Shown one piece after another: positions 1-64,000 of a DNA stretch of 64,000 bases. The notes under the pieces are model-generated. The model was not told where the DNA came from and ran no database searches. It saw nothing but the letters and a program-made list of their open reading frames with translations. Made by a program: the position numbers and the translations under genes. The stretch covers positions 28,129 to 92,128 of the forward strand of contig JBAZZB010000004.1 in assembly GCA_041659045.1 (NCBI GenBank), written 5' to 3'. Every line of letters begins with the position of its first letter. Positions within the stretch are counted from its first letter, which is position 1. The DNA is from Patescibacteria group bacterium (GTDB lineage: Bacteria; Patescibacteriota; Patescibacteriia; SG8-24; DYFX01).

Positions 1-157
1 TGACGGTAACAGGGAGTGAGCGCCAGCCCCGTGCGTTCGCGCCGAAGCGTTTCTTGATATCAGCCGCCTGTTTTTTCGACAGCGTGATGAAATGCCAAGC
101 GGCCTTGCCGTGATACGGCCAGATCTCCGCGCGCAGGGCGTAGACATTCGTTTTCAT
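1..157 (-). CDS. DUF1905-like protein, N-terminal part (gene continues beyond window start)
   Basis: Reverse-complement translation from ATG at 157 gives MKTNVYALRAEIWPYHGKAAWHFITLSKKQAADIKKRFGANARGWRSLPVTV. The W-H-F...V-P-V-T pattern is typical of DUF1905. No stop before the window edge. Confidence 0.4.
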   Translation of the reverse strand, partial: MKTNVYALRAEIWPYHGKAAWHFITLSKKQAADIKKRFGANARGWRSLPVTV

Positions 158-175
158 AGCATTCGCAGTATACAA

Positions 176-199
176 GAAAAGAGCCCCGAAGGGCTCTTT
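176..199. terminator. Rho-independent terminator hairpin (aaaagagccccgaagggctcttt) between convergent/tandem minus-strand genes
   Basis: GC stem gagccc/gggctc with gaag loop, flanked by A/T runs. Confidence 0.5.
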
Positions 200-202
200 A
201 TC

Positions 203-538
203 TTACTTCTTGCCTTTTTGTTCGACGAGCAAGTTCGTTTCCTTCAAGCGCTTCTTGGAGTCGCGCAGGAAGTAGAGCTTGGCCCTGCGAACCTTGGCTT
301 GCTTGGTCGGCTCGATTTTGTCGATCGACGGCATGTTCAGCGGGAAAATCTTTTCGACACCGATGCCGCCAGAGACCTTACGGACGGTGATCGTCTTGGA
401 GACGCCAGCGCCGCGGACCTTGAGCACCATGCCCTCGAAGATCTGGATGCGCTCCTTTTCTTCGCCCTTCGGGGTGGTTTCTTTGATTTTCTGGTGAACC
501 CGAACGGTCATTCCAGGCTTAATTTCCATAGGTGACAA
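203..538 (-). CDS. rplS: 50S ribosomal protein L19
   Basis: 111-aa [23 protein letters not shown]...[26 protein letters not shown]...[10 protein letters not shown]. These are canonical L19 motifs. Confidence 0.9.
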
Positions 539-1067
539 GTGATGCGATCAGGTCAGCCACCTCTTTGGGGGCGTACCGATCCGTTTGAATGACCGCATCA
601 TAGTATGCGGTCGATGAGGTGTCAAGGCCGTAGAGCGCCTTCAGGCGGTGGGCGACTTCCCGCTCCCGTTGGCGGCTGGCCTTGAGGGCGGCGGGGGCGG
701 AGATGCCGTCCCGTTTCGCGACGCGCCGCGCGCTCTCCTTGGGATCGACGGTCAGGAAGATTCTGGTCGCCTTGATGCGCATCTTTTTTGAAAGATAGGC
801 CGAGGCGCGGCCATCGAGGACGACTCCGCCTTTTTTCGCGGCGATCATCATGCGCTGGTCGAGTTCCTTGTCGAATTCCGGATGCTTGGCGGCGTAGCGA
901 CCAAGTTCGATCAGTGACTGTCCGCGTTCTTTGGCGATGGCGCGGAATTGATCGCCGGCGCTGACGTGCTTCAGCTTGAAGCGTTTGGCGATGGCAGTAG
1001 CAGCCGTCGATTTTCCAGAACCGGCCAAGCCACAAATGATGACGACGAGCTTCTTAGGCTTTGGCAT
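519..1067 (-). CDS. cmk: cytidylate (CMP) kinase, AAA-type
   Basis: The 182-aa product has a P-loop GLAGSGKST and an adenylate/cytidylate kinase-like fold signature. It overlaps rplS by 20 nt, so the two are probably operonic. Confidence 0.75.
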
Positions 1068-1995
1068 GTTTCTTTCTTAAGGTGTCTACGAGCGTTTCGA
1101 GTTCGGGCGGGAGCGCTGAGTGGTATTCGTGCCATTCCCCGGCGAGGTCTTTGAAGCCGAGCGTCGCGGCATGGAGGAAGAGGCGCGTGTTTCGAAGCGA
1201 GGGCGTCTCGTGCTTCGTGCCGGCGTAGAGATCGTCGCCGACGAGCGGGTGTCCGATCGATTTCATGTGGACGCGCACCTGGTGCATGCGCCCCGTCTCT
1301 GTGCGGACTTTGACGAACGCAGCCTGTGGGAAGCGCTCGAGAATGTCGTAGTGGGTGCGGGCTTCTTTGTCGCCTTCATGCGCCGCGGCGCGAGCCGACA
1401 TGCGGCCCTTACCCTTCTTGCGGCCAATCGGCGTTTCGATCAGATCGAAATCTTTGGACGGCTGGCCGTAGACGAGTGCCAAGTATTCCTTCTTGATTTC
1501 GTGCGCTTGGAATTGCTTTTTCAAATGCGTGTAGGCCTTTTTCGTTTTTGCGATGACCATGAGGCCAGAGGCTTCGCGGTCGAGGCGGTGCACGATACCG
1601 GGGCGCTCTTTGGCGTCGCCGACACCCTTGATTTTCGGATGGTGTTCGAGCAAGAAGTCGACAAGCGTCGATGTTTTCTGCGACGGCGCCGGATGCACGA
1701 GGAGGCCGGACGGCTTGTTGATGACGAGATACTCGTCCGTCTCGTCCACGATCGGCACGCTCGGGACTTCCATCTTTACCTTCTTGAGCGAGGCTTTCGA
1801 AGCCGCTTTTTCAATCTCAACCACGTCGTCCTTTTTCAGGATAAGGTGCGCTTTCGGCTTTTTTCCGTTCACCAAAATACCGCCTTCCTTAATTTGCTTC
1901 TGGAAAGCGCTGCGGGACTTTTCGGAAAATTGCTGGACGAGCCAGGCGTCGAGGCGTTCGCCGGCTTCGTATTCGGGGACGACGATCTTCTTCAT
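1054..1995 (-). CDS. rluD: RluA/RluD-family 23S rRNA pseudouridine synthase
   Basis: 313 aa with an N-terminal S4-like region and the catalytic motif HRLDREASGLMVIAKT. It overlaps the cmk start. Confidence 0.85.
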   Translation of the reverse strand: MKKIVVPEYEAGERLDAWLVQQFSEKSRSAFQKQIKEGGILVNGKKPKAHLILKKDDVVEIEKAASKASLKKVKMEVPSVPIVDETDEYLVINKPSGLLVHPAPSQKTSTLVDFLLEHHPKIKGVGDAKERPGIVHRLDREASGLMVIAKTKKAYTHLKKQFQAHEIKKEYLALVYGQPSKDFDLIETPIGRKKGKGRMSARAAAHEGDKEARTHYDILERFPQAAFVKVRTETGRMHQVRVHMKSIGHPLVGDDLYAGTKHETPSLRNTRLFLHAATLGFKDLAGEWHEYHSALPPELETLVDTLRKKHAKA

Positions 1996-2046
1996 AGAGG
2001 AAGGATAATGGAAGGAGGCGAAAAAAGAAAATCGTCCGGGCTGGAG

Positions 2047-2580
2047 TCATGTCGCGCGGACGAGCTTGGGTTCGAGACTGTTGGCGTTGAAGGGGCAGGG
2101 TGGAACGCGCGTGAGCCGTACGGTTCTGACGAGGTCGGTCACGGTTTGGTCGAAGGCATGCAGGGCCGCATCGTGCACCGGTGGAAGCGAGCGCGTCATG
2201 TCATCGACGGCATGTCGCGCGTTCCAGTACAGCCGATGCAGGTCGTAGCGCGCGCCTCGGAAGAGGATGTCAGCGGGGAACAAGCGAAGGAACTCTGCTT
2301 GTTCGTGGAGGATGGCGGCCTGGTCTAGCGGCGCCATTGTTCGCAGGCGGCCGTTGTCGTTGGCACTTCGTAGGTACAGTTCGTACACCATCGAGAACAG
2401 GCGCAAGAACCCGTAGACATGCTTGTTGCGTCCCAGTCCCTGCAGCCCCCCGGTGAGGAGCCGCTTGACCGGATGCCGGGCCGGAAGGCCCGCCGCGAAA
2501 AGCTTCGCGGGCTCGTTGTCTGGAAGCATTGAGCCTTCCATGACGTCAAACACATTCGGATCAATGAACAGCTCGCTCAT
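2047..2580 (-). CDS. hypothetical protein
   Basis: 177-aa ORF with high GC3 consistent with coding. The opposite-strand ORFs are Arg-rich shadows. No recognisable domain. Confidence 0.55.
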   Translation of the reverse strand: MSELFIDPNVFDVMEGSMLPDNEPAKLFAAGLPARHPVKRLLTGGLQGLGRNKHVYGFLRLFSMVYELYLRSANDNGRLRTMAPLDQAAILHEQAEFLRLFPADILFRGARYDLHRLYWNARHAVDDMTRSLPPVHDAALHAFDQTVTDLVRTVRLTRVPPCPFNANSLEPKLVRAT

Positions 2581-2698
2581 ATCTTCCCCTCACGTAACCC
2601 CTCGCGGGGATGCGTCCACCATGGACGACGTGCGACCTTAACCTAAAACACACCGACTGTCAAGGAAGATATTTTTAACGAAGACTTCACGGTCTTTG

Positions 2699-2733
2699 CT
2701 TGACAAAACCTCGAAAATATGCTAAATTATATA
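2699..2733 (+). promoter_or_regulatory. sigma70-like promoter (TTGACA-17 nt-TAAATT)
   Basis: ttgacaaaacctcgaaaatatgctaaatt lies in an AT-rich gap upstream of the 2756 gene. Confidence 0.5.
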
Positions 2734-2755
2734 GGTATTTAAGCTGACCAACCCT

Positions 2756-3307
2756 ATGAAAAACATGGCTGAATCCATGCCGAGTCACGAAGAAAAACCT
2801 AAGCTTCATGACGTGACGGATACGGAAATCGACCAGTTGATGAAGGGTTTTGAGGAAGTGGATGTGGACCTCGTTCAAGAGGACACGGCTCATGCCGAAA
2901 ACATCCAATCGCTCGCAAGCTCCCTTGAGGATCTTGGTAACGAACTTCATGAAGAGCAGCACCCCGAAGAGGTGCGCTTGAAGGAGTTCAAAGTTTTGCT
3001 CGCCAAGCAGCTCGATCAGGCCGTTGAAGAAGAAACGGCTTACTTGCTCGAAGGCCGCGAAACGATTGATGGCGCCGACATGATCTCTGTCGTGATCGAG
3101 CGCGCGCTCGAGCGAGGCGGCGTCACGAAGGACGCTTCGAAGGCCATTGTCGATCGCTTCATGGAAAACGAAGCTTTGCGCCACGGCGCCAAACAGCGTC
3201 TCTTGGACGCCATCGAAGGCAAGATGCAGGATTCTGAAGTCGGTAACGACGAGGAGAAAATTTCCAAGCTCGAAAAAGCGCTCGACGCGCTTGAGAGCGC
3301 TTCCTAA
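2756..3307 (+). CDS. acidic coiled-coil hypothetical protein
   Basis: 183 aa, E/D/K-rich. It has its own promoter and a downstream terminator. The antisense ORF 2687..3394 is a Leu/Phe-rich shadow. Confidence 0.65.
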   Translation: MKNMAESMPSHEEKPKLHDVTDTEIDQLMKGFEEVDVDLVQEDTAHAENIQSLASSLEDLGNELHEEQHPEEVRLKEFKVLLAKQLDQAVEEETAYLLEGRETIDGADMISVVIERALERGGVTKDASKAIVDRFMENEALRHGAKQRLLDAIEGKMQDSEVGNDEEKISKLEKALDALESAS

Positions 3308-3315
3308 AGAAGCAA

Positions 3316-3345
3316 TACAAAACCGCCCTTCGGGGCGGTTTTGCG
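3316..3345 (+). terminator. Rho-independent terminator (aaaaccgcccttcggggcggtttt)
   Basis: Perfect 8-bp GC stem with ttcg loop and a T-run. Confidence 0.7.
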
Positions 3346-3379
3346 TTCTTGGCTTCGGCAAGGTTAAATGGAGCAGCGT

Positions 3380-3455
3380 GGGCCCGTAGCTCAACGGTTA
3401 GAGCACCGAGCTTATATCTCGGCGGTCGATGGTTCAAATCCATCCGGGCCTACCA
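3380..3455 (+). tRNA. tRNA-Ile (anticodon TAT)
   Basis: Manual cloverleaf: acceptor GGGCCCG/CGGGCCT, D-arm GCTC...GAGC, anticodon stem CCGAG/CTCGG with loop CTTATAT, T-arm GATGG-TTCAAAT-CCATC, encoded CCA. Confidence 0.8.
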
Positions 3456-3518
3456 AATCGACCGCGGCGATGCCGGGGTCGATTTGTATAGCAAAGAAAG
3501 TTATACTGCAGGTGAAGT

Positions 3519-3764
3519 ATGAATGACTCTCGCCGAAAACTGATCCTCGCATGCGCGGCAGGTATCACGCTCGCGATCACTCTTTGGTTCGTGTGGTACC
3601 GACCCTGCGGTCGACTCTCCGGATTCGAGTCATACGCATGGGGTGGCAGCGCGCGGGCGTGCGAGCAGGCTGGTTGCCGTGTCATAAAAGGCAGAGAAGT
3701 GAAACCGCTTCCGCAGGCATTCGACACGGGAGGCTATCGCATTTGGTGTATTCCGAACATGTGA
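3519..3764 (+). CDS. small membrane-anchored Cys-containing hypothetical protein
   Basis: 81 aa, RBS aggtga 6 nt upstream, N-terminal TM helix, 4 Cys. Confidence 0.45.
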   Translation: MNDSRRKLILACAAGITLAITLWFVWYRPCGRLSGFESYAWGGSARACEQAGCRVIKGREVKPLPQAFDTGGYRIWCIPNM

Positions 3765-3797
3765 CGATCGAGGCGCGTTGATTTTGAATCGCAACGC

Positions 3798-4547
3798 ATG
3801 CATCTTCAAGAACCCTACGATCTCCTCGACCCCCTTTTTCTCGCGACGCGCGAGACATTCCCGGGGGAGAAAACTTTTCACGAATTAGCGAGAGGATTTT
3901 TCTCGCATGAGGCGGCAGAGCTGCGCGGTCGGAAAATTGCGGAGTTGCACGCCAGTACGGGCGTTCTCGTGCACATGGCCAACCCTGAGCAGCTCGACGA
4001 TTTGTTCGCGCACATTCATCGTCAGCACAAAGTGCGGTATCTTTCGACAACCTATCTGCACAAAGACATCCGTACATCGGTTTACGCGATCGGGCGCGGA
4101 ACTGGTATTTTGATCGATCCGGCGCAGGTGAAGATCGAACACGTGTCGCTCAACGATTCGAACAGCGAGACGGATCATGATGGTCGTCTGGTCGCAAGCG
4201 ACGACAAAAAAGTTTCAACGATCGAAGAATTGCACGCGGCGTTGCTCGCGGAAAAGCGCGATGATTGGAACGAGATCAACGCCAGTTTTGAAGGCGCATC
4301 ACCGATTCTCGGCTTTTTCGCGCTCGATGGCGTGATGTCGAAACTCTACGCTTCCGCGCTTTGGATCAAGGCTGGCGGACTCTTGCCGGTCTATACCTAT
4401 AATAGGGGAGCCAATCTTTTGGCGGAGTTTACGCCGACGCCCGAAGCGATCCGCGCGTTCGCCGATCAAACGACGAGCCCACATTTACGCGAAAAATATC
4501 GATCGCTGGCGCCTCTTTTGGAGCGGGTAGAGGCGCGTGTTTCTTGA
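3798..4547 (+). CDS. hypothetical protein
   Basis: 249-aa ORF with good GC3. No recognisable domain. Confidence 0.55.
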   Translation: MHLQEPYDLLDPLFLATRETFPGEKTFHELARGFFSHEAAELRGRKIAELHASTGVLVHMANPEQLDDLFAHIHRQHKVRYLSTTYLHKDIRTSVYAIGRGTGILIDPAQVKIEHVSLNDSNSETDHDGRLVASDDKKVSTIEELHAALLAEKRDDWNEINASFEGASPILGFFALDGVMSKLYASALWIKAGGLLPVYTYNRGANLLAEFTPTPEAIRAFADQTTSPHLREKYRSLAPLLERVEARVS

Positions 4548-4554
4548 AAAGAAA

Positions 4555-4582
4555 ACACCCAGCCCCGTGAGTGGGGATGGGT
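4555..4582. terminator. imperfect palindromic hairpin (cacccagccccgtgagtggggatgggtg), probable bidirectional terminator
   Basis: Sits between the convergent 3798 gene and the minus-strand tRNA-Val. Confidence 0.45.
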
Positions 4583-4588
4583 GCCTTC

Positions 4589-4665
4589 TGGTGCGCGCTG
4601 AAGGAGTCGAACCTTCGACCTTCTCGACGTCAACGAGACGCTCTAGCCAACTGAGCTAAGCGCGC
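4589..4665 (-). tRNA. tRNA-Val (anticodon GAC)
   Basis: Reverse complement GCGCGCT-TA-GCTC-AGTTGGCTA-GAGC-G-TCTCG-TTGACGT-CGAGA-AGGTC-GAAGG-TTCGACT-CCTTC-AGCGCGC-A-CCA. Confidence 0.85.
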
Positions 4666-4785
4666 TCATGGCTGCCCACACGTTATACGATTCAAAAGAT
4701 TTTGGCAAGACCCGTCCCCAAGGGGATTCTTCGGCCGGCTTGTCCACTTCGCAAGCGGCGCGCGGTGCTATACTTTCCTTATACT

Positions 4786-5859
4786 ATGCGCGCGTTCAAG
4801 CATTTCCTTTTTGTCCTCTTGGTACTCGGAGTCATCGCTGGGGCGGGTTTCGGCGTGCTGTGGGTCAAACATCGCGTCGAGGCGTATTCTTTGGAGAATG
4901 TTGTGGTTGAACCGGCGCCACCACAGCCGAAACTGCCAAAAGCAGAAACGCCGATCGACGAACGCTTGGAGGGATTTCTCCCACGTGAAGACGGTGCGCG
5001 TTTGGCGTACGCGCCTGTGGCAGGAACAAAAATTTTGTCTGCTTCGTTTATCGATAACGGCACGCTCATGCTGACGACCAGCATGACGAAGGGGAAGGAA
5101 ACGCGCTGGAGCCTGGAACGGTTTGAGATCGCATCCGCGACGTCCGTGAAACTGCTCGACGGAACCTCGGCGCGTCTTGCTTCGAGCCATCGCCCGGCGC
5201 ATCGTAACGTTAATCGCTTCTGCTATTCCGAGCGCGATGCCAAGCGCGGAGTTTTTGAAATTTGGTGCGCCGACCTTGATGGCAAAAATCCGAAACAAGT
5301 CACGATGCATGACGGCAAAGAAGACTTGCTCGCCCCTGCGATTTCCCCGGACGGTCTTTGGATCGCCTTTGGGGTCGTCGCCGATAAGCCAAAGCCTCAG
5401 GGTTCGGCGATTTGGAAAGTCCGTTTGGACGGCTCCGACCTGCAACAGCTCACCCGCGGCGCCGACGATCGCCGTCCGACCTGGTCGGATGACGGCCGCA
5501 AAATCTACTTTCAGCGGAAACCCGTCATTGGCGGCACGAGCTGGGACATGTACGGCATGGATGCCGATGGCAAGAACTCGGGGCCGATCCTGCGCACATA
5601 TGAAGAAGACGAAGAATTTCCGGCGCGGCGCGCGTCTAGCGATGAATTCGTCGTTGTTGAATCTGCCAGCGGTACGGGCGCGCGGCTCAAACGCATCGAC
5701 GCGATTACAAAAGCGGGGGAGTACCTGACATCGGGCGCGAATGGTTCTGAAACCTCGCCTTCGGTTTCGCCGGACGGGCACGTGGTTGCTTTTGTTGCGG
5801 CCATCGCCCCTGATCAGCCAAACGCGCTCGGTGTATGGCTCACGCAAATAGAGCCTTGA
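4786..5859 (+). CDS. TolB-like periplasmic beta-propeller (PD40/WD40-like repeat) protein with N-terminal TM anchor
   Basis: Repeated SPDG...AF, DG..I.F, G...lw motifs characteristic of PD40 repeats. Start chosen at ATG 4786, after a tatact -10-like box. The 4702 start would read through the tRNA region. Confidence 0.7.
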   Translation: MRAFKHFLFVLLVLGVIAGAGFGVLWVKHRVEAYSLENVVVEPAPPQPKLPKAETPIDERLEGFLPREDGARLAYAPVAGTKILSASFIDNGTLMLTTSMTKGKETRWSLERFEIASATSVKLLDGTSARLASSHRPAHRNVNRFCYSERDAKRGVFEIWCADLDGKNPKQVTMHDGKEDLLAPAISPDGLWIAFGVVADKPKPQGSAIWKVRLDGSDLQQLTRGADDRRPTWSDDGRKIYFQRKPVIGGTSWDMYGMDADGKNSGPILRTYEEDEEFPARRASSDEFVVVESASGTGARLKRIDAITKAGEYLTSGANGSETSPSVSPDGHVVAFVAAIAPDQPNALGVWLTQIEP

Positions 5860-5894
5860 AAAAAACGGTCGGACGTGCTACCCTCAGAACAGAT

Positions 5895-6248
5895 ATGCGC
5901 AAACTCGCGATGCTCCTCATGTTCACGCTTTTTGCCGCGGCTCTCCACTTCGGAGCCATGGCCGGCTTTCGCGTGATGACGGAGCTCGCCGCGGGTCACG
6001 CCGCGCACACGGAACATTCGATGCCGCTCGCGCCGACGTGTCCGGTCGGTTCGATCTGTCCCATGATTTCCAGCCCGCTTCTGAACTTGGACAAGAATGC
6101 GCCGCTTCTTGCGCTCGTGCTTTTTGTGGTGCTTCTCGCCGTCATTCGCCTGGCTTCACTCGCGACGTTTCCTCTTGCCTACGCAGGACCGCCGCGTTCC
6201 CGACCCAACAACGCCAATACGCTTTTGTCCGTCTTCAAGAGAGAGTAA
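5895..6248 (+). CDS. small membrane protein with His/Met/Cys-rich loop (possible metal-binding), hypothetical
   Basis: MRKLAMLLMF... TM, AAGHAAHTEHSMPLAPTCPVGSICPM, then a second TM. It sits immediately upstream of the copper locus. Confidence 0.45.
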   Translation: MRKLAMLLMFTLFAAALHFGAMAGFRVMTELAAGHAAHTEHSMPLAPTCPVGSICPMISSPLLNLDKNAPLLALVLFVVLLAVIRLASLATFPLAYAGPPRSRPNNANTLLSVFKRE

Positions 6249-6255
6249 GAGATTT

Positions 6256-6271
6256 CGATCGCTCGCGATCG
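6256..6271. promoter_or_regulatory. inverted repeat CGATCGC-tc-GCGATCG, candidate operator upstream of copper operon
   Basis: Near-perfect palindrome in the 48-nt gap before the HMA-domain gene. Confidence 0.3.
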
Positions 6272-6296
6272 GACGTTTCTTATTCTCTTTTGAATT

Positions 6297-7649
6297 ATGA
6301 AAACCTCACACAACTTCGCTGTTGACGGCATGCATTGCCGCAGCTGCGAACTCACCATCGAACGCAAACTTGGAAAAATTCCAGGCGTTTGCGGCGTCGA
6401 TGCGAACACGCCCAAAGGCGAGGTCTGCATTGAATGCGATGGCCCAGCACCCTCACTTGAAGCGTTAAATGCCGCTTTGAAGGGTGATGCCTACACGCTT
6501 CGTTGCCAGGGCTCGCCGTCCACTGAAAAGAAACCGAAGTTCGGACAGGTCTTCGGCGCCTTCGCCGCGGTCTTTCTGCTCGGCTGGTTCGCGTCAAAGA
6601 TCGGACTGCTCAAGATGAACTTCGCTATCGATGGCGCTTCCGGCTTCTGGCCGGTGTTCGTGATCGGCCTCCTCGCCGCTGCTTCATCTTGTATTGCGGT
6701 TTCTGGCGGTCTCCTGCTTTCCTCTTCCGCGAACTACAATCGCCGCTACGGTTCCGTCGACGGTGTCACGCGTATGACGCCGGTCTTGATGTTCGTTGCT
6801 GGACGCGTGCTTTCGTACGCGTTCTTCGGAGGACTCATCGCCGTGCTCGGCAAGATGCTCACGCCATCACCGTTCGTGACGGGCGGCATTATCGTGCTCG
6901 CTGCCGCCTACATGCTCATCATGGGTCTCGACATGCTGAAGATTGCGCCGTCATGGCTCAAGTCGATCCAGCCGCGTCTTCCGAAATGGGTCGCGCGCCG
7001 CATCGTCGATGCCGAAGGGCGCGAGCATCCGGCCATGCCCTTCCTGATGGGTGCGCTGACGTTCTTTATTCCCTGCGGTTTCACGCAGGCGCTTCAGGTG
7101 TACGCACTGACGGTCGGAAGCTTTGCGCAGGGCGGACTGATTCTCGCAGCCTTCGCGCTTGGTACCGCACCGTCGCTTCTTGCGCTTGGTTGGGCTTCGA
7201 CGTCTCTCAAAGGAACGACGGGCGAACGCTTCTTTCGCTTCGCTGGCGCACTCGTCGTCGTACTCGGCTTCTGGAATCTGCAGAACGGCCTGACAGCGAT
7301 GGGGTATCCGCTCTCGATGCCGACGTTCGCTGCACCTGCGGCAACCGCGCAGGCTGCGGACCCGAACGTGAAGGTTGTCGACGGTGTCCAAGTGATTCGC
7401 ATGAAGCTGTCAGTGAACCCTGCGTACAAGCCGAGTGATCGCTACACCGTGAAAGCCGGAATGCCCGTGCGTCTTGAAATTGCCGGCATCGGTACGGGTT
7501 GCCGTGGTCAGTTGATCGTGCCGAAAGCGCGTGCCAGCGTCACCTTGAACAAACAATTGAACGTCCTTGAATTCACTCCGAAAAAAGCCGGCGCGTACGC
7601 TTTCAGCTGCGCGATGGGAATGTTCCCCGGCGTCATTAACGCCATCTGA
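6297..7649 (+). CDS. heavy-metal-associated (HMA) domain / TauE-SafE-like permease fusion with C-terminal cupredoxin-like domain
   Basis: N-terminal GMHCRSCE (CxxC HMA motif), then 6-8 TM helices with the Gly-rich pattern of TauE/SafE/DsbD-like permeases. The C-terminal roughly 100 aa has plastocyanin-like ...AGAYAFSCAMGMFPG. Confidence 0.7.
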   Translation: MKTSHNFAVDGMHCRSCELTIERKLGKIPGVCGVDANTPKGEVCIECDGPAPSLEALNAALKGDAYTLRCQGSPSTEKKPKFGQVFGAFAAVFLLGWFASKIGLLKMNFAIDGASGFWPVFVIGLLAAASSCIAVSGGLLLSSSANYNRRYGSVDGVTRMTPVLMFVAGRVLSYAFFGGLIAVLGKMLTPSPFVTGGIIVLAAAYMLIMGLDMLKIAPSWLKSIQPRLPKWVARRIVDAEGREHPAMPFLMGALTFFIPCGFTQALQVYALTVGSFAQGGLILAAFALGTAPSLLALGWASTSLKGTTGERFFRFAGALVVVLGFWNLQNGLTAMGYPLSMPTFAAPAATAQAADPNVKVVDGVQVIRMKLSVNPAYKPSDRYTVKAGMPVRLEIAGIGTGCRGQLIVPKARASVTLNKQLNVLEFTPKKAGAYAFSCAMGMFPGVINAI

Positions 7650-7650
7650 T

Positions 7651-7863
7651 ATGAAAACCACCATCAAGATCGAAGGTATGCATTGCGGTTCTTGCAAGGC
7701 GTTGATTGAAGACGTCGCGAAAGATGTTCCGGGCATCGTCTCGTGCGACGTCGACGTCGCGCATGGCAAAGCGGATATCGAACATACCGCAGACTTTGAA
7801 GCTTCAGAATTCGTCGCCGAGATTGCGAACCTTGATGCGGGATATAAAGCCCACTTGGTATGA
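7651..7863 (+). CDS. copZ: copper chaperone CopZ (HMA domain)
   Basis: 70 aa, [22 protein letters not shown]... with the MxCxxC motif. Confidence 0.85.
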
Positions 7864-10505
7864 GCGACATTTTGAAGGATGAAGAAGTCGTTGCAACGCC
7901 GAAAGAAGGCTCGAATCGCGTCAGCTTTCGCGTGCACCAAGATGTGAGCGCGGAGGGTGTCGTTGTTGAAGGTACTGATGGCACACGGCGTTTCGAGGGA
8001 AAAGTCGATGTGCGTCGCCGTGGCGAAATCGACTATCCGGCGAGCGAGCAGCGGCCGGAGAGTTTGATCGCTTTGCTGCGCAAGGTCGTGAAGTTCGATA
8101 CCGCGCATGAGTCTGCTTCGCAGCCAGCGGTTGCTGCGTCGGTGCCGGCAGGCGATCAACGCGCTTTGCTCGCGCTCGGCGGCATGCATTGTTCATCCTG
8201 CGCCAACTTGATTGCGCGCGGATTGCGCAAAGTGAAAGGCGTGAAAGAAGCGAACGTGAACTTCGCTGCGGAAAAAGCGCGTATCGTTTTTGATCCGCGA
8301 TTGACCGACGAAGCGGCACTGATCGAAGCTGTCAAAAAAACCGGTTACCGCGCGGAGCTCGCATCCAAAGCCGACCCGGAAGCGGACCGCGCCCGCCGCG
8401 CCCTGGAAATGCGCACCTACAAACGCAAGTTCCTGCTTGGCGCGATTCTCAGCGTGCCGATGTTCTACTTCATGCTGCTCGACTTCCTGGCGTTTCTGCC
8501 TGGACGCTCGGCACTGCTGCCGCTTGTCGGCCTCGTTTCCTTTATCTTGGCGACGCCTGTGCAGATTGTGCTCGGTGCCGACTTCTACAAGGGTGCGTGG
8601 TCGAGTTTGCGGATGAAGACGTTCAACATGGATTCGCTGATCGCGATCGGTACGACCGCCGCGTTTGTGTACAGCGTTGTGAACTTCGTGGTGTACGCGT
8701 TCACCAACGGAACTGTTCTCGGCATGAACGGCGCGAAGATTCCTGAGCTGTACTTCGAAACATCGGCGTTTCTGATCACGTTTGTGCTGCTCGGCAAGTG
8801 GCTCGAGAGCAAGGCGAAAGGCGAAACATCCGAAGCAGTTAAGAAACTCATGGGGCTTCAAGCCAAGACCGCACGCGTGGTGCGTGAAGGTCGTGCGCTC
8901 GATGTACCGATTGAAGACGTCATGGCTGGCGACACGATCGTCGTGCGCCCAGGTGAAAAAATTCCAGTCGACGGAGAAATCACCAATGGGTCTTCAGCCG
9001 TCGATGAATCGATGTTGACCGGTGAAAGCTTGCCGGTTGAAAAGAAAGAAGGGGATAGGGTGATCGGTGCCACGATGAACAAGACGGGGAGTTTCGAATT
9101 CCGCGCGACGAACGTTGGTGCGGATACGGCGCTTTCGCAGATCGTGAAATTGATTGAAGACGCACAAGGTTCGCGCGCTCCGATTCAAGGCTTTGCCGAT
9201 CGGATCTCGGCCTGGTTCGTGCCAGCCGTGATCATTCTGGCGCTCCTGACGTTTGTCGTTTGGTACTTCGCGCTTGGTGCCACACTCAGCTTCGCGCTCA
9301 TGGCCTTCACCGCTGTGATCGTCATTGCCTGCCCGTGTGCGCTCGGTTTGGCGACGCCAACGGCGATTATGGTCGCGACAGGAAAGGGCGCCGCGCACGG
9401 CATTCTCATCAAAGGAGGTGAACCGCTTGAAGCGGCGTGCAAGATCAAAGCGATCGTCTTCGATAAAACTGGCACGCTCACCAAAGGTACCCCGGAAGTG
9501 ACGGATGTGATCGGTATCGGCTTGAGCGATGAGACGCGGATTCTTGAAATTGCCGCGGGTCTCGAAGCGAAATCGGAACATCCGTTGGCGGAAGCGATTT
9601 GCCGATACGCGGAGGAAGAGAATGTTGATCCGATCGATGTGACGGACTTCAAAGCGATCCCGGGACACGGCGTTCAAGCGACAGCTGAGGGTGTCGAGTA
9701 CTTCTTCGGAAATCGCCGCCTTGTGACGGAAACGCTCTCGCTTGAAATTTCTGGCTTTGATCGAAAGATGCGGAAATTGGAAGAAGCTGGCAAGACGGTC
9801 ATGATCTTGGCGACCAAAGGTAGCGTCATTGGCTTGATCGGCGTCGCTGATACCATTAAGGATACTTCGGCGCGCGCCGTGGCCGATCTCAAAAAGATGG
9901 GGCTTGCGGTCTTCATGATCACGGGCGACAATGAACGCACCGCGCGCGCGATCGCGAAACAGGCTGGCATTGAAAATGTGCTGGCGGAAGTGTTACCGGA
10001 ACACAAAGCGGACGAGGTCAAAAAACTGCAGGCAACAGGTATCAAGGTCGCGATGGTTGGTGACGGCATCAACGATGCTCCGGCACTCGCGCAAGCAGAT
10101 CTCGGCGTCGCCATGTCGAGCGGTACAGACGTCGCAATGGAAACCGGAGGCGTCGTGCTCATGAAGAACGACTTGAATGATGTTGTGACGGCAATCAAGC
10201 TCTCGCGCGAGACGCTTGGCAAGGTCCGGCAGAACCTGTTCTTCTCCCTCTTCTATAACGTCGCTGGTATTCCGATCGCGGCACGTGTTTTCGCCGGCTT
10301 TGGACTTGTGCTCAAACCGGAGTTGGCAGGACTCGCGATGGCTCTCAGTTCCGTTTCGGTCGTGGCGAACTCATTGCTCTTGCGCGGTTTCCGTCCCGAT
10401 CATCGTAACTGGCTCTCACTTGCCGCGCCGTTCGTCATGACCGCGCTCTTCCTCGCCGCGTTCATTGGATTCGCCCGCTTGAGCGGGGGAGTGATGGGCG
10501 TCTGA
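7860..10505 (+). CDS. copA: Cu(I)-translocating P1B-type ATPase
   Basis: 881 aa with [12 protein letters not shown], the CPC motif ([12 protein letters not shown]), DKTGTLT, and [10 protein letters not shown]. Confidence 0.9.
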
Positions 10506-10525
10506 TTCATTCACGTCTTGTTCCC

Positions 10526-12028
10526 ATGAATAAAATTTTCACGCTCGCCGCGCTCACGGTGCTTGTCGGAGCTGGTTGCGGGATCACCGCGACCCCCAAA
10601 GGATCGGCACCGGTGATCAAGGGAACGAATCCAACCGTTATCGAAACCGGTGTCGTGCGCGAATATACGCTGACGGCCGATGAGACGCGTTGGGAGCTGC
10701 GCCCAGATTTTTCGACGGAGGTCTTCGCCTACAACGGCCAAGTGCCTGGCCCCGAAATCCGGGTGAAGCGCGGCGATCGCGTGAAAGTGACGCTCGTGAA
10801 CAAGTTGGAGGATTCCACAACGATTCATTGGCATGGCATCCGCGTGCCCGCCAGCATGGATGGATTTCCGGGTATCAGCCAGGAACCCGTCGCGCCAGGT
10901 GGAACATTTGTCTACGAGTTCGTTGTGCCTGACGCGGGCACCTTCTTCTACCACTCGCACGTTGATACGGATGAGCAGGTTGATCGTGGTTTGTATGGTC
11001 CGTTTATCGTCGAACCATCCGAAGGCGCGGTCTCCGATGTTGTTGTTGCCTTGGACGACTGGCTCCTCGATGATTCCGGTAATCGCTTAGACACGGAGCG
11101 CACGTACGAAGAAACGCAAACCGATAACGTGCTCGACTCTGTGTCCGAGGCGACGCGTCCTTCGACGGGGGGAACGCAGCACATGATGGCTGATGGTTCG
11201 GTGATGGGCGGCATGCAGCATGAAGGGATGATGGATCATAATTTTGATCCGAGGATCAATGGCCGCTACGGCAACATCTTGGCTGTAAACGGCAAGATGG
11301 GTTCGGCAATCGCGAGGGTGGAAGTGCCGAAGGGAGGCACGCGCCTGCTTCGCTTCATCAACGCCTCGAACTCGATGACGCATGAATTGAAAGCGGACGA
11401 CGGACGCTTGCTCGAAATCGTCGCGGTCGACGGCACGTCGCTCGCAAAACCCGTGCGTACCGGCACGCTGACCATCTCGCCCGCCAAGAGATTCGACGTG
11501 CTGCTTCGCGATCAAGACGGGAAAGCTTGGAGCTTGGTCGAAAAGCGGGCGACGGGGGAACTGCGCATTCCGATCACGATTGGCGGAGAAGCGGGCGTTG
11601 AACCGTCGTTTACGACGGACGCTCCAACCCCGCCCGATCTTCTGGCGCGCAGGCCGGACGCGATCATTTCTGTCGGTACAGATCGCATGATGGATCCGAC
11701 GACCTGGACGGTGAACGGTCTGCCGTACGACATGATGGGCGACAATGATCCGCTCGCGACCTTCCGCGTCGGCACTTGGGTCAAGATGCGTTTCATGAAC
11801 GGCACGATGATGGCGCATCAGATGCATTTGCACGGCGTTTTCATGACGGTCATTGCGCGCGATGGCAAGCCGGTCACAGAGCAGTATCGCCAAGATGTCA
11901 TTGTCGTGCGCCCGAACGAATCGGTCGATATCGCCGTACTCGCCGACAACCTCGGTGACTGGGTGATGCACTGCCACAACCTTGAACATGAAGAGCACGG
12001 GCTGATGGCAAAAATTCGTGTTCAATAA
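10526..12028 (+). CDS. multicopper oxidase (CueO/CopA-like), lipoprotein-type signal
   Basis: HWHGIRVP, HSH, and HCHNLEHEEHGLM copper-binding motifs. N-terminal LVGAGCG lipobox. Confidence 0.85.
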   Translation: MNKIFTLAALTVLVGAGCGITATPKGSAPVIKGTNPTVIETGVVREYTLTADETRWELRPDFSTEVFAYNGQVPGPEIRVKRGDRVKVTLVNKLEDSTTIHWHGIRVPASMDGFPGISQEPVAPGGTFVYEFVVPDAGTFFYHSHVDTDEQVDRGLYGPFIVEPSEGAVSDVVVALDDWLLDDSGNRLDTERTYEETQTDNVLDSVSEATRPSTGGTQHMMADGSVMGGMQHEGMMDHNFDPRINGRYGNILAVNGKMGSAIARVEVPKGGTRLLRFINASNSMTHELKADDGRLLEIVAVDGTSLAKPVRTGTLTISPAKRFDVLLRDQDGKAWSLVEKRATGELRIPITIGGEAGVEPSFTTDAPTPPDLLARRPDAIISVGTDRMMDPTTWTVNGLPYDMMGDNDPLATFRVGTWVKMRFMNGTMMAHQMHLHGVFMTVIARDGKPVTEQYRQDVIVVRPNESVDIAVLADNLGDWVMHCHNLEHEEHGLMAKIRVQ

Positions 12029-12037
12029 AGAGACGCT

Positions 12038-12064
12038 TCAAAACCCGCTTCGGCGGGTTTTGTT
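12038..12064 (+). terminator. Rho-independent terminator (caaaacccgcttcggcgggttttg)
   Basis: GC stem with ttcg loop and a T-run, followed by a tatact -10-like box for the next gene. Confidence 0.7.
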
Positions 12065-12071
12065 ATACTGA

Positions 12072-14159
12072 TTGCATATGATGTACGTTTGCCCGATGCA
12101 TCCGGAAGTACAGCGCGACGCTCCGGGACGCTGCCCCGAATGCGGCATGGAACTCGTGCCAATGAAAGAAAAGAAGGAGCACGGAGCTCACGCCGCTTCG
12201 AACAAACACGAGGGTCACTCGACAATGCAGTTCGCTCGCAAGTTTTGGATCTGTCTTGTGCTGACGGCGCCAGTCGTTCTGTATTCCGAAATTGTTCCGA
12301 CGCTTTCCGGTTGGCGTCCGCCGGCGTTTCCGGGATCGATGTATATTCCAGCACTTCTCGCCTCGATCGTTTTCTTTTGGGGCGGAGGCGTGTTTTTGCT
12401 CGGTGCCTTCCGGGAGCTGCGCGGCCGTAAGCCCGGCATGATGACGCTCATCGCTTTGGCAGTCGTCGCGGCCTATACATTTAGCGTCTGGTCGACGTTC
12501 ACGGGTGGAATGGAGACTCTGTACTGGGAGCTGACGACGCTGATCACGGTCATGCTGCTCGGTCACTGGCTCGAGATGCGCGCCGTGAGTAGTACGAGCG
12601 GTGCTTTAAAAGAGCTGGCAAAACTTCTACCCGATGAGGTCGAGGTTTTAAGAAACGGCACGCCGACCAAGATCCCGCTTTCTGAATTGCGCGAGAATGA
12701 TTTTTTTATTGTGCGTCCAGGCGGCAAAATCGCCGCTGATGGCGTCATCGAAGACGGCGAGTCCGACGTGAACGAATCAATGGTCACGGGCGAGTCGCGT
12801 CCGGCGAAAAAAACGAAGGGAAACCCTGTCATCGCCGGTACGGTGAACGGAGACGGAGCGCTCACGATCCGCGTGTCCCAGCTTGGTGACAAGACGTTTC
12901 TTGCCGGCGTCATGCGCTTGGTTGCGGATGCTCAAGCTTCAAAATCCAAACTACAAATTTTGTCCGACCGCGCGGCGATGGTTCTGACCTATGTCGCTGT
13001 TGCTGTCGGCCTCACGACGCTCATCGCTTGGTGGATTGCCTCTGGCCCGGCACTTGCCGTCGAGCGCATGGTTTCGGTTCTGGTTATCGCCTGCCCGCAC
13101 GCGCTCGGTCTGGCCGTGCCGCTCGTCGCTTCGATCTCAACCATGATGGCGGCAAAAAACGGCTTCTTGGTGAAGCAGCGACTCGCTCTCGAGGCCGCAC
13201 GCAACGTCGACTTGGTGCTCTTTGATAAAACAGGAACCCTCACAAAAGGGGAGTATGGCGTCGATCGCGTCTGGGGACTCGAGATTTCCGAAGATGAAAC
13301 CTTGGCGCTCGCGGCGGCCGTCGACGCGTCATCCGAACATGTTGTTGCGCGAGCGATTGTCGCACGCGCCAAAGAACGCGGCCTCACGATTCCTGTGGCG
13401 GAAGCATTCCAGCGCGTGCCGGGGAAAGGTGTTGCAGCGCGCGTGGCCGGACGCGAGATCGCTGTCGGCGGCGAGACGGCCATTACGACTCAATCAAGAA
13501 CATCAGTAGCTTGGAATGACATCAAAGCGGAGAACGCCAAGGGTAAGACGATTGTCTATGTGCTCGAAGGCGAGAAAATTCTCGGAGCTTTCGCCTTAGC
13601 CGACGTGATTCGTCCGGAATCACGGGAAGCGATTGCTTCGTTGAAAGCGATGGGTGTGAACGTCGGCATGGTCACCGGCGATTCCGAAGATGTCGCGGCC
13701 TGGGTAGCAGCCGAACTCGGTATCGACGAGGTCTTCGCGCGCGTCCTGCCGGGTGACAAAGCCGGTAAGGTACAGATGTTGCAGGAGAAGGGGCACGTTG
13801 TCGCAATGGTTGGCGATGGTATCAACGACGCCCCCGCGCTTACGCAGGCCGATCTTGGTATTGCTATTGGCGCCGGCACAAACGTTGCTGTCGAATCCGC
13901 AGGCATCATCCTGGTCAAAAATGATCCACGCGACATTCCAAAAATCATCCGTCTTTCGCGCCTGACCTATTCCAAGATGATGCAAAATCTTTTTTGGGCG
14001 ACGGGGTACAACATTGTCGCGATGCCGCTCGCGGCCGGGGTCCTGGCTTCTCGCGGGATTTTGCTGCAACCGGCCTTGGCCGCCGTTTTCATGTCGCTGA
14101 GCACGGTCATCGTGGCGGTGAACGCCCTACTCTTGCGCAGAAAGAAGCTTTCGGCATGA
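12072..14159 (+). CDS. copB: CopB-like P1B-type ATPase (CPH motif) with N-terminal CPMHP/CxxC heavy-metal-binding domain
   Basis: 695 aa. N-terminus YVCPMHPEV...GRCPECGMELVP, TM motif IACPHALGLAVP (CPH, P1B-3 type), [17 protein letters not shown]. Confidence 0.85.
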   Translation: MHMMYVCPMHPEVQRDAPGRCPECGMELVPMKEKKEHGAHAASNKHEGHSTMQFARKFWICLVLTAPVVLYSEIVPTLSGWRPPAFPGSMYIPALLASIVFFWGGGVFLLGAFRELRGRKPGMMTLIALAVVAAYTFSVWSTFTGGMETLYWELTTLITVMLLGHWLEMRAVSSTSGALKELAKLLPDEVEVLRNGTPTKIPLSELRENDFFIVRPGGKIAADGVIEDGESDVNESMVTGESRPAKKTKGNPVIAGTVNGDGALTIRVSQLGDKTFLAGVMRLVADAQASKSKLQILSDRAAMVLTYVAVAVGLTTLIAWWIASGPALAVERMVSVLVIACPHALGLAVPLVASISTMMAAKNGFLVKQRLALEAARNVDLVLFDKTGTLTKGEYGVDRVWGLEISEDETLALAAAVDASSEHVVARAIVARAKERGLTIPVAEAFQRVPGKGVAARVAGREIAVGGETAITTQSRTSVAWNDIKAENAKGKTIVYVLEGEKILGAFALADVIRPESREAIASLKAMGVNVGMVTGDSEDVAAWVAAELGIDEVFARVLPGDKAGKVQMLQEKGHVVAMVGDGINDAPALTQADLGIAIGAGTNVAVESAGIILVKNDPRDIPKIIRLSRLTYSKMMQNLFWATGYNIVAMPLAAGVLASRGILLQPALAAVFMSLSTVIVAVNALLLRRKKLSA

Positions 14160-14181
14160 CGGTCGGGTATACTGTTTCGAC

Positions 14182-14814
14182 ATGCTACGCGGAACTTCCA
14201 CAGAATTGATCCGCACGACAGCGAAGCTTGTCTTCGGAGCTTTCCTGTTCTTGTTTGTGGCGTCCTTCTTGGCTTTGCCGTGCATGCAGAGTGATAGCGG
14301 ACTCTTCGTCTCGTTAACGAATGGCTCCTCGGCCGCGTTGAGTGTCGCGCGTTCGTCACAAGCTGTAAAAGCACTATCACTCCAAGGGCCGCTATCGAAG
14401 GTGGCGCTTGGTACACCCTTGTTCGTAACGCAGATGCCAGGAGCGACAGTCCCTACCGCTTCCGTACAATTCGCGAGCGCGTGGCGTACTACTTCAACGC
14501 TCACGGCTTCCGCGGAAATGCAGCCGTCGCCTCGTACCGTGTACCGACAACCGTTCGCGGCGGCCTCGTGCGTGGAACATAAGCTCTTCAAACCACGTTT
14601 GAATATCTTTAAAGCGTTCGAAGTGCCTGCTGCCGAGCACCCACTGCGTTTCGCTGTGGTGCTTGTCGTCACGCTCGGCTTCGGCATCGTTGCGACGTTC
14701 TCCCGTCATACGCCGGTTCGAGTACGCCCTGGTTGGATACGACTCAGATCCCTTCCGTTCGCGTGCTCCGATCCTCCGCGTCTGCCGTACTTCGCCGCAC
14801 AACGTGACGCCTGA
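14182..14814 (+). CDS. low-confidence hypothetical secreted/membrane protein (Ser/Thr/Ala-rich)
   Basis: 210-aa ORF with hydrophobic N-terminus, but weaker GC3 bias than neighbours. A competing minus ORF 14127..14687 exists. Coding status uncertain. Confidence 0.3.
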   Translation: MLRGTSTELIRTTAKLVFGAFLFLFVASFLALPCMQSDSGLFVSLTNGSSAALSVARSSQAVKALSLQGPLSKVALGTPLFVTQMPGATVPTASVQFASAWRTTSTLTASAEMQPSPRTVYRQPFAAASCVEHKLFKPRLNIFKAFEVPAAEHPLRFAVVLVVTLGFGIVATFSRHTPVRVRPGWIRLRSLPFACSDPPRLPYFAAQRDA

Positions 14815-14858
14815 CCGCCCTTTGGCTGTTTCCGCTCCGTATTATTCTGAATGATTCT

Positions 14859-15620
14859 ATGGATTCCAACGAAAAGTTTTCGATGACGCTCTCGGTTAAG
14901 CAGATCTTCCTCGCAGGTGTCGCCGCCGGCGTGCTCGGCGTGACCGCACTCGGTTTCATTCTCATGGTTTCCAAGGGCATCGACACGAGCTCTTGGTTCT
15001 CCGGTTCTGCGCGCGCTCCGCTCGCGGCCGCTCCGTCCGGCGCCGCTCCGACCGGTGACGACAACGGCCAGCAGGTTGGCGAAGTCGCTCCGATCAACGA
15101 CGAAGACCACATGCGCGGCGACAAGAACGCCGAGATCACGCTTCTCGAGTACTCGGACTTCGAGTGCCCCTTCTGCTCTCGCTTCCACCCGACGCTCGTT
15201 CAGGCGTTGAACGAATACAAGGGTAAGGTTCGCTGGGTCTACCGCCACTTCCCGTTGAACTCGATTCACCCGAACGCGCAGAAAGCAGCCGAAGCCTCCG
15301 AATGCGCCAGCGAACAGGGTAAGTTCTGGGAGATGGCCGACAAGATGTTCGAGAAGCAGGCTGCGGGCCTCTCTCTCACGCAGCTTTCCGCGCTTGCCAA
15401 GGAAGCGGGCGTGCGTGACATCAAGAAATTCGATTCATGCGTTTCGAGCGGCAAGTACGCCCAGCTCGTCGCAGCCGACCTCGCCAGTGGCGAAGCGGCC
15501 GGCGTGACCGGTACGCCGGGAACGATCGTGATCGGCAAAGACGGTTCGAAGCAGCTCATCCCGGGCGCGCTTCCGTACGACTCCGTCAAGCAGATCATCG
15601 ACTCGATGCTCGCGTCCTAA
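14859..15620 (+). CDS. DsbA-family thiol:disulfide oxidoreductase, membrane-anchored
   Basis: TM anchor, then the thioredoxin CxxC motif FECPFCSRFHP, and the DsbA-like pattern with cis-Pro region TGTPG. Confidence 0.75.
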   Translation: MDSNEKFSMTLSVKQIFLAGVAAGVLGVTALGFILMVSKGIDTSSWFSGSARAPLAAAPSGAAPTGDDNGQQVGEVAPINDEDHMRGDKNAEITLLEYSDFECPFCSRFHPTLVQALNEYKGKVRWVYRHFPLNSIHPNAQKAAEASECASEQGKFWEMADKMFEKQAAGLSLTQLSALAKEAGVRDIKKFDSCVSSGKYAQLVAADLASGEAAGVTGTPGTIVIGKDGSKQLIPGALPYDSVKQIIDSMLAS

Positions 15621-15631
15621 GCATCCGCAGA

Positions 15632-15672
15632 AAAGAAAAAGCCGCCTCGACGAGTCTCGTCGGGGCGGTTTG
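15632..15672. terminator. hairpin terminator (gccgcctcgacgagtctcgtcggggcggttt)
   Basis: Long GC stem-loop between convergent genes. Confidence 0.6.
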
Positions 15673-15676
15673 CGTT

Positions 15677-16351
15677 TCAGTTACCGGTCTGAGCTGCAAC
15701 GTCGTCAGTCTGGAGCGACGTCGTGTCGCCGAACTCGCAGAATGCGTCATCAACGCTTCGCAGGTAGTCTTCCAAAGAGCCAGTGTCCTCCATCTGCATG
15801 GAGCGGGGAACCGCGTCCCACACGGTCGAGACGTGCATCGTCTGCATCGGTTCGTAGTCCGGATTCTTGACCGTGCGCCGCTTCTTGATGCGGTGGAACG
15901 GATGATAGAAGCGAACGCGCGCCACTTGATTGCGCCAATCACGCTGCGTGCCGTCTCGTCGCATGTACTGCGCGGCCTCGTCGGAGAGCGTCAGGAATGC
16001 CGTGAGATGGCAGTCTTCCAGCGGGGTGGCCCGTGGCGCCGGTTCCAGCTGAAGGAGACAGCTCGGCTCCCTCGAGCAGACGGTCATCGCGTCGGTTACG
16101 ATGAAACTTGGGCAACGATACCCGATTCGCATGACGCCGGTTTCAGGAACGACTTCCGGTACCTCGATCATGAGCTCAAAGCGCAGGTTCAGCAGGAGCA
16201 CGTCTGGGACGACCTCCCTGAAGCGTAGGCGGATACCGATCGTCGGCTGCTCGCGATTGGTGAGGTTCCCTTTCTCTAGGGCAATGCGCAGCAGTCGCGA
16301 ACGGATCCACTCGGCGCTAAGTGCAGGAGCAATGAGCATCAATCCCTCCAA
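15677..16351 (-). CDS. hypothetical protein
   Basis: 224-aa ORF. The plus-strand alternative is an Arg-rich shadow. Confidence 0.5.
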   Translation of the reverse strand: MEGLMLIAPALSAEWIRSRLLRIALEKGNLTNREQPTIGIRLRFREVVPDVLLLNLRFELMIEVPEVVPETGVMRIGYRCPSFIVTDAMTVCSREPSCLLQLEPAPRATPLEDCHLTAFLTLSDEAAQYMRRDGTQRDWRNQVARVRFYHPFHRIKKRRTVKNPDYEPMQTMHVSTVWDAVPRSMQMEDTGSLEDYLRSVDDAFCEFGDTTSLQTDDVAAQTGN

Positions 16352-16511
16352 ACAGGCAGGTTGTGGGTTAACGATACGAGAGGTCGCACCATAGAGGAAA
16401 AACGTAAAGACGTCAAGGCCAGCGGGTCACGATCGACATATCAAGCGTAGGCCGCGACCGTCAGGGCAGCATCCTTGAAGCATGGGCACTCTTCCATTAG
16501 GATACCTTTAT

Positions 16512-19160
16512 ATGCAGAAGCCGGAATTGGAAAAAGCCTACGACGCCTCCAAAGTGGAGGATGCGATCTATCGCCGCTGGGAAGCGAGCGGCTTTTTCAA
16601 TCCCGACAAACTGCCGGGTGGCAAGAAGAAGAAACCGTTCACGATCGTTCTGCCACCGCCGAACGCCACGGGCGTTCTCCATGTTGGTCACGCCACGATG
16701 CTCGCGCTGGAAGATTTGATGATTCGTTACAAGCGCATGCGCGGCTTCGCTTCGCTTTGGATTCCCGGCACCGATCACGCTTCGATCGCCACCCAGAACA
16801 AAGTCGAAAAGCTGATTCAAGAGAGCGAAAAGAAATCGCGCCACGATCTCGGCCGCGCCGAATTTTTGAAGCGCGTCGAGACGTTCGTCAAAGGTTCTCA
16901 AAACACGATTCGCAATCAAATCCGCAAAATGGGCTCGTCGATCGATTGGTCGCGCGAAGCCTACACGCTCGACAAGCCCCGCTCCGAAGCGGTGATCGAA
17001 ATGTTCAACCGCATGTACGAAGATGGTCTCGTGTACCGCGGCGAGCGCGTCGTGAACTGGTGCGTACGTTGCACCTCAACACTCGCGGACGACGAAGTTG
17101 AATACAAGGCGCAAAAAGCCAAGCTCTACTTCCTGAAGTACGGCCCATTTAGTGTCGCGACCACGCGCCCAGAAACGAAACTCGGCGACACCGCCGTGGC
17201 CGCCAACCCTTCCGACGAACGCTACAAGAGCTGGATCGGAAAAACGTTTGAACTCAACTGGGGTGAGGGTACCAAGCCGCTCACGATCCGCGTTATTGGC
17301 GATCACGAAGTCGACATGAAGTTTGGTTCAGGCCTCATCGGCGTCACGCCCGCCCACTCCGCGGTCGACTTCCGTATGGCCGAGAAGAACAAGCTCCCGA
17401 TCATCAAAGTGATCGGTGAAGATGGTCGCATGCTTGCGTCGGCAGGAAAGTACAAGGACATGACCGTTCTCGAAGCGCGTCATGCCTTCGTGAAAGACCT
17501 CGAAGCTCAAGGCTTGATCGAGAAGATCGAAGAGATCGATAACAATCTTTCGGCGTGCTACCGCTGCTCGACCGCCATCGAACCGCTCACCTCGCTCCAA
17601 TGGTTCGTCGACGTGAACAAAAAGATCAAAGGCCGCGGCAAGTCGCTCAAGGAGCTGTCGCTCGACGCCGTCAAAAAGAGCGGGGTCAAGATCATTCCCG
17701 ATCGTTTTGAGAAGGTCTACTACCATTGGATGGAGAACCTTCGCGATTGGTGCGTCTCTCGCCAGATTTGGTTCGGCCACCGCATTCCGGCCTGGCACTG
17801 CGAGAACGGCCACGTAAGCGTCGCGCGCAAAATGCCGACGAAGTGCACTGCGAAAGGTTGTGCTTCGAAAAAACTCCGCCAGGACGAAGACACGTTCGAT
17901 ACGTGGTTCTCTTCCGGCACCTGGACGTTCTCGACGCTCGGTTGGCCCAAGAAGACGCCGGACCTGAAACGCTTCCATCCGACAGATGTGTTGGAGACGG
18001 GTTACGACATCCTGTTCTTCTGGGTCGCCCGCATGATTTTGATGACGGAGTATGCCATGAAGCAGGTGCCGTTCAAAACCGTCTACCTGCATGGCCTCGT
18101 CCGCGACGAGCAGGGAAGGAAGATGTCGAAGTCGCTTGGCAACGTGCTCGACCCGCTCGACGTCATTCCGAAATACGGCACCGACGCCGTCCGTTTGTCG
18201 CTGGTCCTCGGCACGGCGCCTGGCGCCGATGCCAAGGTTTGGGAAGACAAGATCGCCGGCTATCGCAACTTCACCAACAAGCTCTGGAACATCTCGCGCT
18301 TCGTACTGACGAGCGTTTCAAAAGTTTCGCGCGTCTCGAAGAAGCCAACAGCCAAGACGCTCTCGGATAAATGGATTCTCGCACGTCTTGATTCCGTGGC
18401 TGCGCAGGCGACGTCCTCGATTGAGAAATTTGATTTCTCACCGGCGGGCGAATTGCTGCGCGACTTCACCTGGACGGAATTCGCTGACTGGTATTTGGAG
18501 ATCGCCAAGATCCAGATGCAAGACGCGAAACTTAAGGCGTCCACGGAAAAGATCTTGCTCTACGCGCTTGAGACTATTCTGAAACTTTGGCATCCCTACA
18601 TGCCGTTCGTTACCGAAGCAATCTGGGACATTCTTTCGGGCAACGCCAAAGGCAAGAAATTCCTCATGATCGAAGCGTGGCCGAAAGCGAAAGCCGTTGC
18701 AGCTCCGAAAGAATTCGCCTTGCTTCAAGAAATCATCGGCGCGATCCGCAACGTGCGCAGCGAATACAAAGTTGAACCCGCCAAAAAAGTTGACGCGACG
18801 ATCGTGGCCGGAGCGAAAGCAAAACTTTTGAAGGAAAACGCCGCCGTGATCGCTACACTTGCCCGCATCGAAACGCTGACGATTCTCCCGAAAGGGGAGA
18901 AACCAAAAGACGCGGCTTCAACAATGGCTGGCGGCGTCGAAATCCACCTTCCGCTTGCCGGCATGGTGGATATGGCCAAGGAGAAAGCTCGACTCGAAAA
19001 GGAGAAGGAGAATCTCACGGGCTTCGTGAAGAACCTGGAAGCCAAACTCTCGAACCCCGGTTACACCGACAACGCGCCGAAAGAGGTGGTCGAGAAAACA
19101 CGTCAGATGCTCGCCGAGAAGAAAGAAGAATTGAAGAAAATTGAAACCGCCCTGGGTTGA
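16512..19160 (+). CDS. valS: valine--tRNA ligase
   Basis: HIGH-type PNATGVLHVGHA, KMSKS, and a C-terminal coiled-coil tail typical of ValRS. The start is taken at ATG 16512 (MQKPELEKAYD). Confidence 0.9.
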   Translation: MQKPELEKAYDASKVEDAIYRRWEASGFFNPDKLPGGKKKKPFTIVLPPPNATGVLHVGHATMLALEDLMIRYKRMRGFASLWIPGTDHASIATQNKVEKLIQESEKKSRHDLGRAEFLKRVETFVKGSQNTIRNQIRKMGSSIDWSREAYTLDKPRSEAVIEMFNRMYEDGLVYRGERVVNWCVRCTSTLADDEVEYKAQKAKLYFLKYGPFSVATTRPETKLGDTAVAANPSDERYKSWIGKTFELNWGEGTKPLTIRVIGDHEVDMKFGSGLIGVTPAHSAVDFRMAEKNKLPIIKVIGEDGRMLASAGKYKDMTVLEARHAFVKDLEAQGLIEKIEEIDNNLSACYRCSTAIEPLTSLQWFVDVNKKIKGRGKSLKELSLDAVKKSGVKIIPDRFEKVYYHWMENLRDWCVSRQIWFGHRIPAWHCENGHVSVARKMPTKCTAKGCASKKLRQDEDTFDTWFSSGTWTFSTLGWPKKTPDLKRFHPTDVLETGYDILFFWVARMILMTEYAMKQVPFKTVYLHGLVRDEQGRKMSKSLGNVLDPLDVIPKYGTDAVRLSLVLGTAPGADAKVWEDKIAGYRNFTNKLWNISRFVLTSVSKVSRVSKKPTAKTLSDKWILARLDSVAAQATSSIEKFDFSPAGELLRDFTWTEFADWYLEIAKIQMQDAKLKASTEKILLYALETILKLWHPYMPFVTEAIWDILSGNAKGKKFLMIEAWPKAKAVAAPKEFALLQEIIGAIRNVRSEYKVEPAKKVDATIVAGAKAKLLKENAAVIATLARIETLTILPKGEKPKDAASTMAGGVEIHLPLAGMVDMAKEKARLEKEKENLTGFVKNLEAKLSNPGYTDNAPKEVVEKTRQMLAEKKEELKKIETALG

Positions 19161-19195
19161 CACCAGGCGGTTTTTTTGTGTAGCGTTCCATTCAG
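19146..19195 (+). repeat. repeated hairpin element, copy 1 (ccgccctggGTTGACAccaggcgg + T7 + gtgTAGCGTtcc): terminator with embedded -35-like box
   Basis: GC stem CCGCC/GGCGG with TTGACA in the loop, a T-run, then TAGCGT 17-18 nt after TTGACA. This family recurs after each of the next genes. Confidence 0.6.
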
Positions 19196-19204
19196 GAGGT
19201 TCCA

Positions 19205-19765
19205 ATGCTGCTCTTTCTCATCGTGCTTGGGCTCGTTGCCATAGTCGTGCTCGTGGTCACGCTGCTCCGCCTCGGAGCTCGGAAGCGTACGTTCGAGCAC
19301 GCCGAGGAAACAAAGAAGAAGTTGAACGAACTGCTTCGTGCCGTCATGCAGTGGCAGGGCAGTGAATACGACTTCGTGCCGTACGACAGCGACCGTAAGT
19401 TCGACGATCGGAATCGTGGGTATCGTTCGCTCACACTGCGTCCCGACGACAAGGTGGCCTGGGACATCACGACCGATCCGCAGATGAAGTGCCGCGTGAA
19501 GCTTCGGTGGAAGGACGCGCAGGGTGAAGACAGAGAGTTCTGCTACCCGAGTGCCATGGGCTTTTCCGAGGAGCAGTGGCTGAAGACGATGGTCGACATC
19601 GTGCTCTGGTACGTACACGAGATGCCGCCGCCGCGCACGCATGAAGAGTGGATGGCCAAGCGCCGCCAGGAGACCGCGGCAACAATCGCTCGCGCCGAGG
19701 CTCGCAGCGTCGCAGAAGGCGACAGCTTCTCCTCGCTCGAAGATCCTTTGGATGACATGGACTAA
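19205..19765 (+). CDS. small bitopic hypothetical protein A (N-terminal TM + charged soluble domain)
   Basis: 186 aa, RBS aggagg, hydrophobic N-terminus LLFLIVLGLVAIVVLVVTLL. Confidence 0.6.
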   Translation: MLLFLIVLGLVAIVVLVVTLLRLGARKRTFEHAEETKKKLNELLRAVMQWQGSEYDFVPYDSDRKFDDRNRGYRSLTLRPDDKVAWDITTDPQMKCRVKLRWKDAQGEDREFCYPSAMGFSEEQWLKTMVDIVLWYVHEMPPPRTHEEWMAKRRQETAATIARAEARSVAEGDSFSSLEDPLDDMD

Positions 19766-19806
19766 CCGCCGGGATTGACCCTAGGCGGTTTTTTTGTTAT
19801 CGTCCC
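19766..19806 (+). repeat. repeated hairpin element, copy 2 (ccgccgggaTTGACCctaggcgg + T7 + gtTATCGTcc)
   Basis: Same architecture and near-identical flanks as copy 1. Confidence 0.6.
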
Positions 19807-19830
19807 CGCACGTTCATTGTGGAGGAGCTC

Positions 19831-20433
19831 ATGTCAAAATCGCGATTCGTGTGGCCGTCCTGGTTTTCTTCAGCGCTTTCCTGCGCGACGCTGCTCTGGT
19901 TGACCTACTTCTTCTGGCCCGCTTGGTACATCCCGGCAGCGGGCGCCGGACTCGCAATCGTCGTGGGCCTTGTCATGGATTGGCGCCGAGGTCAGAGGGC
20001 GAAGCAAGAAGGTTGGAAGCTGCTCGAGCCGATGTTCGATGAGTTGATCCGCGCCGTTGAATTCCGCACGCGGCCGCTCGATGCGATCGTTCTCTACAAC
20101 GCGCGTCGGCGGAACGGCAATCTTCTCACGCACCAGCTCCAAGTGCAGATCGAATCACGCATCTACGCGCTCCGGACGATGATGGAGGTTGAAGGGCGAC
20201 ACGCCGGGCACATCAATGTCCGTTTCACCGTGCAAGGCCCCGGCGATTTCAAAGCGCAGGCGTACTATCCAGACGTCTATCGCGCCGCACGGCCCTTGCC
20301 GCGCCTCGCCGAACAGCTGGAGAAACTTCAATCGCTCATTGGAAATGCCAGCGCGTACGAGAAACGTCGCAAACGCCTCAGCGCGCTCGGCATCGACATC
20401 CCCCTTCGCACCGACACGCCGCTCGATATTTGA
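19831..20433 (+). CDS. small bitopic hypothetical protein B
   Basis: Roughly 200 aa, RBS ggaggag with 4-nt spacer, Trp-rich TM region. Confidence 0.6.
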   Translation: MSKSRFVWPSWFSSALSCATLLWLTYFFWPAWYIPAAGAGLAIVVGLVMDWRRGQRAKQEGWKLLEPMFDELIRAVEFRTRPLDAIVLYNARRRNGNLLTHQLQVQIESRIYALRTMMEVEGRHAGHINVRFTVQGPGDFKAQAYYPDVYRAARPLPRLAEQLEKLQSLIGNASAYEKRRKRLSALGIDIPLRTDTPLDI

Positions 20434-20460
20434 CCTCGGGCGGTTTTTTCTTTAGGTTGA
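20418..20460 (+). repeat. repeated hairpin element, copy 3 (ccgctcgatatTTGACCtcgggcgg + T6 + ctttaggtt)
   Basis: More divergent family member. Confidence 0.45.
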
Positions 20461-20487
20461 ACCCACGTATCGAACAAAGGAGCCATC

Positions 20488-21003
20488 ATGCCGCCCGTGG
20501 TCCAATTGCTCATCGGCTTAGCCGTCCTTGCCGCCCTTTTCTTCCTCGGTCGTCGTCTCAGGCTGCATCTCGCCGAACGAGAATTCCGCGCGCCGCTTGG
20601 CACGAATCTCGATTGGCTGATCGGGCAGTTGAGATGTTACGACACGGTGCCGCTCCAGGATCTGTACATCACGCACGCGGGTGCGCATCCCGGCGTCGAC
20701 GATCCGAACGACGTTTCTACGCACTACGAAGTGTATCCTCGTGGAAACCACCGCTTCTCCTTTTCGCGCATCGGTCATGGTGAGAAGGTTTGGTATCGCG
20801 TCGATCGCTGGTGCAAGAATCCACTGGACGCCTCGAACTTTCCGCCGTGGGGTGTTGGCGCATGCCGCAGCTCCTGGTTCGTGGAACGAATGAAAACCCT
20901 CTGTGACCTGCTCGATCGCTATCCACGTGAGAGGACGCTCTCCTCGCGCGCTCAATGCGTCATGGACGGCAAACCTGATCCGTTTCCTCACACTCCGGCT
21001 TGA
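20488..21003 (+). CDS. small bitopic hypothetical protein C
   Basis: 171 aa, RBS aaaggag, N-terminal TM. Confidence 0.6.
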   Translation: MPPVVQLLIGLAVLAALFFLGRRLRLHLAEREFRAPLGTNLDWLIGQLRCYDTVPLQDLYITHAGAHPGVDDPNDVSTHYEVYPRGNHRFSFSRIGHGEKVWYRVDRWCKNPLDASNFPPWGVGACRSSWFVERMKTLCDLLDRYPRERTLSSRAQCVMDGKPDPFPHTPA

Positions 21004-21031
21004 CCTAAGCCGGTTTTTTTGTTAGCGTCCG
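20994..21031 (+). repeat. repeated hairpin element, copy 4 (ccggcTTGACCtaagccgg + T7 + gtTAGCGTcc)
   Basis: Perfect 7-bp stem with TTGACC spanning the loop. The tail is identical to copy 1. Confidence 0.6.
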
Positions 21032-21057
21032 AGCGACCACGTACGAAAGGATCGCGC

Positions 21058-21633
21058 ATGCGTTTCATCACGGCACTGCTCATTTTCCTCGGTGTCATCG
21101 GTCTGCCGATCATGCTTCTCTGGCAGCACCAGCGGCATGTGCACCGTGCGCATGAAGCGGCGGTCAAAGCGCTCCTGTCGCGCTATATCGATGGAATCAT
21201 CCGTCTGACGGTCGTCGGTCCGCCGGCCTTTCACGAGATTACGATGATCGAGAATACACTCGGCGGTAAGATCATACGTCGCCTGTATCGCATCTTCCTG
21301 AGGCCAGCTCTCGGTTTCACGATCGAGGCATGCTGGGAGAAGAATCGTTGGGAGTACTCGGCGCGTTTTTTCGACCCGCTCGAAGAACGCTATCAGGAAT
21401 TTCCGATCGTTCGGAACTACAGGTTTCACACGCCCTGGTTCGAAGCCAAGGCCGAGACGCTGATGCAAGTTCTTGAGGCCTACATGCGTCATCCGCTCGT
21501 GAAGTCGCGCGAAGGCGGGGCCTTTAGCAGCGACTTCGATCGCGTCGCAGCTCTTTTCAACGTCACAAAGTGGAATACCATCGACTACGAGGCTTTCTTC
21601 CAGTCCGCGCGAGACCTCCGACCGGCTGCTTGA
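21058..21633 (+). CDS. small bitopic hypothetical protein D
   Basis: 191 aa from ATG 21058, RBS aaagga, N-terminal TM. Confidence 0.6.
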   Translation: MRFITALLIFLGVIGLPIMLLWQHQRHVHRAHEAAVKALLSRYIDGIIRLTVVGPPAFHEITMIENTLGGKIIRRLYRIFLRPALGFTIEACWEKNRWEYSARFFDPLEERYQEFPIVRNYRFHTPWFEAKAETLMQVLEAYMRHPLVKSREGGAFSSDFDRVAALFNVTKWNTIDYEAFFQSARDLRPAA

Positions 21634-21660
21634 CGCAAGCCGGTTTTTTTGTTCAGATAA
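21621..21660 (+). repeat. repeated hairpin element, copy 5 (ccggctgcTTGACGcaagccgg + T7 + gttcagat)
   Basis: Same stem sequence as copy 4. Confidence 0.55.
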
Positions 21661-21673
21661 AAAAGGAAGGAGC

Positions 21674-22207
21674 GTGCGCCCCATGACGTTTTTCCACTGG
21701 TTCAAATGGTTGGTCATCGTCGTTTTCTTCGTTGCGTTCTTCATCGTGAGCGTGATTCTGTTGAGCCGTCGCCTCGAGAAAAAACGATTGGCGAAGGTCT
21801 CGACACCACCGGGGCAGGATCGGTTGCTCTACGACCGCCTCGCCGCAGAGATGTTGGCTTACGCGTCCGAGAGTGGCGTGGTCTATCACCAAGAGATCGA
21901 GTCTCGTTTTGGCGAGCACGCTTTCGTACGTACGACCTCCGATCGGTTTGGCAAGAAGCGCTACGTTGAGCGCCAACGCTGGTACAACGGACGAATTCAA
22001 TACACGATCTGTCGATACGACAACAGCTCGAGCACGCCGTCGGACTCCGCGATCTGCGAGCAAGCGGTGTCTTCGTCCGCTAGGGACGTGTACTACGACA
22101 GCATTCGCGATATTCGCGAACACGGCTCAAAGATCTCGTTTCGGGACGGTGATGGGCTGAACTGCCAGTTGCGCGTTCCGCCGAAGCCTGTCGAATCTCG
22201 CGTCTAA
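21674..22207 (+). CDS. small bitopic hypothetical protein E
   Basis: 177 aa, RBS aaggaagga, GTG 21674 or ATG 21683, N-terminal TM. Confidence 0.6.
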   Translation: MRPMTFFHWFKWLVIVVFFVAFFIVSVILLSRRLEKKRLAKVSTPPGQDRLLYDRLAAEMLAYASESGVVYHQEIESRFGEHAFVRTTSDRFGKKRYVERQRWYNGRIQYTICRYDNSSSTPSDSAICEQAVSSSARDVYYDSIRDIREHGSKISFRDGDGLNCQLRVPPKPVESRV

Positions 22208-22245
22208 CTCCTCCATGCTTCGCGCTGGAGGTTTTTTATTGACGC
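22208..22245 (+). terminator. terminator hairpin (cctccatgcttcgcgctggagg + T6) followed by TTGACG
   Basis: Different stem sequence but the same layout: hairpin, T-run, TTGAC(G). Confidence 0.5.
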
Positions 22246-22293
22246 GTCGCCCCGGCTCGTGAGAGGTTGGATGCAACCTGACGGGAGGTTCGT

Positions 22294-22677
22294 ATGCGTG
22301 TCCTGACCTGGTTGCTCGGTAGCCTCGTCGCTGCCGCGACGGCGGCCTATGTCGCGAAACAGCACACAAAGAAAAGCACCGTCGATCAGTTCTTGGGTGC
22401 TATCGAGGCCAAACGTGTCGCGGTGCATGCCGAGTGGGATAGCATTCCCGCTCGCAACATTCGCGAGCAGTGGTTCGAAGGCATTGCTGATGGCGAGCCG
22501 TTCCGTTTCAGTGCCCGCACCGACAAGTCCAGCACCGAATGGGGCTTCGCCCTCGACTGGAAGGGGGAGACGACGTTCGAACGTTGGAACATCTTAAAGC
22601 AAGGTCGTACGCGCACCCTCGCTGCCATTCATCTCGCCCTCAAGCGCCTGCCCGTCCAAGATCGGCAGGAGCACTGA
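22294..22677 (+). CDS. small bitopic hypothetical protein F
   Basis: 127 aa, RBS gggagg, N-terminal TM. Confidence 0.6.
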   Translation: MRVLTWLLGSLVAAATAAYVAKQHTKKSTVDQFLGAIEAKRVAVHAEWDSIPARNIREQWFEGIADGEPFRFSARTDKSSTEWGFALDWKGETTFERWNILKQGRTRTLAAIHLALKRLPVQDRQEH

Positions 22678-22679
22678 CA

Positions 22680-22720
22680 ACCCATGATGGGTTGCTTTTT
22701 TTGTCTTGACATGCGCGCTT
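22680..22720 (+). terminator. terminator hairpin (caacccatgatgggttg + T7) followed by TTGACA
   Basis: Perfect palindrome around ATGAT, a T-run, then ttgaca. Confidence 0.55.
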
Positions 22721-22779
22721 TTTTCTGCAAATGTGCTTGCGCGCCTTTCCACCGCTACCCTCCACAAGGAGCCGCTCTG

Positions 22780-23199
22780 ATGCCACAGATCTTCCTCGGC
22801 ATTTTCCTGATCCTGCTTATCGTCGTGCCCGTGTTCGTTTACGACCGCCGTCGCGCTGTCGAGGATGGGCGACGTCATCTGCTCGACATGCTCCGTCGCA
22901 CACCCGATGACAGTCTGCACCTTGTTCGCTTCGGGAAGTTCAGGGCCAACGACCGCATCAGTATGGTGCTCCTCGGCTTCTTCAAGAAGTCGTTCCATCA
23001 CTACCATCTGCGTATCGAGACGACTGGCGTGAAGAAGCGTTATCGTCTCCAACACTCGCTTGATTGGCCTGGTCCGGGATGGCTGACGAAAGAGCATCAA
23101 GGACAGATTGGCGACGAGGTCTGGACGGCCACGCTCGCGCTCATCTCCGCCGCGACCGATCTCCACAACCTCGTACGTGACGAACAGGCCGCTGCCTGA
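22780..23199 (+). CDS. small bitopic hypothetical protein G
   Basis: 139 aa from ATG 22780, RBS aaggag, N-terminal TM. Confidence 0.55.
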   Translation: MPQIFLGIFLILLIVVPVFVYDRRRAVEDGRRHLLDMLRRTPDDSLHLVRFGKFRANDRISMVLLGFFKKSFHHYHLRIETTGVKKRYRLQHSLDWPGPGWLTKEHQGQIGDEVWTATLALISAATDLHNLVRDEQAAA

Positions 23200-23211
23200 A
23201 TCGTCTCACGG

Positions 23212-23238
23212 ACAGCCCTTCGGGGTTGTTTTTTTATG
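23212..23238 (+). terminator. terminator hairpin (cagcccttcggggttg + T7)
   Basis: GC stem, ttcg loop, T-run, just before tyrS. Confidence 0.6.
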
Positions 23239-23262
23239 CCTTAAACGCTAAAGTCTCTCCAT

Positions 23263-24447
23263 ATGAAAGCCCCGTCTGACGCCGCAATTGAACGACTCTT
23301 GGGACATCAAGTCGCCGACGTAATCGTTCGTGAGAGCCTTGAGAAGAAGCTCCGCTCCGGCAAGAAACTCCGCATCAAGTTCGGAGCCGACCCGTCGCGC
23401 CCGGATCTCCACCTCGGACATGCTGTCGTGCTCCGCAAACTGCGCGAGTTCCAAGACCTCGGTCACACGGTCATCTTTTTGATCGGTGACTTTACGGCAC
23501 TGATCGGCGACCCGACGGGCAAATCCAAAACGCGCCCAATGCTCTCCTCGAAGGAGATCAAGGAAAACGCGAAAACCTACATGAAGCAGGTGGGCAAGGT
23601 TTTGAATGTGAAGAAAGGCGAGCTTCGCTACAACTCGGAATGGCTGGGCAAGATGAAGGCCGCCGATTTTGTCTCGCTCTGCGCCCAGTTCACCCTCGCC
23701 CGCATCACTGAGCGCGACGACTTCTCAAAGCGCTTGGCTGCCAAAACAGATGTGTACATGCACGAGCTGCTCTACCCCATGCTCCAAGCCTACGATTCGA
23801 TTGCCTTGAATGCCGATGTCGAACTCGGCGCGACCGATCAAACCTTCAACCTCCTCGCTGGGCGTGCGCTCATGAGTAAGAAGGAGCTCGTTCCTCAAGA
23901 TATTCTGACGACGCCGATTTTGGTCGGCACCGACGGCAAGGAAAAGATGTCGAAGTCGCTCGGCAACTACATCGGTCTGACGGACTCCGCCGAAGACATG
24001 TTCGGAAAAACGATGTCCGTGCCGGACTCCGCGCTGCCGAACTGGCTCGAACTCGCCGTGGATTACTCGAAAGAAGAGATCGCCGCCGAGAACGCCGCGC
24101 TCAAGAAGGGGGAGAATCCGCGCGACGTGAAGATGCGTCTCGCGAAGAGGCTCGTCTCCCTCTATCACGATAAGAAAGCGGCCGACAAAGCCGAAGAAGG
24201 TTTCAAGGCACGTTTCCAAAAGGGGGAGATGCCGACGGAGATGAAAAGCTGGAAGCTGCCGAAGCCGATGAAACTGTACGAAATCGTCGCTTCCGCGTTC
24301 GCTATGTCCAACTCGCAGGCACGCCGCGATATCGAAAGCGGTGGCGTGAAGATTGATGGCGCGGCCGTAAAAAATCCGATGCAGGAAATCGCCAAAGGCG
24401 GGGTTGTCCTTCAGAAGGGCAAGCTGCATTTCGTGAAGATTGTCTGA
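23263..24447 (+). CDS. tyrS: tyrosine--tRNA ligase (class I, with C-terminal S4-like domain)
   Basis: HIGH motif DLHLGH, KMSKS, 394 aa, C-terminal S4-like ARRDIESGGVKIDG. Confidence 0.8.
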   Translation: MKAPSDAAIERLLGHQVADVIVRESLEKKLRSGKKLRIKFGADPSRPDLHLGHAVVLRKLREFQDLGHTVIFLIGDFTALIGDPTGKSKTRPMLSSKEIKENAKTYMKQVGKVLNVKKGELRYNSEWLGKMKAADFVSLCAQFTLARITERDDFSKRLAAKTDVYMHELLYPMLQAYDSIALNADVELGATDQTFNLLAGRALMSKKELVPQDILTTPILVGTDGKEKMSKSLGNYIGLTDSAEDMFGKTMSVPDSALPNWLELAVDYSKEEIAAENAALKKGENPRDVKMRLAKRLVSLYHDKKAADKAEEGFKARFQKGEMPTEMKSWKLPKPMKLYEIVASAFAMSNSQARRDIESGGVKIDGAAVKNPMQEIAKGGVVLQKGKLHFVKIV

Positions 24448-24448
24448 C

Positions 24449-26161
24449 ATGTATTTGATTGAAGAACTGAAAGCCTCGCTTGCGAAGGCGCTTTCGAAGG
24501 CGACGGCTGAAGATATCACGGCAGATGCTCTGGAATACCCCGAGCTGTCCGAAAACGGTGACCTCGCGTTTCCGTGCTTTTCATTAGCAAAAAAACTGAA
24601 GTCCGCTCCGCCGAAGATCGCCACAGACCTCACGGCAGAAGTAAAACTTCCGGAGGGTTTCGAGCGTGTCGAAGCCAAGGGGCCGTATCTCAACTTTTTC
24701 TTTGACCGCTCCTCACTCGTTGAAGAGGTGGCCTCTGCCGTTCTCAAAGCCGGCGAAGCCTATGGCGACCGCAAGGGTGATCATGAAAAAGTCATGGTCG
24801 AATACATCAGCCCGAACAACAACAAGCCATTGCACCTTGGCCACGTGCGTAATGGCTTAGTTGGCGAGTCACTTTCGAATCTCTACGAATCGCAGGGAAA
24901 GAAAGTCACGCGCGCACTGCTCTTGAACGACCGCGGTCTCGCAATTGCCAAAGCCATGGTCGCCTACATGAAGTGGGGGAATGATGCGACGCCAGACACG
25001 CTCGGCAAAAAGGGCGATCACTATCTCGGCGACCTGTACGTCCTGTACGAACAGGAGGCGAAAAAGGACGAGAATTTGGAAAAAGCGGCCCACGAAATCA
25101 TTCGCAAGTGGGAAGCCGGCGACGCTGAGACGCGCGCTCTTTGGAAAACCATGAGCACCTGGTGCGAGGCCGGACAGCACGACACCTACAAACGCTTCGG
25201 CTTCCGTTTTGACGTCGAGTACAAGGAGTCGGAAATCTATCAAGAAGGAAAAGACATCGTCGAACTCGGTTTGAAAAAAGGCGTCTTCAAAAAAGACGAA
25301 ACAGGCGCCGTCTTCGCCGATCTTGAAGAGTACAAACTGCCGAACAAAATCGTGCTTCGGTCCGACGGCACCTCGCTCTACATCACGCAGGATCTCTACC
25401 TCGCCAAAAAGAAATTTGATGAGGAAGGAATCGATGCGTCGGTCTACGTTGTCGGCAACGAACAGAATTTGCACTTCCAGCAACTCTTCAAAATTTTGGA
25501 GCTGCTCGGTTTTGAGTGGGCGAGCAGGGCGAAACATCTTTCTTACGGCTACGTCACGTTGCCCGAAGGCCGCATGAAGTCGCGCGAAGGCACCGTCGTC
25601 GATGCGGACGACTTGCTTTCCGCGCTCGAAACGGACGCGGCGATGGAAATCAAGCAGCGCCACGCGACGTTGCCTGACGACGAGGTTGTCCGCCGTGCGC
25701 ACTCCGTTGCACTGGCCGCCGTGAAGTTTTATTTCCTCGAAGTCGATATTTCTTCGGACATGGTCTACGACCCGAAAGCCTCGCTTTCGTTCACGGGCAA
25801 GACGGGCCCGTATCTCCAGTACATGCACGCCCGCATCCAGTCGCTCATCAAGAAGGCTGAGTTGGAATCAAAGCCTGAGGGCGAAGGGCGCAATCTTGCC
25901 TCAGAGGAGTTCGCGCTGGCCTTCACGCTCGCGCGTTTCCCAGAGGCCGTCCATCGCGCCGCTGAACAGGACCGCCCATCGCTTGTGGCCGCCCATGTCT
26001 ACGAGACAGCCAAGGCGATCGCCGCGCTTTACGAGAATGCCCCCGTGCTTTCGGCCTCAAAAGAGGATCGCAAAGCACGTTTGAGCTTGCTTGAAGCCTC
26101 CGCCGTCGTCTTGAAACGGGGGACGGAACTCCTAGGTTTCTCGGTTCCTGATGAAATGTAG
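24449..26161 (+). CDS. argS: arginine--tRNA ligase
   Basis: PLHLGHVRN HIGH-type motif, roughly 570 aa with a C-terminal DALR-like anticodon-binding region. An alternative TTG start at 24440 overlaps the tyrS stop. Confidence 0.85.
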   Translation: MYLIEELKASLAKALSKATAEDITADALEYPELSENGDLAFPCFSLAKKLKSAPPKIATDLTAEVKLPEGFERVEAKGPYLNFFFDRSSLVEEVASAVLKAGEAYGDRKGDHEKVMVEYISPNNNKPLHLGHVRNGLVGESLSNLYESQGKKVTRALLLNDRGLAIAKAMVAYMKWGNDATPDTLGKKGDHYLGDLYVLYEQEAKKDENLEKAAHEIIRKWEAGDAETRALWKTMSTWCEAGQHDTYKRFGFRFDVEYKESEIYQEGKDIVELGLKKGVFKKDETGAVFADLEEYKLPNKIVLRSDGTSLYITQDLYLAKKKFDEEGIDASVYVVGNEQNLHFQQLFKILELLGFEWASRAKHLSYGYVTLPEGRMKSREGTVVDADDLLSALETDAAMEIKQRHATLPDDEVVRRAHSVALAAVKFYFLEVDISSDMVYDPKASLSFTGKTGPYLQYMHARIQSLIKKAELESKPEGEGRNLASEEFALAFTLARFPEAVHRAAEQDRPSLVAAHVYETAKAIAALYENAPVLSASKEDRKARLSLLEASAVVLKRGTELLGFSVPDEM

Positions 26162-26177
26162 ACAACGATATTGTTCA

Positions 26178-26210
26178 TCCCCTGAGGGCACTTTGCCCTC
26201 ATTTTTTTTA
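26178..26210 (+). terminator. Rho-independent terminator (tgagggcactttgccctca + T8)
   Basis: Perfect 7-bp stem and a long T-run. Confidence 0.7.
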
Positions 26211-26272
26211 CGGGGTACAATGGGGAAAGAAATTCACAGCCTGCTACAGGCGTTAACTATTTTCGTGGAGGT

Positions 26273-26734
26273 ATGTTCAAGAATGAACGGGACGTGGCCG
26301 CGGCAAACGAAACCGAAACCGTCATCGCGCCGTCCGTGCGCGTCGAAGGCGACTTCGTCAGCGAAGGTAACGTGCGCATTGAGGGCATGGTGACCGGTTC
26401 GATTGCTACGGAGCGCGACCTGATCGTCGGCGAAGCCGCCAAGATCACCGCGAACGTCCAGGCCCGCAACGGCACCATTGCCGGCGAGCTCCATGGCAAC
26501 CTCCGCGTCTTCGATCGCCTCGAACTTTCCTCGACCGCTCGCGTCTACGGTGACATCCAGGCGAAAGTCTTGTCGGTCGCTCCGGGCGCCGTCATGCGCG
26601 GACAGCTTGTGATCGGCATGGACGTCCAGCCGGTGAACAAGAAAGAAGAAATCATGGAAGAGCGGGCAGAAGGCGCAATGCGCCCCGTGCGCTCGGCTCG
26701 CGAGAAGAAGATCGAGGAAATCCTCCAGCAATAA
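26273..26734 (+). CDS. bactofilin-family cytoskeletal protein
   Basis: Repetitive beta-helical G-x-V/I-x-G pattern (VEGDFVSEGNVRIEGMVTGSI...RVYGDIQAKV) typical of DUF583/bactofilin. Confidence 0.7.
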   Translation: MFKNERDVAAANETETVIAPSVRVEGDFVSEGNVRIEGMVTGSIATERDLIVGEAAKITANVQARNGTIAGELHGNLRVFDRLELSSTARVYGDIQAKVLSVAPGAVMRGQLVIGMDVQPVNKKEEIMEERAEGAMRPVRSAREKKIEEILQQ

Positions 26735-26749
26735 TCAGCAGACAGCAGG

Positions 26750-27529
26750 ATGTACGCCTACGTCTACGACAGCTTCGTCACCGACAAGCGTCACGAGCGC
26801 GTCCTTTCGCGCGTCGAGACGCGTTTGACGGACCTCGGCATCAGCGGGCGCATCGAGCGCCTGACGATGTTCAAGAACATCGGCGAGATCGTGGCGGACG
26901 CTGCGGAGCAAGGTTGCGAAACGATTGTTGCCGTCGGTAACGACGAAACGATCGGCCGCCTGATCGACGCGGTGGGAGAGCACGAGATGGCCTTCGGCGT
27001 CATTCCGATCGGCGACGGACCGCACAACATCGCTAGTCTTCTCGGCGTCGAGGAAGGTGTCGAAGCCTGTAATATCCTGTCTCGCCGCGTGCTCCACACG
27101 GTCGACCTCGGACGCATCAACGGACACTATTTCCTGTCCTCGGTGCGCATCCCGCGCACGCGCGCCGCGATCTCTTGCAACGGCCAGTACAGCGTCATTC
27201 CGACGGAAGACAACGAGGTACAGGTCTGCAACCTCGCACCGATGACGATGACGGCGGAAGGGGAGCAGACGATCAGTTCTCCGCGCGACGGTTTTCTCGA
27301 AACGGTTTTCCAGCCGTCGCCGCGTCGCGGGTTCTTCTCAAACCTCTTCCGCAAAGTCGAGGCACCCGTCGCGCCGACCATCGTCCCGGTCCGCAAACTC
27401 ACGGTGCGCCACACGCAACCCGTTACCGTCATTCGCGACGGCCAACGTCTCTCATCGAGCGTTCTCGATATTGAGATCCTCCCGGACCGGTTGAAAGTCA
27501 TCACAGGCAAGACGAGAAAATTTGAATGA
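26750..27529 (+). CDS. diacylglycerol-kinase-catalytic-domain (YegS/BmrU-like) lipid kinase family protein
   Basis: IVAVGNDETIGRLIDAV resembles the DAGK_cat nucleotide-binding motif. 259 aa. Confidence 0.55.
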   Translation: MYAYVYDSFVTDKRHERVLSRVETRLTDLGISGRIERLTMFKNIGEIVADAAEQGCETIVAVGNDETIGRLIDAVGEHEMAFGVIPIGDGPHNIASLLGVEEGVEACNILSRRVLHTVDLGRINGHYFLSSVRIPRTRAAISCNGQYSVIPTEDNEVQVCNLAPMTMTAEGEQTISSPRDGFLETVFQPSPRRGFFSNLFRKVEAPVAPTIVPVRKLTVRHTQPVTVIRDGQRLSSSVLDIEILPDRLKVITGKTRKFE

Positions 27530-27532
27530 CAA

Positions 27533-27558
27533 AAGACCCAGGTATTACCTGGGTCTTT
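27533..27558. terminator. bidirectional terminator (aagacccaggtattacctgggtctt)
   Basis: Perfect 10-bp stem between the + CDS and the minus-strand tRNA. Confidence 0.7.
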
Positions 27559-27560
27559 TG

Positions 27561-27647
27561 TGGTGCGGTCGGAGAGACTTGAACTCTCAAGCCCTTGCGG
27601 GCGCTACCACCTCAAGGTAGTGCGTCTGCCAATTTCGCCACGACCGC
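27561..27647 (-). tRNA. tRNA-Leu (anticodon GAG), long variable arm
   Basis: Reverse complement GCGGTCG-TG-GCGA-AATTGGCAGA-CGC-A-CTACC-TTGAGGT-GGTAG-CGCCCGCAAGGGC-TTGAG-AGTTCAAGTCTCT..CGACCGC-A-CCA. Confidence 0.8.
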
Positions 27648-27709
27648 TCTCTTGGGAACGGGGGTACTATATGCCGCCCCGGCAGCTTTGGCAAGGCCAC
27701 CCTCTAATC

Positions 27710-27745
27710 TTGACAAAACAGCCTTTTTATGCTATATTTTCCAGT
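27710..27745 (+). promoter_or_regulatory. strong sigma70-like promoter (TTGACA-17-TATATT) with roughly 85-nt leader
   Basis: ttgacaaaacagcctttttatgctatatt; downstream ATG at 27826 with RBS ggaggt. Confidence 0.55.
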
Positions 27746-27825
27746 CATGTTGGACCCTCTTTCAGGGCAGCTGGCGCTTACGGCAGGAAACAGCCACCAC
27801 CTTCTCCTCAGACCTGGAGGTCGTC

Positions 27826-28329
27826 ATGTCTCTCGATCACCCGCTCGTTTGCGTCGGCCCTGACATCACCGTGACCGTCGGAGACGGTATCACGGCTCGA
27901 CAGATCCAGCTCATGCTGCGCCGCATCTACCATGGTGGCGTCAACTGCTACGGCTGGACACCGGAGGAACTCCCCTTCAGGGACAAGTCGATCAAGTTCG
28001 TTCGTTGCATCCGTCACGGGTTCGCGGCTTCCCTGAACCGGCCGATGGCCTCCGAGGTGATGAAGCACTTGCGGGACGCCGTCGAACCCATGACCTACGA
28101 GATCGGTTTGCGCTGGTTCCTGACCGCGCCTGGCTTGCACGTGTCCAGCCTCGGCGGTCTTCCGATCTACGTCCTGCCGAAAGTGCCCATTGTCAAGGAC
28201 GGCAAGCCGTACGCGCTAGTCTTCAAGCGCGGACCCGAGACACCCATCATCTGCCTCGTGGCGATCGATCCGGAACAGGAGTTTCCGCACGGTGACTTCC
28301 TGTACCCGTTGTGGCTCGACATGGACTAG
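27826..28329 (+). CDS. hypothetical protein
   Basis: 167 aa from ATG 27826 with RBS. The longer 27595 ORF would read through the tRNA-Leu. Confidence 0.55.
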   Translation: MSLDHPLVCVGPDITVTVGDGITARQIQLMLRRIYHGGVNCYGWTPEELPFRDKSIKFVRCIRHGFAASLNRPMASEVMKHLRDAVEPMTYEIGLRWFLTAPGLHVSSLGGLPIYVLPKVPIVKDGKPYALVFKRGPETPIICLVAIDPEQEFPHGDFLYPLWLDMD

Positions 28330-28426
28330 ATCGATCGTCACGACCGCTCGCGCATCCGCGCGGCAAAGAGCGCCACTCGCTCCTGCCGTCCGGGTGCGCT
28401 CTTTGTTTTCAAAAATTTTGAAAATC

Positions 28427-28452
28427 AAAACGTCCCTTGCGGGACGTTTTGA
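28427..28452. terminator. bidirectional terminator (aaaacgtcccttgcgggacgtttt)
   Basis: Perfect 10-bp stem with flanking A/T runs, between convergent genes. A second hairpin lies at roughly 28370-28418. Confidence 0.7.
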
Positions 28453-28461
28453 GAGTGCCAT

Positions 28462-28725
28462 TTACTGGCGCTCCGGGCGAGGCTGGGCTTCGTTCAGGGC
28501 GACGGGACGACCGACAATTTCCTTGCCGTTCATCTCAGCGATCGCCGCGGCGGCCTCCTCAGCGGAGGACATCTCGACGAAGCCGAAACCGCGCTTGCGG
28601 CCGGTCATACGGTCGACCGGGATGAACACGGAAACGACCGTACCGAACGGGCTGAAGGCTGCCTTGAGGTCATCCTCGGTGGCCTGAAAAGACAGGCTGC
28701 CGACGAAGATTTTGGCGCTGGCCAT
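28462..28725 (-). CDS. RRM-domain RNA-binding protein
   Basis: 87 aa. RNP2 KIFVGSLSF and RNP1 KRGFGFVEM are canonical RRM motifs. It is preceded on the minus strand by a roughly 150-nt leader. Confidence 0.8.
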   Translation of the reverse strand: MASAKIFVGSLSFQATEDDLKAAFSPFGTVVSVFIPVDRMTGRKRGFGFVEMSSAEEAAAAIAEMNGKEIVGRPVALNEAQPRPERQ

Positions 28726-29021
28726 ACTTGCGTTGGGCTTAGCGGGTGAGTTACAAAGGTTCGTAAACCTTTCACTCGTCTTTCGCACTGCGAGCTGGGT
28801 ATGGCTATCGCCGACCTCGTTCCTCGTGCTACGTACGCGTGTAAGGATAAGGTACACGAACCGGGGTAATTTGTCAATGAAAGCACCCTTGCCTGTCAAA
28901 CGCTCTGCAGGTAGGCTGAGGTAGCCCGTAACATCCGAGCCGCAGGCGAGGAAGAGGAGCGGCCGACAAGCGAGAGGGAGCGCAGAACCGCGCGACCGGC
29001 AGCTTGTCGGGTAAGCGACGA

Positions 29022-29101
29022 GGGCGCTTAGCTCAGTTGGTTAGAGCGACTCGCCCGGCATACGCCGGGCGCCCCGCGCATGCGGGGCGTTTACACCGAG
29101 T
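29022..29101 (+). pseudogene. disrupted tRNA-Val(TAC) 5' portion (positions 1-31, 36-nt palindromic insertion, then anticodon loop/stem 32-43)
   Basis: 29022-29053 is identical to the first 32 nt of the intact tRNA-Val at 29372. The insert is cccggcatacgccgggcgccccgcgcatgcggggcg. Then tttacaccgagt follows. Confidence 0.6.
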
Positions 29102-29136
29102 TGACAGAAAGTGGTGGTTTCCGTTCGACTCGCCTC

Positions 29137-29394
29137 ATGCATTATGTTTATGTGCTATGGAGCAAGAAGGATGGACGACGCTACGTCGGTTCCACCTCCG
29201 ATTTGCGAAGAAGATTTCGTGAACACACACTTGGTCGTGTTACCTCGACGAGACATCGACGCCCTCTCACACTACTTTGTTACGAAGCCTATCAGTCAAA
29301 GAATATTGCGTGTGCGAGAGAGCGGTATCTAAAAAGCAGCGACGGTCACAAGGATTTAAATAGGAGGTTTGGGGCGCTTAGCTCAGTTGGTTAG
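29137..29394 (+). CDS. GIY-YIG nuclease family protein (UPF0213/YhbQ-like)
   Basis: MHYVYVLWSKKDGRRYVGSTSDLRRRFREH...RRPLTLLCYEAYQS...ARERYLKS is the GIY-YIG core. The ORF frame extends 5' into the tRNA fragment, and the stop TAG lies inside the D-loop of the downstream tRNA. Confidence 0.7.
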   Translation: MHYVYVLWSKKDGRRYVGSTSDLRRRFREHTLGRVTSTRHRRPLTLLCYEAYQSKNIACARERYLKSSDGHKDLNRRFGALSSVG

Positions 29395-29448
29395 AGCGAC
29401 TCGTTTACACCGAGTAGGTCGTGGGTTCGAATCCTACAGCGCCCACCA
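29372..29448 (+). tRNA. tRNA-Val (anticodon TAC), intact copy
   Basis: GGGCGCT-TA-GCTC-AGTTGGTTA-GAGC-G-ACTCG-TTTACAC-CGAGT-AGGTC-GTGGG-TTCGAAT-CCTAC-AGCGCCC-A-CCA. Confidence 0.85.
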
Positions 29449-29472
29449 AAGAAAAAATGACACAGATGGATT

Positions 29473-29511
29473 TGCCCCGCGCATGCCGGGCGAATCCTAC
29501 AGCGCCCACCA
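29473..29511 (+). repeat. direct-repeat copy (tgccccgcgcatgccgggcg, matching 29070-29089) fused to a tRNA-Val 3' fragment (cgaatcctacagcgcccacca)
   Basis: 18 of 20 identical to the palindromic insert in the 5' fragment. The 3' fragment is identical to the T-arm/acceptor/CCA of the intact tRNA. Confidence 0.55.
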
Positions 29512-29688
29512 AAAGACGGTCCGAGAGGGTCGTTTTTTGTTTTGTGAAGCATCTTGACGTGACTCATCTTTTTTGCTACTTTATCTCGTCGTCGAGAGAT
29601 CGGCGCTTTCGGGGCAAACGTGCTCCGAATCGGCAAGGCGGGCGGTTCGTTTTGCCGAAAACCCAAAACCGCAACGTTGGAGGCTACG

Positions 29689-30534
29689 ATGGGTTACACC
29701 CTGGAGCAGACGGTGATCGAGATGGGGCAGGAGCAGAAGCGCCTGATCCCGGTCGAGGACGGCAAGTGGGTCGTGCCGCATGTCGGCACCGGCCACTCGT
29801 CCGATGAGGAGTGGGATGACGATCACACGCCCGTGTCCAGCGAGCGCACCACGCTCGACTACACGGTCATCGGGCCTGAGCCGGCCCGGCACGTGCTCAA
29901 CCGTGTCGGTTGGAACAACCACTACCACGGTGGGAAGAGCTCCCGCAGCTCGTGCAGCAACGCCCTCATCGGCGACCAGCCGTTCGGAGCGATCCTCACC
30001 GAGAAGGAGAACGGTCGCGAGCGCTTCGGCATGCTCTTCGTCTGCGCTCGCCAGGTCCACAAGGGTGAGCTCGGGCAGCGTCCGGTGATCAACCGTCCGC
30101 GGTTCGCGCGTGAAGCTCCTGTGAGCGATGCGGTCATGTCGACGCGAACGGATCGCCCGATCCCTCGGCGCGATCGTCGTCGCGGTCATGTCGGCTGGGC
30201 CCGCCTGGCGGATGTCGCCGCGCTGCTCGGCATGGACACGAAGGAGCTCGTCCTTCGGTACGTGCGCTTCGCCCACGCGGAGCACGCCATTCTCGACGTG
30301 CGCTTCGTGGAGGGCTTCGATGAGATCCACCGCAAGCCGGCGCGTGCGCCCGAGCGCTTCAGCGCGTACGCGCTCGAGAAGCTCTTCGCGCGCGATCTGA
30401 GCACGGCCTGGATCCGCAAAGGCTTCGCCTGCACGGCGCTGTACCTGCACCACCTCGGGCACATTCCGGAGCCGCACGTGAACGCGCCGCCGCGCGTGGA
30501 GATCCACAGCGACGCGGTTGCCGTCAGCCAGTAG
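29689..30534 (+). CDS. hypothetical protein (GC-rich gene)
   Basis: 281 aa from ATG 29689 with RBS ggaggc. Very high GC3. The antisense ORF 29581..30564 is an Arg-rich shadow. Confidence 0.55.
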   Translation: MGYTLEQTVIEMGQEQKRLIPVEDGKWVVPHVGTGHSSDEEWDDDHTPVSSERTTLDYTVIGPEPARHVLNRVGWNNHYHGGKSSRSSCSNALIGDQPFGAILTEKENGRERFGMLFVCARQVHKGELGQRPVINRPRFAREAPVSDAVMSTRTDRPIPRRDRRRGHVGWARLADVAALLGMDTKELVLRYVRFAHAEHAILDVRFVEGFDEIHRKPARAPERFSAYALEKLFARDLSTAWIRKGFACTALYLHHLGHIPEPHVNAPPRVEIHSDAVAVSQ

Positions 30535-30540
30535 TCTACT

Positions 30541-30575
30541 CGCCTCGTGAACCTCATCGTTCACGGGGCCTTTTC
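30541..30575 (+). terminator. Rho-independent terminator (cgtgaacctcatcgttcacg + gggccttttcttttt)
   Basis: 7-bp stem and a T-rich tail. Confidence 0.6.
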
Positions 30576-30580
30576 TTTTT

Positions 30581-30859
30581 ATGGTATACTTTCACTATAT
30601 GATTGGACGTATTCTTGGAGGATTAGCAGGTGCGGCGGTTGGCTTCGTTATGGTTTGGAAGTCGAACTTCTTCGCCGAAACCTTCGGCTCGCTTTCGAGT
30701 TGGGCCGACACGCATCTTGGTGGTATGCGCATGGTCTACAAGATGATCGGTCTTTTGATGATCTTCATCTCGTTCCTCGTTATCACGAATCTGCACTTCA
30801 TCTTCTTCCGCGCCGTTTTCGGAAGCCTGTTCGGAATTCCGGACGAAGCGACGCTTTAG
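30581..30859 (+). CDS. small two-TM membrane protein, hypothetical
   Basis: 92 aa (or 86 aa from ATG 30599), Gly-rich TM helices. Confidence 0.45.
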   Translation: MVYFHYMIGRILGGLAGAAVGFVMVWKSNFFAETFGSLSSWADTHLGGMRMVYKMIGLLMIFISFLVITNLHFIFFRAVFGSLFGIPDEATL

Positions 30860-30860
30860 T

Positions 30861-31412
30861 ATGAACTACCTGCCGACCGGCCGAGCACTCATCGATCCGT
30901 TCAACGCCTTGGCGAAGGCGGGTATTCGCGAAGAGATGCGCGTAGCGGATTTCGGCGTCGGCACGGTTGGTCATTTCCTTTTTCCGGCCGCGAAGCTCGT
31001 TGGCGCGAAAGGGCATGTGTATGGTGTCGACATTTTGAAGTCGGTGATCCAGGCCAACCAGAGCCGTATGAGGAGCGCAGGTTTCGATAACGTCGAGCTC
31101 GTCTGGGGTAACTTCGAACGACCAATGGGTTCGCGTCTCCCCGATGCCTCGATGGACATGGTGCTCATGGTGAACGTCCTGCACGTCGTCGATAAACTAC
31201 CAGCGTTGCAAGAGGCGAAGCGCGTGCTGCATACGGGAGGTATTCTGCTCATCGTCGAGTGGAACCCAGCGGGCGCCGCGCTCGGACCCGCACCTGAGAA
31301 GCGACTTTCAAAGGAGCAAACTTCAGCACTGGGTGCGCAGGCTGGGTATACGGCAACCGGACAATTCGAAGCCGGTCCCCATCACTACGGCGTGGTCCTC
31401 AAAAAACCCTGA
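30861..31412 (+). CDS. class I SAM-dependent methyltransferase
   Basis: Motif I VADFGVGTVG and overall Methyltransf_11/25-like layout. 183 aa. Confidence 0.7.
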   Translation: MNYLPTGRALIDPFNALAKAGIREEMRVADFGVGTVGHFLFPAAKLVGAKGHVYGVDILKSVIQANQSRMRSAGFDNVELVWGNFERPMGSRLPDASMDMVLMVNVLHVVDKLPALQEAKRVLHTGGILLIVEWNPAGAALGPAPEKRLSKEQTSALGAQAGYTATGQFEAGPHHYGVVLKKP

Positions 31413-31479
31413 GCTGCCGCCCACTTGCGTGAACGGCGGCTCTTTGTTTACTCTTTGAACGTAAACGACAATCCCAACT

Positions 31480-31881
31480 ATGCTTCTCCTCTCCTGGTCG
31501 TACTGGTTCAGCCTCCAAGCCCGCGAACTCATGCCGAACGTAAAGCTCGCGCTTCTCGTTCTCTTCGGTGCTCTTGTGGTGTTTGGCCTCGTTGCCGCGC
31601 GCCTCGCTAAGAAGAAGTCCAGCTCGATGCTTGTCGTCGAAGGTGGCAAGCGCTTCGCCTCGTTCGGTCTCTGGATGGGCATCACGGGCCTCATGCTCGT
31701 GTTCTTCACTCACGAGCTCATCTACTTCTTTGCCGCGCGCTTCTGGTATCTCGTCTGGCTCATCGCCGCCGTTTGGTGGCTCATCGCGATCGTCCGTTTC
31801 CTCCTGGTCGTCGTACCGGGGCAGTCGGCGAATCTTGCCGAGAAGGCACGCATCGATAAATGGCTGCCGAAAGGAAAGTAA
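31480..31881 (+). CDS. polytopic membrane protein, hypothetical
   Basis: 133 aa, 3-4 predicted TM helices. Confidence 0.5.
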   Translation: MLLLSWSYWFSLQARELMPNVKLALLVLFGALVVFGLVAARLAKKKSSSMLVVEGGKRFASFGLWMGITGLMLVFFTHELIYFFAARFWYLVWLIAAVWWLIAIVRFLLVVVPGQSANLAEKARIDKWLPKGK

Positions 31882-32222
31882 TCGGCAATCACGGAGAAGA
31901 CCTCGCGGCCGCTTTTCTGCGCTCGCGAGGTTTTCGTATTTTGGAGCGACAAGCGCGGGTGTCGAGAATAGGGGAAATCGATCTTGTCGCGCTTGATGGC
32001 GAAACGCTTGTCTTTGTTGAAGTGAAAACGCGCCACGATGTTTCGTTCGGTTCGCCGGAAGAAGCGGTGACGGCGTCAAAACTCCGCACGCTCGCGGCGT
32101 GTGCGGAGAGCTGGCGTGGCGCGAAGGGGTGGACGGCGCGTCCTTACCGCATTGATGTCATCGCGGTCGACCTCGTCGGCGACAAACCGGTCATTCGGCA
32201 TCTTGAAAGCGTCGGCGGTTGA
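31860..32222 (+). CDS. yraN: YraN-family (UPF0102) endonuclease
   Basis: GE.LAA.FL...GFRILERQAR...GEIDLVALDG.TLVFVEVKTR matches the UPF0102 signature. Confidence 0.75.
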   Translation: MAAERKVIGNHGEDLAAAFLRSRGFRILERQARVSRIGEIDLVALDGETLVFVEVKTRHDVSFGSPEEAVTASKLRTLAACAESWRGAKGWTARPYRIDVIAVDLVGDKPVIRHLESVGG

Positions 32223-32304
32223 CGCCGTGCCCGCAATCTGCTATGCTTCGACCGTTATATGCCAGCCTTTAAAAGAGGTTGGCATTCTTCATACCCAACA
32301 TTTT

Positions 32305-33588
32305 ATGTCCAGCCCCATTGTTCAAGCGATCCAGCAGATTTGCGAGGAGAAGAATATTCCGTACGAGGTCGTGATGGAAACCATCGAGGCTGCTCTTGCG
32401 GCTGCTTTCCGCAAAGACTTCGGTAATAAGAATCAGAACCTCAAAGTCGAGTTTGATCCGGAGACGATGAAAATCCGCGTCTTCGATGAGAAACTTGTCG
32501 TCGAGGATCAAGAGCTTCCGACGGAGGAAGAGCTCGCGGCGCTTGAAGCTGCACAGGCGCAAGGCGCCATCGAAGAGCCTCAGCTCGACGAGAACGGCAA
32601 TCCGATCAAGCGCTTCAACCCGAAGCTCGAGATCATGATTTCCGAAGCGAAGAAGATCAAGCCTGATGCCGACATGAACGAAACGCTTCGTATGGAACTC
32701 GACGTTCCGGGCGAATTCGGACGCATGGCCGCGCAAACCGCGAAGCAAGTCATCATCCAGAAGCTTCGCGAAGCCGAACGCGAAAACGTCTTCGGCGAAT
32801 TCAAGGGACGCGAAGGCGAAATCGTAAACGGTATCGTCTCTCGCAAGGAAGGCCGCCTCGTGCTGGTCGACCTCGGCCGCGTCATGGCCACCATGCCGCC
32901 GGAAGAGCAGATCCCGAGCGAAAACTACGCCTCCGGCGCGCGTCTCAAGGTGTATGTCAGCTCGGTTACGATGACGACTCGTGGACCGATGGTGATCGTT
33001 AGCCGCGCCCACTCGGACATTGTCCGCAAACTCTTCTCGACGGAAATTCCGGAAGTCGCTTCCGGCGCAGTGCAGATCCACTCGGTCGCCCGCGAAGCCG
33101 GTTCGCGCTCGAAAGTCGCTGTTTCTTCGGAAGACGCGAACATCGATCCGATCGGTTCTTGCATCGGCCAGCGCGGCACGCGTATCCAGACGATCATCAG
33201 CGAACTCGGCGGCACGGAAAAAGTCGACGTCATCTTGTTTGACGAAGACGCCGCTGTCTTCATCGGCAAGGCTTTGGCGCCCGCGAAGGTGAAGCACGTC
33301 GACCTCGACGAGTCGAACCGTATCGCCACGGTGCGTGCCGACGCCGATCAACTTTCACTCGCGATCGGTAAGGGCGGACAGAACGTTCGTCTCGCCTCGC
33401 GTCTCACGGGCTGGAAGATCAACGTCATGGACGCGAACGAGAACGCGGTCGTCGCCACGGCAGAAGAGACGACAGACGTGCCATCCGAAGCTCCGGCGAA
33501 AGAAGACGTCATCACCGAAGAGGTGACCGAAGAAATGGATTCGCTCGCGAAGGGGACGGAGGTTCCGTCCGACGAGAAAGGCGAGTAG
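32305..33588 (+). CDS. nusA: transcription termination/antitermination factor NusA
   Basis: N-terminal domain, S1 (GEIVNGIVSRKEGRLVLVDLG) and two KH domains (IGSCIGQRGTRIQ, IGKGGQNVRLASRLTGWKI). Start taken at ATG 32305. Confidence 0.85.
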   Translation: MSSPIVQAIQQICEEKNIPYEVVMETIEAALAAAFRKDFGNKNQNLKVEFDPETMKIRVFDEKLVVEDQELPTEEELAALEAAQAQGAIEEPQLDENGNPIKRFNPKLEIMISEAKKIKPDADMNETLRMELDVPGEFGRMAAQTAKQVIIQKLREAERENVFGEFKGREGEIVNGIVSRKEGRLVLVDLGRVMATMPPEEQIPSENYASGARLKVYVSSVTMTTRGPMVIVSRAHSDIVRKLFSTEIPEVASGAVQIHSVAREAGSRSKVAVSSEDANIDPIGSCIGQRGTRIQTIISELGGTEKVDVILFDEDAAVFIGKALAPAKVKHVDLDESNRIATVRADADQLSLAIGKGGQNVRLASRLTGWKINVMDANENAVVATAEETTDVPSEAPAKEDVITEEVTEEMDSLAKGTEVPSDEKGE

Positions 33589-33614
33589 AATACCGGCATA
33601 CGTAACCAACATTC

Positions 33615-34322
33615 ATGCTTGCGATCTATCACGCGGTGCTGTACCAGCCGATCCTGAACTTGCTCGTCGGCTTGTACAATGTGCTCTTCAGCGATTTCGG
33701 CTTGGCGATTCTGGCGCTCACGATACTTGTCCGCGGACTGCTTTGGCCGCTCACGCACAAGTCGCTCGCCAACCAGAAGGCGATGCTCGATATCCAACCC
33801 AAGATCAAGGAGATCCAAGCGAAGTACAAGGACAACAAGGAAGAGCAGGCCAAGGCGATGATGGCCGTGTACGCGGAGCATAAGGTCAGTCCGTTCTCCT
33901 CGTGCCTCCCGCTTCTGGTACAGCTCCCGCTGTTCATCGCGCTCTATCAGGTGTTGTCGGCCGGATTGAAATCGGAAAACCTAAACGCGCTCTACGCTTT
34001 CGTACCGAATCCCGGCACGATCTCGACGATGTCGCTCGGTTTCCTTGACCTCTCTCACCGCAGCATCGTGCTTGCACTTCTCGCCGCCGGCGCGCAGTTC
34101 GTCCAAGCGAAGATGATGAGCCGCAAGGACCCCGCCGTGCACAAGGACGAGAGCAAGGATGAAGATACGATGGCGATCATGAACAAGCAGATGCTGTACA
34201 TGATGCCGGCTATGACACTCTTCATCGGTTGGAACCTGCCGGCCGGCCTCACGCTCTACTGGCTGCTCACCAACCTGGCGATGATTCTCCAGCAGAAACT
34301 CGCCTTCGGGAAGAAGCCGTAA
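33615..34322 (+). CDS. yidC: YidC/Oxa1-family membrane protein insertase (short form)
   Basis: 235 aa. Conserved LLWPL..K.....KM, MMAVYAEHKVSPFSSCLP, and a TLYWLLTN tail. Confidence 0.8.
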   Translation: MLAIYHAVLYQPILNLLVGLYNVLFSDFGLAILALTILVRGLLWPLTHKSLANQKAMLDIQPKIKEIQAKYKDNKEEQAKAMMAVYAEHKVSPFSSCLPLLVQLPLFIALYQVLSAGLKSENLNALYAFVPNPGTISTMSLGFLDLSHRSIVLALLAAGAQFVQAKMMSRKDPAVHKDESKDEDTMAIMNKQMLYMMPAMTLFIGWNLPAGLTLYWLLTNLAMILQQKLAFGKKP

Positions 34323-34495
34323 AATCCCTCGATCTGCTTGGGCTTCGCTCGCTCAGCGTTCCGGCGTCCCGATGCGGACGCCTCACGCCTTCGCTTGCCC
34401 CAGCCCGGCGCATCTCGAGGAATTTTCCGGCTTCATATGAGTGACTAAGCCCACTGGAACAAACAACGCTTTCCGGCTATGCTGAAAGCGTTGTT

Positions 34496-34798
34496 TTGTA
34501 TTGTATGGCTGTCCTTGAAGAGAAAAAAATCCTGAAATTGCCGGTTGAAACCAAGAGCGGCACCAAACTCGGCCGCGTGCTCGGTTTTGACGTCGATGTC
34601 GATAATCAATCGATCCTGCGTTGGCGCGTGCGGCCGAACGGCCTGACCTCGCGCATGCTTTCTCATCCGCTTATTGTTTCGCGCGAGCAGGTGCTTTCGA
34701 TTGACGAAGAAAAAATGATCGTCGACGATAACGTCGAAAAGGAAATGGAATTGGCGAAGGCGAAAGCCATTGGCCTCGTCTCAAACGTCAAAGCATGA
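34496..34798 (+). CDS. PRC-barrel-like hypothetical protein
   Basis: Roughly 97-100 aa. KLGRVLGFDVDVDNQSILRWRV pattern. Confidence 0.4.
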   Translation: MYCMAVLEEKKILKLPVETKSGTKLGRVLGFDVDVDNQSILRWRVRPNGLTSRMLSHPLIVSREQVLSIDEEKMIVDDNVEKEMELAKAKAIGLVSNVKA

Positions 34799-35739
34799 AA
34801 AGCACCTTAGAGGGAATCTTGTCGACACTCGCGTATCACGACAGCTTCGACGTTCCGCTCACGGTGCAGGAAATTGTTTTCGCGTTGCCGGCAAACGAAG
34901 GCGCACGGCCCACGTTTGGAGAAGTGGAACTGGCGCTCGACCACGCACTTTCGCGCGGCCTTGTCGCTTCATCGGAAGGATTCTATTGCTTGCCGGGCCG
35001 CGCAGAGATCATTCCAGTGCGAAAATCTCGATACGCGCTAGCAGAAGGGAAGTACGCGCGCGTTCGCAAGTTTTTACGGCTCGCGCGTCACGCTCCCTAT
35101 TTGCGTGCGGCGTTCGTTTGCAATACGCTCGCGCGCTCCAACGCGCGCTCCGAAAGCGATATCGATCTTTATCTCGTCACCTCGCCGAAGCGCATTTGGC
35201 TGACTCGCTTGTTTGTGACTGGCTTGGCGACGCTTTTGCGCGTGCGTCCTACGGAAACGGAATCGGCAGATCGTATCTGTCTTAGTTTTTTCGTGACAAG
35301 TGACGCGCTGAACTTGCGTTCGCTCGCGATCGAAGATGACGTTTATCTCGCGCATTGGCTGCATGAGCTGTATCCCGTGTACGACGAAGCCGGCATTGCG
35401 CGGCGCGCCTATGTTGAAAACGGCTGGCTACGAGACGTGTTGCCGGGGACCCGCGTGCAGGCACCCTCGCAGCGTCGCGCGCTTCCGTTGTCTTGGCGTG
35501 CGGGAAAAAACTCCGTTGAGCGCGTGCTCGACGCCGTATTCGGTGATCGACTTGAGCGATGGGCAAAGCGCCGTCAACTTGCCTGGTTGCCGCCGGGACT
35601 CCGTGCCGCCGCAGGCACGCCGTCGTCCGATGTCGTGCTGACTGATACGGTTCTGAAATTCCACGACCACGACCGCCGCGCCGAAATTAGAGATTCGTAT
35701 CGCGAAAAAAACGCCCATGTCCTTCGCTCTCTGGCGTGA
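34795..35739 (+). CDS. hypothetical protein (possible nucleotidyltransferase-fold; SDIDLYLV motif)
   Basis: 314 aa. The motif SESDIDLYLVT resembles the Pol-beta-type NTase hG[GS]...D.D motif weakly. Confidence 0.45.
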   Translation: MKSTLEGILSTLAYHDSFDVPLTVQEIVFALPANEGARPTFGEVELALDHALSRGLVASSEGFYCLPGRAEIIPVRKSRYALAEGKYARVRKFLRLARHAPYLRAAFVCNTLARSNARSESDIDLYLVTSPKRIWLTRLFVTGLATLLRVRPTETESADRICLSFFVTSDALNLRSLAIEDDVYLAHWLHELYPVYDEAGIARRAYVENGWLRDVLPGTRVQAPSQRRALPLSWRAGKNSVERVLDAVFGDRLERWAKRRQLAWLPPGLRAAAGTPSSDVVLTDTVLKFHDHDRRAEIRDSYREKNAHVLRSLA

Positions 35740-37021
35740 CCGCCTCACACTTCTCCTTGTCGCGCTGTTGCCATGGCAAGCGCGCTATATCAAGGAAACA
35801 GCAGCGTTGTTCGGCGTTCCGTGGGAACAAGGAACCGCGGCACTTTTTGCGCTCGACGTGCTGCTCCTCGGCGCAATCACCTGTCATTTACTGGATGTCG
35901 CGGTGTCCTGCGAACCACGAAAGGCGAGCGCACCCCTTTGGCTTGAGCTTTCCGCGATCATTCCGGTGTATGCGTTCCTCTCGGTCTATTGGGCCTACGA
36001 TACAACAGGTGCGCTGTTCTCGCTGATCCGTCTGTGCGAAGGATATGCGCTGGCGTATCTGTTGTGGGTTTCGAAAACACCTCTCGCTTCAATGCTGCGC
36101 GCGTTCGTTGTCGGCACGACGCTTTCCGCGGCGCTTGGTCTCTGGCAATTTTTCACGCAAACATCGTTTGCTTCGACTTGGCTGGGAATTTCCGCGCACC
36201 ACGCGCGAGAGGCCGGAGTCGCTGTTGTCGAGAATTCCTACGGTCGATTCTTGCGCGCCTATGGAACGTTGCCGCATCCAAACGTGCTTGGCGGCTACGC
36301 AGCCGCTGGTCTCGTGGCAACGCTTGCGCTTTCCATGCAAGCGCGACGCTACCGCCCCGCCTTGTTTGTTGCCGCGCTCGTGCTCGGTGCCGGGCTTGTC
36401 GCTTCATTTTCGCGCGCGGCGTGGCTCGCGGCCGCTTTCGCTTTTGCAACGGCGCTCCTGTTTCCTCGAGCGACGCGTACGGCAGAAGCGCGTCGTCATG
36501 CTGCTCCCGTGCTGCTCGCCGCACTTGGGGGAGCGGTCTGTGTCGCCCTCTTTGCCTTGCCAATGCTCTCAACACGCCTGTCATTCGACGGTCGTTTAGA
36601 AGCACGCTCCGTCGCTGAGCGCACGTCGTCCGCCGTGGATGGCACGGAAATGCTGCTTCGTTATTTCGCGACGGGCGTCGGTATTGGCAACTATCTGCCG
36701 ACCGTGTTTCTTTCGCTCGGTGTTCCGGACGACGTCTATACGAGGCAGCCGCCGCACTTCGTACCGCTCTTGGTCGGCGCGGAACTTGGATTTTTCGGCC
36801 TTGCGATTCTTCTGGGTTTTGTTTTTGCTTGGTGGTATGCCGCGCTCTGGCTTTTGCGTAGAACGACCTCAGCGCTTGTCGCCGTCACGTCCACGCTCCC
36901 CATTGTTATCGTTCTTGTGAGCTGTTTTGATCACTATCCCTACGACCTTCTTGCCGGCACGCTGTTGACCGGCGCGTGTTTCGGATTTTTCCTCAAAGCA
37001 GGCGAGGAGGATGTGGGTTGA
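35717..37021 (+). CDS. O-antigen ligase/polymerase (Wzy_C)-like polytopic membrane protein
   Basis: 434 aa, 10 or more TM helices, with the Wzy_C-like loop SFSRAAWLAA. Confidence 0.7.
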   Translation: MSFALWRDRLTLLLVALLPWQARYIKETAALFGVPWEQGTAALFALDVLLLGAITCHLLDVAVSCEPRKASAPLWLELSAIIPVYAFLSVYWAYDTTGALFSLIRLCEGYALAYLLWVSKTPLASMLRAFVVGTTLSAALGLWQFFTQTSFASTWLGISAHHAREAGVAVVENSYGRFLRAYGTLPHPNVLGGYAAAGLVATLALSMQARRYRPALFVAALVLGAGLVASFSRAAWLAAAFAFATALLFPRATRTAEARRHAAPVLLAALGGAVCVALFALPMLSTRLSFDGRLEARSVAERTSSAVDGTEMLLRYFATGVGIGNYLPTVFLSLGVPDDVYTRQPPHFVPLLVGAELGFFGLAILLGFVFAWWYAALWLLRRTTSALVAVTSTLPIVIVLVSCFDHYPYDLLAGTLLTGACFGFFLKAGEEDVG

Positions 37022-37082
37022 CAGAACAGTTCGTTTCGACAAAGATATCCGTGGCCACGGCCAAAAAACCCAGGAGGCACGC

Positions 37083-37430
37083 GTGAAAACGAATCCAACG
37101 CATCAAATGTTCTACGAGGCCTTCGGTAGAACGTTCGGTTCTCTGGCGCTCTGGCCTGAGTTTCGAGAACAGCTTGTCGGCAAGATGTTCACCTTTGACC
37201 ACAAGGTCAATTCGCACGGCTCCCGACAGCTCTCTGGAACCATCACGGCGGTGGAAGTCTACGGCGACGTGCGCAACGCGGGGATTGTCCTGCACGTCTC
37301 GACCAGCCGGTTCTGGTCCTTCCACTTGATCAGCATTGAGTATCATGATGACCAGCGTTGCTGGTCGGCGAATGTTGAAAGTAGGGCTTCGAACTGTTGC
37401 GACTTGCCAGGAACGCTCACTCTGCACTGA
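37083..37430 (+). CDS. hypothetical protein
   Basis: GTG start 5 nt after RBS aggagg. 115 aa. Confidence 0.45.
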   Translation: MKTNPTHQMFYEAFGRTFGSLALWPEFREQLVGKMFTFDHKVNSHGSRQLSGTITAVEVYGDVRNAGIVLHVSTSRFWSFHLISIEYHDDQRCWSANVESRASNCCDLPGTLTLH

Positions 37431-37599
37431 TCGAATCCCGGTAGCTTCTGACAAGGCGAGTCGCAAGGCAAGCCTTTATTTTTTTTGCGCGATTCCGTTT
37501 CCTCGAAGCAGACGAGGAGGAAGGAGGTTGACGCGCGGGCCTTTTGAGACTAGAGTGGAACATCCGTGGCACTTTCGCCCCGGAGCCTAGGAGGTTCAC

Positions 37600-38007
37600 G
37601 TGCTCAAGCCATCGCTCCTTCCCGCCTCTCGTCGTTTCGCGTCGATCTGGTACGTGTCGCTGATCTTCACCCTCGGCATGGTGTTCGGCGCCTTCGTGGC
37701 CATGCAGCCGAACGCCGATCACACGGTCGAGGTCCGCGTCACGTCCGCGCCCGAGCAGGTCAGCGTTCCGGCCACGTACAACATCGAGCCGTACCGCGCT
37801 GCGAGCACGCTCGCCTGTCACCTGCACGGCAACGACTTCTGCACCGATCGCATGCTGTCGTACGGGTCGATCGAGATCACGCCCGAGCTCTACTGGTCGA
37901 CCTACTCGGCCTACAACGACTGCCCGCTGGGCTCGCTCCACGTCATCTGGGACAACGAGTCCTACTGCGAACCCCGGCTGCTCCGTCTGAGCCTCTCTCG
38001 ATGGTAG
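37600..38007 (+). CDS. membrane-anchored Cys-containing hypothetical protein (very GC-rich)
   Basis: GTG start after RBS aggagg. 135 aa. GC3 roughly 90%. Confidence 0.5.
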   Translation: MLKPSLLPASRRFASIWYVSLIFTLGMVFGAFVAMQPNADHTVEVRVTSAPEQVSVPATYNIEPYRAASTLACHLHGNDFCTDRMLSYGSIEITPELYWSTYSAYNDCPLGSLHVIWDNESYCEPRLLRLSLSRW

Positions 38008-38010
38008 CGG

Positions 38011-38355
38011 ATGCGTGATCACGCGCCCGCCATCGTCGTCTGCGTCGTCCTTGTCGTGTTGCTCATCGTGTACTTCTTCATCGGTCGTAGGCGCTGGGGC
38101 CTCGTCAAAGAGGGGATGTGTACGCACATCCTCCGTCGCGACTACGTTTGCTTCGCCGCGGTTTGTCCGTACACGTACGACGACCTCTACAGCGACGAAA
38201 CCGATACGGATTTCCACTTTGAGGACGGAACGTTCACTGTCGCTTGCAAAGCCGTGCACTACGACGGCCCGTTGCCCGCGCATATTCGTCTCGAGGTGAA
38301 CTGGCTCGGTTCATACCGCGTCGTCCCAACAACTCAAAAAGAAAAAGCCGCTTGA
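38011..38355 (+). CDS. membrane-anchored hypothetical protein (GC-rich)
   Basis: 114 aa, N-terminal TM. Confidence 0.5.
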   Translation: MRDHAPAIVVCVVLVVLLIVYFFIGRRRWGLVKEGMCTHILRRDYVCFAAVCPYTYDDLYSDETDTDFHFEDGTFTVACKAVHYDGPLPAHIRLEVNWLGSYRVVPTTQKEKAA

Positions 38356-38415
38356 TCACGTCGTCCACGAACGATGTGATCTTTTCATTTTATCGTAATA
38401 AAAAATCGCCGTGGG

Positions 38416-38757
38416 CTACACGACGATAGAGAACTGGAGAACCATGAAGACGGTCACCCAGGCGAAGAAGACGAGTGCAGCGGCCAGGACAAGGAATCCG
38501 AGCCCCTGACCGCCGTCCGAGACACCCACGGCCCAGATGAGTAGCACGATGGCAATAATCGTCCAGACGGCGAGCAGTACACCGACCCCGATCTGGACGC
38601 TCTGAGCGTCGCTCACGATGCTCATGACGCCGGCGGCGATGTTGAATCCTGCGAAGAGAACGTACAGCAGGATGCGGCGTCCGTAGTGTGAGCGGCCGGC
38701 TTGATAGAGAGAGAGTAGAGCGCAGACGAACAGGAGAATTCCGACGGCGATGGTCAT
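38416..38757 (-). CDS. DUF308/HdeD-like multi-TM membrane protein
   Basis: 113 aa from ATG 38757, RBS aaggggg, 4 TM helices with Gly/Ala-rich faces. Confidence 0.5.
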   Translation of the reverse strand: MTIAVGILLFVCALLSLYQAGRSHYGRRILLYVLFAGFNIAAGVMSIVSDAQSVQIGVGVLLAVWTIIAIVLLIWAVGVSDGGQGLGFLVLAAALVFFAWVTVFMVLQFSIVV

Positions 38758-38829
38758 TGCGAACCCCTTGAGTTGATCTGCCAGAAGGGTAGTAAAGCGA
38801 CGCTTCTGTGTCAACGAAGGGTGGGGGAT

Positions 38830-38890
38830 TTGACAGGAAAAACGGGCCTACCTACAATGCGGCTAGCAGCCGACAAGGCTGAGTGCTAAT
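38830..38890 (+). promoter_or_regulatory. groESL promoter (TTGACA-17-TACAAT) plus degenerate CIRCE operator (ctagcagcc-N9-gagtgctaa)
   Basis: The right half-site GAGTGCTAA is exact. The left half matches 6 of 9 to TTAGCACTC. 9-nt spacer. Confidence 0.6.
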
Positions 38891-38923
38891 ATCCAGTTTT
38901 TAATAGCATCACCGCGAACCTCT

Positions 38924-40896
<1,973 letters not shown>

Positions 40897-40925
40897 TACC
40901 CGTGTCATTCCCGCGAAAGCGGGAA

Positions 40926-40952
40926 CCCAGAAAACCGGCCGAGCGGCCGGTT
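40926..40952 (+). terminator. Rho-independent terminator (aaaaccggccgagcggccggttttt)
   Basis: GC stem and T-run. A second hairpin (ccgacggagttacgtcgg) at roughly 40958-40980 terminates the convergent minus gene. Confidence 0.7.
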
Positions 40953-40985
40953 TTTGGTATGAAAAAACCGACGGAGTTACGTCGG

Positions 40986-41327
40986 CTAGTAGATCGAGAT
41001 GCCGCGCTTGATACCCAACGCTTCGTCGTATCTTCGCGCGGCTTCGCGTACTTTTTCGAGTGCGTGCGGATGCTCGGTCATCCATTCCTGCCTGTTCGGC
41101 AGCGTACGGAAACCGGACGGGTCGTCGGCGAGCACGGTGTCGCCGCAGCTCGGGCAAAAGCAGAGCACCTTCTCAGCGGTCGCGCCGTCGTCGACAGGCA
41201 CCTTCTCGACGAACAGGTCGTCGTAACCGATCTCCAGCGTCGCGCCACAGCCGCCGCCGGCGTGCCGTCCGCAGGTCACGGCCTTCTTCCACGCGTAATC
41301 GTGCTTGCCGGGGATAATGACCTTCAT
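40986..41327 (-). CDS. Cys-cluster (zinc-ribbon-like) hypothetical protein
   Basis: 113 aa from ATG 41327, RBS ggaggaagg. C..C pairs TCGRHAGGGCG and CFCPSCG. Confidence 0.5.
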   Translation of the reverse strand: MKVIIPGKHDYAWKKAVTCGRHAGGGCGATLEIGYDDLFVEKVPVDDGATAEKVLCFCPSCGDTVLADDPSGFRTLPNRQEWMTEHPHALEKVREAARRYDEALGIKRGISIY

Positions 41328-41419
41328 GCGTGTTCCTTCCTCCCTTGAGGTGTGTGCGGAACGTAACAAAAGAGTGCCATCCGGTCAAGAGTGGAGTATG
41401 ATAGAGGAGAAAATATCTT

Positions 41420-42097
41420 ATGCGCAACGGTGCTCAAATCTTGGTGGTCTCTGGCTTGTTTGCCGCGACGGTGATTGCGGCGCTTGTCTTGTTTGTTTCG
41501 AATGCGCCGAAGGCACCTGTCGTGCAGCCGGTGACGCCACAGCCTGTTACACAACCGCAGCCTGCGCCATCAACAAGCCACAAAATTTACACGAACACGC
41601 TGTCCGGTTTTTCCGTGCAGTATCCTGACACGATTCTGCACACAGAGGATACGCAAGACATGCAACTCTCCGGCTACATTCCGGTGTGTGATCCTGACTA
41701 CGCCGTCGTCTGCTTCCCGATTCCGAAAGATGCGTATGCAGGCACCAATTTCGGTTCCGCGGCGTTCGCGGTGCATCTTCGTGATGATTTGAAGACAAGT
41801 TCCGCTTGCGAAACATGGCAGGGCGGTGAGTTGGTTGATGGCGATGCGACGATCAACGGGACATCCTACAAAAAATTCTCATATAGCGAAGGGGCGATGA
41901 GTCATCGTCTCGACGGTGAAAACTACCGTACCTTCCGCGATGGAACATGCTTCGAGCTTTCGACGCGCGTTGCGACGACGGTTTTTGAAGTCTACGAACC
42001 CGGCACGGTCAAACTCTTTTCGGATGCCAACCGCTCCGCTCTCCAGGCCGCGCTCGACGCCATGCTGACAAGTTTCCGCTTCGCGAGCGGCTCTTGA
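41420..42097 (+). CDS. secreted/membrane-anchored hypothetical protein with Pro/Gln-rich linker
   Basis: 225 aa. Good RBS, N-terminal TM, then (PVTPQPVTQPQPAP). Confidence 0.55.
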   Translation: MRNGAQILVVSGLFAATVIAALVLFVSNAPKAPVVQPVTPQPVTQPQPAPSTSHKIYTNTLSGFSVQYPDTILHTEDTQDMQLSGYIPVCDPDYAVVCFPIPKDAYAGTNFGSAAFAVHLRDDLKTSSACETWQGGELVDGDATINGTSYKKFSYSEGAMSHRLDGENYRTFRDGTCFELSTRVATTVFEVYEPGTVKLFSDANRSALQAALDAMLTSFRFASGS

Positions 42098-42158
42098 TCA
42101 ATCGTTCTTGAATGAGCGGGCTTGAAATAAGGCCTAAAAAATGGTAGACTGATCGTAT

Positions 42159-42455
42159 ATGGATCAGGACGCCAAGAACCATCGTACGACCGCCGCACTC
42201 TCCTATGTGCTGCTTTTGTTTATCGTTCCGATGACGAAGAAAGACAGCGCCTTCTGCCAGTTCCACGCCAAGCAGGGGATCGTGCTCTTTATTACTTGGG
42301 TCGTCGTTTCGTTCTTCGCCTGGATTCCGTTTGTCGGCTGGGCTGCCTGGCTCTCGCTCCTCATCGTCAATGTCATGGCGCTCGTCAAAACGCTGAATGG
42401 CGAGATGTGGGAGTTGCCAATCTTGGGAAAATACGCTACACAGATCAAGCTGTAA
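42159..42455 (+). CDS. DUF4870/Tic20-like small membrane protein
   Basis: SYVLLLFIVPM...CQFHAKQGIVLFI pattern typical of DUF4870. Confidence 0.55.
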   Translation: MDQDAKNHRTTAALSYVLLLFIVPMTKKDSAFCQFHAKQGIVLFITWVVVSFFAWIPFVGWAAWLSLLIVNVMALVKTLNGEMWELPILGKYATQIKL

Positions 42456-42481
42456 GTAAGGCATATCAACGTCGAAACGAT

Positions 42482-43625
42482 ATGAAGGATATTCTTGAAC
42501 GAGTCGGCGCGCTTTCCGAGCGCATCTCCTCCACACGGAGGTTACTTTGACGATGCTGCCACACGTGAAGAGCTGAAGAAGTACGAGGAGCAAATGCTCG
42601 ACCCGGCTTTTTGGAACACGCCGGACCGCGCAAAGGTTATCGCTCAACAGGTCAGCGAAATCCGCCGTGAACTCGAGACGTGGGATGTGATCGAGAAAGA
42701 CGCGGCAGATCTCAAGGAACTCGCTGCGGGCATGAAGCCGGAAGAGGAAAGCGAGTTCCGACCCGAAGTCGAAAAACAAATGGCCGAGCTCGAGAAGAAG
42801 TTTTCTGAGCTCGAGTTTTTAGTACTCTTTTCCGGACGCTACGACGCCTATAATGCGATTCTCACGTTCCATGCCGGGAGCGGAGGCACTGAAGCGCAGG
42901 ACTGGGCCGAGATGCTTTTCCGCATGATCACGCGGTTTTGCGAAAAGAAAGGTTGGACAGTGCGGATGCTGAACGAAAGCAAAGGCCAAGAAGCGGGGCT
43001 CAAGAGTGCGACGATCGAAGTCATCGGTCGCCACGCCTATGGCTATCTTCGCAGCGAGCACGGCGTCCACCGCCTCGTGCGCATCTCGCCGTTTGATGCC
43101 GCTAAAGCGCGCCACACGTCTTTTGCGTTGATTGAAGTGCTGCCCGACATCGGAGACACTGCGGACGTAAAGATCGATCCGAAGGATTTACGTATCGACA
43201 CGTTCCTCTCTGGTGGCCACGGTGGACAAGGCGTGCAGACGACCTACTCGGCCGTTCGTATCGTGCACATTCCGACCGGTATCATGACCACCTGCCAAAA
43301 CGAACGCTCGCAGCAGCAGAACCGCGAAAACGCCATGAAGATGCTGAAGGCCAAGCTCGCGGCCATCGAAGAAGAAAAGCATCAAAAAAATCTGCAGGGC
43401 ATCCGAGGCGAATATCACAGCGCCGAGTGGGGAAACCAGGCGCGTTCCTACGTGCTCCAGCCGTACCGCATGGTCAAAGACCACCGCACCAAGCATAAGA
43501 CGAGCGATACCGACGGCGTCTTGAACGGCAACTTTGACGAGTTCATCGAGGCCTACCTTAAATGGATGAAGGATCCAGAAGCCTATCTCAAATCCCATGC
43601 CCAAGACGACGAAGACGAAGAATAA
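42482..43625 (+). CDS. prfB: peptide chain release factor 2, with programmed +1 ribosomal frameshift at CTT-TGA-C (roughly 42545-42551)
   Basis: The 0-frame ORF ends ...ISSTRRLL-TGA, preceded by an SD-like GGAGG. The +1 frame continues DDAATREELKKYEEQ... through the SPF (ISPFDA) and GGQ (SGGHGGQG) motifs. Confidence 0.85.
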
Positions 43626-44541
43626 AACAGCGCTCGTCACCGGTGGTGCCGGTTTCATTGGCTCGCATCTTGTCGATCGTTTGATCGCCGAGGGTTTTAC
43701 GGTCGCGGTCGTCGATGACCTGACGAATGGACGACGCGAGTACCTTCACCCTGACGCGCACTTTTATAAGATCAGTATTACCGATCCGAAACTCGGTATC
43801 GTCTTTGCGGCAGAAAAACCGGAAACCGTCTTCCACCTCGCTGCACACATCGACGCGCGCGTCTCAGTGGAAGATCCGATTCATGACGCCGAAGTAAATG
43901 TGCACGGCTCTCTCCGCGTCTTGAAGGAATGCCTGAAGCACGGCGTGAAGAAAATTATCTTCTCCTCATCGGGCGGTGCGATCTATCACGACACCAAGAA
44001 ATTTCCGACGCCGGAAACCGAAGCGCCATCGCCGCTTACGCCCTACGGCGTTTCAAAGCTCGCCTTCGAATATTATTTGGAAACCGCGGCACATCACTAC
44101 GGTCTTTCCTACGTCGCGCTTCGCTACGCCAACGTCTACGGCCCGCGCCAAGATCAAAAAGGGGAGGGCGGCGTGATCGGTGTCTTTTGCAAGATGTTAA
44201 AAGACGGAAAAACACCCAAGATTTTTGGCGACGGCAAGCAGACGCGCGATTTTGTCTATGTCGGCGATGTCGTGGACGCCAACATGAAAGCGATGCGTGC
44301 CAAAGAATCCGGTGCCTACCACATCGCAACAGGCAAAGAAACAAACGTGAAGAATGTTGCCGCACTGATCGCCAAGGAATATGGCTGGAATGGCGTTTTT
44401 GGACGCGGTCCGACGCCAGCCGGCGACGTTCGTCGTAGTTGTTTGAAACCGCACCTCGCCAAGAAAAAACTCGGCTGGCAAGCGCGCGTGAAGATTCAAG
44501 ATGGAATCAAGCATACCGTCGCTTGGTTCAAGACGCGTTGA
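43597..44541 (+). CDS. NAD-dependent epimerase/dehydratase (GalE/UDP-sugar 4-epimerase-like)
   Basis: TGGAGFIGSHL Rossmann motif, and YxxxK (PYGVSKLAFEYY). It overlaps the prfB 3' end by 29 nt in another frame. Confidence 0.75.
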   Translation: MPKTTKTKNKTALVTGGAGFIGSHLVDRLIAEGFTVAVVDDLTNGRREYLHPDAHFYKISITDPKLGIVFAAEKPETVFHLAAHIDARVSVEDPIHDAEVNVHGSLRVLKECLKHGVKKIIFSSSGGAIYHDTKKFPTPETEAPSPLTPYGVSKLAFEYYLETAAHHYGLSYVALRYANVYGPRQDQKGEGGVIGVFCKMLKDGKTPKIFGDGKQTRDFVYVGDVVDANMKAMRAKESGAYHIATGKETNVKNVAALIAKEYGWNGVFGRGPTPAGDVRRSCLKPHLAKKKLGWQARVKIQDGIKHTVAWFKTR

Positions 44542-44542
44542 T

Positions 44543-45163
44543 ATGTGGATCGCCAAAATTGATTTGAAAAAGCCCGACGCAGCGACGCTTGAAAAAGCCT
44601 CCGCGGCCTTGCGGCAAGGAGGCATCATCGTCTATCCGACCGAGACGGCCTATGCGCTCGGTTGTGATCCGCGCAATCCAGTAGCACTCAAAAAAATATT
44701 TTCGATCAAGAATCGCGACGCCTCCAAATCGCTACCGCTCATCGCTGCGTCCATAACGATGGCTCGCAAGTTCGCCGTGCTCGACCGCTACGCTTCGATG
44801 CTCGCCGATGCTTTTTGGCCCGGCCCGCTCACGCTCGTCGCTCCTCGGGTACCTGGTACCAAAGGGACAGGTGAGATTGCGCTCAGGGTGAGCCCAGCGC
44901 CGTGGGCCAAAGCGCTTTCTTTGGCGATAGGGAAGCCGATTGTTTCGACTTCGGCCAATCTTTCTGGGAGAAAAACGAGGTATGACGTTGCTTCTGTTCT
45001 TCGGGATTTAGGCTCCTTGCCTGACATGGTTCTTGATGCGGGCGTGTTGAAGGCGGCTCCACCATCCACCATTGTTCGTGCACAGGGCGGCTTTGTTGAG
45101 ATTCTTCGCGAGGGCTCGATTTCCGAAGACGATCTGCACCGCGCGCTCATGAAGCGTCTTTGA
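44543..45163 (+). CDS. tsaC: L-threonylcarbamoyladenylate synthase (YrdC/TsaC)
   Basis: GGIIVYPTETAYALGCD and VSTSANLSG are YrdC motifs. 206 aa. Confidence 0.75.
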   Translation: MWIAKIDLKKPDAATLEKASAALRQGGIIVYPTETAYALGCDPRNPVALKKIFSIKNRDASKSLPLIAASITMARKFAVLDRYASMLADAFWPGPLTLVAPRVPGTKGTGEIALRVSPAPWAKALSLAIGKPIVSTSANLSGRKTRYDVASVLRDLGSLPDMVLDAGVLKAAPPSTIVRAQGGFVEILREGSISEDDLHRALMKRL

Positions 45164-45164
45164 T

Positions 45165-45944
45165 ATGCCGATTCGCCGCTACGGACAACATTTTCTGACC
45201 GACAAGACAATCATTGCGAAGATTGTCGCTGGTTCTGGTATTACAAAGGACGACTCGGTACTAGAAATCGGTCCTGGTCGAGGTGTTTTAACGCGCGCGC
45301 TCGCGGCTTCGGCTAAAAAAGTCCTGACCGTGGAGATCGATCGGCGGCTTCACGCGCTTTTGGAAGAAGAAGGGTTGCCAGCAAACGTCGAACTGCTTCG
45401 TGTCAACGCGCTTGAGCTTGATGAGGCCGCGCTCGAAGCCTCTCTCGGTGTCGATTGGAAGCTTGTCGCCAACCTGCCGTACGAAATTACGTCCAAAACG
45501 CTCGAAACATTTTTGCCGATGCGATCAAAAACCGGCAAGGGTCCCACGTCGGTCACACTCATGCTTCAAAAAGAAGTAGGGGAGCGCGTCACGGCCAAGC
45601 CAGGCGACATGAACCGTCTCGCGATCTTCTGTGGATATTATTCCGAACCGAAAATTCTCTTTAACGTCTCTGCTGGAGCCTTCTCTCCGCCGCCAAGGGT
45701 GCAGTCATGCGTCGTTCGTTTTGATATTCGGCCCTCGATAGCTCTTGATGGTCGACAAGAAGGTACGTTTTTTAAGCTGATTGCTCTTGGTTTCTCGGAA
45801 AAGCGCCGCCAACTCAAGAATACGTTGCGTTCGATGCTTGGTGACAACACTGCAGCTCTCCTTACGGCCGCCGGCATCTCACCGGAAGCGCGTCCTGAAG
45901 AAGTTCCGCCTGAAAAGTGGATAACGCTCGCACAAAAGATGTGA
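45165..45944 (+). CDS. rsmA: 16S rRNA (adenine1518/1519-N6)-dimethyltransferase
   Basis: YGQHFL, EIGPGRG.LT, NLPY motifs of KsgA/RsmA. Confidence 0.85.
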   Translation: MPIRRYGQHFLTDKTIIAKIVAGSGITKDDSVLEIGPGRGVLTRALAASAKKVLTVEIDRRLHALLEEEGLPANVELLRVNALELDEAALEASLGVDWKLVANLPYEITSKTLETFLPMRSKTGKGPTSVTLMLQKEVGERVTAKPGDMNRLAIFCGYYSEPKILFNVSAGAFSPPPRVQSCVVRFDIRPSIALDGRQEGTFFKLIALGFSEKRRQLKNTLRSMLGDNTAALLTAAGISPEARPEEVPPEKWITLAQKM

Positions 45945-45956
45945 TACTATGAGGCC

Positions 45957-46556
45957 ATGCCCGCTGATCTGCCGATCACGGACGAAAGGCCGGGGGAGCA
46001 CCGCGCTGGGGCGTGGGTTGTTTTGGTTATGGGCCTGATAGGTCTCGGTCTCGGAGCCTACCAATGGCGCGCTTCATTCCGCGCCGCGTTCGTCAGTCAG
46101 GCCGGAACGTTCAAAACTCCGGACCAAGTCGAACAGGAGGAGATCGAAGCGATGAAAACAAAAGATACCGACAACGACACGCTCAGTGACTTTGAAGAAA
46201 CCTACGTTTACAAAACGAGCCCGTACCTCAACGACTCCGACTCCGACGAAACGGATGATGCGACGGAGCTGAAGGCGGGGGAGGACCCAAATTGTCCCAA
46301 AGGAAAAAGTTGCATCGAATCTGGGCTGGCCGCGACATCGTCGTCGACGGGTGCGGTGGCTAGCTCAACTGCCCAGATTGAAGAAGATGCGATGAAACAG
46401 CTCCTTAATCCGACGCCTGCGCAGATTCGCGCGCTCCTCATCCAAAACGGTGTGAAGGAAAGCGATCTCTCGGGTATCGATGACACGACGTTGCTGACGC
46501 TCTATCAGCAGTCGCTCCAGGAAGTCCAAGCCAATGCCGACAAGAACTCCAACTAA
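45957..46556 (+). CDS. bitopic acidic hypothetical protein (first gene of T4SS-like operon)
   Basis: 199 aa, one TM, then a D/E/S/T-rich ectodomain. It overlaps the giant gene's start. Confidence 0.5.
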   Translation: MPADLPITDERPGEHRAGAWVVLVMGLIGLGLGAYQWRASFRAAFVSQAGTFKTPDQVEQEEIEAMKTKDTDNDTLSDFEETYVYKTSPYLNDSDSDETDDATELKAGEDPNCPKGKSCIESGLAATSSSTGAVASSTAQIEEDAMKQLLNPTPAQIRALLIQNGVKESDLSGIDDTTLLTLYQQSLQEVQANADKNSN

Positions 46557-49500
46557 GATCCTCGTCGCCGCCCTGATCGCGTTCTTTATTGTTGCCAAAC
46601 CAGCGGCAGCGCAGTTTGGAATCCCTCAAGTCGTGGTTGATCCTGGAGCAAATGCGCAACTCGGTATTGCGAATGCGAACTTGGCCGCGCAAACTGCACA
46701 AGGGACGGTACAAACGACTGATACCGTCAAGCAGTCGGCATGGCAGGTGCTCAAAACGTCGTTGACGAACACTGCGGCGCTCGCGCTTTTGAACGGTGCC
46801 AATTATTTTGCGCAAAAAGTAGCATACGACGCCGCTGTCTACCTTGCTTCCGGCGGCAGTGGTCAAAAACCATTCTTCACGACAGAAGGGCTTGGTAATT
46901 ATCTTCAAAACACCGCTGCGGACGCGGCTGGCGAAGTGCTTGGCACCCTGACGTCGGATCCTGCGAGCTTTGGAAAATACGGCATCAATCTTTGTGTTCC
47001 AAAAACACCGCAGCTTGCGTTGAATTTCAAAATCGGATTCTTGAACGGTTTGCCGGGTATTCTCGGTACAGGTGGCCCAACGCCACCGACGCCGAAGTGT
47101 TCATGGGACAGCATCTCTACCAACTGGGATTCGTTTGTCAGCCAGGATTCCTCAGAGGTTTTGGATCAGGTCGGTATCATGTTCACTCCCGGCGAAAGCT
47201 CTCTTTCGGCCGCGATCGAACTCAACAACATCGCGCTCCAGCAAATCGCCGAGAAGAACCTCGAATCGTACGGCGATTATTTGGCGAACAAAGGTTTTAA
47301 ACCGGTACGCGACTTCATTTCGCGCGACATCAAAACGCCTGCCTCGACCATTGAGAAACAGCTCGATATTTCGATGGAGCAGGGCTGGAAACAAGGAGAC
47401 CGCACCGTGGCTATTACGGGCAGTGCTTTCAATAATGCCGCGTTCGGCATTCTCCCTGCGGCGCTCCAGACCTTCGCAGGCGCGCTCTCGGAACAACTCC
47501 TGAAGAAAGTCTTCACGCAAGGCTTGATTTCGGTCAGCGACCTCATGGGCAGCAACGGCGATCAGGCGCTCAGCTTCGGTGCTTCGCCGCCCGCGGGTGG
47601 ACGCGCTTCCGCAGAGCTCGCCAACGCCTCTCTTTTGACACCGAAGATTTTGTCAATCACCAATTATAACGAATTGACGGATTTTGCGACCTGTCCGACG
47701 AGCGGCAATACGACCAATCATTGCGTGATCGATACGCAGTTCTATAACGCCGTCAGCCGTGCCGATCAAGGACAAGCCATGACCGTTCGCCAGGCCGTTC
47801 AGCAAGGATTCCTGAACCGCGGTTGGCAGTTGCTTCCGCTTTCGCACCGCAAAAACCTTGAGACAACCTGTTACGGAGAAGCGTTCTGCTATTCCAATCT
47901 CGTGAAGTTGCGCCTCGCGCGCGTTCTGCCGATCGGTTGGGAAATGGCGGCCAACTCGCCGTTCAATGATGTGAATCGTCCCGTCACGCTTGGCGAAGCG
48001 ATGGATCGTTTTGAAGACTGCCCGCGCGACCCCTCCGGAGGCGTCGACGAGACGAGATTGCCCGACCCGCTGCACCCGTGGTGCCACATGGTCGATCCGG
48101 AATGGGTCTTGAAGTACCCGTCCGCCATTTGCCGCCAGCAGGCACCCGGCCCGACGCTCCTCTCGCCGCAGTCCTCAGCACGTGCTGAAAGCTGTGTGGA
48201 CGTGACCTCGTGCATTTCTCAAGATGCGTCTGGAAACTGCGTGGGCGGCTACGGCTACTGCGTCCGTGAAAAGGGTGTGTGGAAGCTTGATGCCGACGCT
48301 TGCCCCGCCCAGTACTCAAGCTGCACTGTCTACAACCGCGCTGATGGCGCGACATTTGCGTTCCTTGCGAACACGCTCGATGCGGGTCCGTGCAATTTAC
48401 AAAATGCCGGTTGCCGCCAGTACAGCCTCTCCACGAACTCAGTACCAAACGGAAGTTTTGAAGATCTTTTGGCTGGTCAGCCTCGCGACTGGACGCTTTC
48501 CGCCGGTGCGCGCCTTCATCGTTCCGGCACGCTTTCTTCGCATGGTGTAAATGCGGTCGGAGTCCTTGCTGGCAATGGTGCGAGTGTGCGGATCCCGTCC
48601 TTGATGCCTGGGAAGAGCTATGCCATTTCCGCAGGCGTCGTCCAAGAACTCGAAGGAACTTCAGCCGTTGGAACGATCCGTCTTACGTTCTTCAAAGCTG
48701 ATGGTACCCCGGTTGATACGTCGACACTCTCAACGACGTGTGAAAGCGAAAACCTCGGTCGCGCTGTTTCGCTTGATATCGCAACGACGGTTCTTGGATA
48801 TCAGAATGGCTCTTGCACGGTTACGACCCCTCCCGGTACGAATTCGGCGCTCTTGGAAATCAGTTCAAGTGCTCCTGCTGCGGGTAACCGCACGTGGTTC
48901 GATGCGCTCGGTGTCTTCGGGGAAGGATTCTCCACTTCACCCTATGACGGCATCTTCTTGAACAGCCAAGCAACGACCTGTTCCTCAGACGATGCTGGTT
49001 GCACCGAATTTGTCCGTGTTTCGACGGGGACGTTGAACTTGGTGCGCAACTCAGGCTTCGAAGAAGCAAGCACTGCGACGAACCGCGCCTTGTTCTGGAA
49101 CCTGGATCCGGCACGGTACAACCACGACACGTTCGTTGGTTCGCAAGGTGCTTCGTCCGTCACGCTCTCGCCGACGCCGGTGAGCCAGGATGTCTACGGT
49201 GTGCTCTCTGACGCTTCGTATAGCTTCTCAGTCGCCACGCGTCACTCCGGAACGGGCGCGGCACCTAACGCGCTTGCGACGATTCAGTTGTACGACACGA
49301 GTCCGACGCCTCAGGCCGTTTCACCGGTTACGGTCGATGGCTGCACGCTTTCTGGCTCATCCATGCAGCTCAATTTGGCTGTGGGGAACGAGTTCCAGAA
49401 CACGACGTGCTCGTTTACGACACCTTCCGATATCGGATACGCCAGAATCATTCTCACATCCAACTCTCCGACCGAGGACGTGTTGGCAGACGCCGTGCAA

Positions 49501-52500
49501 CTTGAACTCTCCGTTGGTGCGACCGCCTATCATGACGGCTATGCAAGTTCGGCGCAGCACGTGAACTTGAAGAAGGCTCCTGTCGGGCTCGACTGCTCTG
49601 GCGATGATCGCTCCGCTGAGTGCAGCAAGTACGCCCCTTCCTGCCGTCGCGACGAAGTCGGTTGTAACGCATACAACCCGATTGATGGCGGTACGGCTAT
49701 TACGGCAGTCACCACATCAAACGATGCTTGCCCTGTCGCCTGCGCTGGCTACGACACGTTCCGCCAGGAGCCGACGCAGTTCAACGAGTCGCGTTTCCCG
49801 CTCTTCTTGATTCCGAAGAGTGCGGAAGTTTGCACGGCCAACGAAGCAGGCTGCACCGAATTCACCAATATTGAAAAGCTCGCGCAAGGCGGCGAGTCGC
49901 GCGAATATTTCACGTACCTGCGCCTCTGCACCAAGCCGGACGATCAATCCGGTACCTACTATACGTGGGAAGGCAACGATGTGCGCGGATACCAACTCCG
50001 TTCGTGGTCGTTGCGCCGCAGCAACAGCACGTCGGTCATCAACGACTCCGACCCGACGGGTGGAACAGCGCCGTGTACGAAGCTCGCGTATGACGCAGCG
50101 GGCCAACCGCGCTGCGCCGATGACGCAGCAAGCGTTTTGGCTGCTTCCTGTACCAGAACGGACATCTCCTACAATCCCGACTGCCGCGAATTCTACGATG
50201 TTGACGGTAATATTCACTACCGCCTCTACTCGAAGACGATTCTCTCGACGGACAGCTGCCGCGAATACCGCATCACCAAGAGTTCGGAGACGGAATGCCG
50301 CGACCATGGCGGTCGCTGGCAGAACAACGAATGCCGCTACCTCGCCTACGCGCCGGAGAGCGCCTCTTGCGCTGCGACTGCTAAGGACTGCCGCGCGTAT
50401 TCCGGCAATGCTTCTCGTAACGTGCGTGTGATCGTCACGAACACCTTTGAAGTCGGAACGACGGAAGGTTGGACGGCGGCTCCAGGCGGCGGAAGCACGT
50501 CCGATGTCGTGAACAGTAACGAAGCTGTTTCGGCTGGCGGTCACTCGCTGAAAGCGACACGTGCGAACGTGACGAGCAATGTTTCTGGTCAGATCCGCAA
50601 AGGAAAATCATACCTCCTCACGTTCTGGGCTAAGGGCACAGGTGATTTGTCGGCACACTTGAGCCAAGCCGGCGATGAAAGCTTTACGTTTAATCGCACG
50701 ACCTCCACAGAATCACCAGTCAACCTGACGACGGAATGGCGCCCGTACCAGATTGGTCCGGTCGAAGCGATTAATGCTCCAGAAACAACTGAACAATTGA
50801 TCTTCGAGCGCCTCGGTGGGGGAGCGCCACTCTTCTTCCTTGATAACATCGAGCTTCGTGAGATCACTGACGATGTCTACTTGATTGAAGAATCGTGGGA
50901 GACACCGCTTGTCTGCGATCAGACGCCTTCTGGCGCTTCTTCACCGCAGTACATGCTCGGCTGCCGCGCCTACAAAGACCGAAGCAACACACAGTCGACG
51001 TTCAAGTCGTTTGAAAAACTGTGCCGCCCTGAAGCGGTCGGTTGCGAAGCTCTGTATGACACGAGGAACTCGGCGTCTCCGTTCGCGCAGACCTTCCGAG
51101 CCGTCTGTACGATCGCGGCCTCCTGTGTGCCTGGCTCTGGTTTGACGTGTCCGTGCGCTGTTGATGGCGCGACGGTCTGTCAGGTAACGAGAGGGGAGAC
51201 GAGCTGCCGGTATGACATCAACGACGATGTTCCGGCTTCACGCGTGAGCCCTACTGGCGACACCGTTCGCGTTTCTCCTGACGGCGTTGAGTATCTCGTG
51301 AACGACCTTCGCTATCGCTGCGATTCCGATGCGATCGGTTGTACCGCGATGGGCGACAAGCATATGAACAGCGCGCGCGACGCCGTTGATACTTGGAGCA
51401 CGGTGTATCTCCGCAACGTGCCGTCCGACTACGCGCGCACCCTCTGCAACGCGCCGGAACAATACTGCCAGGCCTACACGAAAAAAGCCGACGCATCGCC
51501 GGTCTTCTTCAAGGATCCTGAAGCGCGCATTTGTGAATTCCGTGATGGTGCCGCTGCGGGAAGCCGTGGTTGGTTCAAGAAGGGGACAAGCGATCCGTGC
51601 GATCCGACCTACCTTGAATCGGGTGACCGCTACGGCATCTGGAAGAACTCCGACGCGGCCTACGACGGCTGGGCGGGTGTCTGTTCTCCGCAGCACGACA
51701 TGTGTAAAGAGTTCATTGATCCGGTCGCAACGTCGTCCTCCTTCCCGAACGGAACGCCGTATTACGCGATTTTCAACGATCGCCTGGACACCAAGACGTG
51801 TCAGAACCGCGTGAGCTTGAATGAGTCGCCGTCGGGCGCGAACGCCGCTTCTGCCTGCGTCCTCTTCTGGCAGACAGATAACCTGACCAAGATCTACAGC
51901 GCTACGGCGACGTACGCCCTCTCCGATTCTCAGCGCGGTGCGCTCGTCGCTCCGCAACCAGGCGGTGCACTCAGTGATTCCAACACCATCATCCGCGTGC
52001 AACGTGATCGCCAGTGCGGCGAATGGCTTGATTGCCGCTCGCGCCGAACCGTCTTCAATGCTTCGACGGGTCAGTATCAAAACGTCTGCACGTCCTACAG
52101 CTTGTGCGCCGAATTCGAGCGTATCGGCAATACGACGCGCTGTGTCCGTTATGTCGAAAGCAGCTATTCGGGCACGACGCTCACGCCGGATATTTACTCG
52201 GCGCGCACGGTCGGATCGAAAGGTATGGATTACTCCGGTCTCGCGATTCCGAACCGCTATCCGGTGGACGAACTCGTGACCGTGAACGTTGGAGCGAGCG
52301 TTACGAAGCCGGATCTGCGACTCGTCTACGTCGGAGGCACGTGTAACGGTGCTTACGGAACATTCTGCGGTCCGGCTGATGACCAAGGCAGTTGCTTGGG
52401 TCCGGCTGGCAGCAGATTGTGTGTGCACCCGATCGACGGAGGTCGCCTCATTACATCAGAAGCACAGCTCAACCAACCGCAAATCGTCTCCGGTTATCCC

Positions 52501-55401
52501 GGTGCTTCTTGCCGCGCGTATCCGCAGGAGAACGCGCCGTTCCCGTCAAAAGTTGCCGATCCGAATGGCTGGGATTACGAGGCGGCTGAACTCAATGGCG
52601 GTAACCCCGTCCTGATCAGCCCGAGTCCGAGCTTCGCTGGCGCGAATGTCTGTCAGCGCCGTTTGGTGAACGGTGTCGAAGTATCGAGTTGTGAATGCAA
52701 CTACTTGGTCGCGAACTACGGTTCCGATAAGAAATATTTCCCAGCGGGCAGTTCGGATATCCCGAGCGGGTACTGCACTGGCGGCTTGTATGCCGGATAT
52801 GAGTGCGATCCTCTTGCTTCGGGTGCACGTTCACTCAACAATCCTTCCTGCTGCAGCAAGACCGCTGACAGTTCTTCTGGATTGCTTGCGAGCGGTTGCA
52901 ATGACGGCGCGCAGTGTATTCGTGTCAAAAAAGTGGATCGCGTGGTCGGCTATGAGGGTCAGTGTCTTGAGCGCGACATGACGCGCCCGATTAATGGCAC
53001 GTCCGACCAGTACGCGTGTTTGACCTGGCGCCCAGTTGGTCTGATCGGCGGCTCTCGCGACATCTACAACCAGAATCAGTCTGCGGGTTACTTCGCTTCC
53101 GCTGACCGCCGCTTCTACTGCGTTGGTGACCAACCGGCTTGGACGACGCATCTGGACATCAATACGACAGAGGACTTCGACAGCCGTGACAACATTGATG
53201 GCACGCTTGTTGGTCCGTACGACCAGTACACCAATAAGTTCTTTGGCACCGGTAAGGTCACGAATGGTTCATCGTCTGCAACTTGGCGCGCCGATTGTCA
53301 GAAAGCCGGTCCGGGGCAGTGGTGCCAGTGGCCGGGTATTTCTCGAGGTTCGCACGCGCCGCAATTGCGAGGTGACGGAACTGCGGTGAATTGTACGAGT
53401 GATAGCGATTGCTCGACGAACTACTACTGTAACGGGGACGCGACGACGTCTGATCGCAGCTGTGTTGCAGTCGCGGCGACGTATCACATCAATACGGAGG
53501 CCGTTGGTATTCTTGGTTGCTATGAAGTGGCCGACGAAGGTTCGGTCGACATGACCTACATCGACTTCCCATACATCGGCCCTCCGCTCTATCAGCAGCA
53601 GCTGAAGAGCATCTACTTCCAGGTTACTGACGATATCTACGACTACATCGCTCCGTTGCAGCCGGGCGAAATTCAGGTTCCGGATGACGCTACTGGCTCG
53701 ACGTATGATTTGTCGAAGATCGCTACGAACCCACACCAGAACATTATTGGCGACTGCAACGACGAAACTGACGACAACATTGATAATGAGGATAACGACG
53801 GTATCGATTCGGCCCCCGTTTCAGAGGCAGAAGTGGTCAGTTCGGATGCCGCGCGCAGTAAGAGTGTTTTCCACCTGAACGACACGAACAGCTGGAAAGT
53901 CGATCCTTCTGATGGCGAAGGAACTATTCTGCTTGCAGCCGCGTTCGACTCGAACGGTCTTCTGAAAACCATTCGCGTCGCCGCAAGCGATTCGGGCGAT
54001 GAAGGATCCTTCGGTATCAAGAGTATGGGCTTCCAGTTCAAGCCCGGTTGCGAACAGATCGCGCAGGTCGATCAACCTGGCGAGTTTGGCGCGACGGCGG
54101 CTTTCACGGATGTGGTCAATAACTTCCGAACCTTTGGAGGCTTTGGAGGAGAAACTGATATGTCTGGTCAAGCGTGGCAGCATGAATACGCTTGCAAGCC
54201 GTATGGTGCGATCGGTGCGATCTCGCAACCTCCTCCGAATAAACCGTGGACGTATGTTGCGGCGCGTCTCGCGACTGATGCTGAGCAGTGCACGGTGACG
54301 GACTTCACGAGGGGTGCAAATTACTCACTCGATATCCCCGCGGATTTCCTCGACACAGACTCGTTGCGACGACTCTTCCGCAAGGTCTACGCCGTGTGGG
54401 ACTACGTAAAGCTGAACTTCACGGCGGGCGGCAACACGTACACGTCGGTACCAAACCTGGCTGGCGACGCGTACTACAACGAAACGGGCACGGTTGATCC
54501 TACGACGCTCATGAACCGCAATGGTGCGGGAGCAATCTTCGGCAAAGTCTGGTATCCGCCGATCGTGGCTGCCGTCGATACGAGTAACTGCGATTCGAAC
54601 GGACGCTGTAAGATCTCGCGTACCAACGCATTGACGGTCAATGGCAAGTCGCAAGGTCTCTTGCTCGGCGCGGACGGCTCACTCAGCGTAACGGCCAAGT
54701 TCTACGCTTGGGCCTCGCACAACTCGATGCCGATTCTCCAGCGCACGGTGCTCTGGGGCGACTACACTGCGAAAGAACCGCCTGCGAAGGGCTGGTACAA
54801 AAACCAGAAACCGTTCTGCTCGCCGGATATTTCCGACGCGAACGCGGTAGGCGAGTGTTCGACCAACGGTATGACTTGCGATACGGACGCTGATTGTCTC
54901 GGTTCCGGCACGTGTGGCAAGGGTATCGGCAATCACTTCGGCAATACCCCGGGTGCCTGTAACGCGGGTACGTTCCAGTTCGACCATACCTACACCTGCA
55001 CGCTCCGTGATCTGCAAACGATGGCAGCGTGCACGGGTCCTGGCGATGCCGCTGACAACGCGCCGTGCTATCGCGTGCTCGACGGCGCTCCGACCTGCGT
55101 CTACCGACCGAAAGTTCAGGTCGTCGACAACTGGGGTTGGTGCAACTGTACTGGTGATGGTTGCGCGTACACGCTTAGCAACAACGGCGCGTATCGCGAA
55201 GGTTGCTCGTTGACGAACCCTCCGGCAAACGCAAAACCGTGGACCGAGTATGTCGGCGAAATCCGTCTTGCGCCTCGCGCCCAGGACGCGGCTGCCTTCG
55301 TTCCTGGTGGCGGCGGTCCTGGCGGGGGAGGAGGCGGCGGCTCGTTCGATCCTAGCGTCCTTGAACAGATCTTGAGCGGTGGCGGAATGTTCAGTCTTTG
55401 A
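46534..55401 (+). CDS. giant (2955 aa) secreted Cys-rich surface protein with at least three CBM4/9-like carbohydrate-binding modules and a Gly-rich C-terminus
   Basis: Signal peptide ILVAALIAFFIVAKPAAAQ. Three recurrences of the N-G-S-F-E...W...G-K-S-Y...(F/S)-W-A pattern, at roughly 48430, 49040 and 50440. More than 100 Cys. C-terminal PGGGGPGGGGGGGSF. Confidence 0.7.
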   Translation: MPTRTPTKILVAALIAFFIVAKPAAAQFGIPQVVVDPGANAQLGIANANLAAQTAQGTVQTTDTVKQSAWQVLKTSLTNTAALALLNGANYFAQKVAYDAAVYLASGGSGQKPFFTTEGLGNYLQNTAADAAGEVLGTLTSDPASFGKYGINLCVPKTPQLALNFKIGFLNGLPGILGTGGPTPPTPKCSWDSISTNWDSFVSQDSSEVLDQVGIMFTPGESSLSAAIELNNIALQQIAEKNLESYGDYLANKGFKPVRDFISRDIKTPASTIEKQLDISMEQGWKQGDRTVAITGSAFNNAAFGILPAALQTFAGALSEQLLKKVFTQGLISVSDLMGSNGDQALSFGASPPAGGRASAELANASLLTPKILSITNYNELTDFATCPTSGNTTNHCVIDTQFYNAVSRADQGQAMTVRQAVQQGFLNRGWQLLPLSHRKNLETTCYGEAFCYSNLVKLRLARVLPIGWEMAANSPFNDVNRPVTLGEAMDRFEDCPRDPSGGVDETRLPDPLHPWCHMVDPEWVLKYPSAICRQQAPGPTLLSPQSSARAESCVDVTSCISQDASGNCVGGYGYCVREKGVWKLDADACPAQYSSCTVYNRADGATFAFLANTLDAGPCNLQNAGCRQYSLSTNSVPNGSFEDLLAGQPRDWTLSAGARLHRSGTLSSHGVNAVGVLAGNGASVRIPSLMPGKSYAISAGVVQELEGTSAVGTIRLTFFKADGTPVDTSTLSTTCESENLGRAVSLDIATTVLGYQNGSCTVTTPPGTNSALLEISSSAPAAGNRTWFDALGVFGEGFSTSPYDGIFLNSQATTCSSDDAGCTEFVRVSTGTLNLVRNSGFEEASTATNRALFWNLDPARYNHDTFVGSQGASSVTLSPTPVSQDVYGVLSDASYSFSVATRHSGTGAAPNALATIQLYDTSPTPQAVSPVTVDGCTLSGSSMQLNLAVGNEFQNTTCSFTTPSDIGYARIILTSNSPTEDVLADAVQLELSVGATAYHDGYASSAQHVNLKKAPVGLDCSGDDRSAECSKYAPSCRRDEVGCNAYNPIDGGTAITAVTTSNDACPVACAGYDTFRQEPTQFNESRFPLFLIPKSAEVCTANEAGCTEFTNIEKLAQGGESREYFTYLRLCTKPDDQSGTYYTWEGNDVRGYQLRSWSLRRSNSTSVINDSDPTGGTAPCTKLAYDAAGQPRCADDAASVLAASCTRTDISYNPDCREFYDVDGNIHYRLYSKTILSTDSCREYRITKSSETECRDHGGRWQNNECRYLAYAPESASCAATAKDCRAYSGNASRNVRVIVTNTFEVGTTEGWTAAPGGGSTSDVVNSNEAVSAGGHSLKATRANVTSNVSGQIRKGKSYLLTFWAKGTGDLSAHLSQAGDESFTFNRTTSTESPVNLTTEWRPYQIGPVEAINAPETTEQLIFERLGGGAPLFFLDNIELREITDDVYLIEESWETPLVCDQTPSGASSPQYMLGCRAYKDRSNTQSTFKSFEKLCRPEAVGCEALYDTRNSASPFAQTFRAVCTIAASCVPGSGLTCPCAVDGATVCQVTRGETSCRYDINDDVPASRVSPTGDTVRVSPDGVEYLVNDLRYRCDSDAIGCTAMGDKHMNSARDAVDTWSTVYLRNVPSDYARTLCNAPEQYCQAYTKKADASPVFFKDPEARICEFRDGAAAGSRGWFKKGTSDPCDPTYLESGDRYGIWKNSDAAYDGWAGVCSPQHDMCKEFIDPVATSSSFPNGTPYYAIFNDRLDTKTCQNRVSLNESPSGANAASACVLFWQTDNLTKIYSATATYALSDSQRGALVAPQPGGALSDSNTIIRVQRDRQCGEWLDCRSRRTVFNASTGQYQNVCTSYSLCAEFERIGNTTRCVRYVESSYSGTTLTPDIYSARTVGSKGMDYSGLAIPNRYPVDELVTVNVGASVTKPDLRLVYVGGTCNGAYGTFCGPADDQGSCLGPAGSRLCVHPIDGGRLITSEAQLNQPQIVSGYPGASCRAYPQENAPFPSKVADPNGWDYEAAELNGGNPVLISPSPSFAGANVCQRRLVNGVEVSSCECNYLVANYGSDKKYFPAGSSDIPSGYCTGGLYAGYECDPLASGARSLNNPSCCSKTADSSSGLLASGCNDGAQCIRVKKVDRVVGYEGQCLERDMTRPINGTSDQYACLTWRPVGLIGGSRDIYNQNQSAGYFASADRRFYCVGDQPAWTTHLDINTTEDFDSRDNIDGTLVGPYDQYTNKFFGTGKVTNGSSSATWRADCQKAGPGQWCQWPGISRGSHAPQLRGDGTAVNCTSDSDCSTNYYCNGDATTSDRSCVAVAATYHINTEAVGILGCYEVADEGSVDMTYIDFPYIGPPLYQQQLKSIYFQVTDDIYDYIAPLQPGEIQVPDDATGSTYDLSKIATNPHQNIIGDCNDETDDNIDNEDNDGIDSAPVSEAEVVSSDAARSKSVFHLNDTNSWKVDPSDGEGTILLAAAFDSNGLLKTIRVAASDSGDEGSFGIKSMGFQFKPGCEQIAQVDQPGEFGATAAFTDVVNNFRTFGGFGGETDMSGQAWQHEYACKPYGAIGAISQPPPNKPWTYVAARLATDAEQCTVTDFTRGANYSLDIPADFLDTDSLRRLFRKVYAVWDYVKLNFTAGGNTYTSVPNLAGDAYYNETGTVDPTTLMNRNGAGAIFGKVWYPPIVAAVDTSNCDSNGRCKISRTNALTVNGKSQGLLLGADGSLSVTAKFYAWASHNSMPILQRTVLWGDYTAKEPPAKGWYKNQKPFCSPDISDANAVGECSTNGMTCDTDADCLGSGTCGKGIGNHFGNTPGACNAGTFQFDHTYTCTLRDLQTMAACTGPGDAADNAPCYRVLDGAPTCVYRPKVQVVDNWGWCNCTGDGCAYTLSNNGAYREGCSLTNPPANAKPWTEYVGEIRLAPRAQDAAAFVPGGGGPGGGGGGGSFDPSVLEQILSGGGMFSL

Positions 55402-55405
55402 TTCT

Positions 55406-58288
55406 ATGAATTTTTTCCAGCGCCTTCACGTCAAACTTAACCTCCTCTTCTCCGGGAAGAGGAGGATTTGGCGTCTGATGGCGCTCGGTGCATTGGCTGT
55501 CGTTGGCTTCGCGCTCCCTGGTGTTGTACAAGCGGCTGGCTGTGGCTTGAGCAGTCCTGAAATCTGTATCGCGACGATCTTCGTCTGGATCTTCCAGAGA
55601 CTCACGGCGCTCATGGGGTTCATTTTGATCATGGAGGTGGACGCGTTGATCCGTGTGGCGGGGTACTTCAACTTCGTCTCACCGGGTCCGACGGCTGTCC
55701 GTATTGGTTGGGTCGTGACGCGCGACTTGGCGAACATGTTCTTCATCGTGTTCCTCATGATCATCGCCTTCAGCACGGTCATCGGGTACTCCAAGTACCA
55801 CTATGAGCAGACGTTGAAGAAACTTCTGATCATGGCGGTTATCATCAACTTTTCGAAGACGATCGTTGGTTTGATGATCGATATCAGCCAGGTGGTGATG
55901 CTCTCGTTCGTGAACGGTTTCCGTGCTGCGGCGGCGGGTAACTTCATGAACGCATTCCAAATCAATAAGCTGCTCGCGCTTGGCGACGGTCCAGCCGAGT
56001 ACAATTTCGGTTTGGTGCTCGCCATGATGCTGGCCTTCATTTTGGCCGCCATCGCCGCGTGCGTCGTGCTCGTCATGCTCGTCATGCTCGTTTTCCGCGT
56101 CATCATGCTGTGGGTACTGATCATTCTCTCTCCCATCGCGTTTTTGACAGCGGCATTTCCTTTGAGCGGCGGCTACTACGCGCAATGGTGGGGCGAACTC
56201 AAAAAATACCTTATCGGCGGTCCTGTTGTCGCTTTCTTCTTGTGGTTGGCGCTGGCAACGGCGCAACAAACGGCGGGAAACCTTTCGTCTCCGCAAGAAG
56301 GCTGGGGCGTGCAATCGGCGGCCTCTGCTCAGGAAGTCGAAGGCCAAGCCACAAAGTCGCAAATCCCAAGCGAAGCCGGACGCACCGACACGATTCTCAG
56401 CATGGTGATTGTTTGCTGCATCATGTTCGCGGGTTTGAAGTTCGCGGCTGATCCGGCCATCAGCGGCTTGGCATCAGGCTTCGCTGGTAAGGTGAAAGGA
56501 AAAGCTGTTTCCGCATTGCGCGCTGGTACCGTTGGCGTTGCCGGGTATGGTTTGAAGCGCGCCGCGGAGCCTGTGATGACGACCGTCGGCAAGGGATTGG
56601 CGCGCGTGCCGCTGGTTGGTGCCGCGGGCCGCTACATGGCGCTGAAGGGAGAGGGGATGAAGAAGGCGCGTCTTGCTGGGCGTGAGAAGATGTTTGGCGG
56701 CGCGGAAGATATGGCGCGTCTCAGCCCCGGAGCCTTTACGAGGAAACTTGGCGGCTTGAAAGACCCTAGGGAGATCGACAAGTACATGAAGATCGCGAGC
56801 GCGAATCCTGATTTGATGGCGAGTCTCGCCCCAAAGGAATCAATTAATCCGCTGACAGGCAAGCGAGAGATAAAGGGTGTTGGCCGTGATGTGATGAAGC
56901 AATGGGCTTCGAGCGACAGCCCAGCTGCCGCGAAGTTCATGATGGGCGACGCGCGTTCGAAAGCTTGGTTGAAGAATGATCCGGAGCTTCTCAAGCAGAC
57001 GTATGACGGTCTGAAAGATACGGCCGAGAAGGATCCGAATCGCAAAAAAGATCTTAGTGAGTTCGAGCAGAAAATGGCTGTTCCGTTGCAGAAGAACGGC
57101 ATGTTCGGAAATATCCCGTCTGTTGTCAAAGAAAAACTCGCAGGACTTGTTCCGAAGATGTCCGCTGATGACTTTAAGGATGTCGCGGGCTCTGACATGG
57201 GCACGTTCATGGAGCACATGACGGGCAAACAGTTCCGGGAAATGGCCGTGGACGGAAAGACCGACCAGCAACTCGGCATGTCTTCTGAGCTGGCCAAAAT
57301 GCCGAAGGACAAGGCCCTCGAATTCATGCGTGAACGCGGTTTGAACGCCACCGAAGTTCCTGATTCTTGGTATTCCAACGAGCACGTTGCGGATTACGTC
57401 TTGGCCTCCACGTCCGGCAAGGCTGAAGCACGCGGCAAAATCATGGCAGATGAGACGCGTGCGAAAGCGCTGCAAGATGCTGCGAAGCGCGGACTGTCCG
57501 GCCCGAACGCACCGACTGACGATAACAAGCGCGCGGCCGCGGCTGTGCAGGCGATGTCGGTTGGGGCTCTTAAGGTCAGCGACCTGGATGTTGGTGATGC
57601 CAGCGGCAAGACGCTTCGAGACGTGCTTAGCCGTAGTGGAGACACGGCAGCGATCGCTCGCAATATCGACAAGGACGATCCTGATCAGTTGGCTGTCGGA
57701 CGCGAAATCTTCAAGACGATCATGGGTCAAGATCCGACTCGTGCTCGCAACTTGAGCAAGAATGATCTCTATAACAAGCTCCTGCCTTCAAAAGCAGAAA
57801 TTGACGCCGCTGTCACGGCCGCCGCTGCCGCGCAAGCGGCTGGAGTAGCCCAAGTCAAAACGACTGAAAGGGAAGTTGAACGTAGGGGATTGGCGGGAGA
57901 TGCGGTGAACGTGAAGGCCGACCTTTCTGGACAACTGAAGGCGTTGCAAGACGCGATTCATGAGGATCGCCTGGCTGGACGTCCTACGGCTACAAAAGAA
58001 CAGCAGGCAGATCAGGTCGCGAAAGCGATGCAGGACCTCACGCGCGCGACAGAACAGCGTGCGAACGCTGAACAAGAATTGGCGCAGGAGATGCAGAGGC
58101 TTTCCGTTGCCAGCTCTACTGGCGGTGATGCGGCAGCGATTCAAAGCGCCGTCGACCGCTTGAAGAAAGGTATTCAAGACCTGGATTCAACGTTGGCCAA
58201 GCAGGTCGCGACAATTAAAGGTATTAAGTTCGATGAAGGTGGTGGCGGCGGTCGCAAGAACCGCGGCGGCGGGGGAGGACGCGTATGA
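55406..58288 (+). CDS. VirB6/TrbL-like polytopic membrane protein with roughly 550-aa hydrophilic coiled-coil C-terminal extension
   Basis: Signal-like N-terminus, then 6 or more TM helices with the Gly/Ala-rich VirB6/TrbL pattern (MLAFILAAIAACVVLVMLVML, SPIAFLTAAFPL). Long Ala/Lys/Glu-rich tail ending GGGGGRKNRGGGGGRV. Confidence 0.6.
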   Translation: MNFFQRLHVKLNLLFSGKRRIWRLMALGALAVVGFALPGVVQAAGCGLSSPEICIATIFVWIFQRLTALMGFILIMEVDALIRVAGYFNFVSPGPTAVRIGWVVTRDLANMFFIVFLMIIAFSTVIGYSKYHYEQTLKKLLIMAVIINFSKTIVGLMIDISQVVMLSFVNGFRAAAAGNFMNAFQINKLLALGDGPAEYNFGLVLAMMLAFILAAIAACVVLVMLVMLVFRVIMLWVLIILSPIAFLTAAFPLSGGYYAQWWGELKKYLIGGPVVAFFLWLALATAQQTAGNLSSPQEGWGVQSAASAQEVEGQATKSQIPSEAGRTDTILSMVIVCCIMFAGLKFAADPAISGLASGFAGKVKGKAVSALRAGTVGVAGYGLKRAAEPVMTTVGKGLARVPLVGAAGRYMALKGEGMKKARLAGREKMFGGAEDMARLSPGAFTRKLGGLKDPREIDKYMKIASANPDLMASLAPKESINPLTGKREIKGVGRDVMKQWASSDSPAAAKFMMGDARSKAWLKNDPELLKQTYDGLKDTAEKDPNRKKDLSEFEQKMAVPLQKNGMFGNIPSVVKEKLAGLVPKMSADDFKDVAGSDMGTFMEHMTGKQFREMAVDGKTDQQLGMSSELAKMPKDKALEFMRERGLNATEVPDSWYSNEHVADYVLASTSGKAEARGKIMADETRAKALQDAAKRGLSGPNAPTDDNKRAAAAVQAMSVGALKVSDLDVGDASGKTLRDVLSRSGDTAAIARNIDKDDPDQLAVGREIFKTIMGQDPTRARNLSKNDLYNKLLPSKAEIDAAVTAAAAAQAAGVAQVKTTEREVERRGLAGDAVNVKADLSGQLKALQDAIHEDRLAGRPTATKEQQADQVAKAMQDLTRATEQRANAEQELAQEMQRLSVASSTGGDAAAIQSAVDRLKKGIQDLDSTLAKQVATIKGIKFDEGGGGGRKNRGGGGGRV

Positions 58289-60036
58289 TCGCCACTGACG
58301 TCCTGCAGCGGAAAATCGATGCGCTGCCGGAGCCGGTACTCGACTACCTGTATTCGGAGCGCGCTGGCGAACTCAACTTGCAGGTGATTGAGAAGCATCA
58401 GCTGACGGAGAAGCAGGAGGAGACGTATTTTCAGATCCTGCGCGAGCTGTTCGTCAAAGATTTGCCGCTTGAACGCTTGATCATCGAGCTCAAAGAGCGG
58501 CTCGAGCTTGATGATACGAAAGCGAAAGCACTCGCGATTGATATCGCTGGGTTTCGCTTGTTGCCGCTCGACAAGTGGCTTGCGGATATCAGCACGTTTT
58601 TGCGAGCGCTTGGTGCTGACCCGAAAACATTCCCAAATCTGCGCGTTGCGATCGCGCGCCGCACGGTTGATGAGGCGGCTGCGGAGATCGCGACGTCCGT
58701 GGCCTCGACGCCGGACGACCACTTGCACAACAGATTAGAGAACGTCGTTGAATCGGTGTTGGCTGGTGTACGCACCGAAGCGCAAGCGGCGGATGTGTTG
58801 ACGCGCCCGGAAAAAATTGGCGGCGTCGGTCTTGAACCGAAAGAAGCCGAGCGCGTTCTTGAAGAAATTCGCGAAGAATCGCGCAGTGTCATTTTGGATC
58901 AAAGTGTTCCGGAAGTTGAAAAAAAAGAAGAAGAAGCGCCAGTCGCCGCGGTTTCCGCTCCCGTCAAAGCGAAAGACGAAGGTCTTACGCTGACGCCAGA
59001 GGACGCAGTTGAACTCGCTCAATTCAAAAAAACCGCACCATCAAAAGATATTGATACGATGGTGCAGGAGATTTATTTTGCCTCCGGCCTCGCGACAGAA
59101 GACGAAGCGATGGCGAAACGCGTCAAAACGGTTATTGGCAACCGCTTGCGCGATGTGCGCGATCAAATGGAAACGCTCGAGATCATGACCCAGCCGAAGG
59201 AGCTGGGTGGCTTGAGCATGAGTCAAGACTCAGCGCGCGCTTTGCTCAACACGATTCAATCGCGGTTGCGAAAAACGGATGCGGTCGCGCAGGCCAAGGT
59301 GCAGACGGAAAAAGCGAAATGGGTTGAAACCGAGCGCGTGCAAAAGGCGCAGAACGAAACGCAAACCAACGTCGATCAAAAGACGGAGCTTGAGCGTTTG
59401 TATCAGAGCATTGTCACGAAATCGAAGAAGGCGACGGCTAACGCGCCTACGCAGCCAACTGTCGTGGCGCCGGTACTCGATACCAAATCTGCCGCTCCGG
59501 CTAATCTTCCGATTTCTGCAGCGAGCCCTGTTCCACCCGACTTCAGAGCACCCGCTTCTCCGCCTGAGCCGCCAGCTCCCGTGGTCGCGCGTCCGCCGCT
59601 TCCACCCCCCGCCACAATAGTGAAACCGACCCCGGCTGTCCCAACCGCCCCGACTTTTAGTGCGACGAGCTTTGCTCAGCGACCCAAGCTTGAAGACGTT
59701 AAAGCTGCGCCAAAGTTGACGGGGCCTGTCGAAGAGCTGCGTGCGATCACAATCGTCGATTTCCGTCGCCTTTCCAAGGATCCGAAGGAAGCGTGCATGA
59801 AGATCAAGGATAAAATTGATCTTCTGGGCGATCAGTCCTATACCCGCCGTAGCGAAGGGATTTCCGCGTGGACCACGTCGGAAGTAACGCGTACGTACCT
59901 TGAATTGATGCGCGAAAGCTTAAACGGCACGCCTCTCCCCGAGGCAATTTCAGCCCGAGAAGCCGCTAAAAAACCGGTGCTGACGGCTGATGAGTTCCGA
60001 GCCGTGGCCGAGCTGAGCCGTCAGATGCGGTATTAA
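58285..60036 (+). CDS. soluble Pro-rich hypothetical protein of T4SS-like operon
   Basis: 583 aa, no TM. Central PPDFRAPASPPEPPAPVVARPPLPPP. It overlaps the upstream stop (ATGA). Confidence 0.55.
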   Translation: MIATDVLQRKIDALPEPVLDYLYSERAGELNLQVIEKHQLTEKQEETYFQILRELFVKDLPLERLIIELKERLELDDTKAKALAIDIAGFRLLPLDKWLADISTFLRALGADPKTFPNLRVAIARRTVDEAAAEIATSVASTPDDHLHNRLENVVESVLAGVRTEAQAADVLTRPEKIGGVGLEPKEAERVLEEIREESRSVILDQSVPEVEKKEEEAPVAAVSAPVKAKDEGLTLTPEDAVELAQFKKTAPSKDIDTMVQEIYFASGLATEDEAMAKRVKTVIGNRLRDVRDQMETLEIMTQPKELGGLSMSQDSARALLNTIQSRLRKTDAVAQAKVQTEKAKWVETERVQKAQNETQTNVDQKTELERLYQSIVTKSKKATANAPTQPTVVAPVLDTKSAAPANLPISAASPVPPDFRAPASPPEPPAPVVARPPLPPPATIVKPTPAVPTAPTFSATSFAQRPKLEDVKAAPKLTGPVEELRAITIVDFRRLSKDPKEACMKIKDKIDLLGDQSYTRRSEGISAWTTSEVTRTYLELMRESLNGTPLPEAISAREAAKKPVLTADEFRAVAELSRQMRY

Positions 60037-60072
60037 GGGGCGGTGCTAGGCAAACTGTGGTAAAATAAAGCC

Positions 60073-60501
60073 ATGTCCCAGTTCGTCGTTCCGCAATTCA
60101 TCGACGTCGAGGATAAGATCCTCGGCCCTATCACGACGCGCCAATTCGCCATCTTGATGGTCGATGGCCTCGTGATGTTTATCTTGTACAAGCTGCTCAG
60201 CTTGCCGTTCGCAATCTTGTTTGATGTGTTGCTGCTGACGTCGGGTATTGTCTTGGCCTTCGTACGCATTAACGGTCAGCCGTTCCACTATTTCCTGCTG
60301 AACGTCTTTCAAACGTGGAAGCGCCCTCATGTGCGCGTGTGGAACAAGGAAATGAGCGACGCGGAAATTATCGCGTTGTCCAAAGTCGAATTGCCGCCCC
60401 CACCCGTCGCCAAGCCGTATAAGGAAGCGCTGACGACGTCGCGTCTTTCCGAATTGGCCCTGATCGTGAACACGGGAGGCGTCTACAAACCCGAGGATTG
60501 A
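60073..60501 (+). CDS. PrgI-family (VirB3-like) small membrane protein
   Basis: MSQFVVPQFIDVEDKILGPITTRQFAILMVDGLVMFILY matches the PrgI/VirB3 N-terminal motif. Two TM helices. Confidence 0.65.
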   Translation: MSQFVVPQFIDVEDKILGPITTRQFAILMVDGLVMFILYKLLSLPFAILFDVLLLTSGIVLAFVRINGQPFHYFLLNVFQTWKRPHVRVWNKEMSDAEIIALSKVELPPPPVAKPYKEALTTSRLSELALIVNTGGVYKPED

Positions 60502-60520
60502 CCGTCTTCCAGGAGGATCT

Positions 60521-61225
60521 ATGGCGCAGAAACAAGAACAACTGATGCAGAGTAAAAAACTCGCGGGTGGCAAGCCAGCCAACTCCACCCAGCGGTTTTT
60601 GGACGTCGCCGAAATCCGCGAAGACGTCGTCGTCATGAAGGACGGCACGATGCGCGTCGTGCTTCTCGTTTCAAGCCTGAACTTCTCTTTGAAATCAGAA
60701 GACGAACAGGAGGCGATTATTCAGGGATACATTTCGTTCCTGAATTCGCTCGACGCGCCGATCCAAATTCAAATCCAATCGCGCAAACTGAACGTCGACG
60801 ACTATTTGAACCGACTCAAGGAGCAGGAGAAGACACAAACCAACGAATTGCTGCGCTCCCAGATCAACGACTACCGACAGTTCGTCAAAGAGCTGGTCGA
60901 GCTCGGCGAGATCATGCAAAAAAAGTTTTTCGTGATCGTGCCGTACAATCCGGCGTCTTCGAAGCGCAAGGGGTTCTTCTCTCGCATGTCGGAAGTCCTG
61001 ACGCCGCTCGTTTCGGCGCGTTTGCGCGAAGAGCAGTTCCGCCAGCGCAAGAAGGACGTCATGGTGAAGGTCGATTCAGTCCGGGCCGGCCTCAACTCGA
61101 TGGGGCTGACCAGCGTCATGCTTGATACGCAAGGGCTGATCGAGCTGTACTACACCGCCTACAATCCGCAATCGATGGAGACGCAGAAGCTCGAAAAAAT
61201 GGACGCGTTACGCGTCGAAGCCTGA
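60521..61225 (+). CDS. VirB4-type ATPase, N-terminal domain (CagE_TrbE_VirB-like), terminated by in-frame TGA
   Basis: TQRFLDVAEIREDVVVMKDGTMRVVLLVSSLNFSLKSEDEQEAIIQGYISFL matches the conserved N-terminus of Gram-positive-type VirB4 (PrgJ/TcpF-like). Same reading frame as the next ORF. Confidence 0.65.
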   Translation: MAQKQEQLMQSKKLAGGKPANSTQRFLDVAEIREDVVVMKDGTMRVVLLVSSLNFSLKSEDEQEAIIQGYISFLNSLDAPIQIQIQSRKLNVDDYLNRLKEQEKTQTNELLRSQINDYRQFVKELVELGEIMQKKFFVIVPYNPASSKRKGFFSRMSEVLTPLVSARLREEQFRQRKKDVMVKVDSVRAGLNSMGLTSVMLDTQGLIELYYTAYNPQSMETQKLEKMDALRVEA

Positions 61226-61228
61226 CCT

Positions 61229-63154
61229 ATGGCCTTCAATCCCACCACGGCCACGCGTGAAGCTGCTGCTCCGAAAGAGGAGAAGCAGAAAATGTCGGCT
61301 GAAGAAAAAAAACGCCTCGCGCAGGAAGAGCGCATCAAGCTTGAAGAGGAGCGCATCTACCGCAAGGGTGTCGTCACGCTGCGCGACTTGATCGCGCCGG
61401 CGGCCTTTGAGGTCAAATCAAACCTGGTGCGCTTGGGCGATCTCTACGCGCGCACGGTCTTCGTCGTCACCTATCCGAGATATCTTTCACTTGGCTGGTT
61501 CACGCCGATCATCAACTTTTCGGCAACGATGGACGTCGGCATGTTCTTCTATCCCGTCCAGCCGGAAATCATTTTGAAACAATTGAAGAACAAGGTCGGT
61601 ATTTTGGAGGCGCAAATTTTGGGTGACGCTGAAAAAGGCGCCGCGCGCGATCCGCTTCGTGAAACGGCGCTGCGCGACATCGAAAAACTGCGCGACGACC
61701 TGACGCAGGGGATCGAGCATTTTTTCCAATTCGCGCTGTACGTCACGGTGTTCGCGCCTTCGGAAAAGGAACTCGATGATCTGACCAACCAGGTTGAGGG
61801 CATGTTCGGTTCGAAGCTGATCTACACCAAGCGCGTGCTCTACCAGTCGGAGCAGGGTTTCAACTCGACGCTGCCGTCCGGCAATGACGAGCTCATGATC
61901 ACCTTCAACATGAACACGAGCCCGATCGCTTCGGGTTTCCCGTTCGTGTCCGCCGACCTGACATCCGACAACGGCATTCTTTACGGCATCAACCGCCACA
62001 ACAACAGCCTGATTCTCTTCGATCGTTTTTCGCTGCAAAACGCCAACGCTGTCGTTTTCGCAACGTCCGGTGCTGGTAAAAGCTACACCGTGAAGCTTGA
62101 AGTGTTGCGTTCGCTCATGATCGGCACCGAGGTCATCATCATCGACCCGGAAATGGAATATAAGCACCTCTCCGACGCGGTCGGCGGTACGTATATCAAC
62201 ATTTCGCTGGCTTCCGAATCGAAGCTCAACATTTTCGATCTACCGCGCCCGATGGGGGAGGAAGTACGCTCCGAAGACATCATCCGCTCCGCCGTCATTA
62301 CGGTGAAAGGCCTCATGCGCATCATGTTCGGAAGCGTTACGACGTCCGAAGACTCGATCATCGACCGCGCTCTGCTCGAAACGTACGCCAAGAAAGATAT
62401 TGTTCCCGGTGTCGACCTCGCGACGATCGAGCCGCCGATTCTTTCCGACTTCCAACAGGTGCTCGAGGGTATCACTGGTACGGAAGATTTGCAGATCAAG
62501 CTTCGCAAATACACCGAAGGCACCTTCTCCGGACTCCTCAACTCGCCGACGACGATCGAGATGAAGAACAAGCTCGTGGTCTTCAGCGTGCGCGATCTTG
62601 AGGACGAACTGCGCCCACTCGGCGTCTACACCATCGTCAACTACATCTGGAACGTCGTCCGCTCGGAACGCAAAAAGCGTATTCTTGTGATCGATGAAGC
62701 ATGGTGGCTCATGCAAAACGACGACTCGGCGAAGTTCATTTTCGCCCTGGTCAAGCGCTGCCGAAAATACTTCCTCGGTGTCACAACGATCACACAGGAC
62801 GTCAACGACTTCTTGCGCTCGCCCTATGGTCAAGCCATCGTCACCAACTCCGCGCTCCAGGTGCTCCTCAAGCAGTCTCCAGCCTCAATCGATCTCGTTC
62901 AAAAGACATTCTTGCTGACAGAAGGCGAGAAGTACCTGCTGCTTGAAGCGGGCGTCGGTGAAGGTATCTTCTTTGCTGGGTCGAGACACGCCGCCATCAA
63001 AGTGGTCGCCTCCTACTCAGAAGATCAGATCATCACGTCTGACCCGCGGCAATTGCTCGAAATCGAGAACGCCAAGAAAGAACTCGATGAGCAACTGCTC
63101 CAGGCCTCCGAGAATTCTGGGACGACCGCGAATCCTGCTCAGCAACCCGCATAA
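61229..63154 (+). CDS. VirB4-type ATPase, central and C-terminal ATPase domain
   Basis: YPRYLSLGWFTPIIN, Walker A FATSGAGKSYTV, Walker B ILVIDEAWWLM. ATG lies 1 codon after the in-frame TGA of the previous ORF. Confidence 0.8.
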   Translation: MAFNPTTATREAAAPKEEKQKMSAEEKKRLAQEERIKLEEERIYRKGVVTLRDLIAPAAFEVKSNLVRLGDLYARTVFVVTYPRYLSLGWFTPIINFSATMDVGMFFYPVQPEIILKQLKNKVGILEAQILGDAEKGAARDPLRETALRDIEKLRDDLTQGIEHFFQFALYVTVFAPSEKELDDLTNQVEGMFGSKLIYTKRVLYQSEQGFNSTLPSGNDELMITFNMNTSPIASGFPFVSADLTSDNGILYGINRHNNSLILFDRFSLQNANAVVFATSGAGKSYTVKLEVLRSLMIGTEVIIIDPEMEYKHLSDAVGGTYINISLASESKLNIFDLPRPMGEEVRSEDIIRSAVITVKGLMRIMFGSVTTSEDSIIDRALLETYAKKDIVPGVDLATIEPPILSDFQQVLEGITGTEDLQIKLRKYTEGTFSGLLNSPTTIEMKNKLVVFSVRDLEDELRPLGVYTIVNYIWNVVRSERKKRILVIDEAWWLMQNDDSAKFIFALVKRCRKYFLGVTTITQDVNDFLRSPYGQAIVTNSALQVLLKQSPASIDLVQKTFLLTEGEKYLLLEAGVGEGIFFAGSRHAAIKVVASYSEDQIITSDPRQLLEIENAKKELDEQLLQASENSGTTANPAQQPA

Positions 63155-63159
63155 CGCCT

Positions 63160-63762
63160 ATGACCCCACGCCGCCGCGCCATTCTGATCATCACGCTCGC
63201 CGTGCTCCTGCTCGGCGTGATTATCGTTGCCGTTATTCTCGTGACGCGCGCTCTTCCGAAAAAAACAACGCCGATTCCCGTTGGGCAAGATACGAGCGTG
63301 CCGACACCGGAGCAGGAAGCGGCAGCGTCAATCATTAAAAATCCTCTGGTTCCCGCCGTGACGCAGCCTGTCGGCCGAACGGCTGCTGCGCAGATGGGCG
63401 AACTGTTTGCCGAACGCTATGGCAGCTATTCGAATCAGGGCGATTTCCAGAACTTGCGCGACCTCTTGCCCGTCATGACCGCCAAGTATCGTTTGCAGAC
63501 GGAAACCTCGCTCGCCGCCGCCAAGCCGCAGCAGGGACAGACGTTCGAAGGTGTGACGAGCGTGAAAATTTCCAGCGAAGTGCGCACCTATAATGAAGCA
63601 GGTGGAACCGCGGTTGTGGCCGTGACACTTCAGCAGGAAAAAGTTTCCGGCACGTCAACCGTCGTCGGTTACCGTACGCTCCGCATGGAGTTGAAGAAAG
63701 TCGGCGAAGACTGGCGTGTTGACTCCTCGCGCTGGGAAAACGAATTGACACCCGCAAGCTGA
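63160..63762 (+). CDS. bitopic hypothetical protein (possible VirB8-like periplasmic component)
   Basis: 200 aa, N-terminal TM, then a roughly 165-aa soluble domain. Position and topology resemble VirB8/TcpC-like proteins, but no motif was recognised. Confidence 0.45.
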   Translation: MTPRRRAILIITLAVLLLGVIIVAVILVTRALPKKTTPIPVGQDTSVPTPEQEAAASIIKNPLVPAVTQPVGRTAAAQMGELFAERYGSYSNQGDFQNLRDLLPVMTAKYRLQTETSLAAAKPQQGQTFEGVTSVKISSEVRTYNEAGGTAVVAVTLQQEKVSGTSTVVGYRTLRMELKKVGEDWRVDSSRWENELTPAS

Positions 63763-63770
63763 ATCCCGTA

Positions 63771-63800
63771 GGACGCGCCCGTATGATCGGGCGCGTTTTT
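63771..63800 (+). terminator. Rho-independent terminator (cgcgcccgtatgatcgggcgcg + T5)
   Basis: 8-bp GC stem and a T-run at the end of the T4SS-like operon. Confidence 0.65.
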
Positions 63801-64000
63801 GATTTTATTTTTCCTCTTGAATGCATCGCTTGCGGCGCGTCGGGTTCGCATTGTTGCGAAAGCTGCTTGTCCTCCGTGCCGATGTTGCCAAGATTTTGGA
63901 AAGAACCGGAGCTACGCGCCTCGGCGGCTTTTGCCTACGGGCATCCACTTGTACGTCGCTTGTTGCATGATCTGAAATTCGAACAATGGTCGTGTGCCGA
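63783..64000 (+). CDS. comF: ComF(C)-family competence protein, N-terminal part (continues beyond window end)
   Basis: In the frame starting at ATG 63783: ...FPLECIACGASGSHCCESCLSSVP...AAFAYGHPLVRRLLHDLKFEQ. The double CxxC zinc finger and LKF motif match ComFC/amidophosphoribosyltransferase-like competence proteins. Confidence 0.55.
   Translation, partial: MIGRVFDFIFPLECIACGASGSHCCESCLSSVPMLPRFWKEPELRASAAFAYGHPLVRRLLHDLKFEQWSCA

What the first reader, a model, noticed from the sequence alone, without database searches (positions are those of the whole stretch)
45957..63762. A 17.8-kb co-directional operon encoding a minimal T4SS-like apparatus (VirB4, VirB6-like, PrgI/VirB3-like) together with a 2955-aa CBM-bearing surface protein, with no relaxase or coupling protein in view
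Nine tightly packed or overlapping ORFs lie on one strand. They encode a bitopic acidic protein, a giant secreted Cys-rich protein, a TrbL/VirB6-like channel protein with a roughly 550-aa coiled-coil tail, a Pro-rich 583-aa protein, PrgI/VirB3, VirB4 (N- and C-terminal parts) and a bitopic VirB8-like candidate. There is no VirD4, relaxase, VirB2 pilin or VirB11 in the window. The neighbouring gene is ComF(C). The arrangement looks like the poorly characterised T4SS-like modules of small-genome (CPR-like) bacteria proposed for DNA uptake or host-cell attachment, not a conjugative plasmid system. The pairing with a 9-kb adhesin-like gene is unusual and may define a new attachment or secretion machine.
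Basis: partly seen in the sequence, partly recalled or inferred. Interest (0 to 1): 0.85.

Follow-up and report, generated by a model that had tools for sequence, protein, structure and literature searches.

The report
Patescibacteria type IV secretion operon
This is the chromosomal type IV secretion system already described in tiny host-dependent Patescibacteria (class ABY1 layout), here fused to a conserved, uncharacterised giant surface-protein cassette whose link to the machine is a new but unproven lead.

Summary
The ORFs are real, but there are eight at 45957-63762, not nine. Five are T4SS parts:
- an extended VirB6/TrbL-like membrane protein;
- PrgI/VirB3;
- a free-standing VirB4 N-domain (TrsD);
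- a CD1110-type VirB4 ATPase;

No relaxase or coupling protein lies in the 64-kb window, or within 10 kb downstream in a 97%-identical relative. The context is housekeeping (GroEL, RF2, TsaC, KsgA upstream; ComF downstream).

This matches the Patescibacteria T4SS clade published in 2023 and 2025. Those papers already report TrsD, PrgI, VirB6, ABY1-restricted VirB8, missing relaxase, and comF/recG/radA and KsgA neighbours. The core is therefore known, and its function is still unknown.

Points I did not find in the papers I read:
- The 2955-aa protein belongs to a family of at least 770 clusters, mostly 2,500-3,900 aa. A TSP3-repeat bitopic partner almost always precedes it.
- That cassette lies upstream of the T4SS in 32 of 50 independently retrieved loci.
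- The 583-aa protein is an orphan family present in 72 of 78 ABY1 loci.
- comF is tightly coupled to the VirB8-like gene.

Linkage of the giant may reflect conserved synteny only. Interest is moderate.

The parts
45957..46556 (+). 199-aa bitopic acidic protein with bacterial TSP3-type (Ca-binding-like) repeats; conserved partner of the giant gene
   Evidence: It has one hydrophobic segment at aa 17-35 and 17% D+E. Motifs DTDNDTLSDFEE and DSDSDETDDATE are present. The family consensus hits Pfam TSP3_bac at 25.4 bits (cut-off 25). A homologue sits directly upstream of the giant in 35 of 37 metagenome loci.
46534..55401 (+). 2955-aa exported Cys-rich protein (CBM_4_9 domain; C-terminal PKD-like module with Cys-rich inserts); member of a large uncharacterised Patescibacteria family
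   Evidence: Pfam CBM_4_9 matches aa 1299-1405. The only hydrophobic segment is N-terminal, and there are 110 Cys. There is no LPXTG motif. The C-terminal motif VDWGD...H.Y.C...PKVQV.DNWGWCNG.C is conserved. The family has 770 representative clusters at E<=1e-3, nearly all 2,500-3,870 aa and collinear. Source names are only 'hypothetical protein'.
55406..58288 (+). Extended VirB6/TrbL-like polytopic membrane protein (960 aa from the ATG; 969 aa from GTG 55379) with a roughly 610-aa hydrophilic C-terminal tail
   Evidence: Seven hydrophobic segments lie in aa 24-348, followed by a K/A/D/E-rich tail. The window copy has no Pfam hit. However, 11 of 56 orthologues hit TrbL PF04610 (best E 9.8e-6). 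The family consensus scores 24.9 bits against a cut-off of 25.9, covering profile positions 7-181 of 215. The gene is present in 58 of 78 species loci.
58285..60036 (+). 583-aa soluble Pro-rich orphan protein; conserved ABY1 T4SS-locus component of unknown fold
   Evidence: It has no TM segment and no P-loop. There is no credible Pfam or PDB match for the protein, its 70-member family or the family consensus. It is present in 72 of 78 loci, mostly directly upstream of prgI. Conserved features are the motif RLxDVRxxxET..GGLGL (twice) and a C-terminal domain of about 110 aa.
60073..60501 (+). PrgI / VirB3-like small membrane protein
   Evidence: Pfam PrgI PF12666 matches at E 8.3e-10, 39.5 bits (cut-off 27). 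It has two hydrophobic segments. The family HMM hits annotated PrgI proteins of Firmicutes plasmids at E about 5e-6.
60521..61225 (+). TrsD-like protein: the free-standing N-terminal domain of VirB4
   Evidence: NCBIfam gives TrsD/TraD at E 3e-7 and VirB4 N-terminal regions. The family consensus hits TraC_F_IV at 7e-5. The family HMM aligns to aa 11-132 of a full-length 783-aa plasmid VirB4, and at E 6e-41 to a separate 274-aa gene in Pontibacillus. It is a separate gene in 69 of 69 loci.
61229..63154 (+). VirB4 ATPase (C-terminal two thirds, CD1110 / MPF_FATA type)
   Evidence: NCBIfam conju_CD1110 scores 350 bits (cut-off 325). Pfam P-loop_TraG matches at E 3e-28. Walker A is ATSGAGKS and Walker B is ILVIDE. 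There are more than 8,000 homologues; the best 120 are 72-100% identical, 531-676 aa (nearly all 600-676 aa; two are truncated, 531 and 601 aa), and those that carry a source name are mostly from Patescibacteria MAGs.
63160..63762 (+). VirB8-like bitopic protein (N-terminal TM helix plus extracytoplasmic NTF2-like domain)
63770..63799 (+). GC-rich 12-bp hairpin plus T-run that holds the comF start codon in its loop (possible terminator or translational control element)
   Evidence: The terminator scan finds it. Its non-coding 5' arm is invariant in relatives at 87-97% VirB4 identity. It is absent in more distant lineages.
63783..64000 (+). 5' part of comF (ComFC-type: zinc ribbon plus phosphoribosyltransferase-like), cut by the window end; tightly coupled to the VirB8-like gene across ABY1
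   Evidence: The sequence reads MIGRVFDFIFPLECIACG.... The full-length orthologue in L004 has Pribosyltran plus DZR_2 domains. The gene is at position +2 in 62 of 78 loci. The median gap to the VirB8-like gene is 3 nt.

Best explanation

**Shown:**
- The locus encodes a cytoplasmic-membrane translocon: an extended VirB6/TrbL-like channel protein, PrgI/VirB3, a VirB8-like bitopic protein, and a VirB4 ATPase with intact Walker motifs.
- The VirB4 N-domain is a separate polypeptide (TrsD).
- The locus also holds a conserved soluble 583-aa orphan protein.
- It lacks relaxase, coupling protein, VirB11 and a pilin gene.
- It sits between housekeeping genes (KsgA and ComF).
- In this lineage it is directly preceded by a conserved two-gene cassette: a TSP3-repeat bitopic protein and a roughly 3,000-aa Sec-exported Cys-rich CBM/PKD protein.

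**Inferred:**
- VirB4/TrsD energise assembly and transport through the VirB3-VirB6-VirB8 membrane complex across a single membrane.
- Without relaxase and T4CP, the machine does not do conjugative DNA export.
- Given translational-coupling-range spacing to comF and the nearby recG/radA in relatives, my favoured role is contact-dependent import of host material, most plausibly DNA or nucleic acid handed on to ComF-dependent processing (about 35-40%).
- Export of proteins to the host is the main alternative (about 30%).
- The giant protein and its partner would act as the surface contact or adhesion module, analogous to the adhesins encoded ahead of Gram-positive T4SS genes (about 40%).
For: **Component identities:**

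**Patescibacterial, highly conserved VirB4.** The best 120 of more than 8,000 homologues are 72-100% identical and 531-676 aa (nearly all 600-676 aa); those that carry a source name are mostly from CPR MAGs. The nearest plasmid homologues are at most 35% identical and of the CD1110 family.

**Conserved order across 78 species loci:** virB6-like, (variable ORFs), p583, prgI, trsD, virB4, virB8-like, comF.

**Housekeeping context:**
- GroEL-RF2-epimerase-KsgA is upstream in the window.
- A 75%-identical relative on a 744-kb contig has the same context.
- G+C is uniform at 0.54-0.59.

**No relaxase or T4CP.** None is found in the window or within 10 kb downstream in a 97% relative. A real conjugative plasmid module shows both adjacent.

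**comF coupling.** The median gap is 3 nt, and 41 of 55 gaps are 30 nt or less.

**Giant cassette.**
- The giant and B6-like genes are 5 nt apart in the window.
- A T4SS lies downstream in 32 of 50 loci retrieved through the giant's own C-terminal motif.

**Literature.** PMC12102498 describes this clade, TrsD/PrgI/VirB6, ABY1-restricted VirB8, absent relaxases, and comF/recG/radA and KsgA neighbours. PMC10633639 and PMC12857230 report essentiality in a Saccharibacterium.
Against: **No functional data exist for ABY1.**
- In Southlakia (Saccharimonadia) the T4SS is essential although a comEC deletion is viable. Its essential role there is therefore not ComEC-dependent transformation (PMC12857230; PMC11665869).
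- The paper finds VirD4-like genes elsewhere in most Patescibacteria genomes. A distant T4CP cannot be excluded for this genome.

**VirB6 assignment.** It is below Pfam's curated threshold, and the window copy itself has no hit. There is no PDB sequence match either.

**Giant linkage is incomplete.**
- 18 of 50 giant loci have no T4SS gene within 10 kb.
- In 23 of 52 loci with both, an opposite-strand ORF separates them.
- KsgA, surely unrelated in function, is just as syntenic.

**comF adjacency** could likewise be inherited gene order.
Confidence: 0.88

Rival explanations
1. A degenerate or integrated conjugative element (ICE remnant), with its relaxase and coupling protein lying outside the window or lost.
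For: VirB4 is of the CD1110 conjugative type. Its closest non-CPR relatives are on Firmicutes and Actinobacteria plasmids, most of them predicted conjugative.
Against: - The same housekeeping flanks (KsgA upstream, comF downstream) recur in dozens of species-level loci.
- G+C is uniform.
- No integrase, relaxase or T4CP is present in 64 kb or in 10 kb beyond comF in a 97% relative.
- VirB4 is 72-100% identical across the 120 best-scoring hits, most of them CPR/Patescibacteria MAGs where a source gives a name, which indicates strong purifying selection rather than decay.
- PMC12102498 shows a monophyletic, class-congruent clade with rare inter-class transfer.
Confidence: 0.03
2. A protein-effector translocator or pilus-building T4SS. 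It would deliver proteins into, or build a conduit to, the host cell. The comF adjacency and the giant gene would be neighbours by descent only.
For: - Effector delivery or an alternative capacity is the reading favoured for Saccharibacteria (PMC10633639; PMC11665869).
- T4SS_pilin-domain proteins lie within 6-10 kb of virB4 in relatives L001, L005 and L006.
- Ptl and Brucella VirB show that T4CP-less protein secretion exists (PMC12102498).
- Linkage of the giant is incomplete.
Against: - No pilin or effector candidate lies in the window operon.
- comF follows the VirB8-like gene with a median gap of 3 nt in 55 loci, and recG/radA recur nearby. This is hard to explain by chance alone, though synteny inertia could do it.
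Confidence: 0.3
3. The g199-giant cassette is an independent surface or adhesion module. It merely shares a conserved chromosomal neighbourhood downstream of ksgA with the T4SS, so the '17.8-kb operon' is two functional units.
For: - 18 of 50 giant loci have no T4SS gene within 10 kb.
- 23 of 52 loci with both genes have an opposite-strand ORF between them.
- Relative L006 has ksgA directly followed by virB6-like with no giant.
- ksgA itself is conserved next to both.
Against: - In the window and its relatives the giant's stop and the virB6-like start are 5 nt apart or overlap.
- 32 of 50 loci found through the giant alone carry the T4SS downstream.
- Gram-positive T4SS operons typically encode their adhesins just upstream of the channel genes (my own knowledge of pCF10 prgA-C; not tested here).
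Confidence: 0.5

Closest known systems
Patescibacteria-clade T4SS (Quinonero-Coronel et al. 2025, PMC12102498; Southlakia epibionticum SEML1_0006-0019, Wang et al. 2023, PMC10633639)
   Same: - MPF_FATA-type VirB4 with a separate TrsD, PrgI/VirB3, VirB6 and (in ABY1) VirB8.
- No relaxase, and no T4CP nearby.
- Chromosomal housekeeping context, with ksgA, comF and recG neighbours as reported for ABY1.
   Different: - No VirB2-like pilin array or VirB1-like hydrolase lies in the operon, unlike Saccharimonadia.
- The g199 plus roughly 3,000-aa giant cassette and the p583 family are not mentioned in that paper (term search). The paper states that no adhesins were detected.
Gram-positive conjugative MPF_FATA systems (pGO1/pSK41 Trs, pCF10 Prg/Pcf, C. 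difficile CTn CD1110 type)
   Same: - Monoderm architecture VirB3-VirB4-VirB6-VirB8 without an outer-membrane core.
- The TrsD + TrsE-like split of VirB4, as in the pGO1 subclass.
- VirB4 passes the CD1110 model cut-off.
   Different: - No relaxase, T4CP, accessory relaxosome proteins or peptidoglycan hydrolase is adjacent. Compare the plasmid module, which has MobC, relaxase, VirD4 and an SLT hydrolase.
- VirB4 identity to plasmid copies is at most 35%.
- The locus is not on a mobile element.
Helicobacter pylori ComB DNA-uptake T4SS and the archaeal Ced DNA-import system
   Same: T4CP-less and relaxase-less VirB4-based machines linked to DNA import. ComB works upstream of ComEC/ComF, and here comF is tightly coupled. 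NCBIfam gives weak partial hits of VirB4 to CedB and CedD.
   Different: ComB is a diderm system with VirB2/7/9/10, and Ced uses unrelated membrane partners. The CedB and CedD matches are far below their cut-offs. DNA import is not shown here, and it is not the essential function in Saccharibacteria.
Extended VirB6 proteins (e.g. Rickettsiales RvhB6), as summarised in PMC12857230
   Same: A polytopic N-terminal TrbL/VirB6-like core followed by a large C-proximal hydrophilic domain. Orthologue lengths range from 744 to about 1,900 aa.
   Different: No detectable sequence similarity in the tail. The role of such tails is unknown in any system.
T4SS-associated surface adhesins of Gram-positive plasmids (PrgB / aggregation substance)
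   Same: A large Sec-exported surface protein encoded immediately upstream of the channel genes. It carries glycan-binding-type domains (CBM_4_9).
   Different: There is no LPXTG sortase signal and no C-terminal anchor. No PrgB-type adhesin domain was detected. It is about twice as long, has 110 Cys, and is paired with a TSP3-repeat membrane protein.

Membership tests
Patescibacteria-clade T4SS (MPF_FATA-derived) | VirB4 ATPase of the MPF_FATA / CD1110 type with intact NTPase motifs | tested here: met
   NCBIfam conju_CD1110 scores 350 bits against a cut-off of 325. Pfam P-loop_TraG matches at E 3e-28. Walker A and B motifs are present.
Patescibacteria-clade T4SS (MPF_FATA-derived) | VirB4 belongs to the monophyletic Patescibacteria clade | tested here: inconclusive
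   No tree was built. As proxies, the best 120 homologues are 72-100% identical and, where a source gives a name, mostly from CPR MAGs, and the best plasmid homologues are at most 35% identical. This is strongly suggestive but is not a phylogeny.
Patescibacteria-clade T4SS (MPF_FATA-derived) | Separate TrsD (VirB4 N-domain) gene next to virB4 | tested here: met
   Supported. The genes are separate in 69 of 69 loci. They are in the same frame in 23 of 69, which is the chance rate, so the in-frame TGA here is coincidental.
Patescibacteria-clade T4SS (MPF_FATA-derived) | PrgI/VirB3 homologue next to virB4 | tested here: met
   Pfam PF12666 scores 39.5 bits against a cut-off of 27.
Patescibacteria-clade T4SS (MPF_FATA-derived) | VirB6/TrbL-like polytopic protein | tested here: inconclusive
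   The window protein has no hit. Eleven of 56 orthologues hit TrbL. The family consensus scores 24.9 bits against a cut-off of 25.9. There is no PDB sequence match. Topology and position fit.
Patescibacteria-clade T4SS (MPF_FATA-derived) | VirB8-like bitopic NTF2-fold protein (reported mainly in ABY1) | tested here: met
Patescibacteria-clade T4SS (MPF_FATA-derived) | No relaxase or coupling protein in the cluster; chromosomal housekeeping context with comF/recG (ABY1) | tested here: met
   Supported.
Conjugative MPF_FATA element (plasmid/ICE) | Relaxase (MOB) and type IV coupling protein associated with the MPF genes | tested here: not met
   None is found in the 64-kb window or in 10 kb downstream in a 97% relative. 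A reference plasmid module shows both adjacent. A distant T4CP elsewhere in the genome cannot be excluded.
Conjugative MPF_FATA element (plasmid/ICE) | Mobile-element context (integrase/att, compositional break, patchy distribution) | tested here: not met
   G+C is uniform. Housekeeping flanks are conserved across species. No integrase Pfam hit was found.
DNA-uptake T4SS (ComB-like / Ced-like) | Genetic coupling to the competence and recombination machinery | tested here: met
   comF is at position +2 in 62 of 78 loci with a median gap of 3 nt. recG and radA lie nearby in relatives.
DNA-uptake T4SS (ComB-like / Ced-like) | Demonstrated DNA import dependent on the system | not testable with these tools
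   This needs genetics in a cultivated strain. In Saccharibacteria the essential role is independent of ComEC (PMC12857230).
PrgB-type T4SS adhesin | Cell-wall anchor (LPXTG) and PrgB-like adhesin domains | tested here: not met
   There is no LPXTG motif and no C-terminal TM. The only Pfam hit is CBM_4_9. The comparison is therefore an analogy by position only.

The most novel reading that the evidence does not exclude
The TSP3-repeat bitopic protein and the roughly 3,000-aa Cys-rich CBM/PKD protein form the dedicated extracellular contact module of the ABY1 T4SS, and the 583-aa orphan is a further dedicated component. The contact module would be a giant adhesin or 'probe' that docks the secretion channel onto the host envelope. 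Together these would define a new architectural variant of monoderm T4SS. Coupled to ComF, it would import host DNA or nucleotides.
Probability: 0.3. Interest if true: 0.7.

Novelty: new member of a known kind. Interest (0 to 1): 0.4.

Why it matters

This locus adds no new kind of machine, but the comparative work gives three concrete handles for that open question:
- a very large, uniformly sized giant-protein family with a fixed membrane partner, physically fused to the T4SS operon in many ABY1 lineages;
- a near-universal soluble orphan, the p583 family, inside the ABY1 operon;
- tight virB8-like-to-comF coupling.

Each yields a testable prediction about contact, substrate recruitment and DNA handling. 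If the giant's linkage is only synteny, the finding is an ordinary instance of a published system.

Tried and rejected
**Searches and models that led nowhere**
No fold search was attempted on it.
The word filter probably saturated on low-complexity Gly runs. As a result, no MSA-based models could be made for p583 or VirB6-like.
- **Locus-derived alignments** are not accepted by the structure tool.
- **PDB profile searches** for VirB6-like and p583 found nothing meaningful.
- **NCBIfam** gave nothing for the giant, VirB6-like, p583 or PrgI.
- **ABY1 family HMMs** for VirB6-like, p583, VirB8-like, giant and g199 found no counterpart in two reference Firmicutes modules.
- **pCF10** could not be fetched by accession.

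**Ideas considered and rejected**
- **Pseudogenised or recoded VirB4** (in-frame TGA at 61223-61225). The split is present in 69 of 69 loci, and the same-frame fraction is at chance.
- **Alternative genetic code.** G+C is 57%, all ORFs close normally, and homologues have the same lengths.
- **Giant plus g199 as a recent insertion** in this lineage, my first impression. It was replaced by 'widespread cassette, sometimes absent'.
- **The two minus-strand ORFs upstream of virB6-like in some loci as pilins.** They are Der GTPase and LytR_cpsA_psr.
- **The comF hairpin as a general ABY1 feature.** It is lineage-restricted.

Full report
**1. Observation**

The region 45957-63762 holds eight + strand ORFs of 199, 2955, 969 (960 from the first ATG), 583, 142, 234, 641 and 200 aa. 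Junctions are overlaps or gaps of 40 nt or less.

The tightly packed co-directional string is longer than reported. RF2, an epimerase, TsaC and KsgA run straight into the 199-aa ORF with a 12-nt gap. comF starts 20 nt after the 200-aa ORF. A promoter-consensus scan finds fewer sites than in shuffles. 'Operon' is therefore an assumption, and its ends are unknown.

G+C is flat at 0.54-0.59 over the whole 64 kb.

**2. What the proteins are**

| ORF | Result |
|---|---|
| 641 aa | NCBIfam 'VirB4-like conjugal transfer ATPase, CD1110 family', 350 bits vs cut-off 325; Pfam P-loop_TraG E 3e-28; Walker A ATSGAGKS, Walker B ILVIDE |
| 234 aa | VirB4 N-terminal domain as a separate protein (details below) |
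| 142 aa | Pfam PrgI above cut-off; two-TM hairpin |
| 200 aa | VirB8-like (details below) |
| 969 aa | VirB6/TrbL-like at family level only (details below) |
| 583 aa | No TM, no P-loop, no credible match in Pfam, NCBIfam or PDB, as sequence, 70-member family or consensus |
| 2955 aa | Signal-like N-terminus, 110 Cys, one CBM_4_9 domain above cut-off, no LPXTG, no C-terminal anchor |
| 199 aa | One TM helix then an acidic region with two DxDxD...E motifs; family consensus passes Pfam TSP3_bac |

*The 234-aa ORF (TrsD).*
- It has weak TrsD/TraD and VirB4 N-region hits, and its family consensus hits TraC_F_IV.
- An HMM of the family aligns to residues 11-132 of a full-length 783-aa plasmid VirB4.
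- The HMM of the 641-aa family aligns to residues 193-755 of the same protein.

*The split VirB4.* The TGA between the two ORFs is in frame, which could suggest a pseudogene or recoding. Across 69 related loci the two genes are always separate, and they share a frame in 23 of 69, the chance rate. The split is therefore old and stable. All close homologues of the 641-aa protein are about 600-676 aa.

*The 200-aa ORF (VirB8-like).*
- It was modelled with a 56-sequence alignment at pLDDT 89.6. The model has a TM helix followed by an alpha+beta cone.
- PrgL, CagV, pIP501 TraM/TraH and OrfG follow.
- Foldseek and sequence profiles agree weakly.

*The 969-aa ORF (VirB6-like).*
- It has seven hydrophobic segments in its first 350 residues and a roughly 610-aa hydrophilic tail.
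- It has no Pfam hit itself.
- Eleven of 56 orthologues hit TrbL/VirB6 (best E 9.8e-6).
- The family consensus scores 24.9 bits against a cut-off of 25.9, over most of the profile.
- I treat VirB6 homology as likely but formally below threshold.

**3. Surroundings and relatives**

Every larger ORF in the other 46 kb is housekeeping or unannotated. These include tRNA synthetases, NusA, YidC, GroEL, RF2, copper ATPases and DsbA. None is a relaxase, T4CP, VirB11, integrase or pilin.

Neighbourhoods of VirB4 homologues show the following:
- In a 97% relative, comF, a GIY-YIG protein, a 1,241-aa LamG/PKD protein, recG and a HAD hydrolase fill the next 10 kb.
- A 75% relative on a 744-kb contig has GroEL-RF2-epimerase-KsgA directly followed by virB6-like-p583-prgI-trsD-virB4-virB8-like-comF, then recG.

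A scan of one genome per species gave 80 loci from Uhr-, Magasanik- and Falkowbacteria and unnamed Patescibacteria. In 78 non-redundant loci the family counts are:

| Family | Loci (of 78) |
|---|---|
| VirB4 | 78 |
| p583 | 72 |
| TrsD | 71 |
| PrgI | 67 |
| VirB8-like (always +1) | 70 |
| ComF-like (+2) | 62 |
| VirB6-like | 58 |

The VirB8-like-to-comF gap has a median of 3 nt. The closest plasmid VirB4s are at most 35% identical. A real clostridial module shows MobC, relaxase and VirD4 just upstream and an SLT hydrolase just downstream. None of these is present here.

**4. The giant cassette**

- **Upstream homologues.** tblastn showed homologues of the giant's regions 1800-2200 and 2600-2920 directly upstream of virB6-like in 21 of the species loci.
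- **C-terminal module.** It reads as a PKD-like domain split by Cys-rich inserts: VDWGD...H.Y.C...PKVQV.DNWGWCNG.C.
- **Independent retrieval.** I searched metagenome contigs using only that motif. Complete family members there are 2,538-3,394 aa.
- **Partner gene.** In 35 of 37 cases a homologue of the 199-aa protein precedes the giant. KsgA is often just before that.
- **Linkage.** Of 50 loci with at least 4 kb downstream, 32 carry virB6-like and, where the sequence reaches, p583-prgI-trsD-virB4. Eighteen have no T4SS gene within 10 kb, even with HMMs at E<=1.
- **Adjacency.** Where both genes are present, 23 of 52 are directly adjacent, 23 have an opposite-strand ORF of 146-429 aa between them (often with further ORFs), and 6 have a + strand ORF between them.
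- **Family size.** A full HMMER pass over 1.84 billion representatives finds 770 clusters (296 at E<=1e-30). Nearly all are 2,500-3,870 aa and collinear. Named members are all 'hypothetical protein [Patescibacteria group bacterium]' or CPR1.

The pairing is therefore recurrent and, in this lineage, physically tight. It is neither universal nor distinguishable from inherited gene order: KsgA is equally syntenic.

**5. Comparison with what is known**

Quinonero-Coronel et al. 2025 (PMC12102498) analysed 3,035 Patescibacteria genomes. They report:
- a monophyletic VirB4 clade nested in MPF_FATA;
- TrsD as the commonest partner, plus PrgI/VirB3 and VirB6;
- VirB8 hits almost only in class ABY1;
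- relaxases in only 103 genomes, and T4CP genes mostly far from virB4;
- KsgA among frequent neighbours;
- comF, recG and radA in the ABY1 loci.

Wang et al. 2023 (PMC10633639) showed that the homologous cluster is essential for epibiotic growth of a Saccharibacterium. Reviews call its role 'completely unknown' and note that essentiality is independent of ComEC (PMC11665869, PMC12857230).

The window is thus an ABY1-type member of a published system. A term search of that paper finds no mention of a giant, large or carbohydrate-binding protein, and it states that no adhesins were detected. Two literature searches found nothing on a giant protein linked to a CPR T4SS.

**6. Mechanism**

*Shown.* The gene set encodes a monoderm inner-membrane T4SS core with a competent ATPase. 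It lacks the DNA-processing and coupling parts, and it is stably chromosomal.

*Inferred.*
- VirB4/TrsD power transport through a VirB3-VirB6-VirB8 complex.
- The system is not conjugative.
- Because comF is at translational-coupling distance and recG/radA recur nearby, I favour contact-dependent import of host nucleic acid (about 35-40%) over protein export or a pilus conduit (about 30%).
- The Saccharibacteria data weigh against a purely ComEC-type route.
- The giant plus its TSP3 partner is best read as an exported surface module. This rests on CBM and PKD-like domains, many disulfides, and DsbA and DsbD-type genes in the window. I give about 40% that it serves the T4SS as its contact device.
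- The role of p583 is unknown. Its constancy and position suggest a cytoplasmic accessory to VirB4 or the VirB6 tail.

**7. Verdict**

Residual novelty lies in the accessory families and their linkage statistics. Interest is 0.4.

Noticed in passing
window 19205-23199 (+): Six consecutive small ORFs (171-204 aa), each with an N-terminal hydrophobic segment and no Pfam hit. They may be an array of paralogous membrane-anchored proteins.
   Followed up: no
window 63770-63799: A 12-bp GC-rich hairpin followed by a T-run, with the comF start codon (63783) in its loop. The non-coding 5' arm is invariant in relatives at 87-97% VirB4 identity while the flanking intergenic sequence varies. It is absent in more distant ABY1 loci. 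It may be a terminator or attenuator, or a translational gate on comF.
   Followed up: partly
window 61223-61228: An in-frame TGA and a single codon separate the TrsD-like and VirB4 ORFs. This looks like a recoding site. Across 69 loci, however, the two genes share a frame at exactly the chance rate, 23 of 69.
   Followed up: yes
window 6297-16228: A cluster of a DsbD_2/HMA/cupredoxin membrane protein, two copper P-type ATPases, a multicopper oxidase and a DsbA-like thioredoxin. It provides oxidative-folding and copper-handling capacity in a small genome that exports a 110-cysteine protein.
   Followed up: no
L169 (Pontibacillus sp. plasmid NZ_CP062975.1) 7486-17039: A Firmicutes cluster with a pilin-like gene, a 779-aa membrane protein, a PrgI-like gene, a separate TrsD-like gene (E 6e-41 to the ABY1 TrsD HMM), a 621-aa VirB4 (35% identical) and a 1,050-aa DD-endopeptidase. 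No relaxase is nearby. It is the closest non-CPR layout seen and is embedded next to flagellar genes.
   Followed up: partly
L001 18349-21763, L005 18465-21777, L006 16181-17641: In relatives, proteins of 446-656 aa carry a T4SS_pilin (PF18895) domain, some fused to Peptidase_M23 or VanY. They lie next to radA and DsbA, 6-10 kb downstream of virB4. They are possible pilin/hydrolase fusions. No equivalent was seen in the window or in the 10 kb downstream of its 97% relative.
   Followed up: no
L022, L028, L012, L024 (between virB6-like and prgI): In several species the p583 family occurs as two adjacent ORFs or has an extra paralogue. Unrelated genes, such as SAM synthetase and AdoHcy hydrolase in L024, can sit inside the T4SS gene string. 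The string is therefore not a strictly dedicated operon.
   Followed up: partly
window 55379-55406: The ORF finder starts the VirB6-like gene at GTG 55379, overlapping the giant's end. Relatives and spacing favour ATG 55406, 5 nt after the giant's stop, which gives 960 aa.
   Followed up: partly

Follow-up and report, generated by a model that had tools for sequence, protein, structure and literature searches.

The window analysed here is a 64,000-nt stretch of contig JBAZZB010000004.1 (assembly GCA_041659045.1) from a Patescibacteria group bacterium. It contains a chromosomal locus, adjoining ksgA, in which two consecutive reading frames (ORF1 and ORF2) encode a TrsD-like protein and a VirB4 ATPase, and the cluster comprises the following genes and signals:

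55379..58288, + strand: 969-aa polytopic membrane protein, candidate VirB6-like translocon subunit by position and topology only
58285..60036, + strand: 583-aa soluble protein with no hydrophobic segments and no significant family match in Pfam or NCBIfam
60073..60501, + strand: PrgI-family (VirB3-like) small membrane protein, 142 aa (Pfam PF12666)
60512..60516, + strand: Shine-Dalgarno sequence GGAGG, 4 nt upstream of the ORF1 start
60521..61225, + strand: ORF1, TrsD-like protein, 234 aa, predicted free-standing N-proximal subdomain of the VirB4 N-terminal domain plus a C-terminal extension
61223..61231, + strand: gene junction with TGA stop, CCT spacer and virB4 ATG, the in-frame spacing being coincidental
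61229..63154, + strand: ORF2, predicted VirB4 ATPase, TrsE-like, CD1110 family, 641 aa (NCBIfam NF045971, Pfam P-loop_TraG, 4AG5)
62060..62083, + strand: Walker A motif ATSGAGKS (VirB4 aa 278-285), from the translation
62681..62698, + strand: Walker B motif ILVIDE (VirB4 aa 485-490), from the translation
63160..63762, + strand: 200-aa single-pass membrane protein, last gene of the cluster, TM segment at aa 3-35, sub-threshold family match only
63770..63812, + strand: intrinsic-terminator-like hairpin of 12 pairs (8 G-C) followed by a T-run, closing the operon

The gene for the 969-aa protein overlaps the next one by 4 nt (ATGA); a hydropathy scan placed about 7-9 hydrophobic segments within the first 360 aa of its product, which found no match in Pfam or NCBIfam. 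The PrgI protein matched PF12666 with E = 8.3e-10 (39.5 bits vs a cutoff of 27 bits) and has a hydrophobic hairpin at aa 20-67 as judged by hydropathy, and the gene of the 200-aa membrane protein begins 5 nt past virB4. No relaxase or coupling protein was seen among the window ORFs examined. ORF1 extends over 234 codons from the ATG at 60521 to a TGA at 61223-61225 and ORF2 over 641 codons from the ATG at 61229 to a TAA at 63152-63154, the CCT at 61226-61228 being the sole codon between them. The start-to-start distance of 708 nt (236 codons) sets both in a common frame, and the sequence agrees exactly with the initial annotation, which had described two ORFs in one frame parted by TGA-CCT and then ATG. 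The accompanying statement that UGA is a genuine stop in this genome, with an RF2 whose frameshift site uses UGA, is borne out by prfB (42483-43625): in this gene the classical +1 frameshift site, CTT TGA C, follows a GGAGG, and the main frame encodes the PCRF and RF-1 domains; therefore, UGA is read as a stop.

Profile searches predict ORF2 to be a CD1110-family VirB4 P-loop ATPase. It scored 350 bits on NCBIfam NF045971 (CD1110; E = 2.6e-104, profile positions 166-729 of 752), which exceeds the curated cutoff of 325 bits and thus places it within that family, and 98.9 bits on Pfam P-loop_TraG. Comparison with 4AG5, the solved C-terminal domain of VirB4, delimited the ATPase domain to aa 244-603 (E = 1.3e-45), and aa ~26-243 correspond to the second part of the VirB4 N-terminal domain. 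Hence, the original description of this frame as a Walker A/B ATPase domain was right about the ATPase and wrong in assigning nothing else to it. The first ~165 positions of the NF045971 profile are missing from ORF2, and ORF1 covers positions 11-135 of the same model.

ORF1 consists of a conserved core (aa ~17-142) and a helical C-terminal extension (aa ~143-234). Its CD1110 alignment, i.e. the N-terminal ~130 residues of VirB4-family models, and a further match to the N-terminal part of NCBIfam VirB4_plasma are consistent with its earlier assignment to the VirB4 N-terminal domain. On the NCBIfam TrsD/TraD model (NF041427) it reached 30.4 bits (E = 3.2e-7, profile positions 21-142 of 201) vs a curated cutoff of 200 bits; therefore, on profile scores, ORF1 is a remote homologue that falls outside the narrow Bacillota-plasmid TrsD/TraD subfamily as NCBI delimits it. 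Alignment of the ORF1 family profile with pSK41 TrsD by hhalign gave E = 1.9e-5 and a probability of 78% over 119 columns (20-139 vs 30-156), and homology to the prototype TrsD of pSK41/pGO1 is thus detectable, weak but specific. Given the 30 bits on NF041427 and this hhalign probability, the tie of ORF1 to the staphylococcal TrsD family is, by these comparisons, a remote one. Its size and position also agree with TrsD, a protein of ~200-240 aa whose gene sits between a VirB3-like gene and virB4, immediately before the latter. In a PDB fold search with the predicted ORF1 model, which is of modest quality (mean pLDDT 62, TM about 0.39 to TrwK), chains of R388 TrwK/VirB4 were the best matches and accounted for all of the top 12; the link to TrwK comes from this fold search only, a PDB sequence search with the ORF1 family profile having returned no match at E <= 1. 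ORF1 had no match in a local profile search of Pfam, where its relatives carry the precomputed family PF26593, a model that did not match ORF1 locally.

The two products are complementary when laid on single-chain VirB4 proteins. In BLASTP, ORF1 residues 17-142 aligned to residues 5-129 of the 754-aa fused CD1110 VirB4 encoded by Carboxydocella pCCELLA01 (E = 3e-18, 34% identity) and ORF2 residues 26-612 to residues 158-750 (E = 3e-64), so that residues 5-750 are covered jointly by footprints that do not overlap, as is also the case on the CD1110 profile. This protein and R388 TrwK/VirB4 resemble the window pair in their ATPase domain, Walker motifs and N-terminal-domain architecture; they are one polypeptide, whereas the window encodes two. 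Where the fused VirB4 has a connecting stretch of ~28 residues, the window proteins are extended, ORF1 by ~90 residues at its C-terminus and ORF2 by ~25 at its N-terminus. ORF1 residues 9-49 weakly resemble residues 157-212 of the fused VirB4 (E = 0.45), which hints at an old internal repeat.

The comparison with related loci covered 79 informative species-representative genomes of Patescibacteria at 55-96% identity, the window itself being excluded from the stop counts. The trsD-like gene and virB4 were separate genes in 79/79 loci. The ORF1 stop was TAA in 39, TGA in 21 and TAG in 19, the spacer between the genes ranged from 1 to 166 nt, and the three relative frames were occupied by 29/22/28 loci (chi-square p = 0.58). 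The nearest loci belong to Minisyncoccota/Patescibacteria MAGs with up to 96% identity, and the ORF2 N-terminus is kept as MAF or MAI in related loci. The five closest relatives (L001-L005, 90-96% protein identity), one of which is a closed 1.17-Mb genome (CP129476.1), likewise have TGA + 3 nt + ATG at this site, the spacer codon being CCT, TCT, CGT or TTT; the next relative (L006, 88%) has a 1-nt spacer and L007 (85%) a TAG + 2 nt, both out of frame. Stand-alone homologues of ORF1 numbered 3552, the best 120 of them (61-94% identity) being 225-241 aa long, and after clustering at 50% (2489 representatives) the best 150, with lengths of 116-443 aa, included no fused ORF1-ORF2 protein. Against six relatives, dN/dS was 0.02-0.12 for ORF1 and ORF2 at dS values of 0.6-1.7, and both are, as read from these substitutions, under strong purifying selection. 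The comparison of relatives that the initial annotation had proposed therefore reveals separate genes with different spacing, i.e. an ancient stable split, and its headline of an interrupted VirB4 frame is refuted by the universal separation and by the variety of stops, spacers and frames. Since adjacent genes share a frame one third of the time and the 79 loci are distributed as above, the in-frame state lies within chance: ORF1 and ORF2 share a frame by a coincidence expected one time in three, which a small sub-clade has inherited.

Taken as a whole, these data make it highly probable that the TGA at 61223-61225 is the real stop of the trsD-like gene and the ATG at 61229 the real start of virB4, the pair representing a natural and ancient two-gene VirB4. 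Among the four options considered at the outset, a two-piece VirB4 made from adjacent, probably coupled cistrons is the one retained, and a nonsense mutation, an assembly error and obligatory readthrough or recoding are discarded. That a recent nonsense mutation broke a single VirB4 gene, leaving a decaying pseudogene, has in its favour the superficial look of the junction, with a single stop in a shared frame and an ATG just one codon further, but is practically negated by a homologous stop in all 79 related species, in which each of the three stop codons and each of the three frames is represented, by the low dN/dS of both halves at dS up to 1.7, and by the lack of a fused relative both in the 79 loci and among the best 150 of 2489 cluster representatives; the pattern expected for a pseudogene, with an intact orthologue in close relatives, relaxed selection and variable lesions, does not apply to this locus. 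Equally negligible is a false stop from assembly or sequencing error, as five independent assemblies (L001-L005), including the closed CP129476.1, have TGA at this site and more distant relatives carry TAA or TAG.

Programmed UGA readthrough or recoding, which in the sub-clade with both genes in frame would yield a fused 876-aa TrsD-VirB4 isoform beside the separate proteins, draws on the in-frame TGA-NNN-ATG kept by the window and its five closest relatives and on the C that follows TGA in the window. UGA followed by C is a comparatively leaky stop context in E. coli. However, neither the base after TGA (C or T) nor the spacer codon is conserved, the next relatives L006 and L007 are out of frame, further in-frame stops occupy the spacers of the frame-0 loci L032, L046 and L080, and an excess of frame 0 across the 79 loci, taken as a sign of selected readthrough, was not found; RF2 is moreover present with its UGA-dependent autoregulatory frameshift, and we regard such readthrough as very improbable. 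It is with the same strong reservation that one could speculate on a minor fused product arising by occasional UGA readthrough in the window genome and L001-L005 as a facultative single-chain VirB4 or, separately, on an undescribed heterodimerisation module that the split-specific helical extensions of ORF1 (aa ~143-234) and ORF2 (aa ~1-50) might form. Somewhat less improbable, though still unlikely, is that the TrsD-like protein acts as an independent accessory factor, a diverged paralogue of the VirB4 N-terminus serving for instance as chaperone or regulator, rather than as the piece that completes VirB4. The ~90-aa C-terminal extension missing from fused VirB4 and the possible old internal repeat would fit such a role; against it, the segment supplied by ORF1 is precisely the one missing from ORF2, with zero overlap on the fused protein or the CD1110 profile, the adjacency and order VirB3-like, TrsD, VirB4 are kept from Patescibacteria to Staphylococcus and Pontibacillus, and TrsD is reported as essential together with other T4SS genes in strain ML1 (PMC12102498).

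Patescibacteria share the two-gene form of VirB4 with monoderm conjugation systems of the pGO1/pSK41 type, and the TrsD/VirB4 arrangement is already known from the Patescibacteria described by Quinonero-Coronel et al. (2025, Microb Genom; PMC12102498) and from staphylococcal plasmids. In that study, TrsD is remotely homologous to the VirB4 N-terminus and outnumbers every other T4SS component in Patescibacteria: 2272 homologues were counted, 1664 of them adjoining virB4, and those of Gracilibacteria are reported not to lie beside it; ksgA is listed as a typical neighbour. Phylum, gene set (PrgI/VirB3, TrsD, VirB4 and a polytopic VirB6-like protein) and ksgA neighbourhood coincide with the window, and nothing substantive differs from the systems described there; to that published account our analysis adds the stop, spacing and frame of the junction and a VirB4 without the TrsD-supplied segment. 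A literature search for 'split VirB4' retrieved nothing, the relevant literature using the name TrsD. On S. aureus pSK41, TrsC (VirB3-like), TrsD and TrsE (VirB4) follow in the same order and at near-equal sizes (135/227/672 aa vs 142/234/641 aa in the window), with a TrsD-TrsE spacer of 14 nt. ORF2 is 23% identical to TrsE, aligning to its residues 36-617, and ORF2 residue 53 falls on TrsE residue 36, which puts the VirB4 break at the same place. The similarity of the pSK41/pGO1 proteins (MPF_FATA, pGO1 subclass) to those of the window is remote, and pSK41, a conjugative plasmid, encodes a relaxase and a coupling protein within this cluster, whereas the window genes lie on a chromosome. The arrangement of the window recurs on a Pontibacillus megaplasmid, with a 274-aa gene and a 621-aa CD1110 VirB4 overlapping by 11 nt, and the order VirB3-like, TrsD, VirB4 is common to the window, the 79 related loci, pSK41 and Pontibacillus.

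With regard to expression, no promoter-like site or + strand terminator was found between ORF1 and ORF2, the best terminator lying after the last gene, and both would be carried on a single operon transcript. The anti-SD duplex energy is -10.3 kcal/mol for ORF1 vs -0.7 kcal/mol for ORF2; because ORF1 has a strong SD, ORF2 has none and its start lies 3 nt past the stop, ORF2 translation in the window genome would most likely proceed by termination-reinitiation coupling, and the two proteins would then tend to be made in near-equimolar amounts. Across relatives a general SD upstream of ORF2 is absent (mean duplex -2.5 vs -2.7 kcal/mol for an internal control), and in some of them hairpins fill a spacer of 82-166 nt; therefore, reinitiation coupling cannot be general. 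A conserved Shine-Dalgarno inside the ORF1 end was also considered as a coupling signal and rejected, the energy upstream of ORF2 equalling that of the internal control. In the two-gene VirB4 that we favour, the TrsD-like protein contains the N-proximal subdomain that single-chain VirB4 has at its N-terminus, and the 641-aa VirB4 contributes the remaining N-terminal domain and the ATPase domain. Both polypeptides would associate non-covalently into a complete VirB4 protomer, which may then dock on the VirB3-like PrgI encoded upstream and energise the membrane translocon.

The locus is mainly a caution for those who annotate genomes: an in-frame stop that parts two halves of a well-known protein tempts one to call a pseudogene or recoding, and here it is the normal boundary within a conserved two-gene ATPase module. 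The functional consequences for the whole apparatus that the initial annotation ascribed to the split find no support, because T4SSs of this type, as described in PMC12102498, normally function in the split state; the junction survey leaves established knowledge unchanged. The T4SS of Patescibacteria is reported there to be indispensable to the epibiotic way of life of one cultivated representative, Ca. Southlakia epibionticum ML1. To this published picture the locus contributes small additions, namely a pSK41-like break point, the exact missing segment and a junction that tolerates any frame, any stop and hairpin insertions of about 100 nt, and for these reasons our findings support the view of TrsD as a trans-acting piece of VirB4.

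Re-reading of the window bears out exactly the sequence that the initial annotation had described: two open reading frames whose starts lie 708 nt apart, and which are therefore in one frame, with CCT between the stop codon of the first and the ATG of the second.

60521-61225, + strand: ORF1, trsD-like gene (ATG 60521, 234 codons, stop TGA 61223-61225)
61229-63154, + strand: ORF2, virB4 (ATG 61229, 641 codons, last base 63154)
ORF2 aa 278-285: Walker A
ORF2 aa 485-490: Walker B

The accompanying claim about RF2 was likewise correct. The prfB gene (42483-43625) carries a classical +1 frameshift site, CTT TGA C, at 42545-42551 (...GGAGGTTA CTT TGA C...), with GGAGG before it and the PCRF and RF-1 domains in the downstream, main frame; this genome thus reads UGA as a stop. 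The CTTTGAC heptamer itself occurs at 20 sites in the whole window against 9.7 expected, a count reached in 0 of 100 shuffles, and 15 of the 20 lie on the - strand (e.g. 6593, 16887, 39101, 60884); this excess probably comes from a codon-pair effect, the coding strand reading GTC AAA G, and not from a signal.

The interpretation of the junction as an interrupted VirB4 frame did not survive comparison with related genomes, the check that the initial annotation itself had put forward as decisive. An ORF1 search returned 3552 homologues, the best 120 of which (61-94% identity) were all 225-241 aa long, and HMMER, run exhaustively over 1.84 billion cluster representatives, gave 2489 matches, the best 150 of which (116-443 aa, down to 34% identity) included no fused form long enough to contain the ATPase. 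We then located both genes in 80 loci of species-representative genomes at 55-96% identity (Patescibacteria/Minisyncoccota, including Uhrbacteria and Magasanikbacteria), one of which ends before ORF2. In all 79 informative loci a separate ORF2 homologue, nearly always beginning MAF or MAI, follows the stop of the ORF1 homologue (TAA 39, TGA 21, TAG 19), after a spacer of 1-166 nt and in frame 0, +1 or +2 in 29, 22 and 28 loci, respectively (chi-square p = 0.58). Many MAG records of the nearest relatives (among them L002, L003, L005, L006 and L008) bear the title 'uncultured Gammaproteobacteria bacterium'; at their T4SS loci the identity to Patescibacteria/Minisyncoccota genomes is 80-94%, and the title seems to be a placeholder or a wrong taxonomic label. 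The virB4 homologue stops after 162 aa in L003 (4697-5185), about 140 nt from the contig end, and measures 571 aa in L013 and 1280 aa in L040, the latter perhaps by fusion with the gene that follows it; these lengths could reflect local assembly problems or real variants.

This survey, together with dN/dS values of 0.02-0.12 for both genes against six relatives (dS 0.6-1.7), excludes a recent nonsense mutation. It equally excludes an assembly error, since TGA-NNN-ATG recurs in the five nearest relatives (90-96%), with TCT, CGT or TTT in place of the CCT of the window, the next ones reading TGA-T-ATG (L006, 88%) and TAG-AC-ATG (L007, 85%). Readthrough as a requirement is incompatible with the use of all three frames and with further in-frame stops in the spacers of several frame-0 loci (L032, L046, L080); the one novel reading left, a minor readthrough isoform confined to the frame-0 sub-clade, is very improbable. 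The option of a two-piece VirB4 is instead supported, both by the conserved two-gene loci and by the mapping of the two products on a single-chain homologue. On the 754-aa fused VirB4 of the Carboxydocella plasmid pCCELLA01, ORF1 residues 17-142 align with residues 5-129 (34% identity, E = 3e-18) and ORF2 residues 26-612 with residues 158-750 (E = 3e-64). The footprints are complementary and without overlap, so that ORF2 lacks the piece carried by ORF1, which is the signature of a gene fission/fusion relationship and not of an extra paralogue. AlphaFold modelled ORF1 with moderate confidence (mean pLDDT 62); in Foldseek, each of the best 12 PDB matches to this model is a TrwK/VirB4 chain from the R388 T4SS (probability 0.92-1.0, E from 5e-4). 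To our knowledge, all other T4SS classes hold the ORF1-type subdomain within one chain, and parsimony would therefore place a fission event in the ancestor of the lineage.

The break does not fall between the N-terminal and ATPase domains. ORF1 matches to VirB4-type models are confined to the N-terminal ~130 positions (NCBIfam CD1110 11-135, Mbov_0397 VirB4 93-233, TrsD/TraD family 21-142). ORF2 scores 350 bits against CD1110 (positions 166-729; curated cutoff 325 bits), contains the Pfam TraG P-loop domain and aligns over residues 244-603 with the solved ATPase domain 4AG5; besides this domain it retains roughly 220 residues of N-terminal-domain sequence, which places the break inside the VirB4 N-terminal domain. 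The same division is found in S. aureus pSK41, where TrsC (135 aa, in the VirB3-like position), TrsD (227 aa, annotated as TrsD/TraD family) and TrsE (672 aa) occur with a 14-nt spacer. The ORF1 family profile matches pSK41 TrsD (E = 1.9e-5), and ORF2 aligns from residue 53 with TrsE from residue 36 onward (E = 2e-39), the break point being thus identical. A Pontibacillus megaplasmid carries a 274-aa gene and a 621-aa CD1110 VirB4 overlapping by 11 nt.

Over a stretch spanning at least 46534-63762, consecutive genes overlap or are separated by gaps of ≤36 nt; no promoter-like site was found in 59900-64000, and the sole strong + strand terminator-like hairpin (63770-63799) follows the last gene. 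A strong Shine-Dalgarno (GGAGG, -10.3 kcal/mol) precedes ORF1; ORF2 of the window has none (-0.7 kcal/mol). In this genome, ribosomes terminating at UGA 61223-61225 would reinitiate 3 nt downstream on ORF2, yielding roughly equimolar products that may come together again as a complete VirB4 protomer. At the membrane this protomer would bind the VirB3-like PrgI, on the model of R388 TrwK-TrwM and of PrgJ-PrgI, a predicted pair (review PMC12857230), and would power the translocon. Reinitiation is not universal in the family, because Shine-Dalgarno strength upstream of ORF2 is not above background across it and spacers of 82-166 nt in about nine or ten species contain large hairpins.

Long spacers from trsD-like stop to virB4 start in related loci (approximate positions)
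L040: 4688-4773
L044: 4694-4779
L046: 4703-4795
L051: 4706-4794
L052: 870-976
L053: 4685-4766
L068: 2382-2547
L072: 4691-4835
L077: 4670-4797

These hairpins are long and near-perfect (MFE -30 to -68 kcal/mol) and different in sequence in each species, several consisting of mirrored short tandem units such as (AGCTTCC)n/(GGAAGCT)n in L046 and (ACCCTAA)n in L053. They resemble REP- or MITE-like elements inserted independently at one junction, and might shift the expression of the two genes relative to each other.

A giant gene (46534-55401) lies immediately before the T4SS genes, shares their orientation and overlaps each neighbour by 23 nt. Its 2955-aa product, which may serve the T4SS as a surface or adhesin component, has a CBM_4_9 carbohydrate-binding domain and, at the N-terminus, a signal-like hydrophobic segment. 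Other genes of the locus include:

45165-45944: KsgA (rRNA adenine dimethylase), beside the T4SS cluster
55379-58288: 969-aa polytopic membrane protein
60073-60501: PrgI
63160-63762: single-pass membrane protein

For L004, a related locus in a closed 1.17-Mb genome, the position is 1.03 Mb. Quinonero-Coronel et al. 2025 (PMC12102498) found TrsD to be the T4SS component of highest abundance in Patescibacteria, counting 2272 homologues and an association with virB4 for 1664 of them, and report trsD to be an essential gene of Ca. Southlakia epibionticum ML1; they give PrgI/VirB3 and VirB6 homologues and ksgA as usual neighbours, ksgA typically lying near virB4 in origin-proximal regions. The window locus fits the gene set described there, and the two-gene arrangement is therefore ordinary for Patescibacteria T4SS loci and already known.
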